A program made the position numbers and the translations under genes. DNA of 63,953 nucleotides, filler included, from Stramenopiles sp. TOSAG23-6 (Eukaryota), in assembly GCA_900128565.1 (NCBI GenBank). It is 9 parts of 9 records of this genome, joined end to end, with 100 filler letters (N's around TTAATTAATTAA, not from the genome) between each part and the next. Parts side by side here need not be neighbours in the genome. Positions count along the whole stretch, not along the records: positions 1 to 8,742 come from LT636417.1; positions 8,843 to 17,548 come from LT636418.1; positions 17,649 to 26,354 come from LT636419.1; positions 26,455 to 35,159 come from LT636420.1; positions 35,260 to 43,958 come from LT636421.1; positions 44,059 to 52,757 come from LT636422.1; positions 52,858 to 61,555 come from LT636423.1; 2 more parts are not named here. One strand, 5' to 3'. Positions 1 through 63,953 of this stretch are shown here, one piece after another. The stretch's first letter is position 1; each line of letters begins with the position of its first letter. The notes under the pieces are model-generated. The model was not told the origin of the DNA. It ran no database searches and saw only the letters and a list, made by a program, of their open reading frames with translations.

Positions 1-90
1 AAAAAAAAAAAATAAAAAAAAAAAAAAAATTCAAAATTCAATGATTTTTTTTTTTTTTTGGTAAAAAAATTTTGTACTGTATATATATAT

Positions 91-3000
91 CTATACCTGT
101 AATAGAATTCTTTTCCATTCACTTACGGAAGAATCATCCTCAAAAAGTTTATACCTAAAATTTTCTATTTGCTTTTGAATTTTCCTATTGTACTCAACAC
201 TACTTCCTAAACGTAATGCGATTTCAATATAAGCCTTTTTATCCTTTGCTATACAGCAAGAATCCGTTTCAGTGAGTATTTCCATGAATTTATACATGTA
301 TTTTGGAAAAATATTTGAAAAAAAATTCTAAAAAATTTTGTGAGGTACAAAATTTTTATAAAAAAAAATTCGTTTTTTTTTTTCGGTTTTTTCGGTAAAA
401 AACCGAAAAAAAAAAAAACATAAAACATACATTCATCTAGTCAAAGCTCCAGATAAAGTGGTGCTTTGTAGTGTCACAATAGGTGTCCCTACGGAGAAAC
501 CTTCCAGACTTGTGACGCCTCCTCCGAAAGGAAATGGATCTAACAATGCCACAGAATTGGCCATTAATGTATTTTGGAAAAATATTTTTTTAGTAAAAAA
601 TCTAAAAATATTTGTTAGGTACAAAATTTCGTACGAAAACCAAAAAAAAAAAAAAAATTCAATTTTTTTTTAAGGCTCAAAAATAAAAAAATAAAACATA
701 CATGCTAAATATAACTTTTGTGGGAGGCGAGGCGTTACAATAAGTCTTTGTAGAATTGATTCTTTTTCAAATTCGTTAATTATAACTTTTTCTGTTTTTT
801 TACCNTCTGTAGTAAAAAAAAGAGGAACATTTTTATCANCTTTTTCATCTATTATTTCATTTTGAACAATAAAAAATTCATTCATTTGAAGTTTCCACCT
901 CTTTCGCATTCGAACATGTGCTATGAAAAAATTANTTTTTTTTTTGTTTTATTGTTAGGTACAACATTTCGTATGAAAAAAAAATTATAAAAAAAAATCT
1001 CAAAATAAAAAAAAACGTTAGGTACAACATTTCGTATGAAAAAAAAAATTATAAAAAAAAATCTCAAAATAAAAAAAAAACGTACTTCCCATTTTGGACC
1101 TTCTNGAATAAAAACAATAATTNCGTCTGGATCTAAATAAAGCAAGTTCAGAATGACATAATCAAAAGAAGGGTGTAATTTCATTTGGAAAAATATTTCA
1201 AAAAAAAAAAAAATTTGAAATTGAAAAAAAATAATAAAAATATTTCAAAAAAAAAAATTGTTAGGTACAAAATTTTTATAAAAAACCAAAAAAAAAAAAA
1301 TTGAAATTGAAAAAAAATAATAAAACGTACATTTCATGACACTTTGGGGGCATGAATAAATTTTTGGTGACGTTGTACGTGTGCTAGATAATGGCTTTAT
1401 ACCNATANGTTTTCGCATTTGATTAATAATATGTAAAGAGCTTTCTTGTANATCTTCATTGTTTTTGTCATTAGGGTTAGGGTTATAATTATTATTTTCA
1501 CCTTTACTTTTTGACTCTTTCATCATATATAACCCTAACCCTAGATTATTTGTATGTGAAAATAGTTTTGCCCACTTGGGTCGTTTAAAAAAAAAACTGA
1601 GAGCATTTAGTTCTAGAAGTCTTTCATGGAAGGTATCCGGGTAACGGTAATATATTTGAGCTCTAGATTCTCTACAGGTCAAATTTTCATCTGTTGAAGT
1701 GTTGATGAAATTATTAGTAGTACTAATAAGTTCATTCGCATCAATTTCATTACCATTATCATTATGTTCAAACTTTTGTTCTTTGAAATGAGAAATAGCT
1801 TGCTTCAATGAATCATTGATCATTTCAGTGTTTTTCGTGTTTTTAGGGTTAGGGTTATCACAAATTATTTCATTAGGGTTAGGGTTAGTATCAAACTGAA
1901 GTGGCGGAGATAAAGGAGTAAATGTAAAAAATTTTGATGACACAAAATAGTCAATTGAATCAAGACCTGTCGTGCTAGGGTGACCCCAAGTCATAATTTG
2001 TGAAAAAATATTTCAAAAATTCCATTTGTTTGTTAGGTACAAAATTTCGTACGAAAACAAATTCGATTTTTTTGTAAAAAAAAAATTACAAAAAAAAAAA
2101 AAATTGAAATTCATGATGAAAACATATATAATTTGAACTGGTGCGAGTCTAGAGTATGCAAGCAAATACGTAAACGGATCCATTCCAATACTGAGATATA
2201 CGAGAATATCTAAATTCAAATCTGCAATTTGTTCCCGNGCAAATAGATTTCCAATTGGAAGATCAACAAACTTCAAAGATTTGTTTTCCATTAATTGAAT
2301 TGTTTTTTTGTCGTGTTTTTCTTTAGAAGTCAAAGATAAAATGTAAACATCAAAATTTTCATCACTTGAAATATTGTGTATAATACCACAGAATAGTTTG
2401 CATACAGGATGTGAGTAGAAATATGCCGAAATGAAACCGACACGACGTTTCGTATTTTTTACAATTTTAAAATTTTCTGTATTTTTTGTATTTTTTGTAG
2501 GGTTAGGGTTTACATGTTTCGATGTGTACAAAAGTTCAGGGAAAATACAACTATTTATTAGAGATATAGCCTGAGATACATACTTATCATTATATCCTTG
2601 ATATGTCAAATAGAAAGTAGATGGTAATGATTGAGAGTTGAAAGAGAATTTCTCTACTTTTTTTGAATTTTTAACTTTGGTACAATCTTTAGCCATCTTT
2701 TGAAGAACCTCAGTGAGGTCCAATACTAATTGATTTCTAACTGAGGTGACATGTTTTTCAGAATTATAAAATTGTGGTAGAGAAAGCACCCTTTGAAGTT
2801 TCAATGACATGTTTCCTGGCTGTAGTGTACAAGCTAACTCAAGTTGAGATGTCGCCTCAACGAAGTGACCTGCATGCATTTTGGAAAAATATTTCAAAAA
2901 AAAATTGTTAGGTACAAAATTTCGTACGAAAAAAAAACGAACTTGAAAAAAATAAAACATACATTATACAGTTTTTTGCTTAAGCCGATAATACCTCGGA

Positions 3001-3514
3001 CAACAAATTCACTCTTCAAAGAATATTTTTCTTCAAATAAATTCTTTTTCAAATGATGAGCCAACCAAAATATGTCACTCATACCATTACAACTCTTTTT
3101 TTGTACATTTAGTTCCGCTAAAGGTGGAAGAACACCAGGAGGAAGAATTGCCTTCGCTCGGCGATATCGACCTACAGCAGTTTCATAGTTAGCATCTTGT
3201 AAAAGAATTAACGTTGATATTGCAAACAATGACTGGGCATGCACAGCTGGTCCATAAATTAAACTATATTCGGTATCCAGTATATCTGCATCTAATGAAA
3301 CTCCGTTCAATAAATAGATGAAACTCTCTAGAGACTTTTCAAAGTCTCCGTCACATGCCTCTCCTACTGCTCTTTCTACAGATAAAGTTGCCTTTGAGCC
3401 GTTTGAAAAAGAACAAAATACCATCGAAGTGAGTATATAGACACAAAGTACCCTCACCAGTCGCTGTATTGGAGCTCCTCCATACTGTGATAAATGGTGA
3501 AGAGCGCCATGCAT
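91..3514 (-). CDS. TPR-like + glycosyltransferase family 41 (O-GlcNAc transferase/SPINDLY-like) protein; 6 introns (2874-2962, 1993-2127, 1178-1330, 916-1085, 567-701, 296-430)
   Basis: Spliced motifs [74 protein letters not shown]. One in-frame TGA at 433-435. Confidence 0.85.
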
Positions 3515-3914
3515 TTTTAAGATTGATATATGTCTTTTTTACATAGTCGAATTTTGCCGACAAAGAGAAATCAAGAATAACGAATTTTAATTTACGGATG
3601 ACAAAATTGACAAAATTCTGTTTTTAAATTTTTGCGTTAAATATCTTGCTTGCTTGCCGTTAAAATATCTTAGATTCTTAGGCCGAGAGGATATTATTTA
3701 TACTTATAGGGTACTATAGTACTAGCCCTTTAACTTTGTTGCAGGAACTTTTTGTTTGATTTATAGAAAAAATACCATTCAAAGAAGGATAGACATGGAA
3801 ACAATTGAAATTGTGAATTCCACTCACATCTATATTGAGGAATAAAGTTGTGAGATGTCACACATTCACGAAAAATAAAATCGCGTCATATTCATTTATT
3901 TTTTGTGTAAAACA

Positions 3915-6900
3915 TCACCATAATAATCTCTTCAGGAGTATATTTTCATTTAAATATTTCAGAAATGGTGTAACATAAAAATCCGTAATGAAAGGAAATT
4001 GCTTGTTAACATCCACATTTTGTGGTAAGGCGATAATGGCAACTTTGTTATTTTCTAAATATTTCAATTTTGAAATCATGAATTCAAATTCACTAATCAT
4101 AACATCTTCATTCAAAAACAGTGAAACTTTAAATGCCACTCCATCATTCGTCATGAATTGATAACTAGTATCACTTTGTATTCTCTTCAACCCAGATTTG
4201 TCTATCTTTTCATTGCGGGTATTTACTCGTAGTGTTTTTACAATTTTTATGCTTTTTAATTTAGTATATGTCACTTTGACAACAGTTGCAACTGCTACAC
4301 TATTTGATAAATACATTGTTTTTTTGAGAGCATCTGTTTTCCCACTTTGAATAGAATCGATGATATTAAAAGACTGAGCTTTGAACTTTTTCTTCAGGTC
4401 AGTTATCAATTTTTTGTTTGGTGTATCCGCACCAGTATTCTGAACAATCTGTAGAAATCGATGATATGCTGCTTCCTTAGATTTAATTTTGCCTCGATAA
4501 ACTTGAATGCAATCTAAAACAGCTGTTAGATCTCGTAATACAACTTTAAGTTCACCAAGTCTATATTTGCTTTCTCTAATATCGTCACTTATACCACTAA
4601 ACATTTCGCTCACAGCAAAGGGATTCTCGCGTTTTGATTCTTGGAAAACATGTGTAACGTGATCAATAGCTTCTTTTATAGTTGGTAGTTTTTGGAGTCT
4701 TCCTTTTTTAATTGCGTTTTTTGTAACTTCATATAATTCCTTTAGTTTCAGTTGAAGGTTTTCTTCATTAAATGATTCTATATATTCAAAATCATCAAGT
4801 TCACTTAAAACAGTCTTTACGGCCGATTTGCTCTTAGAAGTATCCATTACAGATTCCTCAACAAAAGTCATTGGATTCACATGTGTTGCAGATAAATTAT
4901 AAGGTAATGGTGTATCACAGAATGCACAAATTTGAAATTCAGAAAAATCAAGTTTTCTAACTTCTCCGATTTCTTCAAAATTATTATACAATAAAATAGA
5001 AACAGAGTGATTATTTTCAGGTGATCGCAGTTTTGACTTGCCTGTTGCTTCTCTAATTGCATCCATTCGGAAAAGACTGTTTACTGCGGATCCAAAAATT
5101 GGATATTTTGTACACGTTTGCTTCGAAATTTCCAAAAGTTGTCTCAAGTATATGAAGTGATTCACTTTTATAAGAGTTAAATTTTCTTCAATATTACAAA
5201 AATTCATGTATATATCCAATTTGAGCCAGTGGTTGAGGTTGTGAGGCACTTCATATATATCACTTAAACTATTTTGAATATCTTTATATCTAGTTTTCAT
5301 TTCAGAATTAAAAGGTTTCATCCATGGATACTTTCTAGTACTATATCTTCTATTTGTCAACATTCTATTGAATATTCTTATTATAGTTGATAAATTGTAG
5401 TGTTGGGCTACAGTTAATTCTGTATCTATTACATCCCATTTTTGTGGTTGCAAAACAACGGGTGCGATAAGATGTTGTACAATCATTTCTGCTATTAAGG
5501 ATTGGTAGGATTTATACACATTTGCAGAAAGCTCNCCATGGAGTTTGATTTCCGTTGCATTTTTCAAATGATTCAGGATAATACATGCACCAGGATTAAG
5601 ACCAAAGATTACATTGAGAGTACCCTGTAAAAGAGGTCGAATGAAAGTGATCAGAGTTTTGACATTTCGATTCACCGCAGCGCGTACGTCATGATTTTCA
5701 ATGTAAATCTGCAAACGTTGCTTCGCGTCAACATCAGTGACGATGTTTTCTGCGTTTTCCTCATTTCCATCAAGAATCTGTTGTACAATTGCTGGATCAA
5801 TTGATAGCTTATTCGATTTTATTTTACCAGCAGATTCCGATTTATAATCAAGTAACACATTGATAGGGTCAATTAGATAAGATTTCAAATATCCGATTAT
5901 GTGCGAAGATGTAAAATAATTTCTCATCAAAGGTTCATATACAGTATCCAGACGTGGAATTACTTTATCATTTTTTGAAAATTCATTTGTAATGATTAAA
6001 CACAAAATTTTAAGAAATTTGTGTTCATTCTCGGGAAGTGACAAATCTCCATATACACTCAAAACAAGATTCGAGAATAGTACAGCATCTTGTCCACCTT
6101 TGCCCATTTCTTCTTTGTTTCCTTTACTTTCACTATTATAGATAGAATGATCTAAAAAATTTTCCTTGTGGAGACTATGTATTATGAAAAATTATTTTTT
6201 CAAATTATTTTTTGTTAGGTACATCATTTACTACTAAAAAAGTTTTGGTGAAGCAATTAATTTTGAAAACTTGCGAAAATATTTCAAAAAAAAAACTGTT
6301 AGGTACAAAATTTCGTATGAAAAAAACGTACACTGAAATAACACGGATGCAAACGCAGCAAGGAGAATATTATACAATATTGTGGGAGAAACCCGGTAAT
6401 GTCGTACGGGACTACTCTATAGGAATGCTTTGGTGGTTCAAATTGTTTTTGTAAACTCGATTGTAATATTAAATTAATACTATCTGAAAGCGAGGAAATC
6501 TTATTTTTCACTGCTGAGAAAGAATTTGCAGATTTATGAAGCATGTATTGTGAATATATATATTTCTTAAAAAAACATTTTTTAGGTACAAAATTTGTAA
6601 TGAAAAAAAATGAAGTAAAAAAGTAATCATGAAAACATACATATCTTGTCGTTGTTTCACTTCAGCCAATGCCTTTTCGAGGTCTTTTTTGATAGTTTTT
6701 GATTCGTTTTTTACATCAGATTGACAACGAAAGAGAGATTGTTGCCAACCATCTGCAGCTGCATTCTTCGACTCGAATTCACCCATACTTTCTTCTTCAT
6801 CTGGAAGTGATTGCTCTTTATTGTCTTTTGATGATTTATTATCTTTTGTTGATTTATTGCCTTTTGATAATTTATCCATACGATTGCCAACATTGTCTCT

Positions 6901-8504
6901 TGATGATAAACGACCTGTGTCCTCGACTTTTATCTGCTTCTCATCTTTTGATAAGGTGATTATAATCTGGGCATAGTTGGCATGTTGAGAAAATATACTC
7001 TCTCCATCCTCATTTATACTACGCATTCGTTTATACCCCAATCGTCCTGACGTCCCACACCCCCAAGCATATAAAACACCATTNGCTGAATGTGCAATAG
7101 CATGATTGTTGTAAGCTTTNACAAATCTATTATCTTTTAAGTGATGTTGATTTGGTTTTAAATCCAAATCAGTTAAATATTTATGNTTAATCATTCGCTT
7201 GACAAGATTCGGTTTTTTACTGTCCAAATTATTCGCTAGTAAGCCTTGTCCAAGTTTACCATGTGTGTTGTGACCCCATGACCATACTCGACCTTTGCTA
7301 TCGAAGCAAAGAGAAAAGTCTTCAGCCGCAGAAATTCCATCAATTGATGANCCGATGCCTTTAAAAAATGTATTTAGCTTTGGTAAAGTTTGGTTTCCAA
7401 GTTCTACCATTCCCAATAAACCTTCATTTCTACCCCAACAGAATAAATTACCNACACTTATTGCTAATGTATGATAAGATCCACATGACACATCACTCAC
7501 TTGAGAATACTTCAGTTTGCCTACTGTATTTTAGAAAAATATTTCAAAAAAAAACCCCTAAATTTGTTAGGTACAAACTTTTTATAAAAAAAAAAATTCG
7601 ATTTTTTTGTTAAAAAAAAAATAAAACATACATACTCTTTGAGGTTCGTAGTGATTATATATTGGAAAATATATATCAACTTTGAAATTTGTTAATATAC
7701 TTGATCATTTTTTAATGTACTCTATGAAAAAAAAATGAAATTCATGATGAAAACATACATGTATTGTGAAAAAAAAAACACACTCAAAAAAAATTTGTTA
7801 GGTACAAAATTTCGTATGAAAAATAAAACAAAATTAAATTTGAAATTCATGATGAAAACATACATCTGTGCTCCCTAGACCTAATCTACCGAACCAACCA
7901 CCACCCCATGTATATAAATGAAAATCGGAGGTCAAAGCAGCAGCATGGCACATTCCTAGTGAAACTTTTATGATGGCTTTTGATTTCAAGTTACCTGTAA
8001 CTTGTGCAGGCAAACTTCCTCCTTTTCGTGTAACCTGACCTCTACCTAACTTCCCAAAGTCTGTTGATCCCCAAGTTAATAGTTTATGTATTTTGGAAAA
8101 ATATTTGAAAGAAAAAAAACTTTAATTTGTTAGGTACAAAATTTACTATAAAAAAAAATTCGAATTTGAAAAAACATAAAACGTACACCATCATCTAATA
8201 TTGCAGCAGCATAATTCTCACCCGCGGCTATGGTTTTAACTTTCAAACCTTGTAATGCAATAATGATTTGAGGGATTTCTCTGTTTATTGATGTACCATT
8301 TCCCAGCTGATGTTCGTCTCCTTTTCCCCATGATAAGACTTCATGATTTTCTGTCAATGCTAAAGTGAATTCCGCTCCACATTCTACTTGGGAAATAAAA
8401 ATAGTATTTAATGAATCGATTACCAAAGGTACTCTTTGCATAGATTTACTATCTGTAGTGGCATTATTTAAACCTAATTGCTTATACTCGTTGTCCCCCC
8501 AACC
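3915..8504 (-). CDS. RCC1-repeat + RasGAP (IQGAP/GAP1-like) protein, 5' partial; introns 8086-8186, 7759-7863, 7657-7758, 7524-7631, 6543-6640, 6177-6331
   Basis: RCC1 repeats (VECGAEFTLAL..WGKG..QLG, SCGSYHTLA, WSWGHNTHGKLG) splice in frame to a 730-aa ORF with RasGAP-like segments (LIAPVVLQPQKWDVID, NLSTIIRIF, PWMKPFN). Confidence 0.7.
7759..7863 (-). mobile_element. Introner-like GT-AT intron directly abutting a second family intron (7657-7758)
   Basis: GAT|GTATGT...GTACCTAAC...CACAATACAT|GTATGT...CCAATATAT|AAT. Removing both gives GRLGLGSTD-NHYEPQRV. Confidence 0.8.
8086..8186 (-). mobile_element. Introner-like GT-AT intron
   Basis: GGT|GTACGT...CCAAAATACAT|AAA restores the RCC1 segment AAILDDG-KLLTWG. 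Confidence 0.85.
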
Positions 8505-8742
8505 ATGTTTTGTAGGAAAATATGTTCAAATTTGTTTTTGTTAGGTATACAAATTTCTACGGAAAAAAAAAACTCATGTCAATGTTTTTCTTTAGGTACA
8601 AAATTTTCTATAAAAAAAAAACTACATTTGAAATTCATGATGAAAACGTACATGGCAAAAAAAAAAAAAAAAAAAATCAAAAATTTGTTTAGGTACAAAA
8701 TTTCGTACCTAACAATTTTTTTTAGATTATTTTGAAATATTT

Positions 8743-8842
8743 NNNNNNNNNNNNNNNNNNNNNNNNNNNNNNNNNNNNNNNNNNNNTTAATTAATTAANN
8801 NNNNNNNNNNNNNNNNNNNNNNNNNNNNNNNNNNNNNNNNNN
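8743..8842. other. Artificial contig spacer N44-TTAATTAATTAA-N44 (also at about 17549, 26355, 35160, 43959, 52758, 61556, 62755)
   Basis: Identical six-frame-stop 12-mer inside N runs. Most are spaced about 8.8 kb apart, as expected for length-sorted contigs. Confidence 0.97.
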
Positions 8843-8907
8843 CGTACGAAATTTTGTACCTAACGATTTTTTTTAGATTTTTTTTGAAATATTTTTCCAA
8901 AATACAT

Positions 8908-11900
8908 ATTCAATCAATAGATGCTGGCCATGAGTCTGTTGTTGCAATTTTAAAAGATGTTGAATTATATTATAGAGTGCCTATTAGTCTATTTCCACCT
9001 GCATTACTAGCCAAGGGTCTGGATATTCTTGGCAGGTCATCCGACAGTGAAGACGATGTGGGAATGCGTTTTTCTGAGCGAGATGCGCAAGGTTGGTGGA
9101 CACTTCAAGACTGTTATAATCAATTAATTTACACCTGGTTTTTATACCTCGGGCTGACAATATTTATTGATTTTGTGATTATGCAAGATGAGAACTGTTT
9201 TCGTCGTAATCTTAGAGGTATATGTCGTAAACATGTTCGTAGTATTACTACAGATGGTTTGAAGATGTCTAATGAGAATGAAACACAAATAATAGATACT
9301 TGTGATGATGCGACAATTACGGCAGAAAAAAAACTGGTCGCTAGTGGGAACTTTCCTCCAGAAACAGTTATTGTCATTGATAATCTGAAGAAAGTTTTTC
9401 ATCGATATATTTTTGGTTGTGTTCAAGATCTGTCTCAAGAAAAAGAGGCTGTCGCTGGAGTAAGTTTGCATATTACAGACAAACAATTATTTGCTTTACT
9501 TGGACATAATGGAGCAGGCAAAACCACGATGCTAAAAATGATCACTGGAATTCTCGTTCCTTCAGATGGAGATGCTTTGGTATGTGGGCACTCTCTTCTT
9601 GCTGGAGACATTGAGAAAATACATAATTGCATTGGTGTCTGTCCACAATATGACATTCTATTTTCGCAATTAACTGCAGCCGAACACATTGCGATGTTTG
9701 CCGGTTTGAAGGGAATGAAAGAAGAATATATTGAAGGTGAAATTGAAGAAAGACTTAAAGGGGTTCACCTGTGGGGTGTCCGTGACAATGTGGCAGGTTC
9801 CTTTTCTGGTGGAATGCAACGAAGACTGTCACTTGCGATATCGCTCGTCGCAAATCCCAGGGTTGTACTTCTGGATGAGCCAACAACAGGTATGGATCCA
9901 ATATCTAGGCGACAGGTTTGGGATGTTTTAGAAGCGGAGAAACGTAAGCGACTCATTATTCTTACTACACACTCTATGGAAGAAGCTGATGCATTAGCTG
10001 ATAGAATTGGTATCATAAAAAGGGGCAAACTTCGCTGCCTTGGAAGCAGTGTTGGTTTGAAACACAATTATGGAAGTGGTTTCAGATTATCTGTTGTCAC
10101 CAACGGAGGTAATGGTAGCAAAGAAAGAAATTCAAATAAAGCATCTGCTTTATCTAACCCATTAATGAATAAATTTTGTCCTGGTGCTAAACTTTTGCGC
10201 GATAATCCTTCCGAAGCGCGATATAAAATTCCTATCGACAATGTTGAACAGTTGTCATTATTATTAGCTGCATTAGAGAAAATTCAAAAAGAACAACAAC
10301 AAAGCAGTGCAATTACTGATTCAAGTTTTGAAGAATCGAGTGAATCCAAAGAAGTAGTGATTGTTGGAGAGGAAAAGCAAGAAGCTTCAAATTCAGTAAT
10401 ACTAGAAGATTTACAAATTGGTCTAACAACATTGGAAGATGTCTTTTTGAAAGTTACTTCTCATATTGAAGCAGATGAAGAAAATCACAAAAGTCGAAAA
10501 AGATATGGGTTTTGCTCAGGATGTCTTCACTTGCTTAAATATTGCGGGGAAAGAAGTTGTAATCATATCAGACAAAAACGGAACCAACGAAATCACAAGG
10601 AAAGATCAATTACACCTGATCATTCAAATATGAATCATACAAACATGGACTCAAATTTGCTAGCAAAGAAAGCAGTTTCTATGGCACAAAAAGGACGTGA
10701 AAGCAATAATCGAGATTTAGAGTTTACCATGCGTACACAGTTTGTAGCATTGTCTCTGAAAGCTCAAATGACAGAAAGACGGATGTGGAAACGTAATTTA
10801 TTTCAAATATTGCTTCCCATGGCTCTTATAGGTATGCTTGCATTTTTCCAAACCGTAATCACAGATATTGTTCAGGAAAACCTTGGAGTGACACGACCAG
10901 CGGTAGTTCACCCTCCAACTTTACCATTTGCGATGTACTTTCCCAAACTAGGTAGTATAGATCCTCTTTCTGAGTGTAAAATATTAGATCCTCGAGTTGG
11001 CATTCCTTCAATCACCCAGCTGATCCCAGATTACATTGGTGGTCGCATGTTATGGAGTTCTAATAATGATCTCACACAAACTAAAATGGGTAATTATGGT
11101 AGCCAGGTTGCGGCATCGCCTGATCGATTCTGGGCAATGGCTGATAAGAATGCACAGCAGCCATCTGGATTTCTTGGTCGAGTTACTCGAGATCTATCCT
11201 CTATGCTTTCTGTGCAAGGAAAATCGTATCCACTACGTCGATATGAAACTTTCTGTTTGACTCGACCGTATGTCTCTCCAATTTTATTTCCAGATTCATT
11301 CACAGGGAATGACTTTTTAGCGAAAGAAAAAATGGAGGCAAAATTATTGGAATCACACAAGGCCAAAGCAAATGGATACGCTGCAGGGTATGATGTCCAT
11401 ACCTTAAATCTTGGACTAAATATTCTAGAAAAGTTTAATGGTGAAGCCAAATTTGATGTCTACTTCAACCATAGCCTCACACAGGGCGCCGACCTTCCAC
11501 GTCTTGTCAATAATTTTGATGATGCCGTTTTCAAATCGATTATATCCGGCGACCCTGCTGCAAGTGACCCATTTAAATCAAGTACCACACAATCGACACT
11601 TTCAGCATCATCTGGTATTGAGCCTGGTATTTACGTATCTGGTCTTCGTTTTTTCCCCGAAAAAGAAACGGTGAATGACTTTGACCTTATTTCATTAGTG
11701 GGGCCATCCTTTTATATTTTTCTCTTCCAACTCACATTCCCAGTTTGTTTGGCTGGATTAGTGTATGAAAAAGAGCACAAATTACGAGAAGTCATGAAAA
11801 TGATGGGATTGAAAACATCAGTATATTGGGTTGTGAATTATTTACAGTACTTACTTATGTACCTAGTACAAATATGTTTTCTTACTGGACTTGCCCGATA

Positions 11901-13821
11901 TCTTGACTTTGTGTACTTCACAAAAAATGATGTTTGGTTACAAGCGTGTATCTTTTTTCTCTGGGGAAATGTTCAAGTTTCATCTGCATTTTTTTTTAGT
12001 GTATTTTTCCTCAAGACTAGGACTGCATCAGTTGTTGGATACTGTTATATTTTTATCAATGGTATTCTATGTTTGAGTCTTTTTAGAATTTACATTGAAA
12101 GTTCAGACACACCTACGGCACTTCTAGATACCGTCTGTCTTTTTCCGCCTTTTGCCTTTTATCGAACACTTTATGCATTGAGGGAAGGAGTTCAATATGA
12201 TGGACCTGGATTAAATTGGGAAGATGATGTACTAAAGTATAAGGGGTATGGACAACCTATCGGTCAAATGTTGATATATATGCTTTTTCAGTGGATCGGA
12301 ATGTTGCTGATGGCATGGTATTTCGAAAACACAATTCGTAGTGATGGTCTTGGGGTGAAAAAGAATCACTGTTTTTGTCTTCGATCCAGTTACTACACAC
12401 ACAAAAAAAAAGCATCTCCATTAAATAAGTCTCAAAAAAATTTGACGCATCACAATAATGTTGCCAATGAATTTGAAGTAAAAATACTTACAAAACATAC
12501 AGATGAAAACGCTTCATTGAATCATTCAGGTACTGGCGTGAATAGGCCGGGTGTATCGAAGGAGAGAGAACGAGTGTGGGCGGAGGAAGAGGAATATTAT
12601 GGTGATAGTAGGGAGAGGGATACTACTGATACTACTACTATGGATCCTGATGTGATTCGATTGTTAGACATACGAAAAGTGTACTCTGCGCCAATATCAG
12701 GCCAACCTGATACCGTAGCAGTCAGAGGCGCCAGTTTTGGTGTACATAAAGGAGAATGTTTTGGATTGTTAGGTCCAAATGGTAGCGGAAAGACAACTTG
12801 CATTAATTCACTTTGTGGATACTTTGAGCCAACGTCAGGACATGCACGAGTGAATGGATATGACATTGCTGAAGACATGGATTTGATTCACTTATGTATG
12901 GGTGTTTGTCCTCAAGATAATGTTTTGTGGGGACATCTCACAGCAGGAGAACATATTGCTTTTTTTGGTAGACTAAAGGAATTGAGTGGACCTGAATTGG
13001 AGAAGGAAATAATTCAACGTTTGACTGATGTTCAACTCTTGTGTGAACGATACAGCTGTATTGACACATTTAGTGGTGGAATGAAACGGCGACTTTGTGT
13101 TGCTATAGCGATGACAGGTTCACCACCAGTTATTCTTTTGGACGAGCCAACAACTGGTCTTGATCCGCTTTCAAGAAGACAACTTTGGGATGTAATTAGC
13201 AATACAAAAAATAAAAGTTCGATTTTGTTAACCACGCATTCGATGGAGGAAGCAAATGTTCTTTGCGATCGTATAGCGATTATGGTTAAGGGTGCACTGC
13301 GGTGTATTGGAAGACCCCCACAGTTGAAAAATCAATATGGAAAATATTATAAATTAAGTCTTGTCGTTCAGCTGGATGAGCCAAATGAAACTAATGAAAA
13401 AAATCAAAAAGATAAAACAAGTAGTATAAAGGATAATCAAGGACCTGAAATTGTTGTAGAAGGAAAGTATGACAAAATAAACAAGACTGTCATTAACGAG
13501 GTTCCAAAAAAAGAGGATAGCAAAGATAACAAAATATATCAGTTTGTCATTAATGATGTTGCTCAAGATGCTTGTCTAATTCAAGAGCCCGTTGCAGGAA
13601 CTTGGCACTTCAAATTACCTCGGAAAAGTACTGATTTATCTTTTTTACTCACAAAACTAGAAAATGCACGGAAAATAACAGGGGTAAAGCAGAATAGTGA
13701 AAGTGTACAGTTAGATGATTGGGCTGTGTCAAATATTACACTTGAAGAAATATTTTTGAAAATTTCTAATAGTGCATTAGAAGAAGAAGGGGTGACGGAG
13801 TTTGCAAGTAGCGGAAACTAA
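8908..13821 (+). CDS. ABC transporter, subfamily A (two NBDs), 5' partial
   Basis: Walker A GHNGAGKTT and GPNGSGKTT, signatures FSGGMQRRL/FSGGMKRRL, LLDEPTTG twice, LVYEKEHKLREVMKMMGL, TLEDVFL/TLEEIFL. The exon begins after a family 3' end AATACAT at 8907. Confidence 0.95.
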   Translation: MQSIDAGHESVVAILKDVELYYRVPISLFPPALLAKGLDILGRSSDSEDDVGMRFSERDAQGWWTLQDCYNQLIYTWFLYLGLTIFIDFVIMQDENCFRRNLRGICRKHVRSITTDGLKMSNENETQIIDTCDDATITAEKKLVASGNFPPETVIVIDNLKKVFHRYIFGCVQDLSQEKEAVAGVSLHITDKQLFALLGHNGAGKTTMLKMITGILVPSDGDALVCGHSLLAGDIEKIHNCIGVCPQYDILFSQLTAAEHIAMFAGLKGMKEEYIEGEIEERLKGVHLWGVRDNVAGSFSGGMQRRLSLAISLVANPRVVLLDEPTTGMDPISRRQVWDVLEAEKRKRLIILTTHSMEEADALADRIGIIKRGKLRCLGSSVGLKHNYGSGFRLSVVTNGGNGSKERNSNKASALSNPLMNKFCPGAKLLRDNPSEARYKIPIDNVEQLSLLLAALEKIQKEQQQSSAITDSSFEESSESKEVVIVGEEKQEASNSVILEDLQIGLTTLEDVFLKVTSHIEADEENHKSRKRYGFCSGCLHLLKYCGERSCNHIRQKRNQRNHKERSITPDHSNMNHTNMDSNLLAKKAVSMAQKGRESNNRDLEFTMRTQFVALSLKAQMTERRMWKRNLFQILLPMALIGMLAFFQTVITDIVQENLGVTRPAVVHPPTLPFAMYFPKLGSIDPLSECKILDPRVGIPSITQLIPDYIGGRMLWSSNNDLTQTKMGNYGSQVAASPDRFWAMADKNAQQPSGFLGRVTRDLSSMLSVQGKSYPLRRYETFCLTRPYVSPILFPDSFTGNDFLAKEKMEAKLLESHKAKANGYAAGYDVHTLNLGLNILEKFNGEAKFDVYFNHSLTQGADLPRLVNNFDDAVFKSIISGDPAASDPFKSSTTQSTLSASSGIEPGIYVSGLRFFPEKETVNDFDLISLVGPSFYIFLFQLTFPVCLAGLVYEKEHKLREVMKMMGLKTSVYWVVNYLQYLLMYLVQICFLTGLARYLDFVYFTKNDVWLQACIFFLWGNVQVSSAFFFSVFFLKTRTASVVGYCYIFINGILCLSLFRIYIESSDTPTALLDTVCLFPPFAFYRTLYALREGVQYDGPGLNWEDDVLKYKGYGQPIGQMLIYMLFQWIGMLLMAWYFENTIRSDGLGVKKNHCFCLRSSYYTHKKKASPLNKSQKNLTHHNNVANEFEVKILTKHTDENASLNHSGTGVNRPGVSKERERVWAEEEEYYGDSRERDTTDTTTMDPDVIRLLDIRKVYSAPISGQPDTVAVRGASFGVHKGECFGLLGPNGSGKTTCINSLCGYFEPTSGHARVNGYDIAEDMDLIHLCMGVCPQDNVLWGHLTAGEHIAFFGRLKELSGPELEKEIIQRLTDVQLLCERYSCIDTFSGGMKRRLCVAIAMTGSPPVILLDEPTTGLDPLSRRQLWDVISNTKNKSSILLTTHSMEEANVLCDRIAIMVKGALRCIGRPPQLKNQYGKYYKLSLVVQLDEPNETNEKNQKDKTSSIKDNQGPEIVVEGKYDKINKTVINEVPKKEDSKDNKIYQFVINDVAQDACLIQEPVAGTWHFKLPRKSTDLSFLLTKLENARKITGVKQNSESVQLDDWAVSNITLEEIFLKISNSALEEEGVTEFASSGN

Positions 13822-13895
13822 AAAATAAAGATGAAATATTTGTAATTTTCTGTCTTGTAATTTATTAAGAGAGAGAGAGTGTAAAAAAAAATATC

Positions 13896-15347
13896 TCAAT
13901 TTGTTGATTTCTTCAAACACTCTTTTTTATGTGAACTCTTCCAATGTATTTTCTGACACTTCTTGGAACAATATGAGACAGCGTTACACTGACTACAAAC
14001 AAAAAATTTAGAATGTTTAGCCTCTTTATGACAAGTAAAACATCTTGATTTGCTGCTTTCCATTATTTGTTGCTTTATGTCATTGTCTGTTGTATCTGTT
14101 ATCTGTTTTTTTGCTATCTTGTTCCACATTGCGGCAGTTTTCAAACATTTAGTGACACCATAACCCTCCTCATAACAAACAGAAATAGCCCATTGTGATC
14201 TTAGATGGCCTTCCTTTGCAGCTTCTGTTAACCATTTTAATGCAGTTTTATAACATTGAGATACACCTTCACCCTGCATATAACACCATCCAAGAATAGA
14301 TTTTGCATCTGTGCTACCTTGTTTCGCAGCTTTTGTATACCATTTCACTGCAGTTTTACAACATTTAGTTACACCACGACCACCCATATAACATGAACTT
14401 ATGTTCATCTGTGAATGTAAGTGTCCCTGCTCTGCGGCTTTTTCCCACCATTTCGCTGCCGTTTTATTACATATAGTTACACCATCACCAAGTTTATAAC
14501 ACATACCGAGATTGTGCTGAGCTTCTAAGAGCCCTTGCTCTGCGGCTTTTCTGAACCATTTAGCTGCAGTTTTAGAACATTTAGTTACACCATCACCACG
14601 CAAATAAAATAAACCAAGACTACACTGTGCTTCTAAGTTTCCTTGCTCTGCGGCTTTTCTCATCCATTTAACTGCAGTTTTATAAGATTGAGTTACACCA
14701 TTACCATCTGTATAACACATACCAAGATCAAGCTGTGCTAGTGAGTGTCCTTGCTCTGCGGCTTTTCTCATCCATTTAACTGCAGTTTTACAACATTTAG
14801 TTACACCATCACCATACATATAACATGAACAAAGTTTATACTGTGCTTCTAAGTTTCCTTGCTCTGCAGCTTTTCTCATCCATTTAACTGCAGTTTTACA
14901 ACACATAGTCACACCATCACCAAGTTTATAACACATACCGAGATTGTACTGTGCTTCTAAGTGTCCTTGCTCTGCGGCTTTTCTAAACCATTTAGCTGCA
15001 GTTTTACAACATTTAGTTACACCATAACCACGCAAATAACATGAACCAAGATTATACTGTGAATCTAAGTCTCCTTGCTCTGCGGCTTTTCTATACCATT
15101 TAGCTGCAGTTATATAACACTGCGCAACACCATGACCCTCTGTATAACACAAGCCGAGATTGTACTGTGATCCTGAGTGTCCTTGCTCTGCGGCTTTTCT
15201 AAACCATTTAGCTGCAGTTTTACAACATTTAGTTACACCATAACCACGAAAATAATATAAACCAAGTTTGCACTGTGCATCTATATTGCCGTTTTCAGCA
15301 GATTTTTTTAAGCTAATAGTAGTGTCACTCATACCACTTAAACTCAT
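13896..15347 (-). CDS. Sel1-like repeat protein with C-terminal MYND zinc finger
   Basis: About 11 repeats of 36 aa (AQYNLG.CY..G.GV.....A.KW.RKAAEQG); C-terminus CFTC..CSQCNAVSYCSKKCQKIHWKSSHKKEC. Confidence 0.92.
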   Translation of the reverse strand: MSLSGMSDTTISLKKSAENGNIDAQCKLGLYYFRGYGVTKCCKTAAKWFRKAAEQGHSGSQYNLGLCYTEGHGVAQCYITAAKWYRKAAEQGDLDSQYNLGSCYLRGYGVTKCCKTAAKWFRKAAEQGHLEAQYNLGMCYKLGDGVTMCCKTAVKWMRKAAEQGNLEAQYKLCSCYMYGDGVTKCCKTAVKWMRKAAEQGHSLAQLDLGMCYTDGNGVTQSYKTAVKWMRKAAEQGNLEAQCSLGLFYLRGDGVTKCSKTAAKWFRKAAEQGLLEAQHNLGMCYKLGDGVTICNKTAAKWWEKAAEQGHLHSQMNISSCYMGGRGVTKCCKTAVKWYTKAAKQGSTDAKSILGWCYMQGEGVSQCYKTALKWLTEAAKEGHLRSQWAISVCYEEGYGVTKCLKTAAMWNKIAKKQITDTTDNDIKQQIMESSKSRCFTCHKEAKHSKFFVCSQCNAVSYCSKKCQKIHWKSSHKKECLKKSTN

Positions 15348-15598
15348 GTTGAATTGGATATAGTCTTGCTAATGATGATGTTGTCCAAGTTACTACGGGT
15401 AGTATTTATAGTCGTAGTGTGTAGGAACGTCGTCCAATTGATTCAAATTTTTCATTTTGAAAAAATGCTGAAAAAATCAAAATCAAAAAAAAATGACGTT
15501 TTCGCGGGAAGCTCCTCCTCTTTTCGAGGTTCTTCTTTTCACGTTATAATCTTTACTTTGGGTACTTGAATAGAAATTTCCTGTGACATCATTAGTAA

Positions 15599-17496
15599 AT
15601 GCTTCCCAGCGACGACGTTGGCAAGCTTTCTTTGGTACCCTCAACACGGGTACAAAATGGGAAACAATCAATTGCCACAACTGTTTTAAAAAAGCTACAT
15701 TCTGCACTTGTTTCAGGTCAGTTGAAACTTCATCCACTTGTTTCTCTTGTTTCAAAAAATACTTCACTTTTTTCGGGTGAAGGACTAAGAAACTTAGACT
15801 TGGATCTTGCCCATGTGCTTGAAGCTCGCCTTCATCGATTAGAGTATGTTGAAGCATTGGAGAAATCTAGAAATATAGTTCATTCTCGGTATTCAAAGAA
15901 GGCTGCATTAAATATGAATAAGAGCAACCGTCTGGTCATCGAAGCTATTCTACAAGCTATATTTTCTGCAATGTTAGGAACCGAGTCCAAGAAGAAAGAG
16001 GAGGAGGTAATAGTGCTAGAGCGGCGTCTCCGTGAGTGCCAGAGTGAAAGTAGACGCGTAATATCACATACAGTACAGGCTGAGAAAGATCACAAGAGAC
16101 TCGTTCACTTAATATCAACCGCTACTACCAAAAGACTATCCATGGATGAACTACCAAAGACTAATAGGACTAGTAGTAATAGTAGTAGGAATACTAATGC
16201 AGGAAAAATAGTGGACGATTTTCATAGTTTCAGGGATTTACTTTTACCAATAGTATTAGCACAATTGCATTTTTGTGATAAACAAAGCGGAAATTGTACT
16301 AAAAATGATTACTTGACTCGGAAAAACCAAACAGAACACGAAATGGCAAATGAACGAAATTCTGCCTTTGAAAAATTATCGGCTGCAAAAGCTGAAATCA
16401 TCTCTCTCAAGGAAATGCTGAAAAAGAATAAATCACACATACATTTAAACAAAACAGAGAACCCTAACCCTAACCTTGATGAATCAGATTTTCAATTAAT
16501 ATCAAAGATAATTCATGGAAGCTCCAATAAAGAAAATAAACCTCATGAATCTCATCAATCTGAAATAAACCCTGACCCTAATACATTTGAAATTGAGAGA
16601 TTAACTGTAGAAATCAGTAGATGGAAACAAATGCATGTATGTTTTATTTTATTTTTTTTTTTTAAATCGATTTTTTTTTTCGTACGAAATTTTGTACCTA
16701 ACAATTTTTTTAGAATTTCTTTGAAATATTTTTCCAAAATATATTCTGATGTCATCCTCCAATGTGACAAATATTCGAAAAAATTAGAGGAACGTGAATC
16801 TCAATTTGAAATAGAAAAAAAAGAAAATTACAATAAATATGAATCTGAATTGAAAATGTTGAAAGAAAGATGTTGTAACGATAAAAACTATTCATTACAA
16901 AATTTATCTGCACAGCATCGGCTAGAAATTCAAAAATTGAATGATAACTGTATCGAATGGAAATCAAAATTTGAGCATTTAAAGAATCGTGAAAATGAAT
17001 GTTTTATTTTTTTTTTTACAAAAAAATCGAGTTTTTTTTTTCGTACGAAATTTTGTACCTAACATTTTTTTAATAAATATTTTTTCACAGTACATGAATG
17101 GTCTGCTAATGCGGAACGCGAACAGCGAAATGCCAAGAAGAAATTAGTTTTATCTCACAATGAAGAATTAAAACATGTCACGGAAAACCAAGAGATGAAA
17201 TATAAATCCATCATAGAAGACATCAAATCAAGAAATGTAAAAGATATGTACGTTTTAAAAAAGTGAATTTCAAGTTTTTTTTTCATACGAAATTTCATAC
17301 CTAACAAATATTTTAATTTTTTTGAAATATTTTTCACTCACACATTGAAAAGTTAGAATTGGAGATGGAAGAATGGAAGGCAATGTATGATAAAACTGTT
17401 GATGAACATTCAATTAAAATACGTGAATTGAATAGATCTAATACGGCATTAATTGCTCAAATTAAAGAAGGTCATGAAAAAGGGTTTCATAAGCAT
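15599..17496 (+). CDS. Coiled-coil protein of unknown function, 3' partial; introns 16637-16744, 16997-17095, 17248-17345
   Basis: Long ORF continues in frame across three family introns; E/K-rich heptads. Confidence 0.7.
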
Positions 17497-18074
17497 GTAT
17501 GTTTTATTTTTTTTTCAATTTCCAATTTATTTTTCGTACGAAATTTTGNNNNNNNNNNNNNNNNNNNNNNNNNNNNNNNNNNNNNNNNNNNNTTAATTAA
17601 TTAANNNNNNNNNNNNNNNNNNNNNNNNNNNNNNNNNNNNNNNNNNNNATTGTTTTTGAAATATTTTTCCAAAATACATATTTGATGAGATGCAAGCTGC
17701 AGGTTATCGTCCAGATATTGTTGCGTATACGTCCTTAATGCATGCAATGGCACAAAAGAAAATGGGACGTGCAGCAGAGGCTGTGTTTCAACAAATGTTA
17801 TCATCAGGTATTCGGCCAAATATTATAGCATATTCGTCTTTAGTCAATGCGATGGCTCANNNNNNNNNNNNNNNNNNNNNNNNNNNNNNNNNNNNNNNNN
17901 NNNNNNNNNNNNNNNNNNNNNNNNNNNNNNNNNNNNNNNNNNNNNNNNNNNNNNNNNNNNNNNNNNNNNNNNNNNNNNNNNNNNNNNNNNNNNNNNNNNN
18001 NNNNNNNNNNNNNNNNNNNNNNNNNNNNNNNNNNNNNNNNNNNATTGTTTTTGAAATATTTTTCCAAAATACAT

Positions 18075-19414
18075 ATTTGATGAGATGCAAGCTGCAGGTT
18101 ATCGTCCAGATATTGTTGCGTATACGTCCTTAATGCATGCAATGGCACAAAAGAAAATGGGACGTGCAGCAGAGGCTGTGTTTCAACAAATGTTATCATC
18201 AGGTATTCGGCCAAATATTATAGCATATTCGTCTTTAGTCAATGCGATGGCTCAGGTCTCGCGGCAGAAGCGAAAGGAGTGTTTGACGCAATGATGGAAT
18301 CTGACCTCGATCTCCGTCCTGATCTTATTACGTATAATACTCTACTCAATGCAATGGCACATAAAGGTATGGTGTCAGAGGCGAAAGAACTTTTTTGACT
18401 CGATGGTTAGATCCAATTTGAAACCAGATGAAATCACTTATAACTCTTTAATACACGTAATGGCTCAAAATGGACTTGCTTTAGAGGCTAAAGAAGTACT
18501 CAACGCAATGCAGATGGCTGGCCTTCGACCTAATATGATTTCATACAACTCTCTAATGTTTGCAATGGCTCATAACAATCAATTTGGTGAAGCAATGAAT
18601 TTATTTAGAAACATGTTAGATGTAGGTATGCAACCAGAATTTGTAACCGTCAATACTCTCATTCAAGGCTTATCCAAACAAAAAGGAATGTCAGCTGAAG
18701 CACATGCAGTGTATTTATCCATGACTGAAGCTGGTGTACAACCAGATATTGTCAGTTTAAATTCACTCATTCATGGATTGGTACAAGATAGTTTAGTTGA
18801 AGAAGCAGAAGGAGTTTTCGACACAATGACGTCATCCGGCTTTCAACCTGACGTTCGTGCTTATTCATGTTTGATTCAGTCCTTTAGTCATCACAGTCGC
18901 GACGATCGATTCGTGATTAAGGCCAAGGAAATTTTCTTAATGATGGTAAAATCTAGTTGAAAGCCAAAGAGCGTCGGATGCATATGAAATATTTGGTCAT
19001 ATGGCTCGGATGACCCCACGAACATCATCATCTCGCGATGGAGCTGGTGTAGAAATTATTGATGGGCTTTTACAACCCTTCATTGATTTGCTGACCAATG
19101 AACACATGTTAGATGAAGCTAAATCTGTTCAGCAGCATGCCGTCGACGGACTGAAACCGAAACCAGTGAATGAAACTTCCAATGTTACAGGACTATTACA
19201 ACCCCCAGCCTTGCATTCTAATTCGACTGGGTTAAATGATGCTAATGCTTTCGATGCTAGTAATGGTGGATTGCCACCTGTATTAACTTCATCTTTATCT
19301 GCCTTTCCTAGTCGGGATCGAGATCGGTCAATATCATCATCTTATGATCCATGTCGTAATGATTCATATGATGCGTCTGAATCAGAGCAAATAAGACAAA
19401 AACCTCTGTGGTAA
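18075..19414 (+). CDS. Pentatricopeptide repeat protein, 5' partial, with apparent frameshifts
   Basis: 35-aa repeats GYRPDIVAYTSLMHAMA, GIRPNIIAYSSLVNAMA, LKPDEITYNSLI, GVQPDIVSLNSLI. Frame breaks near 18256, 18390 and 18960. Confidence 0.85.
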
Positions 19415-19689
19415 GAGTAATGCGTACGAAGCATTGTAAGCATTTGCATACACAGTAGAAAAAAGATATACCCTTTTTTCGAAATTAAACTAAAACTATA
19501 ATTTAAAGTCAGTAATAGTAAATTTTTACATAAAGTTTTCACGGGAGAATATTTACCTTAGGATTTATTCTTCACATTGAATAAAAATACAAAATACAAA
19601 GATTATTATTTTTTACATTGTAGCTCAAAGAGGTAGTAGAGATTATTATACAGATTTCAAAGGCTTGTGTTTTACATATAGAATTTCTT

Positions 19690-21109
19690 TCATTCTTCTA
19701 ACTGATAAGTTTTATTAGCATCTTTCTTTGTAAATGCCTTTGCAAAATCACCCACTTCTTGGTTTAACTCTGCAATACTCCACGATCCATGTATTGTGAA
19801 ATTTTGTTTTTGTAATTGTTTTTGTTAGGTACAAAATTTTTATAAAAAAATAAATTCGAAATTGAAAAAAAATACAACATACATCATGAGGTGCTACACC
19901 ACCCAGTAAGGCACCGATTACATTTATTCCAAAAGCATGTACTGCTTCAATAATTGTAGTTTCCGATACTTTATTATCTACCACTGAAGGATCCAAATTT
20001 GATATAAGTTGTTCTTTAAGTTTTGCATTGGCTTCACCTACTTCTCCACCAACTTCATTGGTTTTCCAAAAATCTTGTCCTGAGATTACATGTATTTTGG
20101 AAAAATATTTCAAAAAAAAAATGTTAGGTACAAAATTTCCTATAAAAAAATAAATTTGAAATCGAAAAAAAATAAAACGTACATCGATTTGGGTCATCAA
20201 AGAATGCGCCATGACAGAGACACCAGTAAATAAAGCTTCATCATCACTATCGCAAACTTTTGTAGCCTGTTGGAAATGAAATGATGCATTACCACCACTG
20301 ATATTTTCTAAAGGCTGGTTGTCTTTGGTACCGCCTGGGTTACTTGAAAACAAAGAGAACCCTAGTAGAGAGTGAGTCAATCCGATAGACTTTTTATCGA
20401 TAACTGGTTTACTCTCCAGTGGAATGCCTTCGTTGTTTTCTAAAACTGAAGAAAAATTCTTTATAGCGGCATTAATATATTCCCCACCAGAATGACCAGA
20501 TTCATCAAAGTACGATAAAGATCCTTTTTCGACTTCAAGAGCTGCCCGAAGAAAGCTACTACCACAAACCAATCTTTGAGCACTCAGAACTCCATCTGGC
20601 AGTCCCGTTGAAAAATAAAAAGGATCCGTTCCTTCTCCCATCGTTATGTCGGCGTACACAGAGGAGAGAGATTTATTATTACAGATATCCATTTCATATA
20701 ATTCAATCCCACGCGCTAATGCTTTTGCGCCCTCAGCGTTCTCCTGTAGTAAAATAAGGCCTCTACCTAATTCAATCCAAGCACCCGGGGCACTTGAGTC
20801 GCGTGCAACTGATTCCTGTAATAAAGCCTCTCCTCTAGAACGGTCACCTGTGCTAACGAGATGTATCCCTAGTGTTGAACGAGCCTTTGAAAAGTTCGAA
20901 TCTAAAGATAAAGCGTTCTCTAAACAAGAAACACCTCCCTTTTCATCACCGTTGGAAAATAATTGCAAAGCTTTTGCGTGGGCTAGTTTTGCTTCGCTGA
21001 TTCGACGAAGGTTTTGTTTGTGGTAGATCTCACTTTTGGCCGTGGATAAACGGCGGATTGCGATTAAATGACTTGGACGTGTGAATGCTCTAATTATATT
21101 CGAAAACAT
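19690..21109 (-). CDS. Probable mitochondrion-targeted TPR-like protein; introns 20090-20182, 19789-19882
   Basis: N-terminus MFSNIIRAFTRPSHLIAIRRLSTAK resembles a presequence; TPR-like helices (ALSLDSNFSKARSTLG). Splicing gives an open frame to TGA at 19690. Confidence 0.65.
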
Positions 21110-21383
21110 GTTTCTTTTATTGTAGCACACACACACCATGTATTAGATAGAGGTAGTACTATTCGTAGTCTTCTACTGGCCAATAATTTTTGGAAATATA
21201 TGGTTTTAATTTTTTGCTACCCCCTAATACTTCATATTCCCCTAACCCTAATTCGCCCTAATACAACTTGGAGTCTTCTTATATAATACACCATAGGCCT
21301 GGTCGTTCACGCATCTCCTTTCTTGAGAGAAATATTAATTTATTTCAAACCATAAAAAAAAGGATTTATAATAATTTACTTTT

Positions 21384-22526
21384 TTAAACCATAAAAGTAA
21401 TAAAAAATATAATAAATGACAAAAGGATAAAAAAGATCTTCCCAATGAGCATCCTGTTGCTACTAATACTTTCAAAATATTTCATAAGTTCATTATGCCC
21501 ATGTTGAACATTCATATATGTCTCATCAACGTTATCATCGATTCGATCAATTGTTTCACGAGACTCTGCAATCATACTCGATAGCTTGTTGAAAACTCTT
21601 CCTAAATCAGAAATGTGCTTTTCTACATTAACCATCGCATCTGCTCTTTGTGTCAGATATGACTCACCATTCACTAAAAGCCTTCTTTGAGTTAAGCCAA
21701 ATGACTGTCCACCTCCTTCAAGGTCTACAGAATTTCTACTCGAATTTCCTAAAAGCGATGAAGTTTCTTTATTTTCGTGGCCAATGCTGTTTCTATGATT
21801 TTGTGGGAAATGATCCGTCTTAAACCCACCAAAATGTTTTTTCGCAGCCCCAGGCGAATTGATTCGAGTCAATCTATTATTATTATTATTATTATTATTA
21901 TTTAGGCTGAGAGTAGAGCTAGAAGACGACTCGCCAGTTGAACCAGCACCAGCACCAATACCATTACCACCAATATTGAAGGAGTTTCGACCAAAATTTC
22001 CTGGTTTACCAAGCGGGTTCATTCTTTGGGTTTGCCCGAAGCGACCTCTTCGCGTAGAGCGTTCTTTCATGGTTTTACTTCTTTGTTGTAATACAGAACC
22101 AAAACCTTTTGTTGTTTGCATCAAACTTTTTTGTAGTTGTCCCATCACACTGCGGTTGTGCTTCGCTCTAGTTTTATTTTTAGAATTTTCTTCCAAAACT
22201 CCCTGTAAACTTTCTAATCGTGCATTCAATCGATTAATATCACCCTTGACAGAAAATGTCAATCGATTAATTTCATCAGATGAATCATTGAAAAGACCAC
22301 TTGAACATCTAATACTATCTGCAAGCCGAGACAGTTTGATACTTGTGGCATGTATTTCCTTACCAATCAAACTTGCTTGCTGAGCAAAACGAGATTGCTG
22401 CGTAGTATTTCCTTTAAGAGATTTTTTTGATTCTACAGTATCATTTGCCGAGCTTGTTTTTGATGCTGATTTCTTTAGTGACTCTGTTACTGTCAGGAAC
22501 TCAGTTGTTCGGTCATGCCCAACCAT
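21384..22526 (-). CDS. STX5: Syntaxin-5/Sed5 Golgi Qa-SNARE
   Basis: N-terminal DRTTEF motif, Habc region, SNARE motif (VEKHISDLGRVF..IDRIDDNV), C-terminal transmembrane helix. Confidence 0.92.
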   Translation of the reverse strand: MVGHDRTTEFLTVTESLKKSASKTSSANDTVESKKSLKGNTTQQSRFAQQASLIGKEIHATSIKLSRLADSIRCSSGLFNDSSDEINRLTFSVKGDINRLNARLESLQGVLEENSKNKTRAKHNRSVMGQLQKSLMQTTKGFGSVLQQRSKTMKERSTRRGRFGQTQRMNPLGKPGNFGRNSFNIGGNGIGAGAGSTGESSSSSTLSLNNNNNNNNNRLTRINSPGAAKKHFGGFKTDHFPQNHRNSIGHENKETSSLLGNSSRNSVDLEGGGQSFGLTQRRLLVNGESYLTQRADAMVNVEKHISDLGRVFNKLSSMIAESRETIDRIDDNVDETYMNVQHGHNELMKYFESISSNRMLIGKIFFILLSFIIFFITFMV

Positions 22527-22962
22527 TATAGATAGTAAAGTCCTTTCTAAACCAATTAAAATATCCAAATACTTCAAGATGCAAGGTTACGCGTACTTCA
22601 ATAATTCAAAAGAAAAAAATACAACAACAAAGCAGCAACTCTACTTTGATGATGTTATACAGATGTGACAATGATGTCAGTAAAATACAAAATAACACTC
22701 AATTCCTTCGCGTAGCTACTACTACAGAAGAATCTTATCTGAAAAAGCTCTGAATTCTGAAATCTCAAATCTAAATCAGGCAGGTAATTTTTTTTGATGT
22801 GAACAGACAGACCTGCTCATGTATAAATCGCCAGGAACTAGCCTTTGTTTTGGTATAAAATTCCCTAGTTAAAATATTGGTCAGCTGACTGTCCTTTCCA
22901 ATGAAAAATCGATTGTGGCGCATCATTTTGTAAATAAAAAGCAAAACGTAAAACAAAACAAA

Positions 22963-24246
22963 ATGGTCAATCTGATATTATTAATTTCACTAATACTTTC
23001 ATCTCAATATGTATTACATGTCAATGCAGCAGCAACAGCAACAACAAAAACACATGTGGCACCTGCACTAAGAAACAGATCACCAGCGCCAGGACTTNAT
23101 AAGGCCGCAGAGGTGGTCCAGGAACTTCGAAACTTTTTTTCCAAGAAGAATTTGTTCAGTTTGGCTTCTGTTTCACGGGGTCTGCAGAGCGTAGTTGAAG
23201 CAGAACTCATAACACGTACAGAAAAAGTGCATTTTCATATTATGCAAGTGATAAATCTAATGAAATCACTTGACTTTATTCCAGAAGAAACAACAATTGA
23301 AACGAAAGGAAAAAACGTGTCTGCAAATAACTGGTACTCTCGTATTGAACGGGAAGCGACAGAAATATTTGAAAGTAAAAAACTGAATTTAATTCCAGTG
23401 GGAAATTATGTATCTAATCTTGGTAGTTTATCTACAGATACTGCATATTTTGTTGCTTTAATAAATGATACTGTTTACGCATGGGGTCAATGGGGAAGCA
23501 CAGAATATCAACCAATACCTAAACTTGTTGAAGAATTCAAGGGTAAAAACGTAAAGCAAATATTAACTGGTGCTTCATCGTATGGTCACGTTGGAGTTGT
23601 TCAAAACCGTCTTGATGCTGGTGCTGACGTCACTGTGGCTCACATACTTGGAGGTACCCCATTGCAACATGAGGCTCACACTGTTGCATTACTTGAAGAT
23701 GGTACTGTATACACATGGAGAAGTGGACATAATGGTCAACTTGGTCATGGTGATAAAAACAATCAACAAATACCTAAACTTGTTGAAGAATTAAAGGATA
23801 AAAAAGTAAAGCAAATATCAGCTGGTGCATACCACACTATTGCATTACTTGAAGATGGTACTGTATACACATGGGGATATGGAAATTATGGTCAACTTGG
23901 TCATGGTGATACAGCAAATCAACTCACACCTAAACTTGTTGCAAATTTACCAGATGAAGTAAAGCAAATATCAGCTGGTGCATACCACACTGTTGCATTA
24001 CTAAAAAAAAATAAAAAAAATAAAAAAAAAAATCGTACTGTATACACATGGGGAAATGGAACATATGGTCAACTTGGTTGTGGTGTTAATGTTAATCAAA
24101 ACAAACCTACACTTTTTGCAGCATTAAAACATACAAAAGTGGTGAAAGTTCAAGCAACTTGGATGGGTACTATTATTTATAAAAAACGTAACCATGTGAT
24201 TGCAAAATGTGGAAAGTTAATCAGAAAAATGTATTACGCAGCATAG
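22963..24246 (+). CDS. RCC1-repeat protein with hydrophobic N-terminus
   Basis: Repeats VKQISAGAYHTIALLEDGTVYTWGYGNYGQLGHGD; signal-peptide-like start MVNLILLISLILSS. Confidence 0.85.
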   Translation: MVNLILLISLILSSQYVLHVNAAATATTKTHVAPALRNRSPAPGLXKAAEVVQELRNFFSKKNLFSLASVSRGLQSVVEAELITRTEKVHFHIMQVINLMKSLDFIPEETTIETKGKNVSANNWYSRIEREATEIFESKKLNLIPVGNYVSNLGSLSTDTAYFVALINDTVYAWGQWGSTEYQPIPKLVEEFKGKNVKQILTGASSYGHVGVVQNRLDAGADVTVAHILGGTPLQHEAHTVALLEDGTVYTWRSGHNGQLGHGDKNNQQIPKLVEELKDKKVKQISAGAYHTIALLEDGTVYTWGYGNYGQLGHGDTANQLTPKLVANLPDEVKQISAGAYHTVALLKKNKKNKKKNRTVYTWGNGTYGQLGCGVNVNQNKPTLFAALKHTKVVKVQATWMGTIIYKKRNHVIAKCGKLIRKMYYAA

Positions 24247-24400
24247 AATTGAAATTTTGTATATACTATAAATAAAAGCGGGAACTGGATTTTTTTTCTA
24301 TTTTTAGGAACAAACCTGATGGTGTACATACAACAGAAGTCGAGAGAGAGAACAAAAATAAAATGTTATATCCACAACCCTTTAATCTAAAATAAGTTTA

Positions 24401-26299
24401 TTATGAACGAAACACTGGCTGAATCTTGGAAATATTCTGCCGACAAAAAGGACATTTAGGTGTTGTTGTTTCTAATAATTTGTCTCCACACGTCAAACAC
24501 ACAGCAAAATGCATACAATTTAAAATAACAGAGTTAATAGGTTTTTCCATACATATTTTACATATATCATTCGAACTATTTCTATCAGAGGAAATAGGAT
24601 TACCATTATTCAATGAAGTATGCATCATGTATTTTGGAAAAATATTTCAAAACAAAAATCGTTAGGTACAAAATTTCGTACGAAAAAAAATCATACAAAA
24701 AAAAAATAAAACATACATATTAAACTGAGATTTTGAGAGTCCCATAGATTCTAATGCTTTATTATGTTCTACATCTTTAATATTATTTGTTTGTCGGAAT
24801 TTACGTAAAGCATGTATTGTAAAAAAATAGATTTTTTTTTAGTTAAAAAAATACTTGTTAGGTATGAAATTTCGTATGAAAAAAAAAAATTGAAATTCAT
24901 GATGAAAACGTACATCTTCAGCTTGAGGCCCAATAATTCCACTAACTATAATTCCTGCTAAAAAATTCTTATAGTGTGATAATCTACTATCTCTACTACT
25001 TCTTTTCCGTTTTCTACTAGAAATATTAGTACTAGTACTAGCCACTTCATCATTGTGGTGATTACTCATAACAATATTTTCAGAATCATCAAAATTTTGG
25101 TCATCCACATTTGATCTTTTGCATTCCTTTTTATCAGAATCATTAATAATACTATGTAAGACACTTCTTGAACGACTTTTAAGAGTTGTTATTTTTCCAG
25201 ATGAAAATGAGAAACTCTCTCTTGACCTCTTTGATGTCATTGGTGTTAACCCTGCCAGCAAGTTATCNACATTCGCAGTNGCNTTTTTTTCTTTTTGCAA
25301 ATATAAATAACCTTTTTGATCAGCTCCATGTAGTGTGAAAAATATTTTGTTTTTAGTAAAANAAATGAAAAAAAATTGTTCAGGTACAAAATTTCGTATG
25401 AAAAAATTAATAAATTTGAAATTCATAATAAAAACGTACATAAAAACCCCGAATCCTGCAACCAATTCCAGTTTTCATATTTTCTCCTGGATGAATTGAT
25501 TCATCAATGTTAAATACTTGAAACTCAAATGCAGCTGTATATTTTATGACATTATTAAACTTACCTTTGTGTTGCTTCTGTAGCGTCAATATATTTGTGT
25601 CTAGTATGTATTTTGGAAAAAAATTTGAAAAAAAAATTTCAAAAAAAATTGTTAGGTACAAAATTTCATACGAAAAATAAATTCGAAATTGAAAAAAAAT
25701 AAAACATACATGCTTCTACCAATAATATCAAAATCTATTTTTTGACCTCTCCACAATGACACACCCTCGCCAGTCATTGATGATGTACCCGTCATAGGAT
25801 TATCCACTGTAAATCGAAAGGCAATATCATTCCAATTCGTTGCATTTGCTTCCGTTGACCTCAAACTTTGACCAGTCCAAATACCAGAAATACATGTATT
25901 AGAAAACAAATTAAATTCGAAATTTGTTAGGTACAAAATTTCGTACGAAAACCAAAAAAAAAAAATAAATTTGAAATTCATAATCAAAACGTACATTTTG
26001 GGAGTGATTTCAGCGTGGATGCACCGACATACGTGCATGTACTCCGAATACCTCCCGATATAGTGAAAAAATATTTTTTGTTTTTTTATATTGAAAATTT
26101 GTACCTAAGCAAAAAAAAATTAAAAAAAAAAAAATTAAAAAACAAAACATCGTTAGGTACAGAATTTTCTACGAAACAAAAAAAAAAAAAAACTGTAAAA
26201 ACATACAAGTATATCATTAACAGTCGCATCAACTGGACCTCGATACGGAACTCTGACAGTTTTCCCTTCACTGGAACGATAATTTTTGACACCTCCGCT
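24401..26299 (-). CDS. Multi-exon protein with C-terminal RING finger, 5' partial; at least 6 family introns
   Basis: [30 protein letters not shown]. Exons are separated by introns at about 24627-24716, 24812-24913, 25328-25439, 25606-25709, 25895-25994 and 26059-26206. Confidence 0.8.
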
Positions 26300-26590
26300 A
26301 TGTATTTTGGAAAAATATTTGAAAAAAAAAACTAAAATTTGTTAGGTACAAAATNNNNNNNNNNNNNNNNNNNNNNNNNNNNNNNNNNNNNNNNNNNNTT
26401 AATTAATTAANNNNNNNNNNNNNNNNNNNNNNNNNNNNNNNNNNNNNNNNNNNNACCAAGATTTCGTGTCAAACTTTCAATTTATTCGTCGTTAAACAAA
26501 TGTCGCCCACAATGTCATGATAATTTAGATTTGATTGTATTTCTGAATAAATACACTAATTATAGAAGAATGATTAATGGATAACGTGTT

Positions 26591-27112
26591 TTATATGATG
26601 AAAAGAAACTGGAAACAATCAAATCTCAAACTTCGCAAATGCACAGCCCTAACCCTAATTGTATCCTCGACCACCTCATCTTGATAGTATTCGGAAGAAC
26701 TACGTTTCCAATAGGATCCTTCCCCTGCATCGTCTTGGTTTGGATAATCTTGGGATATATCAGCGCTATATAAAGTTCGGGATACTGGGTAGCTGTAGCC
26801 CGCAGGACAGAATAATTCCTCGTCAATATTGCAACGTCCTTCAGAAAACTCATGCGGAACGGGTACAAGTATAGGACTGGAATGTCTATTCATTTGATTT
26901 ATGTTTTGTATTTTTCCAACGCAAAACCAAATAAAAAGCGTGCACAGTATAGCTTTTACAATGTTCCGCTTCATCTGTATTTTTTCAAAGCAAAGTCTAC
27001 AGACTATTCTTGATCTTTTCCCGCAATGATATATATTATATCTTTGTTTCTTTACAAATTCTTCAAAATAAAAGGAAGCACAGGAAATAACATTTTTTTT
27101 TTGATGGATCAT
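26591..27112 (-). CDS. Hypothetical protein (possibly an N-terminal exon)
   Basis: 173-aa ORF with a hydrophobic segment; no recognised motif. Confidence 0.35.
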   Translation of the reverse strand: MIHQKKNVISCASFYFEEFVKKQRYNIYHCGKRSRIVCRLCFEKIQMKRNIVKAILCTLFIWFCVGKIQNINQMNRHSSPILVPVPHEFSEGRCNIDEELFCPAGYSYPVSRTLYSADISQDYPNQDDAGEGSYWKRSSSEYYQDEVVEDTIRVRAVHLRSLRFDCFQFLFII

Positions 27113-27216
27113 CGATGTCCAAAAAATTTCGCAATACCCCTAACCCTAGGCTAGTAGTACCGATTAATAAACTAATATTAGATGAAGAAATGTAAAGAAA
27201 TTGTGCATACTTGATA

Positions 27217-27402
27217 TCTTTATTAGCTCAGAAAGACGTTTTTTTTTATACAGATTTACGTAGCTATACTTGTTTTCTTTTATTAGCTCAGAAAGACGTT
27301 TTTTTTTATACAGATTTGTTTTCTTTATTAGCTCAGAAAGACGCTTTTTTTTATACAGATTTACGTAGCTATACTTGTTTTCTTTATTAGCTCAGAAAGA
27401 CG
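27217..27402 (-). repeat. Tandem partial copies of the NADAR gene 3' end
   Basis: TTATTAGCTCAGAAAGACG occurs 4 times; the units are separated by TTTTTTTTATACAGAT. Confidence 0.9.
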
Positions 27403-27873
27403 CTCATCTGTCAAAGCTCCAACACCGGCAGCCCTCGATAGCTCTTCCCTGACAAGTTCAATAATCATTCCGTTGATTATCTGCCAGCTACCTGTGCTCA
27501 TGGGTGCTTTGATCTTACCCTGCTTCTTGATTAGTTCATTAGCAAGGTTTGGGTGCTGCACATATTTCGCTCTGACGCCTTGAAGCATGATTGAAGCTTT
27601 GACATATTCCCAGTCATTGCGGATCTTCGAATTACGGGATTGTCCCAAACTCCATGCTTTACCAGGACTATTTGTTGTACGTATTGCTTCGATAAGTTGA
27701 AGAGCCTTTACATCTCCCTTTTCAGCGGCGGGTTTGAACTTCATTGCCTGATAAAATGCTTCACAGGTTGACCAAACTTGTCCGTCGATCTTCATCGGGT
27801 ATTTTGCAAAATTATCCGTGGATCGGACAGCTTTCCAGCGACCATCGGAATATATTCGACATGGTCCTCCCAT
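27361..27873 (-). CDS. NADAR (YbiA-like) family protein
   Basis: NFAKYPMKIDGQVWSTCEAFYQAMKF, IRTTNSPGKAWSLG, RNDWEYVKASIMLQGVRAKYVQHPNL. Confidence 0.88.
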   Translation of the reverse strand: MGGPCRIYSDGRWKAVRSTDNFAKYPMKIDGQVWSTCEAFYQAMKFKPAAEKGDVKALQLIEAIRTTNSPGKAWSLGQSRNSKIRNDWEYVKASIMLQGVRAKYVQHPNLANELIKKQGKIKAPMSTGSWQIINGMIIELVREELSRAAGVGALTDERLSELIKKTSIAT

Positions 27874-28115
27874 CAGTGAACTTCTTGAATTGTTTCTGAA
27901 AAAAAAGTAATTTGATAAGAATGAATGTCGGAGAGCTAGTTTTTAACGTTTTTAACGAAGAAGCTTTGAAGAATCGCTGAAGAATTTCAAGTTGACTCAT
28001 TCATTCTGATGGAAGGTCAGGGTTAGGGTTAGGAAAAAAAATAAACATTTTTACCGTACAGAGATTAGGGTTAGGGTTAGGAAAAAAAAATTATTACTAT
28101 GACAATGCAAAGTAT

Positions 28116-29762
28116 TTATTCATAAACATTTTTACCGTACAGAGATTTCAAATTATCCTGCCATTGTCGCACAATTCTGTCAACATCTGCGGGAGTTTCT
28201 ATATTTTCGAAATCAAGTATATATTTATTTTCACTCGCGTTCCTATTAGGCACAGATTTTGGTACATTTGAAATATTATCAAATCGATCCTCTTTAGTAT
28301 CTTCCTTTTCAATTTTACTTATATTATTTGCATACAAAATATCATCTTCTTTTGCATATGTTTCTACTATTGGAGAGACTTGTGCTGAATTTCGCGTTTT
28401 TAAGTTTTCAATAACACTTAATAAATGTCTTAATTCTTCTCCATGTACTTTGGAAAAATATTTCAAAAAAAATTCATTAGGTACACAATTTCGTATGAAA
28501 AAAAAACTTAAATTAGAAATTCATATAAAACATACATGAGTTTTATGTAGCTGTACAATCTTGTTTTGATATATTTTTTTCATTTTTTTCAATTCTGAAG
28601 GTCTATTCCGTTTTATCGATTTTTTCGATGAACATAATTTTGTTCGTGATAATACTCTTGGTTTTGGAGATTTCTGTTGTAATTTATACTTATGCTCTTG
28701 AACCGTAAATGAAGTAGTACTAGGGTTAGGGTTATTAAAACTATCTTGCGACTGAATGCTAGAAGAAATGCTCTGACTAAAAGATGAATTACATTTTCGT
28801 GATGAATTTAGAGAAAGTGAATCCATATATGGTGATTGTGTTCGATTGTCATTCAACGCGACGACATTAACAACCGAAAGACGTGAAGAAGAATTTCGAC
28901 TTTGTTCGTTACAACAATTAGGGTTAGGGTTGCTTATGTACTTATTCTTAAACGCAACAGCGACCATAGTATGACCTATCCACTTCCGCATACACCGGCC
29001 TAATATCTGCATTCTATACCTTGATAAATAATATCTAATTCTCTCGGTTGCACGAAATATTAACAACTTCTGTCGCACTGAAGTTGGGCTTGTTACTACG
29101 ATATTGGCCCAAATTCGAAAACTTTTTTTTTGCATTTCAAATTTCCATTTTCTCGAATATTGTTTTACAGTGCTACGCATTATGTATCTACGAGTATCCC
29201 GCATCGCTGCACTACTTAGTTGAATCTGCTCTAGCAACCACTTTCGCATCTTTGCGTGACGCTTTTGCATTTTCCGACCCTTGATTTTATCTGCCTTATT
29301 GACTGAATCAACCATCGCAACTTCACGAACGGCTCGTTTTTGTTTTTTAATTAGATCACTCGCTGTGTGGAGTGCATATTGTTCGTTTAATGCGCATTTT
29401 AAAGCGGTTTTGTGTATACTTGTAATAGACTTACGCACACGATTTGACGAAGAAGTTAGGTCCTGGAAATGCGAACTATTCTCACTTGACTCAAATTTTT
29501 GCGAACTTTTTAAGGCAGGCATCATAGTAGAGTCAACACTTTTGTCAGTCTGAATATACTCGGCATCATCACCATCTTCCATTATATGTGAAGCATCGCT
29601 ACAGCTCATATCATTGTCTGCGTTACCAGGCCACGAAAACGAGGACCATGATGGAGAGTTAAGAAGTTCTGGGAAAGTTTTTACTTCATTTTCTTCTGAA
29701 ATAGGGGACCCTTTGAGAATTTCCACGTGGTTGTAGTTTTCTTTTGTACTTATTTCACTCAT
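28116..29762 (-). CDS. Hypothetical protein; intron 28443-28535
   Basis: A 413-aa and a 116-aa ORF are joined in frame by CAT|GTATGT...AAGTACAT|GGA. Confidence 0.7.
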
Positions 29763-30017
29763 TTTTTAAGATTTGATTACTCTTTCGAATTAAGCATAGT
29801 GATTTAGATTCAACTCAGCTCCTCTTGAGGTCACGTATGGATAAAAAATGTCATCATCAATCTGAAATCTCATCAATCTAAATTGAAATCTGAATTTAAA
29901 TTTGAAATGAATTTTGAAAAGCTTGAAAATAAATTAAAAAATTGATCGATTTTGATGGACAAGCAAAGTTGCACTTGCACCAATACAACCAATCCATAAG
30001 GTACCTTTAGTTTTCGA

Positions 30018-31187
30018 ATGAATCAAAGGCTTGCTGAACAAGTAAAACGAGTCATCGCTGTGACAAGCTGCAAAGGTGGCGTCGGTAAATCTTCTGTTTC
30101 TCTTGGTCTAGCTAGAGCTCTTCGAGCTCAAGGTTTGAGTGTTGGCATCTTGGATACTGATGTTCAAGGACCAAGTCTTCCCTCGTTTTTACCACAAGGT
30201 GTTTCTTGTGAAATTTTGAGTGGCGGTGTACAAATCAAACCTTTAGAAGCATTGGATGGAATTTATTGTATGTCATGGGGACTACTGCCAACTTTAGATG
30301 GTGGAAAATTTCGACGACCAGATTGTTTTGACAAGACAAAGTTTTCCCCAGCTGTCTTTAACGGGCGTGAGATGGTACGAATAGTCATTCAAATGGTCCA
30401 CGGCACTGATTGGAGTGTTATGGTTGGAGCGAATACTGAACCATTAGACATTTTGCTGATTGATACACCACCTGGTACTGGTGATGTTGCTATGAGTTTA
30501 ATGGCAAGTCTGCACCTAACTGCTGCTGTTGTTGTTTCAACACCGTCTCCTCTTGCATCTTGTGATGTTTTGAGAGGGACACAACTGTTAAATAAATTTA
30601 AAGTTCCAATAATTGCACATGTAGAAAATATGGCATATCAAATAAATGTAAAAGAAGGTTGTAAAATTTCATCAAATGATGTGTCAAGTGCATTGAGGTC
30701 GTGGTGTGATGAAGGGCACTTTATAGACGATCACGACAGTTTATCAAATGTCTTGAAATATTTAAATAATGCAGAAAATACATTTAGTAAAGTAAAGTTG
30801 CACAGCAATGAAATGTGTGAGGATATTTCATTTCCATTTGGACCATCCGCATTGGAAGAATTTCTCATCTCCACAAAAAGAAATCAAAAATCAAATTCAA
30901 TGAATGTCCATGTTGAGGGCTATCAATTGCCATTGAGTGAGAAATATAGTCCTTCTTCTTTAATTAGTTCTATTGATAGCCATAAGAAGAATAACAATAA
31001 TCTGGATCAATCAGAGAAAGTATTTTCAAATCTCGCGCTTCATGTTAGGAAACAATGTGAAAAATTACCGATGATTTGTGAACAAGAAAAAAATACAATG
31101 TCGACAGGTGACCCATCTCTTTTAGAACTTCAAAATTGGTTTAAGTTTTTATATCGAATTAAACGGATGGAAAATTGTGTCACATAA
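30018..31187 (+). CDS. Mrp/NBP35/ApbC family P-loop ATPase (HCF101-like Fe-S carrier)
   Basis: VIAVTSCKGGVGKSSV, DTDVQGPSLP, IDTPPGTGD, VENMAY. Confidence 0.88.
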   Translation: MNQRLAEQVKRVIAVTSCKGGVGKSSVSLGLARALRAQGLSVGILDTDVQGPSLPSFLPQGVSCEILSGGVQIKPLEALDGIYCMSWGLLPTLDGGKFRRPDCFDKTKFSPAVFNGREMVRIVIQMVHGTDWSVMVGANTEPLDILLIDTPPGTGDVAMSLMASLHLTAAVVVSTPSPLASCDVLRGTQLLNKFKVPIIAHVENMAYQINVKEGCKISSNDVSSALRSWCDEGHFIDDHDSLSNVLKYLNNAENTFSKVKLHSNEMCEDISFPFGPSALEEFLISTKRNQKSNSMNVHVEGYQLPLSEKYSPSSLISSIDSHKKNNNNLDQSEKVFSNLALHVRKQCEKLPMICEQEKNTMSTGDPSLLELQNWFKFLYRIKRMENCVT

Positions 31188-31271
31188 ATTTTCTGTGGCA
31201 TATTTCATTAGCATATGTGTACTAGGTATATTTTATTTGAAATTTTGCTCTCTTGAATAGCTTTCACGAAA

Positions 31272-34200
31272 TCATACATTGGCTGGACAAGGATTTTGAT
31301 GTCTCCACTCTAAATAATCAATAATAACAAAATAACTAAAAACAAAGCCAATGTTAACACAAATATGCCACCATTGATGACTGTGAAAGAAAATATCTAA
31401 CTTTCCTTCCCCAAAAATGACTTCAGGTATACTAGCAGATTTTATTACAAGACCCAGTGTGATAAATCCCATTGATAATAACCAATATTTGACATAAGAC
31501 CAAGGCCCTCCACGTGCTATTGAATCTTCGTAGAGTTTTTCATATATAAAGAAAATCATTGGCATACAGTTAGCAAAAACGACAAAAAGGAAAAATGCAA
31601 ATGTCCTAACGGAACTTTGTGCCACAAAAACAACTGATAGAATCGTTGATAGAAACAAGCCAATTGCAGAGACATAAAAAAATAATTGTTTTTCCCAATC
31701 ACAATAAAATGTAAATCTTCCTAAAGGGATTGACGTATTGTGAAAAATATTTTTTTTTTAGTCAAAAAACAAAATAATTAGGTACAAATTTTTCTATGAA
31801 AAAAAATGAAGGTTAAAAATCGATTTTGATAATGTACATGCACATAAAACAGCAAGGCAAATAGAAGAGTAATCTACACCCCACCAAAATACAAAAGAAC
31901 GCTTGGATACATTATTAAACAAATGCGCTAATCCTGAACAAAATGGTCTAATCACCAATGAACCTACAATAGTCATAATTGCAATGGTACGATCTGTATG
32001 ATTAGCAGTATGTATTGTGAAAAATATTTGTTTTTTTGGTTGAAAAAAAAAATTGTTAGGTACAAAACTTTTTATGGAAAAAAAATTAATTTCGTATATA
32101 TGGAAAAAAATTTAAATTTGTATCAAAACAATATAAATTTGAAATTCATGATGAAAACAAACTTTATACACTGAATTATGACTGACAACAAATATAGAGC
32201 ATATAATGAAAAGAATAAGAGGTATAAATTCTGTCCAAACATTAATGAGCTCATTATGAATAAAAAAGAGTGATCGTAGACATAATTTGTAACTAAAACC
32301 ATATATTGTGAAAATATATATATATCTTTTTTTTTGCATTTGTTAGGTACAAAATTTAAAAATAATGTAGCGAAAAAAATCGATTTGAAAACGTACCGGT
32401 TTTCTGTATCCACTGACTACATATGGATATGGTGCATACCAATTTGGTAATTCATCTCTTGTACACAACTCAAACTTTTCAGAAAGAGTAATATTACTAT
32501 TGGTGTACTCTTCTCCTGAAATATTATGTATTTTTGGGAAAATATTGTTTTTAGTAAAAATATAGTTTTTTTGTTAGGTTTACATTTTGGTATACAACAA
32601 AAATGAAATTGAATAAGTGAAAACGAACAACAGTGTCCATAAATTCTTCAGGTGCATACAGTTCTTTATCCGTTAGAAATTCAATTAGAGTTGTAGCACC
32701 AGAATGTTCCAAAGTTTCGAATCCTTCATTAGAACATCCTATATTTTCAGAAATATTTAAATCTTTCAAAACATCGCGTAATTTGAGCAAACCTCGCGAT
32801 GATGGTCTTGCTAAATGTGTATTTAGGAAATTCAGTAAAGCGGCTGGTACACTTTTTACTTTATTTTTAATCGACTTATTCGTTTTTTTATTTTCTAAAT
32901 TATTGTTTTTATTGTTTATGTGATCATTTTGTAATAATGGGATTCTAAAGGTATTACTATCACCAGTTGTAGTATCAGTACTGATAGATATACTATCTTC
33001 CATTATATTAGGGTTAGGGCTATGCATATCTCCTTTGATTGTATTGCTCATTTTTGCATCATTTGTATGATTGATAGATTCTTTACTCTCATCTAAATAA
33101 TCATGGATAAAATTATCCATGATATTTTGTTTGCTGAAAAGATCTCTGGGGCATGATGAAGTAGACATTGGAGAATATTGAGACGAATTTGGATTGTTTA
33201 CTTCAAGATAGAGACGTAAATATTCTCGATTTTCACAAATCGATAAAAATTTCAGACGATCTTGTTTCTCTGTTCTATGACTCACTTTTAAGCAAATAAA
33301 TGTAATAAAAATAAGTGTGAAATTATACGCTATATGTATTGTGAAAAAATATTCTTTTCTTTTTACTAAAAAAACATTTGTTAGGTACGAAATTTCGTAT
33401 GAAAGCAAATTTAGTAAAAAAATGTAATTTTGAAAACGTATATACAAATCGTGATCGTTATCCTTCCAAGAATCATGTTCTATCAGGACTACTGTAGTTT
33501 TTAAAAATTATGTCAAATTCAATTTTTTGTCATACTCGGTACAAAAATTTTTGAAAGAAAAAAAAAAAGTATAGTTGAAACATTTTTGATATTTTTGATC
33601 AAAACAAAAAAAAATTCTTAGGTACGAAATTTCTTAGAAAAAAAAAACATACAAGCATTCCACAAAATGAGTTGGACAAAAGTAACAAAAAAAGCACAGA
33701 CAAACCGTAAACGCACAAGAATAGACCATGATATCATATCAAGCATCATTGCAAGCATAATAAATGGTGATAGTTTAGCGTCCAAGAAATATGCTTCGAG
33801 GACGAGCTCTGCTCCAGTGAGAATAGCAAGAGTCATTACATAAATATGTGTATACTTCTCAAAGCAGCTGCCAAAAGAAAGAAAAAAGAGACCAAGCAAA
33901 ACAGCAAAGTATGTAAGCCGTACAGCTAACGGTGTCTGATATGGTGAGGAATTTTGCATGTGGAGCTCTTCAGAAGTATGTAAACCATATGCAAGCCAAA
34001 ACATCATATCTAAAAATAACAAACCTAAAACAACCAAGCGAAGACTGACGCCTCGCACATTAGTGAAGTAACAAGCGTAAGCTTTTTCTAACTTATCGTT
34101 TCGGAAACGTAAACTGTATCGAAGTATTTCTTGGTATTGAACGCCCATATCACACAAACCATTCCAAGTTTCACCAGTTGCTTCTGCGACATCTGCAGCG

Positions 34201-34361
34201 ATTTCTTCAGCGGATAGAGTTGACTTATCAAAATCAGCTGCAGATAGTTTTTTTAACGCAGTTCGACGACTCACACCTAGAGGACTATGACGACGTTCCC
34301 TACCACTATGGATCGGTGTTTTTGTTGGAGAACGCATGGGGGGAGTTAATGTAGCATCCAT
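31272..34361 (-). CDS. PAQR/AdipoR (haemolysin-III) protein with an extra N-terminal multi-TM domain; introns 33492-33652, 33334-33441, 32526-32628, 32301-32396, 32010-32162, 31733-31837
   Basis: ELPNWY..YVVSGYRKP, SLFFIHNELINVWTE, SGLAHLF, DYSSI, IPE..GKLDIFFHSHQWWH. The upstream exons join in frame. Confidence 0.8.
32301..32396 (-). mobile_element. Introner-like GT-AT intron
   Basis: CCG|GTACGT...CACAATATAT|GGT restores SGYRKP-GFSYKLCLRSLF. The upstream exon does not end in AT, which fixes the GT start. Confidence 0.8.
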
Positions 34362-34598
34362 GTGAAATAGATCAGAATATCAATGATATTGCCCCCGGGG
34401 GTGGGGAATTAGAATGTACCTTCAAGGATAGTGTAATTATTCTATTTTGTCGATGTCATTTTTAGTGTTAAAAAATTTTTATTCGTACCATTTTTTCGTA
34501 CTAGAAAAAATAACGGATATCATCTCGAGCTTGTTCTACTAGTCAAGTCAAACGTGAGTTCATTATGATTATTATTTTATAGGTGCAGTAAAAGTGAA

Positions 34599-35100
34599 AT
34601 GCTTCGTCAAAATTTTACAAAGCTTGCTCCTGTTCTTCGTGCATCATCCGTTGAAATTGTAAATAGTGTACAGCTTGCGTCTTTGGGTGAAGCACCAATT
34701 TGGGATAGACGAAGAAATTCTCTTTTATGGGTCGATGTCCTAGGTGCTCAAATCTTTGAGCTTTCTACTAAAGACTCAGTTCTTGATCGTCCTTGGATCG
34801 TTCATGATCTCCAAAAGTACACTCAACATATTACTACTATAGTTCCTGTGTCTGGTTCTTCATCGCAAGTCCTAGTCGGTGTCACCGAAGGATTTGCTCT
34901 ATTCGACTTGGATTCTGGTGAATTTGAAAACCATAAGTCAAACCCGGTACATATAAACTATGCTGCTGGTGAACCAACCCTTGGCGGTGAAGCAATGGCG
35001 CGAATGAATGATGGTAAATGTGATCCAAGTACAGGAATTTTATGGGCTGGATCTCTTGTGCGCGATGGTAATAGAGATATTGTTCCTGGTGCAGGTGCCT
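34599..35100 (+). CDS. SMP-30/regucalcin (gluconolactonase) family, 3' partial
   Basis: LGEAPIWD..LLWVDV and RMNDGKCDP..LWAGS. A family intron starts at 35101. Confidence 0.88.
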
Positions 35101-35259
35101 GTATGTTTTATTTTTTTTCAAATTCGATTTTTTTTTCGTACGAAATTTTGTACCTAACGNNNNNNNNNNNNNNNNNNNNNNNNNNNNNNNNNNNNNNNNN
35201 NNNTTAATTAATTAANNNNNNNNNNNNNNNNNNNNNNNNNNNNNNNNNNNNNNNNNNNN

Positions 35260-38200
35260 TATATATTGTGTAGAATATGCAAAATGTGATTCAAATGAAT
35301 AATCATAAAGACTATCAAAAAACACATTATTGTAGCTACCTTATTATTATTGATACAACATATTCTCTATATTGTGTGAAATATGCAAAATGTGCTTCAA
35401 ATGAATAATCATAAATGCTATAAAAAAACACATCATTGTAACTACCTTGTTATTGATACAACATATTCTCTATATTGTGTGTAATATGCAAAATGTACTT
35501 CAAATGAATAATCATAAAGACTATCAAAAACCACATTATTGTAACTACCTTGTCATTTATACAACATATCGAATATATTATGTACAATATGCAAAATGTT
35601 ATCTAAATGAATAATCATAAATAGTATCAAAAAACACATTGTTGTAGCTACCTTATTATTATTGATACAACATATTCTCTATATTGTGTGGAATATGCGA
35701 AATGTACTTCAAATAAATAATAATAAATACTATCAAAAAACACATCCTTGTAGCTACCTTGTTATTGATACAACATATTCTATAAACTGTGTATAATATG
35801 CAAAATGTACTTTAAATGAATAATCATAAACACTATAAAAAAACACATCATTGTAACTACCTTGTTATTGGTACAACATATCGTATATATTATTTATAAT
35901 ATTCAAAATGTTTTGGAGATTGAATCAGCAGCAGGACTATTGAAAAAAAATCGTTCTAGTTTTTGTTGTAATATATAAAAAATACTTGATACAGTGTGTG
36001 AAATATGCCAAAGATTCTACATATGATTAAACAGTGGTAATCATCTTGGTCTGTGTTTGATGAAATAATTTCTAATAATTCAAAGTACCAGATATGATGT
36101 GTATAATATGACAAAATGAAAAAGAATTATGATACATTGAAAATANAAAAAGATCTTATTTTTNTGAAGTATTCCTTNAAAAAGTGTAAAATACNTCATA
36201 CAANATNTGTAATATGTCGTCTGTTGAAAAATAAATGAATAAACCCTAACAGTAAGATATATTGCATTATGCATATACTNCTTTTTTCAAATGTAAATCA
36301 CTTCACTNCCTCGATTTACTNTGTAAAATATATCATCTTGGATAAAAGTGAATAAATTATGTTTCTCTACAATATTGGATTCTTCTTTAATATTTTAAAT
36401 ACAACCTACTNGATATAGAGTGTTTGATATGTAATTTTTTTACCAATTAGAAATCAGTGACATGAAAGAATGGATATANTGTTTTGCNATTCCTTGNGAG
36501 AAATATAACATACTANATATNATATATACAATATACTAATCAAACTACAAATGAATNAACAATAATTCTAACTAAAGATGGATTATTGTAATTTTGCTTA
36601 CANTGAGTATAAAATGCTNCATATAATGTNTAGAATAAATCAACTATACTAGAAATGAATAAATACTGGTATTATACAAAAATATATGATTGTCATTTTG
36701 CTTGTACTGAATGCAAAATNCTNCATNTATTGTCTAAAATGTATCAACTTAGAAATGAATAAATAATAATACTATTATATGCAATGCTATTGTAATTTTA
36801 CTTTCAATGAATACTGGATANTTTATATAATGTNTACAATATTTCAAANGTNATATCAATTNATTANTATTTCTACAGTGAAAAAGTTAAGGTATTATAG
36901 TTNACTATGAAATAGATAAAACATATGCNACATAATTTGTATCATATGTCAAAATAGTAATACATAAATAATGACATTTTAAAAGGATATATTGCTGTCG
37001 TTTTGATTGCAATGAAAACAAAATGCTCGATATAGTTTCTTTAATATATCAAATGTGTAAAAAATGAACAAAAACATTACAATAAAGTGATATATATTAT
37101 CGTTTTGCTTGTAATGAATACTAAATATGAAATATAGTGCGTTGTATATATCAATTTTATCACAAATAAATACAGAAAAAAATTTCTGTGAAAATGTAAT
37201 TAGTATAATTTTGCCTGTAATGAATAGTGCATATGAGATATAATGCATAAAATATATCAACAATGATGTAAATAAATAAATATCCATCCTACAAATACAT
37301 ATATCTTAATATTAATCATTCAAATGTAAAATACCAAATGAAATATATGATATATATCAACAATGAAATAAATGAATCAGCAGTGTTACTATACATCGGT
37401 GTAACTTTATAATTTTGGTTACAATGAATACAAAATGCTACACATACTTTCTACGATATGCCAATTATACTACAAAATGAATACACATTGATATTATAAA
37501 ATGATACTTTTTTGAAAATCTTTGAGGTGAATTGAAAATACCTAATATAATGTGCACAATATGTCAAATATTTCACAAATAAATCAAAAGTGTCACTAAA
37601 AGCAATTGTAATATTCTTTGAGGTGAATTGAAAATATTTGATGTAATGCGCACAATATGTCTAGTATTCAAGAAATAAATCAACTATGCTACCATAAATA
37701 ATTTTAGTATTGTTTGTAATAAACACAAAATAATCGAGATAATGTTTTCAATATGTCAAAAGATACAAGAAATAAATAAACTATGCTACCATAAATAATT
37801 GTAACATTGTAATAAATACAAAAATACCCCATATAATGTCGCAAATATATCAAATATGCAAGAAATGAATCAACCGTGAGACTACAAATAATTTAAGTAT
37901 TCTTTGTCATAAACTTAAAATATCCAATATAATGCCGCCAATATGTCATTCATACTACAAATAAATAAACAGTGCTACGATAAAGAATTGTAGTATTGTT
38001 TGTTATAAATACAAAATACATCCTATGCACCACATTTCTCTTCCGATAATACGTTTCATATATCAAATATCCAAGAAATGAATTAACAGCAATACAATAG
38101 ATAATTGTAGTAATATCTGCACTCATTAAATAATACAAAAAATGCAAATAATATGTGCCATATATCAACTATAAACTCTATATAAATCAACAGTGATACT

Positions 38201-38610
38201 CAACTATGTATACTATAGTAGTAACTTTGGCAATAAAAAGAAAATACCCGAAATAATATGTGCCATATGTCAAGTATGAAATATTGATAAATCAACAGTG
38301 ATACTAAGTATGTATACTATTGTAGAGACGTTTGCAATAAATAGAAAATACATGAAATAATATGTGCCATATGTCAAATATGAAATATTTATAAATCAAC
38401 AGTAATACTCAAGTAGGTATAGTAGGGGTGTTTGTAATGAATGAAAAATACCCAAAGTAATAAGTGACATATATCAAATCTAAACTATACATAAATCAAC
38501 AATGGTACTCAACTAGGTATATTATAGTAGTAATATCGATAATAAATAGAAAATACCCAAAGTAATATGTACCATATGTCAAATATGAACTATATAAATC
38601 AACAATGATA
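35260..38610. repeat. AT-rich tandem satellite, unit about 103-106 bp
   Basis: AATATGCAAAATGT or close variants recur at 35274, 35380, 35483, 35586, 35692, 35795 and 35898. Diverged units with similar spacing continue to about 38600 (ATATGTGCCATAT at about 38151, 38256, 38360). Confidence 0.85.
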
Positions 38611-40039
38611 CTTTACGCAAGTGTACTAGTTTTGTACAAATCATTGGATTCTGGACTGTTGTTGTTTTGGTTGTCTTTTCCCCATGAAATTTAGGTACGA
38701 AAACAAGTCTGGAATCCAATGATACGTACAACACTATATGTAGTATTATAATGTGTAAAAAATACGTAGTTTCACCTCGGCCTTTACCAAGCACTGCAAA
38801 TACGATAGCAAGAGAGAGAATTTTGATGTTTACCATTTTGATGCTTACCACTTTTCTGTTGTACGTATTTGTATATTTCAAGGATTTTATTTGTTAGTAA
38901 ACATGCATAATATTATATTGTTTGATATCTTCAAGGTAGAGTGTGGGTGGGGTGGGGGTGGGACACTTGACAAATTCAAAATTGGATCTGTATCAATGTT
39001 CGTATCCAACAAATTTCGAATTTGCAAAGTGTCTCTCCGTATGCATTCAAGGTTTTTGTATAGTTTTGTCAACGTCATACTTTGCATGGTTAGATATAGG
39101 AAGCAAGTGACACTCCAAAGTTCTTCAAATTTAAAATCTGTCTTCTACACCAACATTTCAGCCATAATTTATGGTATACTATTAATTTTCAAGTATTTAC
39201 ACTTTATGCACGACCTATAATGACTATATTTGAAGTTCTAACGCTACATCCATTGCTGGTAGTTAAAAAGATTCATACCATTTTTGCGTCATTATCAGGT
39301 ATTAGGTGTATGACAATAATGCGTAGGGAATCCGGTTCACACACAACACTAGATATAGCTTACGTAATTTCCAAGAGAATTGGTTAAAAATCAGCTCTTC
39401 TTCATAAATTTATCGTGTCTAGTGTTTTCTTTTTAATTTTGAACGCTCAAATTTCTTGTCACCTATATCGTCTTTATATCATATTTTGGAATCATGACTT
39501 CAAGGTCGTCTTCCTACGTTGAAGTGTTTTCTACCTTTTGACAACATTACATTATTATTTCGCCGAATGTAGCGTATTTCTCTCACAGTTTTACGTCTTC
39601 AAGGTTTAGTGGCATTTTAACGTATGTTTCTCATGGACTTGAATTTTTACGTTTTCCTAAGAAAACTTGTCTATATGAAGCATCAGTCGTATAGATAACT
39701 ATACACACTTTCGCTTACATGACCAATAATGACAAATTGTCATTGGAGTTGGGAAATAATGTGTATAATGAGTATTACTTACCTTTGCTTTGAGTTTTCG
39801 GTTTAAATTGTAAAACTTTGAACTGTTCTCTTTTCGAAATTTCGAATCCAAAATTTAAGATCCGTACGTTACTTTGAATGAGAACACGAAATCATGTCAT
39901 TATTTAAATTTCGAGTTTTACTTTTCGGTTCTGTGCTGGGAGAACTAAAGAAAAAATTAATTTGCACAAACATGTTTGGTGTCATTCCCGCCAATTTGCA
40001 CTATATATTTTCACTTTTCTAATAACTTCAAGTATAAAC

Positions 40040-40546
40040 ATGGCAGGTTCACCTAAAAAATCCAAGGCCGCTAGGCCGACGACCAAGGCAATGGTCACCG
40101 CTGCTATCAAAGCTATCGGTGGTCGTAAGGGCGCATCTCTTGCTGCAATTAAGAAGCACATTGCAGCTGAATTTCGTAAGCACAAAGTTGCTGCTCATAG
40201 CATTCGCAAAGCTCTTTCAACAGGTTGCAATGGTGGACTCTTTGCTATTCACCATACTCGCAAAGGTTCTTACAAAATGGGCGCTGCAAAGAAAGCTGCT
40301 CCTAAACGCCGTAAAGCTGCAAAACGACGTGCTGCTCCTAAGCGACGTAAAAAGGTAACCAAGAAGCGTGCAGCACCAAAACGTCGTCGCGCTGCAACCA
40401 AACGTAGAAAGGCTACCAAGAAGAAACGAACCGCAACCAAAAAGAAACGCAAGACCACCACGAAGCGCCGCAAGGCTGCAAAGAAGCGTAGTACTACAAA
40501 ACGACGCAAGGCTGCAAAGAAACGCAAGTCATCCAAGAAAAAATAA
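40040..40546 (+). CDS. Linker histone H1
   Basis: Winged-helix-like PTTKAMVTAAIKAIGGRKGASLAAIKKHI...KGSYKM followed by a K/R/A-rich tail. Confidence 0.92.
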   Translation: MAGSPKKSKAARPTTKAMVTAAIKAIGGRKGASLAAIKKHIAAEFRKHKVAAHSIRKALSTGCNGGLFAIHHTRKGSYKMGAAKKAAPKRRKAAKRRAAPKRRKKVTKKRAAPKRRRAATKRRKATKKKRTATKKKRKTTTKRRKAAKKRSTTKRRKAAKKRKSSKKK

Positions 40547-41318
40547 ACTTTTTTTTTTTTTTCTCATTCAATTCATTGCTCTCAAAAAGAGAGTAAAAAG
40601 GTATTAATTAAATACCGCCCCCAACACGAAATGCATCTTTTTCAAAATGATATAGAATATGCCACAATTTGTTATTATTATATATATATTTATAAATGAT
40701 TTGCTATTAATATTAGTTATTGTAAAGGTTTGTTTTTTTATGTATTGCAGAAAATAATTCAACTTTTTTTTTTTTTTTTTTTCAAAATTTGTACCATTTT
40801 TTTGTACCAATTTTCAATTTAAATTCTTATGTTTCGGTTATATTTTTAATTTTTTTGTTTAGTACGGAAATGTATTACTAAATACGTCGAGTATGAAAGT
40901 GTCAGTATTATATGATGTTGGTACCACTAAGTACTATATAACAAAGGAGTTGTTTGTAGAGGGTTTTCAAATTTTGGAAATTTCAATTTTTTTTTCAAGA
41001 AATCAAATTTTGATGATTTTGTCGAGATTTTGATTTTGAGATTTTGATTTGATTTTTCCTCCTCCTCCTCCTCCTTCACACACAAAACAAAACAAAAGAA
41101 TTTCTCTCTATTTATTTCTTCTCTCAAAGGCTCAAAGTACAAAAGAGATGCGTAGTGAGTGTTATTACATGTTATTAATTCATTGAAGAGTTAAATTAAG
41201 TACTGAAAGACTATCGAATAGAACTTGAGATTTTATTTTGAAAGAATAAATTTGTACGAGACTTTTGAGATTTAGAAAAAGAAGATTACTTTTTCTTAAT
41301 TATTGGGCAAAACTGAAA

Positions 41319-43022
41319 ATGACTCTTACGCGGGATCAGCAGCTCGCAGTGTGGATAGCAAATGGTCGTAAGAAAAAAGTTCCTTGTACATCAAAAGCAA
41401 AATCTAAAGAAAACGTCAATATTTCTCGAGAAACGTTACATACGATAAACTCAAAGTCAGCTTCAAGTTTTAGTTCTATACAATCTACGTCAAAGAATTG
41501 TGTAAAGTCTGCTAGAAATATTGTTGCTCAAAAACCGAGAAGAGTTCTTCAAGGTGTACGAACAGGTAAGTTGCGTCGTACTACTCTTGGAATGCATGCG
41601 GTCCGTTCACAATGTGTTGTATCACATAATGATGATAAAAAGATAACTACTAAAAGGTCAATTATAAAGAAACAGAAAAGAGAAATTGAGAAAAATAATT
41701 ACCCTAAAAATACTCACTGTACACATGAAACAAAACATTCTTCAAATATTTCGTATTCCACATTAAAAATTCATAAAACAAAACTGGGCTCAGGTCCCAT
41801 TCGGATAGCATGTAAAGATAATAATAATAATAATTATCTAAATACAAAATTTGAAAACCAACATTTTAATTTAGAAAATGCGAAAAACATACAAAATTTA
41901 GAAAAGACGAAAAACACACGAAATTGGACACTTTCAGATTTTTCAATTGGTCGAGCCATTGGTAAAGGTAAATTTGGAAATGTGTATGTGGCAAAGGAAA
42001 AAAATAGTACTTGTCATGTTGCATTTAAAGTATTATTTAAGAGTCAGTTATATCAATCACATAAGAAAAGTCTCAACTACAATTTATCCAATCAAAAAAA
42101 AAATCAAAATAATAGAAACCCTAACCCTAGCTCATCGACAACATCAGGAATTGAAATATTAAAACGTGAAGTTGAAATTCATTCACGTTTAATACACAAA
42201 AATATAGTTCGAATGTTTGGATATTTCCATGATCCAACTTGTGTTTATCTTATATTAGAATTTTCAAATTTCGGAAACGTTTTAGATCTCATGAAAAAAC
42301 AAAAATTTGGTCATTTTTCTGAAGATTTTGCTTTACAATTTTTTCTAGATTGTGCGTTAGCTATAAAACATTCTCATCATAGACACGTTGCACATAGAGA
42401 TCTAAAACCGGAGAATATTTTAGTATTTCATAACGATAATAATTCACATGAAAAAAATACAAATTTAATTTCATTACAAAATGTACAATTAAAAATTTGT
42501 GATTTTGGTTGGTCTACAATTTTAAATAAAAATCTAAACCAAAAAAGTAATACCATTTGTGGAACACCTGCTTATTTAAGTCCTGAAATGGTTCTTGGTC
42601 AATCTCACGTACGTTTTTATCCTTTTGAATTTCAAATTTATATTTTTCGTACTACAATTTCATACCTAACATCAAATCATCATTCATTTCATTTTTTTTT
42701 TTTTTCGTACTACAATTTCATACCTAATACCTAATATTGAATAAATGTATATATATATCTTTACAATGTGTAGGATTGTGATGTTGATTTATGGAGTCTT
42801 GGTGTTTTATTGTATGAATTTAGTACAGGAATGACTCCTTTTTATGACAGGAATGTTCCAAAAATGTATGAAAATATCACAAAATTAAAAATTGATTTTT
42901 CAGGCATTGATAAAAATATTCAAAAAATACTTTCGAATTTGTTAATTTATAAAGATGATGTACGATCGTCTGCAGCACAGATTGTGGAAAATATTGAAAC
43001 AATTCTTTCAACAAAAAAATAA
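41319..43022 (+). CDS. Aurora-like Ser/Thr kinase; GT-AG intron 42609-42773
   Basis: WTLSDFSIGRAIGKGKFGNVY, REVEIHSRLIHKNI, HRDLKPEN, DFGWS, TICGTPAYLSPEM; splice gives SH-DCDVDLWSLG. Confidence 0.92.
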
Positions 43023-43119
43023 ATAAAGAATTTTTTTTTTTTTTTTTTAGTTTAAAAATTTTGTATGAAAAAAAAAAAAAAAAAAAATTTTTTTTTACTA
43101 TGAAAATTTTGTTATAATT

Positions 43120-43873
43120 TTAATAAATTAATTTAAAACAAACATGATTACTTGCTTCAACTGCTGTAATTCGTTCCTCTGGTTTATACCGTAACAATTG
43201 ATCTAACAAATCTATAGTTTCTTTATGTACATTGTTCCAAATTTCAGTTTTATCATTTACAATTTTTTTTTGCACGAAATCATGAAAAATATGTTCTTTG
43301 TTATTTTCATCATCAAATTCAGTATACACGAAATCCATTGGTTTAAATGGCATTTTCCCTCGAAGTAACATATAAAAGACAACTCCAATACTCCACATAT
43401 CTGCTTGTAAACCATATCCTTGACCAATAACTACCTCGGGTGCAACATAACCATGTTTTATTTGAAAAATATTTTTTTTTTTTGGTAAAATTTGATTTTT
43501 TTTTTTTTNTTAGGTATGAAATTTTTTTACGAAAAAAAAAAAAAAAAAAAAAATCATAAATTTGAAATTCATAATGAAAACAAACATGACTTCCAAGAGG
43601 AATGATGAGTGATCTACGCCCTGATCTACTTTGACTTGAAGGTGCAACTAAAGTTGAGAATCCAAAATCAATTAATTTTATCGCCAATTTTTTTCTCATT
43701 ATTTTTTTAAATTTTACATTTTTTTCAAAATTTTCAAAATTTTCAAAATTTTCTTTTTGTGTTTGCATAAATAATATATTATCTGCTTTAATATCTCTAT
43801 GTGTTATACCTTTTACATGTAAATATTTAACTGCTTCAATAAGACATTTGATAATACATAATGATTCAAATTC
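43120..43873 (-). CDS. Ser/Thr protein kinase (CAMK-like), C-terminal part; intron 43453-43585
   Basis: YLHVKGITHRDIKADNIL, KLIDFG, GSH-GYVAPEV, DMWSIGVV, ERITA. Confidence 0.9.
43453..43585 (-). mobile_element. Introner-like GT-AT intron
   Basis: CAT|GTTTGT...AAATAAAACAT|GGT restores kinase subdomain VIII GSH-GYVAPE. Confidence 0.85.
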
Positions 43874-44091
43874 ATATATTTTTGAAAAATATTTGAAAAA
43901 AAAAAAAAAAAATTCGTTAGGTACAAAATTTCCTATAAAAAAAAAAAAAAAAAAAAAANNNNNNNNNNNNNNNNNNNNNNNNNNNNNNNNNNNNNNNNNN
44001 NNTTAATTAATTAANNNNNNNNNNNNNNNNNNNNNNNNNNNNNNNNNNNNNNNNNNNNGAAATTTGTTAGGTACAAAATTTTTATAAAAAC

Positions 44092-44131
<40 letters not shown>

Positions 44132-44144
44132 TTTAAAAAAAAAA

Positions 44145-44193
<49 letters not shown>

Positions 44194-44224
44194 AATTTTT
44201 TTGTAAAAAAAAAATAAAACATAC

Positions 44225-46129
44225 ATAATATTTAAAAAATTTGGATTTTCAACAGTCGCTGTTGTTGCTGAATTTGAAGCACTTGCGGAAACCACGGGAA
44301 TATTCCCAGCATCTACAGAAACACCATCACCACTGACAGGCATTGGTGTTACAAGAACACTTGAACTCTCCCCACCAACAAGCTTTTGCTTCTTTGCTGC
44401 AGGTGGATTTGTGTCTCCATCAGCTGTGGCGGTTCCTGCGTGTATGACACCATTTGTCTGCTGCTGTTGCTGCATCGATGCCATTTGTTGTTGGATTTGT
44501 AAGAACATATTCATTTGGTTTTGTTGTTGTAATTCACGNATCTGATCCAGTAACGCTGCGGCTTGTGCGGAATCCATATTGTCTGGAATATTCATTGAAT
44601 TTGGCATAACTGGCATAAGGGATCCAAGCATCGGATTCATGAGACTTCCCATCATTAATCCTGTATTATTTATATCAAGTAAACCTGGCATTGCACTAAA
44701 ATTTCCCATCGCGTCTATCTCACCTTGTGCTTTTTTTGTGCGTCTTTTTTTACTCTTAGATTCTTTTTTTTTGGATCGTTTTTTCGGAGATTTTTGAGTT
44801 TTGGTTTTTGGTTTTGGTGATTTTTTAGTCTTTGCTTTCTTCACTTTTTTTGTACTTGATAAAAGTTGTACATGTTTTAATAAGTCAATCGATATTTCTT
44901 CACCTAACATTTCAGGCAAACCTAATTCTACGGGATTGGCGTTTCCTATTTTCCGTCCTTCGGCAGAGTCTCCATTCAATTTTCGTTGCGCGGCGTTTTC
45001 TTTTAATCCTTGTAACTGCTGATGAATCATAGCAGCGACTTCTTCTTGACCATCAACACCTGACTTTGCTTCATTCTTTGCCATTTTTTTATATCTTCTT
45101 TGAATACGACGAATAGTTGAATAATACCGATTTTTAATGGCATGTATTTTGGAAAAATATTTCAAAAAAAANTCTAAAAAATTTGTTAGGTACAAATTTT
45201 CGTACGAAAAATAAATTCGATTTTTTTTTTTTTACCGAAAAAAAAATAATAAAACGTACATTGTCGGTGCGACCAGGTAAAAACTTGGCGATTTCAGCCC
45301 ATTGGTTTCCTAGCCGTTTGTGATACTCAAAGATTAAATAATCCTCATCTTTTGACCAGGAGCCTTTTCGAACCTGTGGGGAAAGATGATTATGCCAACG
45401 TTCTCTACATTGTTTACCAACGCGACCAGGTAGTTGCTGAGCAATAAGAGACCATCTCTTTGGGCCATACACTCGAACTAATTCAATAAGCTTCGCATTT
45501 TCCTGTGCTGTAAAAATATATTTTAGCGAGTCAATCATTTTAGTATTTCATTGTAGTGTTTCATTGCAGATGGTCTAGTATATAATCTTTTAAGAAAAAC
45601 AAATAGAAAAAGAGTCTCGGAAACTCAGAAGGAAGGAAAGAAAGAACATTTGTCCTGTTGAATTGAAGGGANTTTTTTTTCTTGTGTGGTACTTTGTACT
45701 CATNAGAACAGTACAGTACACACAACAGATGTACACAATAATGATAAATGTGCTATGGAATATATCACATATACACATGAAAACGGAAGAGAAAAGAANA
45801 AACAAAGACACTCGCCGTCGGTAGGGGGAAAAAGTATGGAGGAGGAGCATGAGAGAAAAAAAAATGTTCACCCGAGGAGAAGAAGCGAAACTCTTTNTAC
45901 GAAATAATCTTACAATATGATATATTACATAATGAAAACGTACATCTGCAGACCAAAATCGTTTCGACATTGCTGTATCATCATTCTTTTGTATATCGGT
46001 AGATAACAGAGCTGCCTGAGCTGAAGCTGGAACACGATTCAAGTCTGTGTCTTCATCTTCTCTTGAATCAGCTACTAATGGTACTAATGTAACAGACGAC
46101 GGCGTGGCCAAATCGGCCTTGGCCGCCAT
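44225..46129 (-). CDS. Myb-domain transcription factor, 3' partial; introns 45503-45943 (GT-AG) and 45142-45259 (GT-AT)
   Basis: [68 protein letters not shown]. Confidence 0.93.
45142..45259 (-). mobile_element. Introner-like GT-AT intron
   Basis: AAT|GTACGT...CCAAAATACAT|GCC restores the highly conserved Myb motif GRTDN-AIKN. No AG lies near the 3' end. Confidence 0.9.
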
Positions 46130-46512
46130 TGCCAGGACTCTTGGTGATGGAGGCGTTGTAAAAACCTTGAGGTAGAAAGGTGCGATTGGAGCACCTAGGA
46201 TTCGCTAAAATATATTTTTACAGCACAGGAAACACGCAAAGCAGCAACAGCGATCGGTTATTTCTTTCGAGAGAGATTTTCCAGATTTTTTTCGTACTTA
46301 ATTGGTACGGATAAAAGTAACTTACATGAAACCGATCCGTCGTTCAAGCAGGTTCAATTTTCAACGTCGAATAACCCTAACCCTAGCTTTTTATCAAGAC
46401 GCGAGTATAGTCGCAGTGTCTCGCTCGATTTTTAGATTATTATTTCTGCGAAACACATTCAATTATACCTTAGTATACCTTGGGTATTTACAAGTGTTTT
46501 TTTCTGTTTATA

Positions 46513-47468
46513 ATGGTGTTTTCTGGAATTGTTGAGTGCCAAGGAACAATTTTAAGTTGCGAGACAAGTTCTACAGTAAAACTTTGGGACGGATCAGTAG
46601 GAGAAGGTACTGTCCTTAGAGTAGAAAGCATCGGATTCTTTGAAGACGCAACACTTGGGTGTAGTATTGCAGTGAATGGTGTATGCCTTACCGTCGTTGA
46701 ATGGACAAATGATTATGCTGTGTTCAATATTGCACCCGAGACGTGCAATCGTACAAACATAAACACTGCTGAAATGAAATCTGGTGATTTCGTGAACTTG
46801 GAACGTAGTTTATTGAGTAATTCACGAAATAGCGGTCACTATGTTCAGGGTCATGTTGACGGAGTGGGTGAAATTATCTCTAAAGTGAAAGATAAAGATT
46901 CTCTTCTTTGTACAATCCGTGTTTCAGAAAATATATTGTCTGGTATAGTTCCTAAAGGATGCATCTGTGTCGATGGTGTTAGTCTAACAGTCATCGATGT
47001 GAATAGACAATTGAGATTTTTTACTTTCATGTATGTTTTATTATTTTTTTTCAATTTCGAATTTATTTTTCATACGAAATTTTGTACCTAACAAAAAAAT
47101 TTACCAAAAAAAAATATTTTCCTACAATACATGCTTGTATCCCACACTCAGACTATGGTTACCTTACCTAAAAAGGACGTAGGGAAAAACGTAAACATCG
47201 AAGTTGATGTAATGGGAAAATACGCAATAGCACGTAATGTAAGAATAGAACAATCTTTGAAAAATATTGAACGGCATGTATGTTTTATGTTTTTTTTAAA
47301 CAAAAAATCGATTTTTTTTTCGTACGAAATTTTGTACCTAACAAATTTAAGTTTTTTTTTTCAAAATATTTTTTCAAAATATATATTTCATTTCTCTATA
47401 TAGGTTTTTTTGGGGTTTTAACCCTGTCGATTTTGCTTTTAAAAAACAGTGCAAAAAAAAATAAATGA
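46513..47468 (+). CDS. Riboflavin synthase with C-terminal hydrophobic tail; introns 47031-47132, 47278-47384
   Basis: MVFSGIVE, SIAVNGVCLTV, VNLERS, GHYVQGHVDG, VDGVSLTV, VNIEVD. Confidence 0.93.
47031..47132 (+). mobile_element. Introner-like GT-AT intron
   Basis: TTCAT|GTATGT...CTACAATACAT|GCTT gives FTFM-LVSHTQ. The next AG downstream would shift the frame. Confidence 0.88.
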
Positions 47469-47705
47469 TTTTGAATACTGTTTTATTTATATACTACATC
47501 ATATGTATTTTGTTTTTTTTGTTTTTTTTGTTTTCCTCCAGGGTTGGTCATACTTTCATACTACTTGGTAAGAACATTCCAATATATTCTTGATTATATT
47601 CATCTTCAAAATTTTCGTACGAAATGTTGTACCTAACTCAAAAAAAAAAATCAATGATTTTTTTTTTTTTTTTCACACGTTTTTTTTGTTTTCCTCCAGG
47701 GTTGG

Positions 47706-50700
47706 TCATACTTTCATACTACTTGGTAAGAACATTCCAATATATTCTTGATTATATTCATCTTCAAAATTTTCTTGTTTATGACTTTGACCCTTCAAAA
47801 GTCCAAAATTAGCAGTTGCTCTGGTTAGTGCCCATTTATTAACATTTTCAGTAACATGCTTAGCTAATCCATTTTGGTCTTCAACAACATCAGAGTTGGT
47901 TATCGGATCGACATTTTGTAATCTTCGAGATTCGCCACACGATTTGGCAACAACAGCAATGTATTTTGGAAAAATATTTCAAAAAAAAACTAAAATTTTT
48001 TTGTTAGGTACAAAATTTTTATAAAAAAAAAAATCGATTTTTTTGTTTAAAAAAAAATAAAACATACATGTTACCAAACACTCTTCTATGTTGCTTTTTA
48101 TTAATTTCTTTCTTTAAAAAAGCATTTATATCCTGCATTGTACAGTAAATATTTGGAGTTTGGTTTATGTAGATTTGTTAATGAAACAATTTGTTTGTAT
48201 AGCTACTAATTACTCACTCACTTACTAGAGATATAAGAATCTTGGACTCGGAGTAGATTAAAAAATTCAAAAAAAAAACTTGAAATTAAAATTAAAATTA
48301 AAATTAAAATCAAAATTAACAACGTGATCCAAACATACATTTAGTGCCTCTGCTGCTTTACTTTCCCTGATATATAAATATTTACAATTTTTAGAAAACT
48401 TTTTTGCAAATTGATGTGTGATTTTAATCATTGCTGCTTCATTATTACTAAATAAATGTTTGTGTCGCTTCAATTTTTCAATAATAAATTTTATATCTTT
48501 TCGAAATCGTTCGAGTTCCTGACTTTCTTGTTGATTGGCTTTTTGTAGTCGTTGGCGTTGTACATTTTGATGATCTTCATCATCGTCATCATTAGAAGAA
48601 GAATCAAATTCTTGTTTAAACTCATCTAAAATNACTTTTCCGATTGCTTTATCTCGATTTCTTAAATGTCGTTTGGCAATTTCTAATTTACGATCAATTT
48701 TTTTAGCTCTCACCTCTGTACTCATGGACCAAAAGACTGTCCTTCTATGTTTCTTATGCCCTAACCCTAATGTCTTTTCCACTCTATTTGTATCACTACT
48801 TTCTAAAATATCATCTCCAATCCGANCACACCATTTTCTATTTTTCATTGCTGCATCTTCTGCATCTATTTTAGCTTGTAAAGCAGCTAATCNTGTCTTT
48901 TCTTGATCATTCCATCCTGAAAGTGTTTCTGCAATGGCTGCTGTATCATCGTCCATCAATGTTGAAATAGANCCTAAAGGTATTTAGTGTACAACAAATA
49001 TTCATTTTAATTTTTGTTAGGTATGAAATTTCATAGAAAAAACAATTTCAAAAATATGATCAAAAATTCATATTGAATCAAAACATACACNACTTTTGTA
49101 TTTTTGTTTTTTTTGTTTTTTTTGTTTTTTTTATTCACTTTTTTTAGTTTTTTTAGCTTATTCTTTTTACTCCCTGGCACCCATTCATCATCATCAATAC
49201 TTTGAGAACTTTCTTCATCACCTGTATTAGACTTACCAGCAGCATCGGTAAAAAATAATACATAATATTCATACACAGATTTAGATGTTGCCAACCATAA
49301 CAAAATGGATAAGGGCAAAATTGTTGAAAGAAGTGTCACATGTACTATTTCACAATAGGTAAAATTTTTGTTTTCGTTAGGTACGAAATTTTCATATTAA
49401 AATAAAGATTAACAATTAGGGTTAGGGTCACAAAATAATTTTAAATATTAGAAAAAAAACAGTTTGAATCAAAATTCAAAAAAATTAAAAAATTCATGAT
49501 ACCCAAAAATATTAGGGTTTAGGGTTGATACAAATCTCAAAGATATCAATCGTAAAACGTACAGCAGGCCATGAAATATTTGGATTATTTTCTGAACTGA
49601 CAAAAATTGATAAAATGCAAGTTAATAGTAAAATACTACGAATAATAAACGAGGTCTGATTCATACTAAAGTCTCGATATTTTGGTCGAAAAAACTGAGC
49701 AACAATCAATATTATGGAGAAAAAACAACACACAATCGAAAATATTGGAACTAATTCTGATTGCGCCAATGCAGCTCTTGCCACTGACATGAAACAGATA
49801 CACACTGCTGTGATAGTATTTGTCTGTAAAACAAATTTAGGGTTCGGATTCGGAGCACATGGACCAAGTTCAACTGGATGTTGATGAATACGTGCTTTCC
49901 AACGGCCAAGGAAATGTTGACGAAGGCGATCTTGCACATTCATTTTAGATGCACCGCGTAGTAGATATGAAGTATGTCCATCGACAGCATACAACCGCAC
50001 AGCATATGCCATATACGGTATTATTAAACACGATGTAATAAAGACGCGTAGCATGTGTAAACCTGTAAAACATGTCACTTCAGGAACGGGAAGCCATCGT
50101 AATACTGTAAGAATTGAACCATAATATGGATCACCTACTCGGCATACACTAGATATAAATACTGTAGGAATATCAACGACACAGTCTAATTTACGATACG
50201 ATGATACACGAGTCTTTACGACTTTCAGCTGAATGACACCATCACCAAGGACAGGCCGTTCAGCATATTCTGAAGTAGTAACACTTTTAACTCCAAATTT
50301 TGTTCGTTGTAGTATTTGATCGCATCGGGGTTCATAATATACATTGTTTGATTTTGTATCTTCACACTCTGCACGACTACTTACAGGAAGTTCTTCTTCC
50401 TGGTATTTACAATATTTTCCATTAGTACTACCAACATCTTCACATGCTNCTTTACGACCGTTTCCATTAGGCAACGTCTTGAGACTTGGGCATAACACTG
50501 CAGAGTTACNATTTTCGTGTTTTTGAATACAATCTTCAAACACTAGATAATTATAATTTTGCATNGATATGTCTTTTTCTATGTATGTGCACAAGCCAGC
50601 AGTAATACANAAACTACGATTTTGTGCAACTGTGTTTTCATCTTTAAATTTTGTTTTTGCTTCTTTGCAAATATCATAGCAAGCTTCTGCTTTACAGTCA

Positions 50701-51818
50701 TCATCTCTTTGAATAATAGGGTTTCGTCTAGTNCATCCGACCCAACTAGAGTCAGGTCGTCGACAAATATCATCAGCGAAATTCCAACTGTTCCCAGTTG
50801 CTTTGATTTCACATGAATCCTTTGATAAAGCAGCGCGACCNTTGGTTGCNTCAGGCCATGGAATCACATCTTTNCCACTTGAATCTACACATCTTTGCGC
50901 AGTGTATCTATTTCGTAATTTATCAGCACTCCACCGAACGCATTCATTTTCATCTGATGCATCATGTATAGGATGATTTCCATCTGCCCATATATTACCC
51001 AATCCTCCTGTATTAATTAATTCACCATAATCCACTTCACAACTTTCCTTATCAAATGCTTCGGCTCTGGAATGTGGACCCCAACACGAATCTATATCTC
51101 TGCAATGCGATTGAGTCCAAAACATATCTTGATTTTGAAATAATGAAGAATCAGATCCACCGAGTGATACAGACCACGGTATGCCACCATTTTCTTTACA
51201 TACAGTTTCAGGGGAGTCTAATGGAAACCATGTTGCAGTATCCACTTTTATAGATTGACAGGTAAATTGATCAAATAATGTCCGAAGTGATGGTAAAAAT
51301 AAAATGGTAGACATACACCACAAAAAGATACGACCTAAAAATTCTAAACGTTGAGCACTTTGTAATGTTCTTTGGAAAAATATTTCAAAAAAAAANTCTA
51401 AAAAATTNGTNAGNTACAAANTNTTTTGAAAAAAAAAATTGGAATTTGAAAAAAAATAAAACATACATGCAACTTGAGCAAATATTAAATCTGTCTTTTT
51501 TACATTTTTTTTCTTTTTTTTTGTCAGTTTTTCCCAGTGCTTTTGACTCTTTACAAATTTTGATGCTTTTTTAAATATTTTTTTTGTATTTTTTATTCTT
51601 TTTGTACTTTTTTTATTTTCTGTATTTTTTTTATTTTCTGTATTTTCTGTATTAGTACAACTGATATCCTCTGTTTCATTATTATTATTGTTTCTATTTG
51701 TAGTACATTTCGTTGTAGGTGAAATATAATCAATGATATTTGTCTTATATTTTAATAAAATAACAAGTAAAGATTCAACATTATTATTATTATTAGTAGT
51801 AGTAGTAGTATCATTATC

Positions 51819-51853
<35 letters not shown>

Positions 51854-52692
51854 TAGGCTTAGGGTGATTTTTTAAGAGTTCATCATATAAAACATGCATA
51901 CGACCACGATAGTTTTGAATCATTTGTTCTACTTCTAAAGAATGAGGTTCATCATTCATCTCTATATAAAATACTTTGACAGCCTCAACACATTGTGTAT
52001 AATATTCTTCAGTNGCTTCATTCACTTCTTTTTCAGAATAATCTAAATTTTGAATAGTATCAATATTTTCTATATTTTCATTAATAATTTTTAAATCATC
52101 ATTTTGTGAACTCAAAGATGTTTCTGGGCGATTTCGTGTACTCACTGAACTGATTGGTCGGGATGAAAATGGACGAGATCTAACGCTGTAATTGTCGTCA
52201 TCTACATATGTATACCCAGAAACAGGTCTGTGCGACTGTAATAAATCTAAAAGTTTCGCATCGCGGTCATCAGCAGTGAAAGATACATTTTTGTCTTGTA
52301 ATAAAAAGTCATATAATTCGTGCATTCGACCGACATATTGATCAACTATTTCGTGTGATTGATCAGCATGTGTCGTATCATCGTGCTTGAGATAAAAATC
52401 TCTAACTAATTCTTCACATTCATCATAAAAAGCAGCTTTTGCATGTATTTTGTAAAAATATTTCAAAAAAAAATCTAAAAAAATTTGTTAGGTACAAAAT
52501 TTCGTACGAAAAAAAAACTTCGATTTTTTTGTTAAAAAAAAAATAAAACATATGTAGTTGCTTAAAGTTCATCTTTCGATCATTGACACAATCTCGGGCA
52601 ATTGTTGCAAATAACAAACCTAAAGCAATAATAAACGGAATAACCATCAAACTACGAATTTGTTCAAACAAAACAGTCATTTGTTGTTTTGT
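47706..52692 (-). CDS. Large multi-pass membrane protein with a Cys-rich loop, 5' partial, several family introns
   Basis: 984-aa ORF with TM segments (STILFLPSLRTLFDQFTC, CFTGLHMLRVFI) plus flanking exons. Internal exon boundaries between 48100 and 49560 are uncertain. Confidence 0.6.
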
Positions 52693-52879
52693 ATGTATTG
52701 TAGAAAAATATTTCAAAAAAAAAAAACTTAAATTTGTTAGGTACAAAATTTCGTACGNNNNNNNNNNNNNNNNNNNNNNNNNNNNNNNNNNNNNNNNNNN
52801 NTTAATTAATTAANNNNNNNNNNNNNNNNNNNNNNNNNNNNNNNNNNNNNNNNNNNNCGCAATAGATGTAATGAGTGCG

Positions 52880-53120
52880 GAGAAGAATTAACAGAAACAA
52901 AAGAAGAATTAACAGAAACAAAAGAAACAAAAGAAACAAAAGAAGAATTAACAGAAACAAAAGAAGAATTAAAAGCAATAAAAGAAACAAAAGAAATAAA
53001 AGAAATAAATGAAACAAAAGCAATAAAAGCAATAAAAGCAATAAAAGAAATAAAAGCAATAAAAGCAATAAAAGAAACAAAAGCAATAAAAGAAACAAAA
53101 GAAATAAAAGAAATAAAAGA
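52880..53120 (+). repeat. 9-bp-unit minisatellite (AAAGAAACA/AAAGCAATA), probably encoding the ETK/AIK-rich end of a + strand gene that stops at about 53217
   Basis: Open frame EELTETKETK..AIKAIK..EKPAVSS..EEIE*. Confidence 0.7.
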
Positions 53121-53580
53121 AAAACCTGCTGTCTCTTCGATCAATCATTCTACCTTCAGTGATGATGGTACGTTAATGGTTAATGATTTTTCTTCCCCTA
53201 ATGAAGAAATTGAGTAAGTAATTGCTTTCTTAATGATATACAATTGTAATAATAGTAAAATATACTGAAATTGTGATTTTCTATTGTATTAATTTTGAAG
53301 TCTAAATTTATAGAATTAATCAAAAAAAGGAATTTTTGAATTATTTATTTTTCGAGTTTTCGTTTGTTTTGAATGACTGACTGGCCGCGGCAAGGAGCTT
53401 TCACGACGTGGATATCTACGAGTTGCTAAAACACATTATTATAAAAGTTTGTAAAACAACCACGAAAAGAGAAGCTATAATATTATTACAATAAAGCAAC
53501 ACTAGCATTCGATTATTTTTCCAAGGCCGATATACCATACCAAAAGTTTTTTGTATACAGCAGACAGAGTTGGATTAACG

Positions 53581-56437
53581 ATGTTGCAACAGCGCAGTGC
53601 ATCAGCTTTCGTAAAGAAACGTTCTCTCCACCGTGCTTTATTTTCAACCTCGCCGAATAAGTTGAAGAACCCCCCCACAAACTTCCCTTCAGAGGCTGAC
53701 GTAGTTGTTATAGGTGGTGGATCGCTCGGGAGTTCCACTCTTTATCATTTGGCAAAGCAAGGTGTTAATGCAGTATTGTTGGAAAAAGATTCAATCACTG
53801 CTGGAACGACTTGGCACAGTGCTGGTTTAGTTTGGCGTTTACGTCCTAATGACACCGAAATAGAATTATTAAATTATACACGCCATATGGCACGCGATGT
53901 ACTTGAAGAGGAAACTGGTCAAAGTCCTGGTTGGATTGAAAATGGTGGCTTGTTTATAGCAAACAATAAAGCTCGTTTTGATGAGTACAAGCGAATGCAT
54001 TCTTTAGGAAATTCTATGGGCGTTGAATCTCACTTGCTTGATGCAGCACAGACAAAAGAAATATACCCTTTAATGAATGTTGAGGATATATATGGAACTT
54101 TGTATTCACCCGGTGATGGTACTGTTGATCCTTCTGGAATCACTGCTGCTTATTGTAAAGGCGCAAAACAGACTGGCAATGCTAGAGTTTTTGAAAATTG
54201 TAAAGTTACAGGAATAAATACGAGTGGCACTGGTAAACAGCGACATGTAGTTGGTGTAGAGACTCCTTGGGGAATGATTAAAACATCACGAATTGTTAAT
54301 TGTGCAGGTGTTTGGGCTCCTCAATTAGGAAAAATGTGTGATGTCAGTGTTCCTCTAGTTGCAATGAAGCATGCATATGTTGTTACTGAACCTATACCAG
54401 GTATACAAGGTTTGCCAAATATCCGAGACCATGACTTGAGTGTATACTTTTGGAATACAGATCCAAATTTTGCCTTTGGTTTATTTGACTTAGATTGGGA
54501 TGTTTTTATGTCACATGTAGAAAATCATATACATAGAGTACCATCGGTGGAAGCAGCTGGTATTAGTAATACTGTATCTGGTCCTGAATCGTTTACTGCT
54601 GATCATAAACCATTAATGGGCGAGGTGCCAGAATTAATTGGATTTTATTTAGGTTGTGGTTTCAATGTAGGTTTTCAAAATTGGATTTAATTTTTTTTCG
54701 TACCAAATTTTTTTCCTAACAAAAAAATTGAATTTAAAATATTTTTTCACGACACATTCTTCAGGAATGATGCTTGGTGGTGGTTGTGGCAGAGAGCTTG
54801 CAACATGGGTTACACAAGGATTTCCAAATCTAGATATGTTTTCATATGACATCAATCGCTTTCATCCAAGTTGTAATAAAGATCAAAAGTGGATAATTGA
54901 CCGAAGTCACGAGTCGTATGCAAAGAATTATGCAATAGTATTTCCACACGATCAACCATTGGCAGGTAGAGGAAAAAGGAAAGATCAATTATTTCGTGTA
55001 ATGAAAGAAGCTGGTTGTGTTTTCCAAGAAAGATTGGGATTTGAACGACCAGGGTACTTTCATCCTGGTGGCTCTGACGTCACAAAGTTAGTCAAATATG
55101 ATTATTATGGTGCTTATTCATCTTTATTAGGTGATAGTAGTTCATCTGATGATAGTTCTGTGGATAGCTCTGTTGATACAATTTGTGTACCTGGTACTCA
55201 ATCATACACTGAGAATTTCCCTGTTTTGCCAAAGTGTGAATCAAATCCATTTGCTGAAAGACTCCAAGAAGATTATTCGTTTCAATGGCCTGTAAATGCA
55301 GCTGAAGGCACTGATGCAAGTATACATTCATTGATAAAGAAAGAAGTCGCTGCATGTAGAGAAAGTGTAGTTTTATTTAATCAATCATATTTTGGTAAGT
55401 TCTTTTTAACTGGACCGGATGCTTTAAAAGCAATGCAATGGTTGTGCACAAATGACATTGATAAACCAACAGGTAGTACCATATATACAAATATGTTGAA
55501 TGATAATGGTAAAGTAATGTGTGATTTAACTGTATCGAGATTAATGCCAAATTCAGAGGGTTACGATAAATTTTATATTGCAGCAGGAGGAGGCTCTGCT
55601 CAACATGATATATCGTGGATACGATCGGTTATACGCAATGAATCATTTGATGTCAAAATAAGTGACGATACTGATAAATATGGATTAATTAGTGTCCAGG
55701 GGCCAAAGAGTAGATCTTTATTACAACGTTTATGTCCTGACGATGAGTTATCATCTGAAAAATTTCCATTCTCAACTCATAGAATAATAACATGTGCTGG
55801 TCATACTGTTCGCGCAATACGTTTGACATTTGTGGGTGAATTGGGGTTTGAACTGCATATACCAAATAATGCAATTGTTGATGTATATAAGGCTTTACAT
55901 GAAGAAGGGGAACGATTTAATGTAATAAATTCTGGTTATCGCGCAATAGATGTAATGAGTGCGGAGAAGAATTATAAACATTGGCATGAAGATTTGCGAC
56001 CGGATGATTCACCACTTGAAGCAGGTTTAGGATTTATATGCAAATTAAAAACTGATATAGATTTTTTGGGTAAGCGCGCACTTCTCAAGCAAAAAGAGAT
56101 TGGTTTACAACGTAAATTAGTATCTTTTACTATTGATGAAAATATTGCATTATTTGGACTAGAAGGTATTTACAGAGATGGCGAACCTGTGGGATTTCTT
56201 CGTCGTGCAGCTCCTGCCTTTTCCATTAATAAAACAATTGGTTTTGGTTATATATCGAAACCGAATACTCATGGTAGTAATGATAATAAAGATGAAAAAA
56301 AAATAACTTTGAAATGGATTAAAGCAGGAAATTATGAGTTGGATGTTATGGGAAAACGTGTTCCTGCTACAGTACATACTAAAGCTGTATTTGATCCTAA
56401 AGGATTGAGAGTTAAAGGTGAATATGAAAGTTCATAG
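53581..56437 (+). CDS. SARDH: Sarcosine dehydrogenase (mitochondrial); intron 54667-54757
   Basis: [61 protein letters not shown], GcvT-like C-terminal half ([13 protein letters not shown]). Confidence 0.92.
54667..54757 (+). mobile_element. Introner-like GT-AT intron
   Basis: AAT|GTAGGT...CCTAAC...CACGACACAT|TCT restores GFN-SSGMM. The nearby CAG would give GAA TGA (stop). Confidence 0.88.
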
Positions 56438-56689
56438 TAGAGGCTAAAGCTGTATTTGATCCTAAAGGATTGAGACTTAAAGGTGAATAAGATACACAAA
56501 CAAACAATCATTTTTGTAATTTCTCATGATCTCTCATGATCTAACTTATAAAATTTCTCTTTAATAATTCAGTTTTATTTATTTCATTATTAGAGTAGTG
56601 ATTTGATTTCGTCTCCTTCGTAGTTACAACTAATTACTAAAGACTATTGAATACGTAAAGAAATGTTTTATATATAGTAATAATAAAGT

Positions 56690-57661
56690 TCACTCTTTTA
56701 AAATACATGATTGTGCTTTAAGTTTTTGCTTCAATACTTCCAATTGATTTGCCATCTCACGAACTTGTTCTCTAAGTTTTTGGTTTTCGCGCTCTAATTT
56801 AGAAAAGTTTAATTTCTTTTTATCATTTAAATGTATTTCATCTGACAATGCTTCCGTTAAAGTGTCTCTGTCATTTTTATCGTTCTCATTAACAGTAATA
56901 GAATAGTCTATCATAGCTTCCCCAATATCACCCACTGGTTCCATTGTTCCCATTGTTCCTGTTACATCAAGTGGTTGACCATCGAACTCAGTGGCAGAAA
57001 AATTATCATGATTAGCAATAATGAATTGAGACGTATTTCTAGGTGCGGATGGACGGAAATCTTTCACGTTTATACCACGAAGAATTCTACCATTATTATC
57101 TTTTGGTAATGTATTTTTATGCTCTCTGAGTTCTAGAGCTTTGGCTCTTAAGTCATCATTCTGTTCAAGTTCCTTTTTCTCCTGCCAAGTCATCTTTGAA
57201 TAAGGTTTCCACTGCCTCTTTTGTTTTTTACGTCTTCTTGAAAATGTTTCTTCGTTACTTGCGGCAGAATTTTTACGACGCTGCTTCGGCGAATTTTTAC
57301 GCCTATGTTTATTACTACGCGGACTTGTCGTATTGCCACTGTTTTTACTATTCTTCGAACGAGTGTGTGGGGTATTTTTACTTCTTGCTTTGGGGGAACC
57401 TCTTTTTCTTTTGCGAGGAGACTTTCTAGATTCTGTTTTAGTTGTTTCATTATCCGACGCAGTACAACCGGCATCATTATCATTTTTTAAAAGAGAAGTA
57501 TCGGAATGAATACTTGACTTTTTGATTCGGCAACGTCGCCGGCGGCTGAAAGTCCGTTTTGACTGCTTGTTATTGGCAGTCTTCTTCGAACGCTTATCAT
57601 TATTATTATCAGTTTTCGCTATTTCTACAGGTATTGATGTACTTTCGCTACTGACTTCCAT
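56690..57661 (-). CDS. HEXIM-like protein (P-TEFb inhibitor family)
   Basis: Basic tract, then KRQWKPYSKMTWQEKKE, then PSAPRNTSQFII, then a C-terminal coiled coil; this follows the order of HEXIM motifs (WKPY..TW.EK, APYNTTQF). Confidence 0.75.
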   Translation of the reverse strand: MEVSSESTSIPVEIAKTDNNNDKRSKKTANNKQSKRTFSRRRRCRIKKSSIHSDTSLLKNDNDAGCTASDNETTKTESRKSPRKRKRGSPKARSKNTPHTRSKNSKNSGNTTSPRSNKHRRKNSPKQRRKNSAASNEETFSRRRKKQKRQWKPYSKMTWQEKKELEQNDDLRAKALELREHKNTLPKDNNGRILRGINVKDFRPSAPRNTSQFIIANHDNFSATEFDGQPLDVTGTMGTMEPVGDIGEAMIDYSITVNENDKNDRDTLTEALSDEIHLNDKKKLNFSKLERENQKLREQVREMANQLEVLKQKLKAQSCILKE

Positions 57662-58214
57662 CGTACACGCCAAGCACCTTTGTCACAGTATGTTATCTGT
57701 GATAAATTTCGAGAAGTAATCGAATTTCAGTATGAGCAATGCAGGTGTGTAGTAATTCAATATATTTTCTTCCAAAAAACTGTGTTTTCTGTTCTTGTTT
57801 TCGAGAGAGAGAAGAGAACGTTCTGTTTTTTTCAGCAACGTAAAATTTTCTGATATTATGAACAAACCTGTTTTTTCATCCTCAAAATCCAGCGCCGCGT
57901 GTAAGAAGATACATCCATTCCATGTTGCTCTGCAGACTGCAAGTGCAATCCTCTCTGCGCAGGCTGCTGCGTAGAATCTTCTTGGTCAGCGTGAGTTGTA
58001 GACGGAGTCGTTAATTAAGTTACGCTACTCGCTATTCTTTTTGTATAGTAGTGTATTGCGAATTGCATTGAAGAGATTTGTGTTTTTGTTGATTTACGTG
58101 TATTTTACGAAAGTTTACGGTGGGGAAGGTTTCTTACGTTGCAGTTTCAACATTACAGTTTCCCTCGAAGAATACGTTGGCTTGTGTATATTTTAACTTA
58201 TTTTTTTTTATAGA

Positions 58215-60737
58215 ATGACGAGTCTCCAAGGAACTGGACATCCAATAAATACAACACCAATGTTTCCTCCTTCTTCTTTAGCAACATCTACTCCTGAAGA
58301 TGAATCTTCTTCTCGTCTCTTGCGTCTGGTATTGGATGAAGAAGCCCCACTTGAGTCTAACGAACAGCGCAAACATCGCCAACTTGTTTTGGCTGAGTTG
58401 TTGAGAATAACACAAACATGGGTTTCATCAATAGCTCGCGAAAATGGTTTAGGCGAATTTGCGAACGAAGCAGGTGGGAAAATTTGTGTTTCTGGGAGTT
58501 TTCGTCTTGGAGTGAATAGCCCTGATGGTGACATCGACGCTATCTGTCTTGTTCCCAAATACATAAATCGAACGCATTTTTTTGATAGTTATTTAAAATT
58601 TTTAGAAAATGATCCAAATGCTACTGATATTGTCCCTATTGATCAAGCACGTATCCCTATAATAGGCTTGGTATATCGAGGAGTGGAGATTGATTTGCTT
58701 TTAGCTTCACTTCCAAGAAATACTGTTCCAACGGATCTGTCCATCGAGGATCCTTCTATCCTTCGTGGTCTTGACGAGCTCAGTGTCCGTGTATTAAACG
58801 GGCCTAGAGATACTGAAAGGTTGCGCAGGTTAGTACCACACTGGGAAAATTTCAAGATAGTGTTACGTTCAATTCGTCTCTGGTCAAAAAGGCGCTCAAT
58901 ATTTTCTAATAAAATGGGCTACTTGGGTGGCATTAACTGTGCAATACTTGCTGCTTTTGTATGTCAACAATTTCCAAACAAAAGTCCTTCACGTTTATTA
59001 CGATATTTCTTCAATTTATTTTCTAAATGGCAATGGCCAACACCACTCAATCTGTGTAAGCCTACGGACCATGAACTTGGTTTTGAGCAATGGGAAAGTA
59101 GTAATCCTTTAAATAGGCGACATTTAATGCCAATAATTACACCATGTTATCCTGTAATGAATAGTATGTATACGGCTAGTAAAAGTAGTATGCATGTTAT
59201 GGGAATGGAAATTGAACGATGTAATGATTTAACACAATCAATATTTGAAATGCGTGACGCTCTTATTGAAGTGAACAAAAATAAAAAAATAAATAAAAAA
59301 AATGATGAACAAAATAATAAAAAAATAAATGAACAAAATAATAAAAAAATAAATGAAAAAAATGATGAAAAAATAAATGAAAAAAATAATCAAGTCAATA
59401 GTAAAGAAGAAAAAGAACTTGAATTTAACGAAACTGAAGCTTGGCGGAACCTTTTTTCGACATATTGCTTCCCAGCTGAATTTGATCATTTTATTTGTAT
59501 AGAACTAGCAGCGAAGGATGAAAAATCATTTTTAAGTTGGCAAGGGTATTCTGAGTCGCAAATTCGCCATTTTATCGATGGAATGTCTTATATGCCATTG
59601 AAAGTTGTAAGACCTTTTCCTAAAAAATTCGATGGACCAGCATATTCTTCACAGTCTAATGTTAATAATGACTCTAACATTGGTGCTTCAGATAATCATG
59701 GTTCGAAAACATCTCATGTAACATCTGAGAATTCTAATGTTGATGGGTCGCCAAAAAACACTTCAGATTCTACTGTTGATGTGTCACCAAAAAATACTTC
59801 AGATGGTGGTTCGAATTCTACTGTTGCTGGGTCGCCAAAAAATACTTCAGATGGTGGTTCGAATTCTAATGTTGATGAGCCGCCAAAAAACGCTTCAGAT
59901 GGTTCTAATGCGATGTCTATGATTTGTTCTTGCTACTATTTGATAGGGTTTGTTATTGATAAGAAGAAATTTTTCGGTAAGCGTTTAGATTTAGTGAAAG
60001 CCACAGATGATTTTGTTAAACGTTTAAAAAGTGGTCCAGTATATAATGATGAGTTACACGAACTAAAACCACAATATTTATCATTCAAAAACTTACCAGT
60101 TTCATGTTTTAAGAGATTTGGTGGTAAAGATGAAGTGTTACAAAGACGAAAAGTGCGTAAAGCCCACGAAAAACGACTGAATAGTGCAGCACGTGTTGCA
60201 CGTGAATTGAATACCAAATTATTAAATTTCGATCATGATAACGATGTATCCGAAATTATGAGTGGTGAGAATAATGCATCATCTACTTTGGCAAATATCA
60301 TGAATGAACAAAACACAAATGGGGATATAAACATTTTAAATACAAAAGATAATGTTAGTAAGGGTAACAGTGAATCAAACTCACCTACTAAATCTAACAC
60401 AGTTTTGTCTGCTGCAATGTTGTTACAACAACAAAAAGCGAGACTTGCTGCAGGTCTGTCCAAGATTGAGTCAATGCGTGAATTGCAAGCTCGAATTGAT
60501 ATTGCTAAAGCAACAACACTTGCACAGGTCGAAGAATTGCATCGAAAGAATGAATGGCAACGTGTAAAATCGCAAACAGTTATGCGGATGGATGGAGAAA
60601 TTGGGGATTCGCTTTCCAACAAAAGTGAATTTGCATCACAGAATGAAACATCAAAGAAAAGAAAAGTTGTCGCTGGGAAAAACAAAAAAATAAAAAAAGG
60701 GAAAAAGAAGAAAATGAAACTAAGTTTAATTAAATGA
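58215..60737 (+). CDS. Canonical nuclear poly(A) polymerase
   Basis: GSFRLGVNSPDGDID, NGPRDT, SNKMGYLGGI, WQWPTP, MPIITPCYP. Confidence 0.93.
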   Translation: MTSLQGTGHPINTTPMFPPSSLATSTPEDESSSRLLRLVLDEEAPLESNEQRKHRQLVLAELLRITQTWVSSIARENGLGEFANEAGGKICVSGSFRLGVNSPDGDIDAICLVPKYINRTHFFDSYLKFLENDPNATDIVPIDQARIPIIGLVYRGVEIDLLLASLPRNTVPTDLSIEDPSILRGLDELSVRVLNGPRDTERLRRLVPHWENFKIVLRSIRLWSKRRSIFSNKMGYLGGINCAILAAFVCQQFPNKSPSRLLRYFFNLFSKWQWPTPLNLCKPTDHELGFEQWESSNPLNRRHLMPIITPCYPVMNSMYTASKSSMHVMGMEIERCNDLTQSIFEMRDALIEVNKNKKINKKNDEQNNKKINEQNNKKINEKNDEKINEKNNQVNSKEEKELEFNETEAWRNLFSTYCFPAEFDHFICIELAAKDEKSFLSWQGYSESQIRHFIDGMSYMPLKVVRPFPKKFDGPAYSSQSNVNNDSNIGASDNHGSKTSHVTSENSNVDGSPKNTSDSTVDVSPKNTSDGGSNSTVAGSPKNTSDGGSNSNVDEPPKNASDGSNAMSMICSCYYLIGFVIDKKKFFGKRLDLVKATDDFVKRLKSGPVYNDELHELKPQYLSFKNLPVSCFKRFGGKDEVLQRRKVRKAHEKRLNSAARVARELNTKLLNFDHDNDVSEIMSGENNASSTLANIMNEQNTNGDINILNTKDNVSKGNSESNSPTKSNTVLSAAMLLQQQKARLAAGLSKIESMRELQARIDIAKATTLAQVEELHRKNEWQRVKSQTVMRMDGEIGDSLSNKSEFASQNETSKKRKVVAGKNKKIKKGKKKKMKLSLIK

Positions 60738-61707
60738 GAAAGAAATAGTTGATTTTATGTATCCTCTACCGAATAAATTGAAATGTACCACTTTTTTTTT
60801 AGATGGAAAATTAGAAATATCAAATGGATTATCACTGTCGAAAGAAAAGATCATTGAAGAAATTTTTGTAGACATTTTGTTCAATTTGAGTCAAGAGATT
60901 GACTGTTGAAATCATTGAGGAAATCATTCTGACAAAATAATCATTGTTTTTTTATTGTGAATAAAAGATCTAACGATGTGTTATAATTATCTCTTTTGCA
61001 TTTTTCTGTATCTAGATTACAGCTTTTCTATTTTTCATATCTTTATTTATTTTTATACGTCTGTCAGTTAAGAATATCCACCGTCATAATACAACATAGA
61101 AAGGCCAGTGAAAGTGTACATGGAGACGTTGATTTTTATGATCTTTGTAAGCTGTAAAATATTATATTCTGTAAAATATTTAATATTATATTCCGTTCAG
61201 ATAAACCCTAACCCTAGTAAAAGTCTGTTCATCATTTGAAAAAAAAGGATTTGGATATTATGGTTTGGATTCGAAAGGGTTCGCGCGGAACGGATACGGA
61301 TACGGATACGGATACGAATTTGAATTTGTGCAAAATGGAAACCAGTATTTTGGAGAAAGGATTCATTATAATTTTAAACAATATTATACTGGTTCAAATC
61401 TAGTTTCACAGAAAATGGAGAGTTCAGATTATCTAATGCCAGTAGGTAATTGTGAAGGTAAGCAGAACTTAATAGAGTGTCTTATGGATGATGCAGACAG
61501 AGTACAATACACCAAAAAAATAAATTTTTAGAAAATATTCCTTTATACGCACTATNNNNNNNNNNNNNNNNNNNNNNNNNNNNNNNNNNNNNNNNNNNNT
61601 TAATTAATTAANNNNNNNNNNNNNNNNNNNNNNNNNNNNNNNNNNNNNNNNNNNNTACGAAATTTCGTACGAAAAAAAAACATCGAATTTGAAAAAAATA
61701 AAACGAA

Positions 61708-62302
61708 CATCATCATTAAGTGGATACCTACACGGTTTATCGGCCATTCCAGGAGGTAAAGCATCAGCAGCTTCCTGTAATATTGCCTCTGATGCTACAC
61801 GAAGGAAACCCTTATCGTGAACTTCAGCAAGACGTGCCCAAAAATGGGAATGTCGTCGAATGAATGCAAGCGCCAACGCTGTTGTCCATTTTGATTTACG
61901 ACAATCCTCTGGGCATTTAACTTTCCTTCCTCCTAGAGCTCGCCAAAAATCTGTGCTTTCTAGCCATTGGCCATTGGGTTTCTGAAGTCGAATTAATTCT
62001 TCTAGAGCCCATGGTAACGGTGTTGGAGGTCTTATTTTTGATTCTTTTGGTGTATACGACTCTACGAGAAACTTTACTTGAGTTTTTAAATCTTGGATGG
62101 ATGAAGACAAACCTGCTTTACGCGCTAAAACTGCTGGGCCTGACGTAACATATCCTCTATATATTGCATCGAATATTAATTTGTCCTCCTTCTTCTTTTT
62201 CCAACTCTTTAGACTAGGATTCCATCCTTTTTCTCTAGCTTCTAGTTCAAACCTCATGGCCTCCTGCTTGATGGCTTCTCTTTGCTCCTTCCAGTTGCGC
62301 AT
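61708..62302 (-). CDS. Hypothetical protein, 3' partial, resembling the C-terminal helical region of VIT/vWA proteins
   Basis: LEELIRLQKPNGQW and WTTALALAFI. A family intron starts at 61707. Confidence 0.5.
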
Positions 62303-63898
62303 CGTGGGTGTGGTATACTATTCTCTTAGACTTTACTATTTTATTATAACTAAAGAATAAAATTTGTATAGCATTACCATTGCATTTATATGTTGACTAA
62401 ATTAAATCGTCTCTTTCATTGATTTCAATATGTATTGATACTATTCGATAATGTGTAGTAGCTACTAGCAAGGCAAAAGAGGTTTTGATGTATATACCTT
62501 AGCTTACAGTTACAAACCCTAACCCTAATCCATTCATTTCTAGCCTACGTAATATACACAAAAAATTGACAAAAAATTCAAAAATACAAGAGACAAAAAC
62601 CATGATAACAAAAAAAAGTACAAGTAAAAGTGGAAATAACAGAAAAACAATGTTGGCTATACTGCATTATAAAGAGAACTTTTATTTATTTACTCTTTTC
62701 TTTGCTAATTGATTTTGTGCCAATTTTTGTACCTAACGAATTTGAACTTCGGTTNNNNNNNNNNNNNNNNNNNNNNNNNNNNNNNNNNNNNNNNNNNNTT
62801 AATTAATTAANNNNNNNNNNNNNNNNNNNNNNNNNNNNNNNNNNNNNNNNNNNNTTTTTTTTTTTTTTTTTAAAACAAAAAAAAAAACGATTTTTTTTTT
62901 TTTTTTTTTTTTTTTTTCATACGAAATTTTGTACCTAACAAATTTTTTTTTTATAGAAAATTTTTAAAATATTTTTCCAAAATACATCAGTAGTGTCTGA
63001 TGAAGTTGCAATGAAAATATCTTCTGTTTTATCCGAACAATGTAAAGCAACACGAAATAAACAAAATGTATATCCAGTACATAATATACAAATTGAAACG
63101 GCTTATGAAATCGTTCAAAGTTCCGTACAAAAATTATATACACAAATAAGTCGGCTTACATTGGACAAAAAAAACAAAAAAAACAAAAAAAACAAAAAAA
63201 ACTCATTACAATTCTTAGGTACAGAAATTCGTATGAAAAAAAATGAAAAAAATAATTTACTAAAAAAAATACTACAAAATATTTATATAATTAGAGCAGG
63301 TGTTTTGACTTTGCATTCATCTATTCAAATCAAGGAAGAAAAATTATTATTACAATATGCTCAAGCTCAAACTATTTTTGATTTTGATACAAAAATCGCA
63401 AAACAAAAAAGACAAACATTTAAGAAACTTTGCCGTACTCATCATCATTTTGATGATACAGATGTCCAATCATCGCCAACACAAATATATCAACAACAAT
63501 CTAATGCTGCATGTCAAGTTGCATCAATTTCAAAAATAGTCTTATATAAAATGAAAAATAAATTGTATCGAGAGAGACAGGTTTTGCATACTATGAAAGA
63601 CTATACTACAGAAATCGAGCATACTATAAACACTATTATAAAATATCTGCCAAATACAATGAAAACGTTTGAGAGCAAAGATAATGAGACCAAAGGTAAT
63701 CGTCATTATTTGTCGATGGGTAAAAAATTATCTATACAACACACAAAAATTATTGAAAATATTGAAGGAAAAGTAAATGACAAAAAAAACAAATATGATG
63801 ATAAAAATAACAACCAAAATAAAGAAATTGTATTTCATTATTTGGAAAATCTTGGCCTTGAACAAACCAAACAACTCCTACATAGAGTTTGCCTAGAC

Positions 63899-63953
63899 AT
63901 AAATACAAAAAATACAAAAAATACAAAAAATACAAAAAATACAAAAAATACAA
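63899..63953 (+). repeat. AAATACAAA 9-bp tandem repeat
   Basis: About 6 copies running to the window end. Confidence 0.8.

What the first reader, a model, noticed from the sequence alone, without database searches (positions are those of the whole stretch)
296..54757. The GT-AT introns look like Introner transposons: short TIR, AT duplication and palindromic core
Seen: most upstream exons also end in AT, so the element reads AT-[GTAT...ATAC]-AT, i.e. a short terminal inverted repeat (GTATGTTTT vs AAAATAC) between 2-bp direct repeats. The body is a string of palindromes (AAATCGATTT, TTTCGTACGAAA, AAATATTT) separated by T runs. Most contig ends here break inside a copy, which suggests high copy number genome-wide. 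Known: Introners in Micromonas and Aureococcus take one splice site from the element and the other from the target-site duplication. Inference: here the duplicated AT supplies the acceptor, so the usual AG|GT...AG|G pattern becomes AT|GT...AT|G. An alternative is spread by reverse splicing into AT|G sites.
Basis: partly seen in the sequence, partly recalled or inferred. Interest (0 to 1): 0.85.

Follow-up and report, generated by a model that had tools for sequence, protein, structure and literature searches.

The report
Repeat-family introns ending in AT
In this marine protist nearly every intron is a copy of one short repeated element that is cut out at GT...AT instead of the universal GT...AG, which looks like a jumping element that has rewritten the splice code.

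Summary
The window is nine short contigs of an AT-rich marine stramenopile, MAST-3-like by one 84%-identical protein.

I curated 41 complete and 10 contig-truncated introns of about 107 nt. All belong to one sequence family: AT|GTAYGTTTT ... TTTTGTACCTAAC ... T-run ... CMAAATACAT|G.
- Of the 41 complete copies, 37 start with GT and 37 end with AT (3 AG, 1 GT).
- The upstream exon ends in AT in 29 of 41, against a 9.6% background.
- Reading frames agree with these boundaries in 34 of 41, where one third is expected by chance. Pfam profiles run on across the junctions.
- One polyA-metatranscriptome contig skips exactly one predicted intron (108 nt).

Similarity extends beyond the splice signals. 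It falls into sub-families and composite copies, so the family arose by copying, not by convergence.

The Introner reading is partly supported.
- The architecture fits an element that supplies the GT donor while a duplicated AT supplies the acceptor.
- But the inverted repeat is only GTAT/ATAC.
- Flank and acceptor do not co-vary when the flank is not AT.
- The window holds no transposase, no empty site and no complete intergenic copy.

DNA transposition is therefore favoured only modestly over RNA-mediated spread. I found no report of GT-AT as a dominant intron class.

The parts
296..430 (-). complete family intron, gaAT|GTATG...ATACAT|g
   Evidence: Removing the 135 nt gives a gapless alignment to GT41 homologues. 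An in-frame TGA lies one codon upstream.
567..701 (-). complete intron, gcAT|GTATG...ACAT|
   Evidence: phase 1, frames agree
916..1085 (-). complete intron, ggAA|GTACG...GCACAT|, with an internal 64-nt duplication of the branch module
1178..1330 (-). complete intron, aaAT|GTACG...ATGAAAT|. A 7-nt direct repeat ATGAAAT flanks it and it has an internal partial duplication. Other in-frame 3' ends are possible.
1993..2127 (-). complete intron that starts ATATG (no GT in any register), flanked by the 8-nt direct repeat CAAATTAT; composite of two body modules
2874..2962 (-). complete intron, taAT|GTATG...TGCAT|
6177..6331 (-). complete intron, caGT|GTACG...ATACAT|, with two branch modules
6543..6640 (-). 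complete intron, atAT|GTATG...ATACAT|
7524..7631 (-). complete family intron ending ...ATACAG| (AG in place of AT at the same consensus position)
7657..7863 (-). composite: a full copy at 7863-7759 is followed directly by a second 5' end at 7758 and a CCAATATAT 3' end at 7657, then a 25-nt micro-exon at 7656-7632
   Evidence: Coordinates beyond 7759 were counted by hand.
8086..8186 (-). complete intron, ggGT|GTACG...ATACAT| in an RCC1 repeat (..LDDG|KLLTWG..)
8505..8651 (-). copy with 2-3 branch modules; the upstream exon is unclear (near a contig end)
8683..8742 (+). inverted partial copy joined at the palindromic core, at a contig end
8843..8907 (+). 3' part of a copy at a contig start, ...ATACAT|
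16637..16744 (+). complete intron, gcAT|GTATG...ATATAT|
16997..17095 (+). complete intron that starts GAATG at the consensus position; the 7-nt repeat ATGAATG leaves the register ambiguous
17248..17345 (+). complete intron, atAT|GTACG...CACACAT|
17497..17548 (+). 5' part of a copy at a contig end, gcAT|GTATG
17649..17679 (+). 3' end of a copy at a contig start, ...ATACAT|
19789..19882 (-). complete intron, tgAT|GTATGTTGT...ATACAT|
20090..20182 (-). complete intron, cgAT|GTACG...ATACAT|
24627..24716 (-). complete intron, atAT|GTATG...ATACAT|
24812..24913 (-). complete intron, agAT|GTACG...ATACAT|
25328..25439 (-). complete intron, ttAT|GTACG...CTACAT|
   Evidence: end corrected by 1 nt
25606..25709 (-). 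complete intron, gcAT|GTATG...ATACAT|
25894..25994 (-). complete intron, aaAT|GTACG...ATACAT|
26058..26206 (-). complete intron, acTT|GTATG...CTATAT|, with an internal inverted copy of the branch module
26300..26354 (-). 3' part of a copy at a contig end, ...ATACAT|
28443..28535 (-). complete intron, tcAT|GTATG...GTACAT|
31733..31837 (-). complete intron, gcAT|GTACAT...ATACGT|. The alternative in-frame end is TTTAG| 12 nt downstream.
32010..32162 (-). complete intron, taAA|GTTTG...ATACAT|, composite body
32301..32396 (-). complete intron, acCG|GTACG...ATATAT|
32526..32628 (-). diverged copy, tgTT|GTTCG...ATACAT|
33334..33441 (-). complete intron that starts ATACG; its 108 nt are skipped by an RNA-library contig
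   Evidence: X8 record 28 covers 33128-33330 and then 33439-33647; an ATA repeat allows a 3-nt shift
33492..33652 (-). diverged copy, gcTT|GTATG...CTACAG| (GT-AG), not removed in the same RNA contig
35101..35159 (+). 5' part of a copy at a contig end, gcCT|GTATG
42609..42773 (+). GT-AG intron with a family-like 5' end and two branch modules, tcAC|GTACG...GTGTAG|
   Evidence: The Pkinase profile runs 172 then 177 with 4 residues between.
43453..43585 (-). complete intron, tcAT|GTTTG...AAACAT| in a kinase gene
43874..43958 (-). 3' part of a copy at a contig end, ...AATATAT|
44059..44224 (-). 5' part of a copy with a long T/A run, ttAT|GTATG, cut by the contig end
45142..45259 (-). complete intron in a Myb repeat, ..GRTDN|AIKNRY..
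   Evidence: The upstream exon matches Myb_DNA-binding. The motif across the join was read by eye.
47031..47132 (+). complete intron, tcAT|GTATG...ATACAT|
47278..47384 (+). complete intron, gcAT|GTATG...ATATAT|
47612..47637 (+). branch-module fragment in a duplicated unit between two convergent genes
47959..48067 (-). complete intron, acAT|GTATG...ATACAT|
48982..49088 (-). diverged copy, ..GT|GTATG...CTAAAT|
49340..49562 (-). 223-nt intron, tgCT|GTACG...GTACAT|, holding two telomere-like blocks
51365..51466 (-). complete intron, gcAT|GTATG...GAACAT|
52443..52553 (-). copy that starts ATATG after ctAC. The frames need a removal 2 nt shorter than the consensus boundaries (ATATG...ATAC, or ATG...ACAT).
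52693..52757 (-). 3' part of a copy at a contig end, ...ATACAT|
54667..54757 (+). complete intron, caAT|GTAGG...ACACAT| between the DAO and FAO_M/GCV_T domains
61656..61708 (-). 5' part of a copy at a contig start, tgAT|GTTCG
62855..62987 (+). 3' part of a copy at a contig start, ...ATACAT|
63203..63244 (-). antisense branch-module fragment inside a 321-codon open frame on the + strand

Best explanation
Shown:
- These are spliceosomal introns of a marine MAST-3-like stramenopile.
- Almost all belong to one high-copy family of about 90-170 nt. The family carries a yeast-like donor GTAYGTTTT, a branch box TTTTGTACCTAAC about 42 nt from the end, and a T-rich tract.
- The acceptor reads YAT instead of YAG. 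AG at the same position also occurs.

Inferred: the family spread as an Introner, a small non-autonomous element that inserts into coding DNA at (C)AT|G sites.
- The element (GTAT...ATAC) brings the donor, branch site and T tract.
- The 2-bp AT of the target ends up on both sides.
- The spliceosome cuts before the element's GT and after the second AT, so the mRNA is restored exactly.
- Sub-families with different 5' modules, composite copies and internal duplications are the deletion and recombination derivatives expected of such a family.

The insertion chemistry is not shown. It could be cut-and-paste with an AT duplication, insertion between A and T, or something else.

The confidence given is for the whole statement including the inferred DNA-level spread. 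For the shown part alone (true introns of one copied family, cut at GT...YAT) I would say about 0.9.
For: Boundaries:
- The best upstream and best downstream reading frames, chosen independently, agree with the consensus boundaries in 34 of 41 copies, where one third is expected.
- Of the 7 misses, 3 have short flanking exons open in two frames, 1 was my 1-nt coordinate slip, and 1 (430) becomes gapless against GT41 homologues once 135 nt are removed.
- Pfam profiles run on across the joins in Pkinase, RCC1, HlyIII and DAO/FAO_M.
- A 449-nt contig from a polyA metatranscriptome covers 33128-33330 and then 33439-33647, skipping 108 nt, which is the predicted intron. A contig of another RNA run with the same variants runs on into the intron.

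Copying rather than convergence:
- Outside the three signal blocks, 19.5% (5' body) and 18.9% (3' body) of intron pairs exceed the 99th percentile of shuffled controls. The bodies fall into shared modules, and two copies are composites.

Insertion signature:
- The upstream exon ends in AT in 29 of 41 copies against a background of 0.096.
- Removing GT...AT leaves one AT.
- Copy-specific repeats at the two junctions exceed permuted pairings. Mean left match is 1.98 against 1.72 (P = 0.005). Eight copies have a total of 5 nt or more, against 3.6 expected (P = 0.0004). These include 7- and 8-nt repeats at 1330 and 2127.

High copy number and DNA-level rearrangement:
- 12 of 18 contig ends fall inside copies.
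- 5464 contigs of a seawater DNA run were laid on one 8.7-kb contig, mostly on the copies. Their flanking sequences disagree (loose-end agreement 0.37-0.63).
- Inverted and antisense fragments exist at 8683-8742, 26081-26110 and 63203-63244.

Precedent, from passages read:
- M. pusilla IE1 takes its 3' ag from the target duplication, and F. borealis AG-AC/AG-AT introns follow an exonic TAC (PMC11282704).
Against: - The terminal inverted repeat is only GTAT/ATAC, and donor position 4 (C or T) does not co-vary with acceptor position -6 (read).
- In the 12 copies whose flank is not AT, the acceptor never matches the flank (0 of 12): 9 end in AT and 2 in AG, and in 52553, which starts with A, the real acceptor is unsettled. 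So nothing copy-specific links acceptor and flank at the 2-nt level.
- The permutation excess rests on a few copies. One of them (7863) is a nested copy, and one (1330) has alternative in-frame ends.
- A at -2 (33 of 41) and T at -1 (36 of 41) are as strong as an ordinary exon-side donor consensus. They could reflect pairing to an altered U1 rather than a duplication.
- No complete copy lies in about 8-10 kb of non-genic sequence or in antisense.
- No transposase, integrase or reverse transcriptase appears in the 20 ORFs scanned.
- No empty site, polymorphism or orthologous locus was obtained.
- Nearly all introns in the window share the signals, so a general splice code of the lineage cannot be separated from a family trait with 62 kb.
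Confidence: 0.45

Rival explanations
1. The family spreads through RNA. Excised introns reverse-splice into other transcripts at AT|G sites, and the product is copied back into DNA by reverse transcription and recombination. The AT before the donor is then a site preference of the spliceosome, not a duplication.
For: All 41 complete copies are in the sense orientation, inside genes, with precise consensus ends. There is no complete intergenic or antisense copy. Flank and acceptor do not co-vary when the flank is not AT. The inverted repeat is only 4 nt. RNA libraries hold intron-containing forms of the locus.
Against: Nothing known makes the spliceosome require the same dinucleotide at exon -2/-1 and at the intron end, yet both have changed from AG to AT here. 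Inverted and antisense fragments and internal module duplications show DNA-level events. Copy-specific junction repeats of 5-8 nt occur in 8 copies. Genic enrichment is also usual for DNA-based introners. No reverse transcriptase is in the window, though the window is small.
Confidence: 0.25
2. There is no recent mobility. These are ordinary, older introns of a lineage with unusually long and strict splice signals (donor, branch box, T tract, YAT acceptor) in a T-rich background. They may be kept alike by gene conversion. The exon-side AT is the exon part of the donor consensus read by an altered U1.
For: The best-conserved blocks coincide with the donor, branch site and acceptor. Introns with diverged bodies (45943, 49562, 42609, 33652) keep the same signals. 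The -2 A and -1 T frequencies are like a normal donor consensus. Copies differ by many substitutions and indels. No near-identical pairs were seen apart from the 19882 and 25709 5' modules.
Against: Similarity outside the signal blocks is about 19 times the 1% expected above the null threshold, and it is organised in discrete shared modules and composites in unrelated genes. Conserved blocks of about 22 nt around the branch site and about 22 nt at the 3' end are far longer than known snRNA contacts. The copies break the assembly at 12 of 18 contig ends. Very many different flanks are seen in the seawater DNA contigs.
Confidence: 0.2
3. They are not spliceosomal introns but DNA segments removed or absent at the DNA level in some cells or strains, or assembly artefacts. 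The joined RNA-library contig would then come from DNA that lacks the element.
For: Only one joined contig was seen. RNA libraries can contain DNA. The intron copies have high summed depth in the RNA runs too.
Against: The donor, branch box at a fixed distance, T tract and strict sense orientation are spliceosomal features. Frames and Pfam profiles are restored in dozens of genes. The copies stand in an independent seawater DNA run along the whole contig. An RNA-run contig with the same variants as the joined one contains the intron.
Confidence: 0.03

Closest known systems
Introner elements of Micromonas pusilla (IE1) and other algae (Chrysochromulina, Aureococcus)
   Same: Thousands of similar short introns at unrelated positions, enriched in genes. 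One splice site comes from the element and the other from the duplicated target (passages in PMC11282704, and 10.1101/2022.06.06.494994).
   Different: Those introns are GT/GC-AG, with 3-8 bp duplications and clearer inverted repeats. Here the acceptor is AT, the putative duplication is 2 bp, the inverted repeat is 4 nt, and the family makes up nearly the whole intron set seen.
Non-canonical MITE-derived introns of the tunicate Fritillaria borealis (AG-AC, AG-AT)
   Same: The majority of introns are non-canonical. The acceptor is linked to the exonic sequence that precedes the intron. AT can serve as the acceptor (passages in PMC11282704; PMC13326754 seen as listing and abstract only).
   Different: There the donor is also non-canonical (AG) and the boundaries are diverse. 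Here the donor is a strict GTAYGT with a yeast-like branch box, and a single boundary type dominates. The host is a stramenopile protist.
Expanded U12-type introns of Physarum polycephalum
   Same: Mass gain of introns with inverted ends flanked by a 2-nt direct repeat (TA), proposed to come from a DNA element. Some boundaries are non-canonical (passages of 10.1101/2020.10.12.336362).
   Different: Those have the U12 donor RTATCYTT and a TTTGA branch site 9-12 nt from the end. Here the donor is GTAYGTTTT and the branch box lies about 42 nt from the end, so the type is U2-like.
Nonconventional introns of euglenids and hemistasiid diplonemids
   Same: Abundant introns that lack GT-AG, with repeats at the junctions (PMC12621601 abstract; PMC11282704).
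   Different: Those depend on base-pairing of the intron ends and lack a pyrimidine tract. Here six copies fold no better than shuffles (z from -1.4 to +1.75), and a donor, branch box and T tract are present.

Membership tests
Introner (repeated intron-generating element) | Many introns of high mutual similarity at non-homologous positions in unrelated genes | tested here: met
   41 complete and 10 partial copies lie in GT41, RCC1, kinase, Myb, PAQR, DMGDH-like and other genes. Body similarity exceeds the shuffled controls.
Introner (repeated intron-generating element) | Removed precisely as introns from mRNA | tested here: met
   Frames agree in 34 of 41. Pfam profiles are continuous across the joins. 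One RNA-library contig skips the predicted 108 nt. Only one junction was seen in RNA.
Introner (repeated intron-generating element) | Target-site duplication at the ends | tested here: inconclusive
   AT precedes 29 of 41 copies and AT ends 37 of 41. But 0 of 12 non-AT flanks match their acceptor. The excess of longer junction repeats rests on a few copies.
Introner (repeated intron-generating element) | Terminal inverted repeats | tested here: inconclusive
   Only GTAT/ATAC is perfect, and the extension needs a bulge and holds in one sub-type. Not all described introners have TIRs.
Introner (repeated intron-generating element) | Lineage-specific or polymorphic positions (recent gain) | not testable with these tools
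   No genome is held. The pattern is absent from the metagenome, viral and genome collections. The single read-laying run listed no intron-sized deletion.
Introner (repeated intron-generating element) | Autonomous partner with the same ends | not testable with these tools
   None of the 20 ORFs scanned has a transposase, integrase or RT domain. 62 kb is too little to judge.
U12-type (minor) introns | Donor RTATCCTT and branch TTCCTTRAY close to the 3' end | tested here: not met
   The donor is GTAYGTTTT. The branch box TACCTAAC lies a median 42 nt from the end.
Euglenozoan nonconventional introns | Stable pairing of the intron ends, no pyrimidine tract | tested here: not met
   Fold z-scores range from -1.4 to +1.75 for 6 of the 41 copies. 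A T tract is present.
MITE | Short, AT-rich, non-coding, with TIRs of about 10 bp or more and a fixed-length TSD, in both orientations | tested here: inconclusive
   Size and composition fit. The TIR is 4-6 nt. Only fragments were found in the opposite orientation.

The most novel reading that the evidence does not exclude
In this stramenopile lineage the standard acceptor has changed from YAG to YAT. The cause would be that almost the whole intron complement descends from one element whose 2-bp AT target duplication became the 3' splice site. The chemistry of a transposon would then have rewritten the splice code, with the exon-side 'proto-splice site' (MAG|G becoming MAT|G) changing in step. 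This would be direct evidence that proto-splice consensus sequences are footprints of insertion.
Probability: 0.35. Interest if true: 0.9.

Novelty: new variant of a known kind. Interest (0 to 1): 0.8.

Why it matters
The AG at the end of introns is among the most constant signals in eukaryotes. A free-living marine protist in which about nine in ten introns end in AT, with AG still accepted at the same position, shows that the second step of splicing can be retuned. It gives a natural system for asking how, through U2AF35, Prp8, or pairing of the first and last intron bases.

The exon side has changed from AG| to AT| together with the acceptor. This bears on the old question of whether the MAG|G proto-splice site is a cause or a footprint of intron insertion.

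In practice, gene finders that assume GT-AG will mis-predict most multi-exon genes of this abundant, uncultured group. The repeats also explain why its assemblies shatter.

Tried and rejected
- Whole genome: none is held.
I then asked for one contig without such pieces.
- In one search the listed rows show no intron-sized deletion in the DNA run X2 and no second spliced junction. The tables are cut (166 joints and 9029 pieces not shown), so this says nothing either way. The listed joints are cross-matches between copies.
- The pattern TACGAAATTTTGTACCTAAC (16 matches in the window) gave 0 hits in metagenome contigs, 0 in viral contigs, and 1 hit in a Bacteroidales MAG that I took for chance and did not follow. 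I did not use the second metagenome scan. The PAP and ABCA searches had shown no close relative among JGI proteins.
- The protein search with the ABCA gene did not place the organism (best 37-53% identity). The search for a full-length orthologue of the six-intron GT41 gene found only relatives of 29-47% identity. These served only for the low-resolution check of intron 430.
- Rfam and tRNA scans found nothing, so the U1/U2/U6 test could not be made.
- RNA folding of 6 copies showed no structure beyond shuffles. One request failed on an N.
- An AT-AC reading of all introns (|ATGTA...ATAC|AT) is rejected. It fails for the 12 copies without an upstream AT and for the copies ending ATATAT. GT-AT is the only reading that fits nearly all.
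- A TA-flanked (mariner-like) register and a Helitron-like A|T register were considered. Both fit the letters but have no further support.
- The trend that high-scoring copies more often follow AT (16 of 19 against 15 of 25, counted by eye) is not significant.

Full report
**What the window is.** The 63,953 bases are nine contigs (seven of about 8.7 kb, two of 1.1 kb) joined by N44-TTAATTAATTAA-N44 linkers, with 77 scattered short N runs (under 5 N). GC is 23-38% per 2 kb. The genes are ordinary eukaryotic ones: ABCA transporter, Sel1/MYND, SNARE, RCC1, NUBP-like ATPase, kinases, poly(A) polymerase, PPR, H1, a DMGDH-like enzyme, GT41, PAQR and Myb.

The poly(A) polymerase ORF is 84% identical to a EukProt CDS whose label contains 'MAST32'. 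The next hits are oomycetes at 41-45%. So the organism is a marine stramenopile close to MAST-3. Contig 2 is held by a small 2015 run of 'organism A', by 2024 seawater metagenomes, and by seawater metatranscriptomes from 2022 and 2024, polyA and other libraries. No whole genome is held.

**The observation.** The core TTGTACCTAAC (<=1 mismatch) occurs 45 times. A profile built from 18 clear copies finds 64 hits, which merge to 48 loci at E<0.01. That is about one per 1.3 kb. I curated 41 complete copies and 10 cut by contig ends. The consensus in sense orientation is AT|GTAYGTTTT, then a 5' module, then TTTCGTACGAAATTTTGTACCTAAC, then a T-run, then GAAATATTTTTCMAAATACAT|G.

Counts over the 41:
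- Start: GT 37, AT 3, GA 1.
- End: AT 37, AG 3, GT 1. Position -3 is C in 33 and T in 6.
- Upstream exon: A at -2 in 33, T at -1 in 36, AT in 29, against 0.096 in long ORFs (p = 8e-21).
- First exon base after the intron: G in 22.
- Median length 107 nt. Branch A to the end: median 42 nt.

Of the partial copies, 3 of 4 5' ends follow AT and 6 of 6 3' ends finish in AT. By my reading, 12 of 18 contig ends lie inside a copy. Only the inverted repeat is weaker than stated: GTAT/ATAC is perfect, and the rest needs a bulge and holds in one sub-type.

**They are introns, cut at GT...AT.**
- I took the longest open frame before the donor and the longest after the acceptor independently. The consensus boundaries join them in frame in 34 of 41 copies, where one third is expected.
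- Of the seven misses, three (25994, 26206, 32162) have short flanking exons open in two frames, one of which fits. One was my 1-nt slip (25439). One (8651) has no clear upstream exon.
- One (430) has an in-frame TGA one codon before the donor. Two GT41 homologues place Gly at that codon and align without a gap once the 135 nt are removed.
- One (52553, which starts ATATG) needs a removal 2 nt shorter than the consensus boundaries.
- Pfam profiles continue across the joins. Pkinase runs 172 then 177 with exactly four residues between at intron 42609. Pkinase runs 153 then 163 at 43585. HlyIII runs 89 then 97 with seven residues and the split codon between at 31837. RCC1 continues at 8186, and DAO/FAO_M at 54667.
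- In a polyA metatranscriptome, one 449-nt contig covers 33128-33330 and then 33439-33647. It skips 108 nt, the length of predicted intron 33441-33334; an ATA repeat allows the 3-nt shift. A contig from another RNA run with the same variant letters runs on into the intron. This is a single junction and it comes from contigs, not raw reads.

Where the flank is AT, three registers give the same mRNA: AT..AC, TG..CA and GT..AT. The 12 copies without AT upstream, and the copies ending ATATAT, fit only GT...AT. So that is the one reading consistent across the set.

AG is also used. It occurs at the very consensus position in 7631, and in 33652 and 42609. Three copies start with A. None of the shifts open to 2127 gives GT.

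**Copied, not convergent.** After removing the donor, branch and acceptor blocks, 19.5% of pairs of 5' bodies and 18.9% of 3' bodies score above the 99th percentile of shuffled controls.
- The 5' bodies fall into modules: ...CAATTTCGAATTTATTTT; ...AACAAAAAAATCGA...; CATCATGAATTTCAAATTTA...; CAAAAT....
- Two copies (2127, 32162) carry two modules. Several have duplicated branch modules, for example 64 nt twice at 954-1079. One has an internal inverted branch module (26206).
- This is the pattern of a repeat family with deletion and recombination derivatives.
- In a seawater DNA run, 5464 contigs were laid on one 8.7-kb contig, most of them on the copies. Their flanks disagree (loose-end agreement 0.37-0.63). 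The unique parts are tiled once at depth 5-10. Summed depth is not a copy number, but many different loci exist.

**How it spread.** In favour of a DNA element with an AT duplication:
- The layout restores the mRNA exactly.
- Both the exon end and the intron end have changed from AG to AT. No known spliceosomal contact links these two positions.
- Junction repeats specific to each copy exceed permuted pairings (left 1.98 against 1.72, P = 0.005; eight copies at 5 nt or more against 3.6 expected, P = 0.0004). These include CAAATTAT at 2127 and ATGAAAT at 1330, where the intron's own 3' end departs from the consensus and matches its own flank.
- Inverted or antisense fragments exist.

Against it:
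- The inverted repeat is 4 nt.
- No acceptor matches a non-AT flank (0 of 12).
- The permutation result leans on a few copies. One is nested, and one has alternative ends.
- No complete copy lies in the roughly 8-10 kb I judged non-genic or in antisense. Genic enrichment is, however, usual for introners: 161 of 175 genomes.
- No transposase or RT is in the window.
- The -2/-1 frequencies look like a normal donor consensus and could reflect an altered U1. No snRNA gene is in the window.
- The intron RNAs are not structured, so euglenozoan-type end pairing is not the mechanism.

I put the DNA-element model at 0.45, RNA-mediated spread at 0.25, strict signals without recent mobility at 0.2, and 'not introns' at 0.03.

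**Comparison with what is known.** The nearest systems are these:
- Algal introners, in which the duplication supplies one splice site (Micromonas IE1, Chrysochromulina).
- The MITE-derived AG-AC/AG-AT introns of Fritillaria, where the preceding exonic TAC is tied to the acceptor.
- The Physarum U12 expansion, with TA-flanked inverted ends (passages read).

The present case differs in combining a strict U2-like donor and branch box with an AT acceptor as the main class, in a stramenopile, with one family accounting for nearly all introns seen.

Searches for 'GT-AT introns' (0 papers), for 'GT-AT' with introns, spliceosomal and genome (14 papers, none describing such a class), and for non-canonical introns in single-cell genomes and MAST found no report. 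So did passages of four MAST papers and one Tara MAG/SAG paper. A recent introner survey lists only AG and AC as 3' sites.

**Limits.** There are 62 kb of a fragmented assembly, one RNA junction, no sister-species loci, no snRNAs and no genome-wide census. The boundaries of 1330, 7863/7758, 8651, 31837, 45943, 49088 and 52553 remain uncertain.

Noticed in passing
20 sites, e.g. 1474, 1533, 1846, 1876, 2500, 16462, 28020, 28068, 28723, 28921, 33011, 42119, 49419: Blocks of two telomere-like units (GGGTTAGGG/CCCTAACCC) occur 20 times in 62 kb and never as three units. My rough composition estimate puts the chance expectation below 0.1; no tool call computed it. Most lie inside long ORFs, in either DNA orientation, and always in a stop-free frame (NPNP about 10 times, LGLG 5 times, LTLT 3 times, RVR and one other once each). 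Two lie inside intron 49562-49340. This looks like DNA-level insertion of a 12-nt unit into coding sequence. It is unexplained.
   Followed up: partly
435-433 (-): An in-frame TGA one codon before intron 430 in the GT41 gene aligns to Gly in two homologues. It may be an assembly or amplification error, a null allele, or a decoded TGA.
   Followed up: partly
33492-33652 and 33334-33441 (-): The same RNA-library contig has removed the AT-ending intron but keeps the neighbouring diverged GT-AG copy. RNA runs also carry intron copies at high summed depth, which suggests retention, slow splicing or DNA carry-over.
   Followed up: no
63203-63244 (-) within ORF 62990-63952 (+): An antisense fragment of the branch module lies inside an open 321-codon Lys/Asn-rich frame. 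It may be an exonised antisense insertion.
   Followed up: partly
35260-35911, 37644-38612: Tandem arrays with periods of about 103, 96 and 105 nt fill a 3.5-kb gene-poor, 23% GC stretch with many Ns.
   Followed up: no
17649-17859 and 18044-18254: The same intron 3' end gives identical profile hits on both sides of the 184-N gap. This is probably a scaffolding duplicate.
   Followed up: no
47475-47750: A duplicated unit of about 130 nt between two convergent genes contains a fragment of the intron branch module.
   Followed up: no
45700-45943 (-): An intron with the family donor and the CATTATG module has an unrelated, GC-richer body. Its 3' end was not defined.
   Followed up: no

What the first reader, a model, noticed from the sequence alone, without database searches (positions are those of the whole stretch)
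7657..7863. Two family introns back to back with a zero-length exon (AATACAT|GTATGT)
Seen: on the minus strand GAT|GTATGT..(105 nt)..CACAATACAT is followed immediately by GTATGT..(102 nt)..CCAATATAT|AAT. Removing both gives a clean RCC1 segment. Inference: a new copy inserted exactly at the AT|GT donor of an older copy, duplicating the AT. This creates a recursive splice site analogous to AG|GT ratchet points and supports mobility with an AT|G target.
Basis: partly seen in the sequence, partly recalled or inferred. Interest (0 to 1): 0.75.

Follow-up and report, generated by a model that had tools for sequence, protein, structure and literature searches.

The report
Two repeat-family introns joined end to end
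Two copies of a short, mobile-looking intron family sit directly end to end inside an RCC1-repeat gene of a marine protist, and both are absent from the mature transcript, so the junction has the layout of a recursive splice site although stepwise splicing was not shown.

Summary
On the minus strand, 7759-7863 (A, 105 nt) and 7657-7758 (B, 102 nt) abut as ...CACAATACAT|GTATGT....

- **The two copies:** A is a typical member of a roughly 100-nt intron family with 57 profile hits in 64 kb. B is a degenerate member.
- **Family borders:** members start GTAYGT and end YAT, not YAG. 34 of 38 3' ends are AT, and 29 of 34 5' ends follow AT.
- **Removal from the transcript:** an RNA contig (X8) and a contig of run X4 join 7523 to 7864 with exactly 25 letters between, the length of micro-exon 7632-7656. 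Four homologous proteins align without a gap across STD|NHY.
- **Lineage-specific gain:** four related metagenome loci have no intron at this site and no family copy.
- **Origin:** A and B are no more alike (68%) than unrelated copies. This favours two separate insertions at one AT site over a recent duplication.
- **A second case:** another head-to-tail pair, with its inner junction deleted, lies at 6177-6331.
- **Chance:** under an AT|G target preference about 0.7 such pairs are expected per window, so no special mechanism is needed.

Stepwise (recursive) splicing and the DNA-level junction remain untested.

The parts
7759..7863 (-). Intron A: a typical family copy running GTATGT...TGTACCTAACAAA...CACAATACAT, 105 nt.
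   Evidence: One search gives the sequence. One search gives a family-profile hit over positions 1-97, 42.1 bits, E 2.6e-12. One search shows it absent from the joined contigs.
7657..7758 (-). Intron B: a degenerate family copy, 102 nt. Its first 23 nt are identical to A's. It has a branch-like TATTAAC about 34 nt before its end, and it ends in TATAT.
   Evidence: best match 71%, to copy 24812-24913; profile score only 4.3 bits over 7758-7722. One search shows it absent from the joined contigs.
7753..7764 (-). Inner junction ...TACAT|GTATGT...: the 3' end of A directly against the 5' splice site of B, a zero-length exon.
   Evidence: the only exact TACATGTATGT in the window. Use of this site in RNA was not tested.
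7864..8085 (-). Upstream exon of 222 nt (74 codons) encoding RCC1 repeats and ending ...GLGSTD.
   Evidence: 52-55% identity to RCC1/RasGAP-type proteins of about 1750 aa; covered by X4 record 1 and X6 record 11.
7632..7656 (-). 25-nt micro-exon (NHYEPQRV plus 1 nt) lying between the pair and the next family intron.
   Evidence: exactly 25 unaligned letters between the flanking pieces in X8 record 17 and in X4 record 1.
7524..7631 (-). Intron C: a family copy of 108 nt, and the only one of 38 scored 3' ends that ends in CAG (GT-AG).
   Evidence: (43.1 bits). One search shows it absent from the joined contigs.
8086..8186 (-). Family intron of 101 nt preceded by GGT, not AT. This fixes its borders as GT...AT (or TG...CA if shifted by one base).
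   Evidence: AAAILDDG|KLLTWG aligns without a gap to AAAILSSGALYMWG of P0002. X4 record 1 stops at 8085 and X6 record 15 starts at 8187.
6177..6331 (-). A second head-to-tail pair fused into one 155-nt intron. The first copy is 6271-6331 and lacks its last 5-7 nt. The second is 6177-6270 and lacks its first 4 nt.
   Evidence: One search gives the sequence. One search gives two profile hits on the same strand (positions 32-91 at 32.6 bits, and 34-97 at 16.0 bits); the second half matches copies 33334-33441 and 54667-54757 from their position 5, with GTTTTCAAAATT identical.

Best explanation
The 207 nt are two abutting spliceosomal introns derived from one lineage-specific, introner-like repeat family. 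Family members begin GTAYGT, carry a conserved branch-site block (TGTACCTAAC) about 35-45 nt before their end, and end in YAT instead of YAG.

The pair most likely arose from two separate insertions at the same AT site of the codon pair GAT|AAT. The second copy landed in the AT that flanks, or ends, the first. This is expected because each copy's own borders (AT|GTA... and ...CAT|G) recreate the family's preferred AT|G site.

Both units are removed from the transcript, leaving D|N joined. Each unit keeps a complete set of signals: a 5' site, a branch-like motif at the family distance, and a YAT end. I therefore infer two splicing reactions, in either order. If A goes first, the exon is joined to B's GTATGT and a 5' site is regenerated, exactly as at a recursive 'ratchet' site.

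**Shown:** the sequence layout, family membership of A, absence of the 207 nt from the mature form, and absence of the introns in relatives.

**Inferred:** separate insertions, which copy is older, and two-step removal.
For: - **Layout and coordinates:**
- **The family is real.** The core motif has 51 matches against 3.34 expected. There are 57 profile hits in the window.
- **Borders.** 31 of 34 5' ends start GT and 34 of 38 3' ends are AT. Position -3 is C in 32 and T in 5, as in YAG.
- **Reading frames.** Removing GT..AT keeps the frame open in 18 of 22 single copies tested.
- **Intron 8086-8186 fixes GT..AT without an AT flank**.
- **The mature form lacks A+B and C.** X8 record 17 (RNA) and X4 record 1 each have exactly 25 letters between 7523 and 7864.
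- **Gapless alignment** of four homologues across STD|N.
- **Lineage-specific gain.** 4 of 4 related loci examined (L001-L004) are uninterrupted at the D|N site, and there is no family hit in any of the 6 loci fetched.
- **Separate insertions.** A-B identity is 68%, against 79% for A's best match and 71% for B's best match to other copies.
- **Recurrence.** The fused pair at 6177-6331 is built from two different subfamilies.
- **B's 5' end is kept.** Its first 36 nt stay close to the subfamily form, while its core has decayed. This fits continued use of B's own 5' site.
Against: - No intermediate (A removed only, or B removed only) was seen or could be seen. All four runs laid are contigs.
- The fused pair at 6177-6331 shows that inner sites are dispensable, so one-step removal of 207 nt is possible.
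- B is not a significant profile hit (4.3 bits, E 1.5). It could be an older unrelated intron whose 5' end resembles the family.
- No independent read bridges 7758|7759.
- Run X4, which holds the longest intron-less contig, is labelled 'DNA?' (library not on record), so part of the 'RNA' evidence is of uncertain kind.
- The 25 letters between the aligned pieces were not displayed.
- The homologues may be paralogues, at 51-55% identity.
Confidence: 0.6

Rival explanations
1. One-step removal. The 207 nt behave as a single long intron that uses A's 5' site with B's branch site and 3' end. The inner ACAT|GTATGT is a silent relic.
For: The fused pair at 6177-6331 has lost its inner junction and still sits in an open reading frame. 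Other composite family introns of 147-153 nt exist. Only the fully joined form was seen.
Against: A keeps an intact consensus branch block and 3' end. B keeps a perfect 23-nt 5' end although its middle has decayed. A's own 3' site lies at the normal family distance from A's branch block, and so should compete.
Confidence: 0.3
2. Ancient tandem duplication of one intron, by slippage or unequal exchange on the AT or ATGTAT microhomology, followed by decay of one copy.
For: Internal tandem duplications are frequent in these introns. There is a near-identical 63-nt repeat in the intron at about 900-1090 and repeated blocks at about 1195-1330. The intron at 8505-8651 has a duplicated core. A and B also share the same 5' subfamily sequence.
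Against: A-B identity (68%) does not exceed that between unrelated copies. A retains consensus features that B lacks. The shared 5' block is invariant in all 6 copies of that subfamily in the window. The second pair at 6177-6331 joins two different subfamilies.
Confidence: 0.12
3. Assembly artefact: two alleles or amplification chimeras mis-joined, with only one unit really present.
For: The assembly breaks inside family copies. N44-TTAATTAATTAA-N44 linkers lie at 8743-8842, 17549-17648, 26355-26454 and 35160-35259. No independent contig bridging 7758|7759 was listed.
Against: A false tandem needs a read joining A's 3' end to a 5' end. Only 2 nt (AT) overlap between ...ATACAT and ATGTATG..., too little for an assembler to join on. 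B's middle is unique in the window. Removing exactly A+B restores the protein. A second pair in the same gene shows the layout recurs.
Confidence: 0.05
4. Removal at the DNA level, or an intron-less DNA version. On this reading the joined form is not produced by splicing of this locus.
For: Run X4, guessed to be DNA, holds only intron-less contigs over this gene: record 1 across four introns, and record 7 stopping at 8506. The ends ATGTAT...ATACAT form a short inverted repeat flanked by AT.
Against: The tool only guessed X4's kind. The same joined form is in X8, which is on record as RNA. The copies have a canonical GTAYGT 5' site and a branch-site block. They lie in the sense orientation, with open frames restored in 18 of 22. 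X4 record 1 has 3 other letters in the 559 it aligns, while family copies differ from one another by 20-30%, so simultaneous absence of four old introns in DNA is unlikely.
Confidence: 0.03

Closest known systems
Introners: intron-generating transposable elements of Micromonas, Aureococcus, dinoflagellates and others (PMC9860276 and PMC12130899, passages read)
   Same: Many similar short introns at unrelated positions and in sense orientation. They are lineage-specific gains, with short terminal inverted repeats and a short flanking direct repeat. One splice site may be supplied by the target.
   Different: The 3' end here is YAT, not AG. The curation text of PMC12130899 lists only AG and AC as accepted 3' ends. 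The direct repeat is only 2 nt (AT) and is absent at some copies. In the passages I searched, the words 'tandem' and 'nested' occur 0 times in PMC12130899 and 'tandem' 0 times in PMC9860276. I did not see the supplements.
Amoebophrya introner elements with non-canonical borders (PMC7789003, passages read)
   Same: A marine protist. Repeated introns with 8-20 nt inverted repeats and 3-5 nt direct repeats that overlap the exon-intron borders, and splice sites other than GT-AG.
   Different: In Amoebophrya no consistent terminal dinucleotides or family-specific repeats were found. Here the borders are uniform (GT..AT) and there is a canonical 5' site and branch block. GC content also differs: about 54-58% quoted there for some genes, against about 32% here.
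Recursive splice sites / ratchet points of long animal introns (PMC5126111 and PMC2773006, search listing only; the AG|GT detail is recalled)
   Same: A 3' splice site directly juxtaposed to a 5' splice site, a zero-length exon. Splicing to the site regenerates a 5' site.
   Different: Those sites lie in very long introns and read AG|GT. Here the whole structure is 207 nt, reads AT|GT, and was built from two mobile-type introns. Stepwise use is not shown here.
Stwintrons, the spliceosomal twin introns of fungi (PMC7138796, passages read; PMC12403724, PMC9024468 and PMC8469720, abstract starts only)
   Same: Complex intervening sequences removed by consecutive U2-type reactions. Some stwintron families have propagated within genomes.
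   Different: In a stwintron the internal intron interrupts a splice element of the external one, so the two are nested. Here the two units are serial, and each has its own intact signals.
[quoted passage not shown]
   Same: GT...AT terminal dinucleotides are tolerated by a spliceosome.
   Different: The 5' site here is GTAYGT, not RTATCCTT. The branch block lies 35-45 nt from the 3' end, not 9-12 nt. GT-AT is the majority form here, not a rare one.

Membership tests
Introner-like intron family | Many similar introns at unrelated gene positions | tested here: met
   57 profile hits in 63,953 bases. The core motif has 51 matches against 3.34 expected.
Introner-like intron family | Copies are removed from RNA as introns | tested here: met
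   Joined contigs lack 7524-7631, 7657-7863 and 8086-8186 (X8 record 17, X6 record 15, X4 record 1). The frame is restored in 18 of 22 copies. Only this one gene was checked with RNA.
Introner-like intron family | Recent, lineage-specific gain (absent at the same position in relatives) | tested here: met
   L001-L004 are uninterrupted at the D|N and DG|K sites. There are no family hits in L001-L006. The relatives are distant, at 51-55% amino-acid identity.
DNA-transposon (MITE) type element | Terminal inverted repeats and a target-site duplication of fixed length | tested here: inconclusive
   The ends ATGTAT/ATACAT pair over 6 nt and a little further with a bulge. An AT flank is present at 29 of 34 5' ends but absent at 8086-8186, where GGT is ancestral. 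A proto-splice-site preference (AT|G mirroring the intron end AT) explains the flanks equally well.
DNA-transposon (MITE) type element | A cognate autonomous element or transposase in the genome | not testable with these tools
   No genome is held for this window.
Recursive splice site (zero-length exon) | 3' splice site immediately followed by a 5' splice site | tested here: met
   ...CACAATACAT|GTATGTTTT at 7759|7758. Both halves match the family's end and start consensus.
Recursive splice site (zero-length exon) | Stepwise splicing intermediates or separate lariats | not testable with these tools
   All runs laid are assembled contigs, which drop rare forms.
Stwintron | An internal intron interrupts the donor, branch or acceptor element of the external intron | tested here: not met
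   A and B are serial. Each has its own GTATGT, branch-like motif and YAT end.
U12-type (minor) intron | 5' site RTATCCTT and a branch site close to the 3' end | tested here: not met
   The 5' ends are GTATGT or GTACGT in 27 of 34. The CCTAAC block lies about 35-45 nt from the end. The consensus figures come from the passages of 10.1101/2020.10.12.336362.
Known Rfam RNA family | A match at the gathering score | tested here: not met
   0 matches in the whole window.

The most novel reading that the evidence does not exclude
The pair is a working recursive splice site built by stacking two introners. It sits in an organism whose dominant introner family is spliced GT...AT by a U2-type machinery. 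Because each copy's borders recreate the AT|G site the family prefers, copies can chain end to end and later fuse, as at 6177-6331. That would make stacking a route by which introner-rich genomes grow longer, composite introns. If so, this locus is a natural test case both for non-AG 3' site recognition and for zero-length-exon splicing in a protist.
Probability: 0.3. Interest if true: 0.7.

Novelty: new variant of a known kind. Interest (0 to 1): 0.5.

Why it matters
Introners are the best-supported source of episodic intron gain. How they interact with one another once they are dense is barely described.

- **What the locus shows.** A new copy can land exactly on the border of an older one and the gene still yields a correct message. 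A sister locus shows that such pairs can collapse into one longer intron.
- **Hidden families.** The family's uniform GT...AT borders mean that standard GT-AG gene finders, and introner surveys based on annotated introns, would miss it. Intron counts in such uncultured marine protists may be underestimated.
- **Limits.** The pair itself is roughly what the target preference predicts, so it adds no new evidence for mobility. Its recursive use is still a hypothesis.

Tried and rejected
- **AT-AC reading of the family** (shifting the borders 2 nt left). Rejected as the general rule. Intron 8086-8186 has no AT flank and homologues fix GT..AT. The base that varies at the 3' end is position -3 (C 32, T 5), as in YAG. 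One copy (52443-52553, which starts ATATGT after AC) is in frame only if it ends 2 nt earlier at AC, or 1 nt later. This is unexplained and has no RNA check.
- **U12-type introns.** The motifs do not fit (see the membership test).
- **RNA structure bringing the ends together.** Folds of A, B, C, 8086-8188 and the whole pair give z-scores of +0.40, -0.76, -1.58, +1.82 and -0.41 against shuffles. None is significant.
- **Rfam.** 0 hits.
- **Other intact pairs.** The two near-matches I read (293-303, 25888-25898) are a copy's 3' end followed by coding exon. At 296 the intron seems to split a start codon AT|G. I did not classify the other 8 near-matches.
- **Whole-genome count of junctions.** No genome is held.
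- **Protein atlas for taxon context.** Uninformative.
- **Near-identical spliced proteins in the protein database.** None longer than 130 aa for this exon; the best was 55%.
- **Read laying.**
  - Parts without cover, and the very high summed depth over family-like bins (for example 95,366 in X4), come from cross-mapped family contigs. They say nothing about this locus.
  - Depth over the B-specific bin 7655-7706 was 15.5 in X4, 0 in X6, 0.17 in X8 and 0 in X9. I could not interpret it.
- **Literature searches.**
  - 'GT-AT introns': 0 papers.
  - 'introner' with 'GT-AT': 0 papers.
  - 'MAST-3' with 'introns' and 'splice': 2 papers, both irrelevant.
  - PMC5778133 passages say nothing on intron borders.
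  - Supplements were not opened, and those of the introner surveys could list relevant families.

Full report
**What is there.**

Read on the minus strand, 7400-8200 is part of an RCC1-repeat gene. After the exon ending ...GGGAGCACAGAT come two units:
- A: 105 nt, GTATGTTTTCATCATGAATTTCAAA...TGTACCTAACAAA...CACAATACAT (7863 down to 7759).
- B: with no base between, 102 nt, GTATGTTTTCATCATGAATTTCATTT...GTATATTAACAAA...TTCCAATATAT (7758 down to 7657).

The exon then resumes with AATCACTAC.

The window is AT-rich (GC about 0.23-0.38) and eukaryotic. No genome is held for it. A poly(A) polymerase ORF elsewhere in the window is 93% identical to a protein whose source name begins GSMAST32. That name, and the seawater runs that hold the stretch, suggest an uncultured marine stramenopile. 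I did not pursue provenance.

**The family.**

The core TGTACCTAACAAA occurs 51 times with up to 2 mismatches, against 3.34 expected (maximum 8 in 100 shuffles). I built a profile from 22 copies: 23 regex hits, of which one with an N was dropped and one row was cut 46 nt too long. The profile finds 57 hits at E up to 0.01 in the 63,953 bases.

Tally of the ends:

| Feature | Count |
|---|---|
| 5' ends starting GT | 31 of 34 (AT 2, GA 1) |
| 5' ends preceded by AT | 29 of 34 (background AT dinucleotide 0.103) |
| 3' ends that are AT | 34 of 38 (AG 1, GT 1) |
| Position -3 | C 32, T 5 |
| Base after the intron | G 18 of 38 (background 0.163), A 9, T 9, C 2 |

Two of the 3' exceptions (at 32532 and 33572) are my projection slipping over indels.

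Removing GT...AT keeps a reading frame open across the junction in 18 of 22 single copies. The four exceptions are:
- 296-430, where the intron seems to split a start codon.
- 1992-2127, where I set the 3' end 1 nt too far.
- 8505-8651, whose true donor seems to lie elsewhere (X4 record 7).
- 52443-52553, discussed under the rejected readings.

**Are the borders really GT...AT?**

Where AT precedes the intron, the borders could be slid 2 nt to give AT...AC. Intron 8086-8186 settles this, because it follows GGT. With GT...AT the protein reads AAAILDDG|KLLTWG. This aligns without a gap to AAAILSSGALYMWG (P0002) and SAAVLQDGQLFTWG (P0005). The AT-AC alternative would delete two residues, including the conserved DG.

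In the laid runs, X4 record 1 stops at 8085 and X6 record 15 (RNA) starts at 8187 with 37 further letters to its left.

The pattern of variation (Y at -3, A at -2, and T or once G at -1) is that of a YAG site with T in place of G. [quoted passage not shown] However, the 5' site here (GTAYGT) and the branch block 35-45 nt from the end are U2-like.

**The pair is absent from the mature form.**

In one search, table 8:
- X8 record 17, from a run on record as RNA, aligns 7412-7523 to its letters 1-112 and 7864-7917 to letters 138-191.
- X4 record 1 aligns 7187-7523 to letters 578-914 and 7864-8085 to letters 940-1161.

In both, exactly 25 letters lie between the pieces. That is the length of the micro-exon 7632-7656, which sits between the pair and the next family intron C (7524-7631, the only GT-AG copy). 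I could not see those 25 letters.

The predicted protein WGGGWFGRLGLGSTD|NHYEPQRVLGKL... matches P0002-P0005 without a gap across the junction.

X4 is labelled 'DNA?' with no library on record. All of its contigs over this gene are intron-less, so it is most simply cDNA, but I cannot prove that.

**The introns are gains of this lineage.**

Six related metagenome loci were found using the upstream exon as query. In L001-L004 (51-55% identity) the DNA runs straight through both the DG|K site and the D|N site. In L001-L003 it also runs through the site of intron C. L005 and L006 (35-37% identity) were not inspected at these sites. L002 and L003 read GAT|AAT at the pair's position, a single AT. 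The family profile finds nothing in any of the six loci.

**How the pair arose.**

A and B are 68% identical (76 of 111 aligned columns). A's best match elsewhere is 79% (copy 28443-28535) and B's is 71% (copy 24812-24913). They are therefore not recent duplicates of each other.

The shared 23-nt start is not evidence of duplication. The block GTTTTCATCATGAATTTCA is invariant in all six copies of that subfamily in the window.

B is much decayed. Only its first 37 nt score against the profile (4.3 bits, E 1.5). In the control that kept B's first 23 nt and shuffled the rest, 6 of 200 shuffles scored as well. B still has a TATTAAC about 34 nt from its end, and a family-like tail.

The simplest history is two insertions at one AT. 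The order cannot be decided from this locus.

A second pair supports recurrence. Intron 6177-6331 contains two same-strand profile hits. Its second half matches other copies from their position 5 onward, and its first half stops 5-7 nt short of a normal end. This is a head-to-tail pair of two different subfamilies that has lost about 9-11 nt at the inner junction and now forms one 155-nt intron.

**Is it more than chance?**

This is my own arithmetic. It uses about 1250 ATG sites per strand, about 38 copies, and 1.3 AT|G-type ends per copy.

| Insertion model | End-to-end pairs expected per window |
|---|---|
| AT\|G sites only | about 0.7 |
| Any AT | about 0.2 |
| Any position | about 0.02 |

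One intact and one fused pair were observed. The pair is therefore far above uniform expectation, but is what the family's site preference predicts. It needs no special mechanism and adds little independent evidence for mobility.

**Transposon or reverse splicing?**

The ends ATGTAT...ATACAT and the flanking AT look like a short inverted repeat plus a 2-bp duplication. However, intron 8086-8186 sits at GGT|AAA, where relatives also have a glycine codon, so no AT was available there. The pattern exon-AT|GT...AT|G also mirrors the ordinary AG|GT...AG|G. A proto-splice-site preference therefore explains the flanks as well as a duplication does. This is unresolved.

**How it is spliced.**

Each unit has a full set of signals. 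B's 5' end is intact while its middle has decayed, which suggests B's 5' site is still used. I therefore favour two reactions in either order. If A goes first, the step is formally recursive.

The fused sister pair shows that inner sites can be lost. Contigs cannot reveal intermediates. One-step removal therefore stays a strong rival.

Folding gives no significant structure.

**Comparison with the literature.**

The closest known systems are these:
- Introners (PMC9860276 and PMC12130899, passages read).
- Amoebophrya introner elements with inverted and direct repeats and non-canonical borders (PMC7789003, passages read).
- Recursive ratchet points (search listing only, plus recall).
- Stwintrons (PMC7138796, passages read). 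Stwintrons are nested, not serial.

My searches found no paper with 'GT-AT introns', none combining 'introner' with 'GT-AT', and nothing relevant on MAST-3 introns. Supplements were not opened.

**Verdict.**

- The pair is a real and tidy, but statistically expected, by-product of a more remarkable GT...AT introner-like family.

Noticed in passing
whole window, e.g. 8086-8186, 16637-16744, 45142-45259: The intron family as a whole ends in YAT rather than YAG (34 of 38 scored 3' ends). It is dense, at about one copy per 1.1 kb. GT-AG gene finders would miss these introns.
   Followed up: partly
52443-52553 (minus): This copy starts ATATGT after AC. It restores the reading frame only if it ends 2 nt earlier at ...ATAC (an AT-AC intron) or 1 nt later. 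It may be a natural example of first and last bases changing together. No RNA check was made.
   Followed up: no
6177-6331 (minus): A second head-to-tail pair of family copies in the same gene. The inner junction is deleted, so the two are fused into one 155-nt intron.
   Followed up: yes
about 900-1090 and 1195-1330 (minus): Recent internal tandem duplications inside family introns. One is a near-identical 63-nt unit that includes the branch block; the other is a set of repeated 5' and 3' blocks.
   Followed up: partly
296-430 (minus): A family intron appears to split a start codon as AT|G. All three frames are closed just upstream, and an ORF (MYKFMEIL...) opens across the junction.
   Followed up: partly
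8743-8842, 17549-17648, 26355-26454, 35160-35259 and others: Assembly gaps written as N44-TTAATTAATTAA-N44 fall inside family copies, so the repeat family breaks the assembly. The window has 965 Ns in 94 runs.
   Followed up: partly
7187-8742 in run X4: A run guessed to be DNA holds only intron-less contigs of this gene. It is either mislabelled cDNA or an intron-less DNA form.
   Followed up: partly
7499-7602, 7759-7862, 8071-8226 (table 2): Summed depth of family-like contigs is thousands of times the exon depth in both metagenome and metatranscriptome runs. Family-like sequences are therefore very abundant in these seawater samples. Which organisms or RNA species they come from is unknown.
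   Followed up: no
near 28914-28935 and 49407-49425 (minus): The telomere-like word CCCTAACCCTAATTGT occurs twice, next to weak family-core matches. It may be the end of another repeat.
   Followed up: no
8675-8732 and 26100-26179: Partial family cores in inverted orientation lie next to each other, inside or beside introns at gene borders.
   Followed up: no
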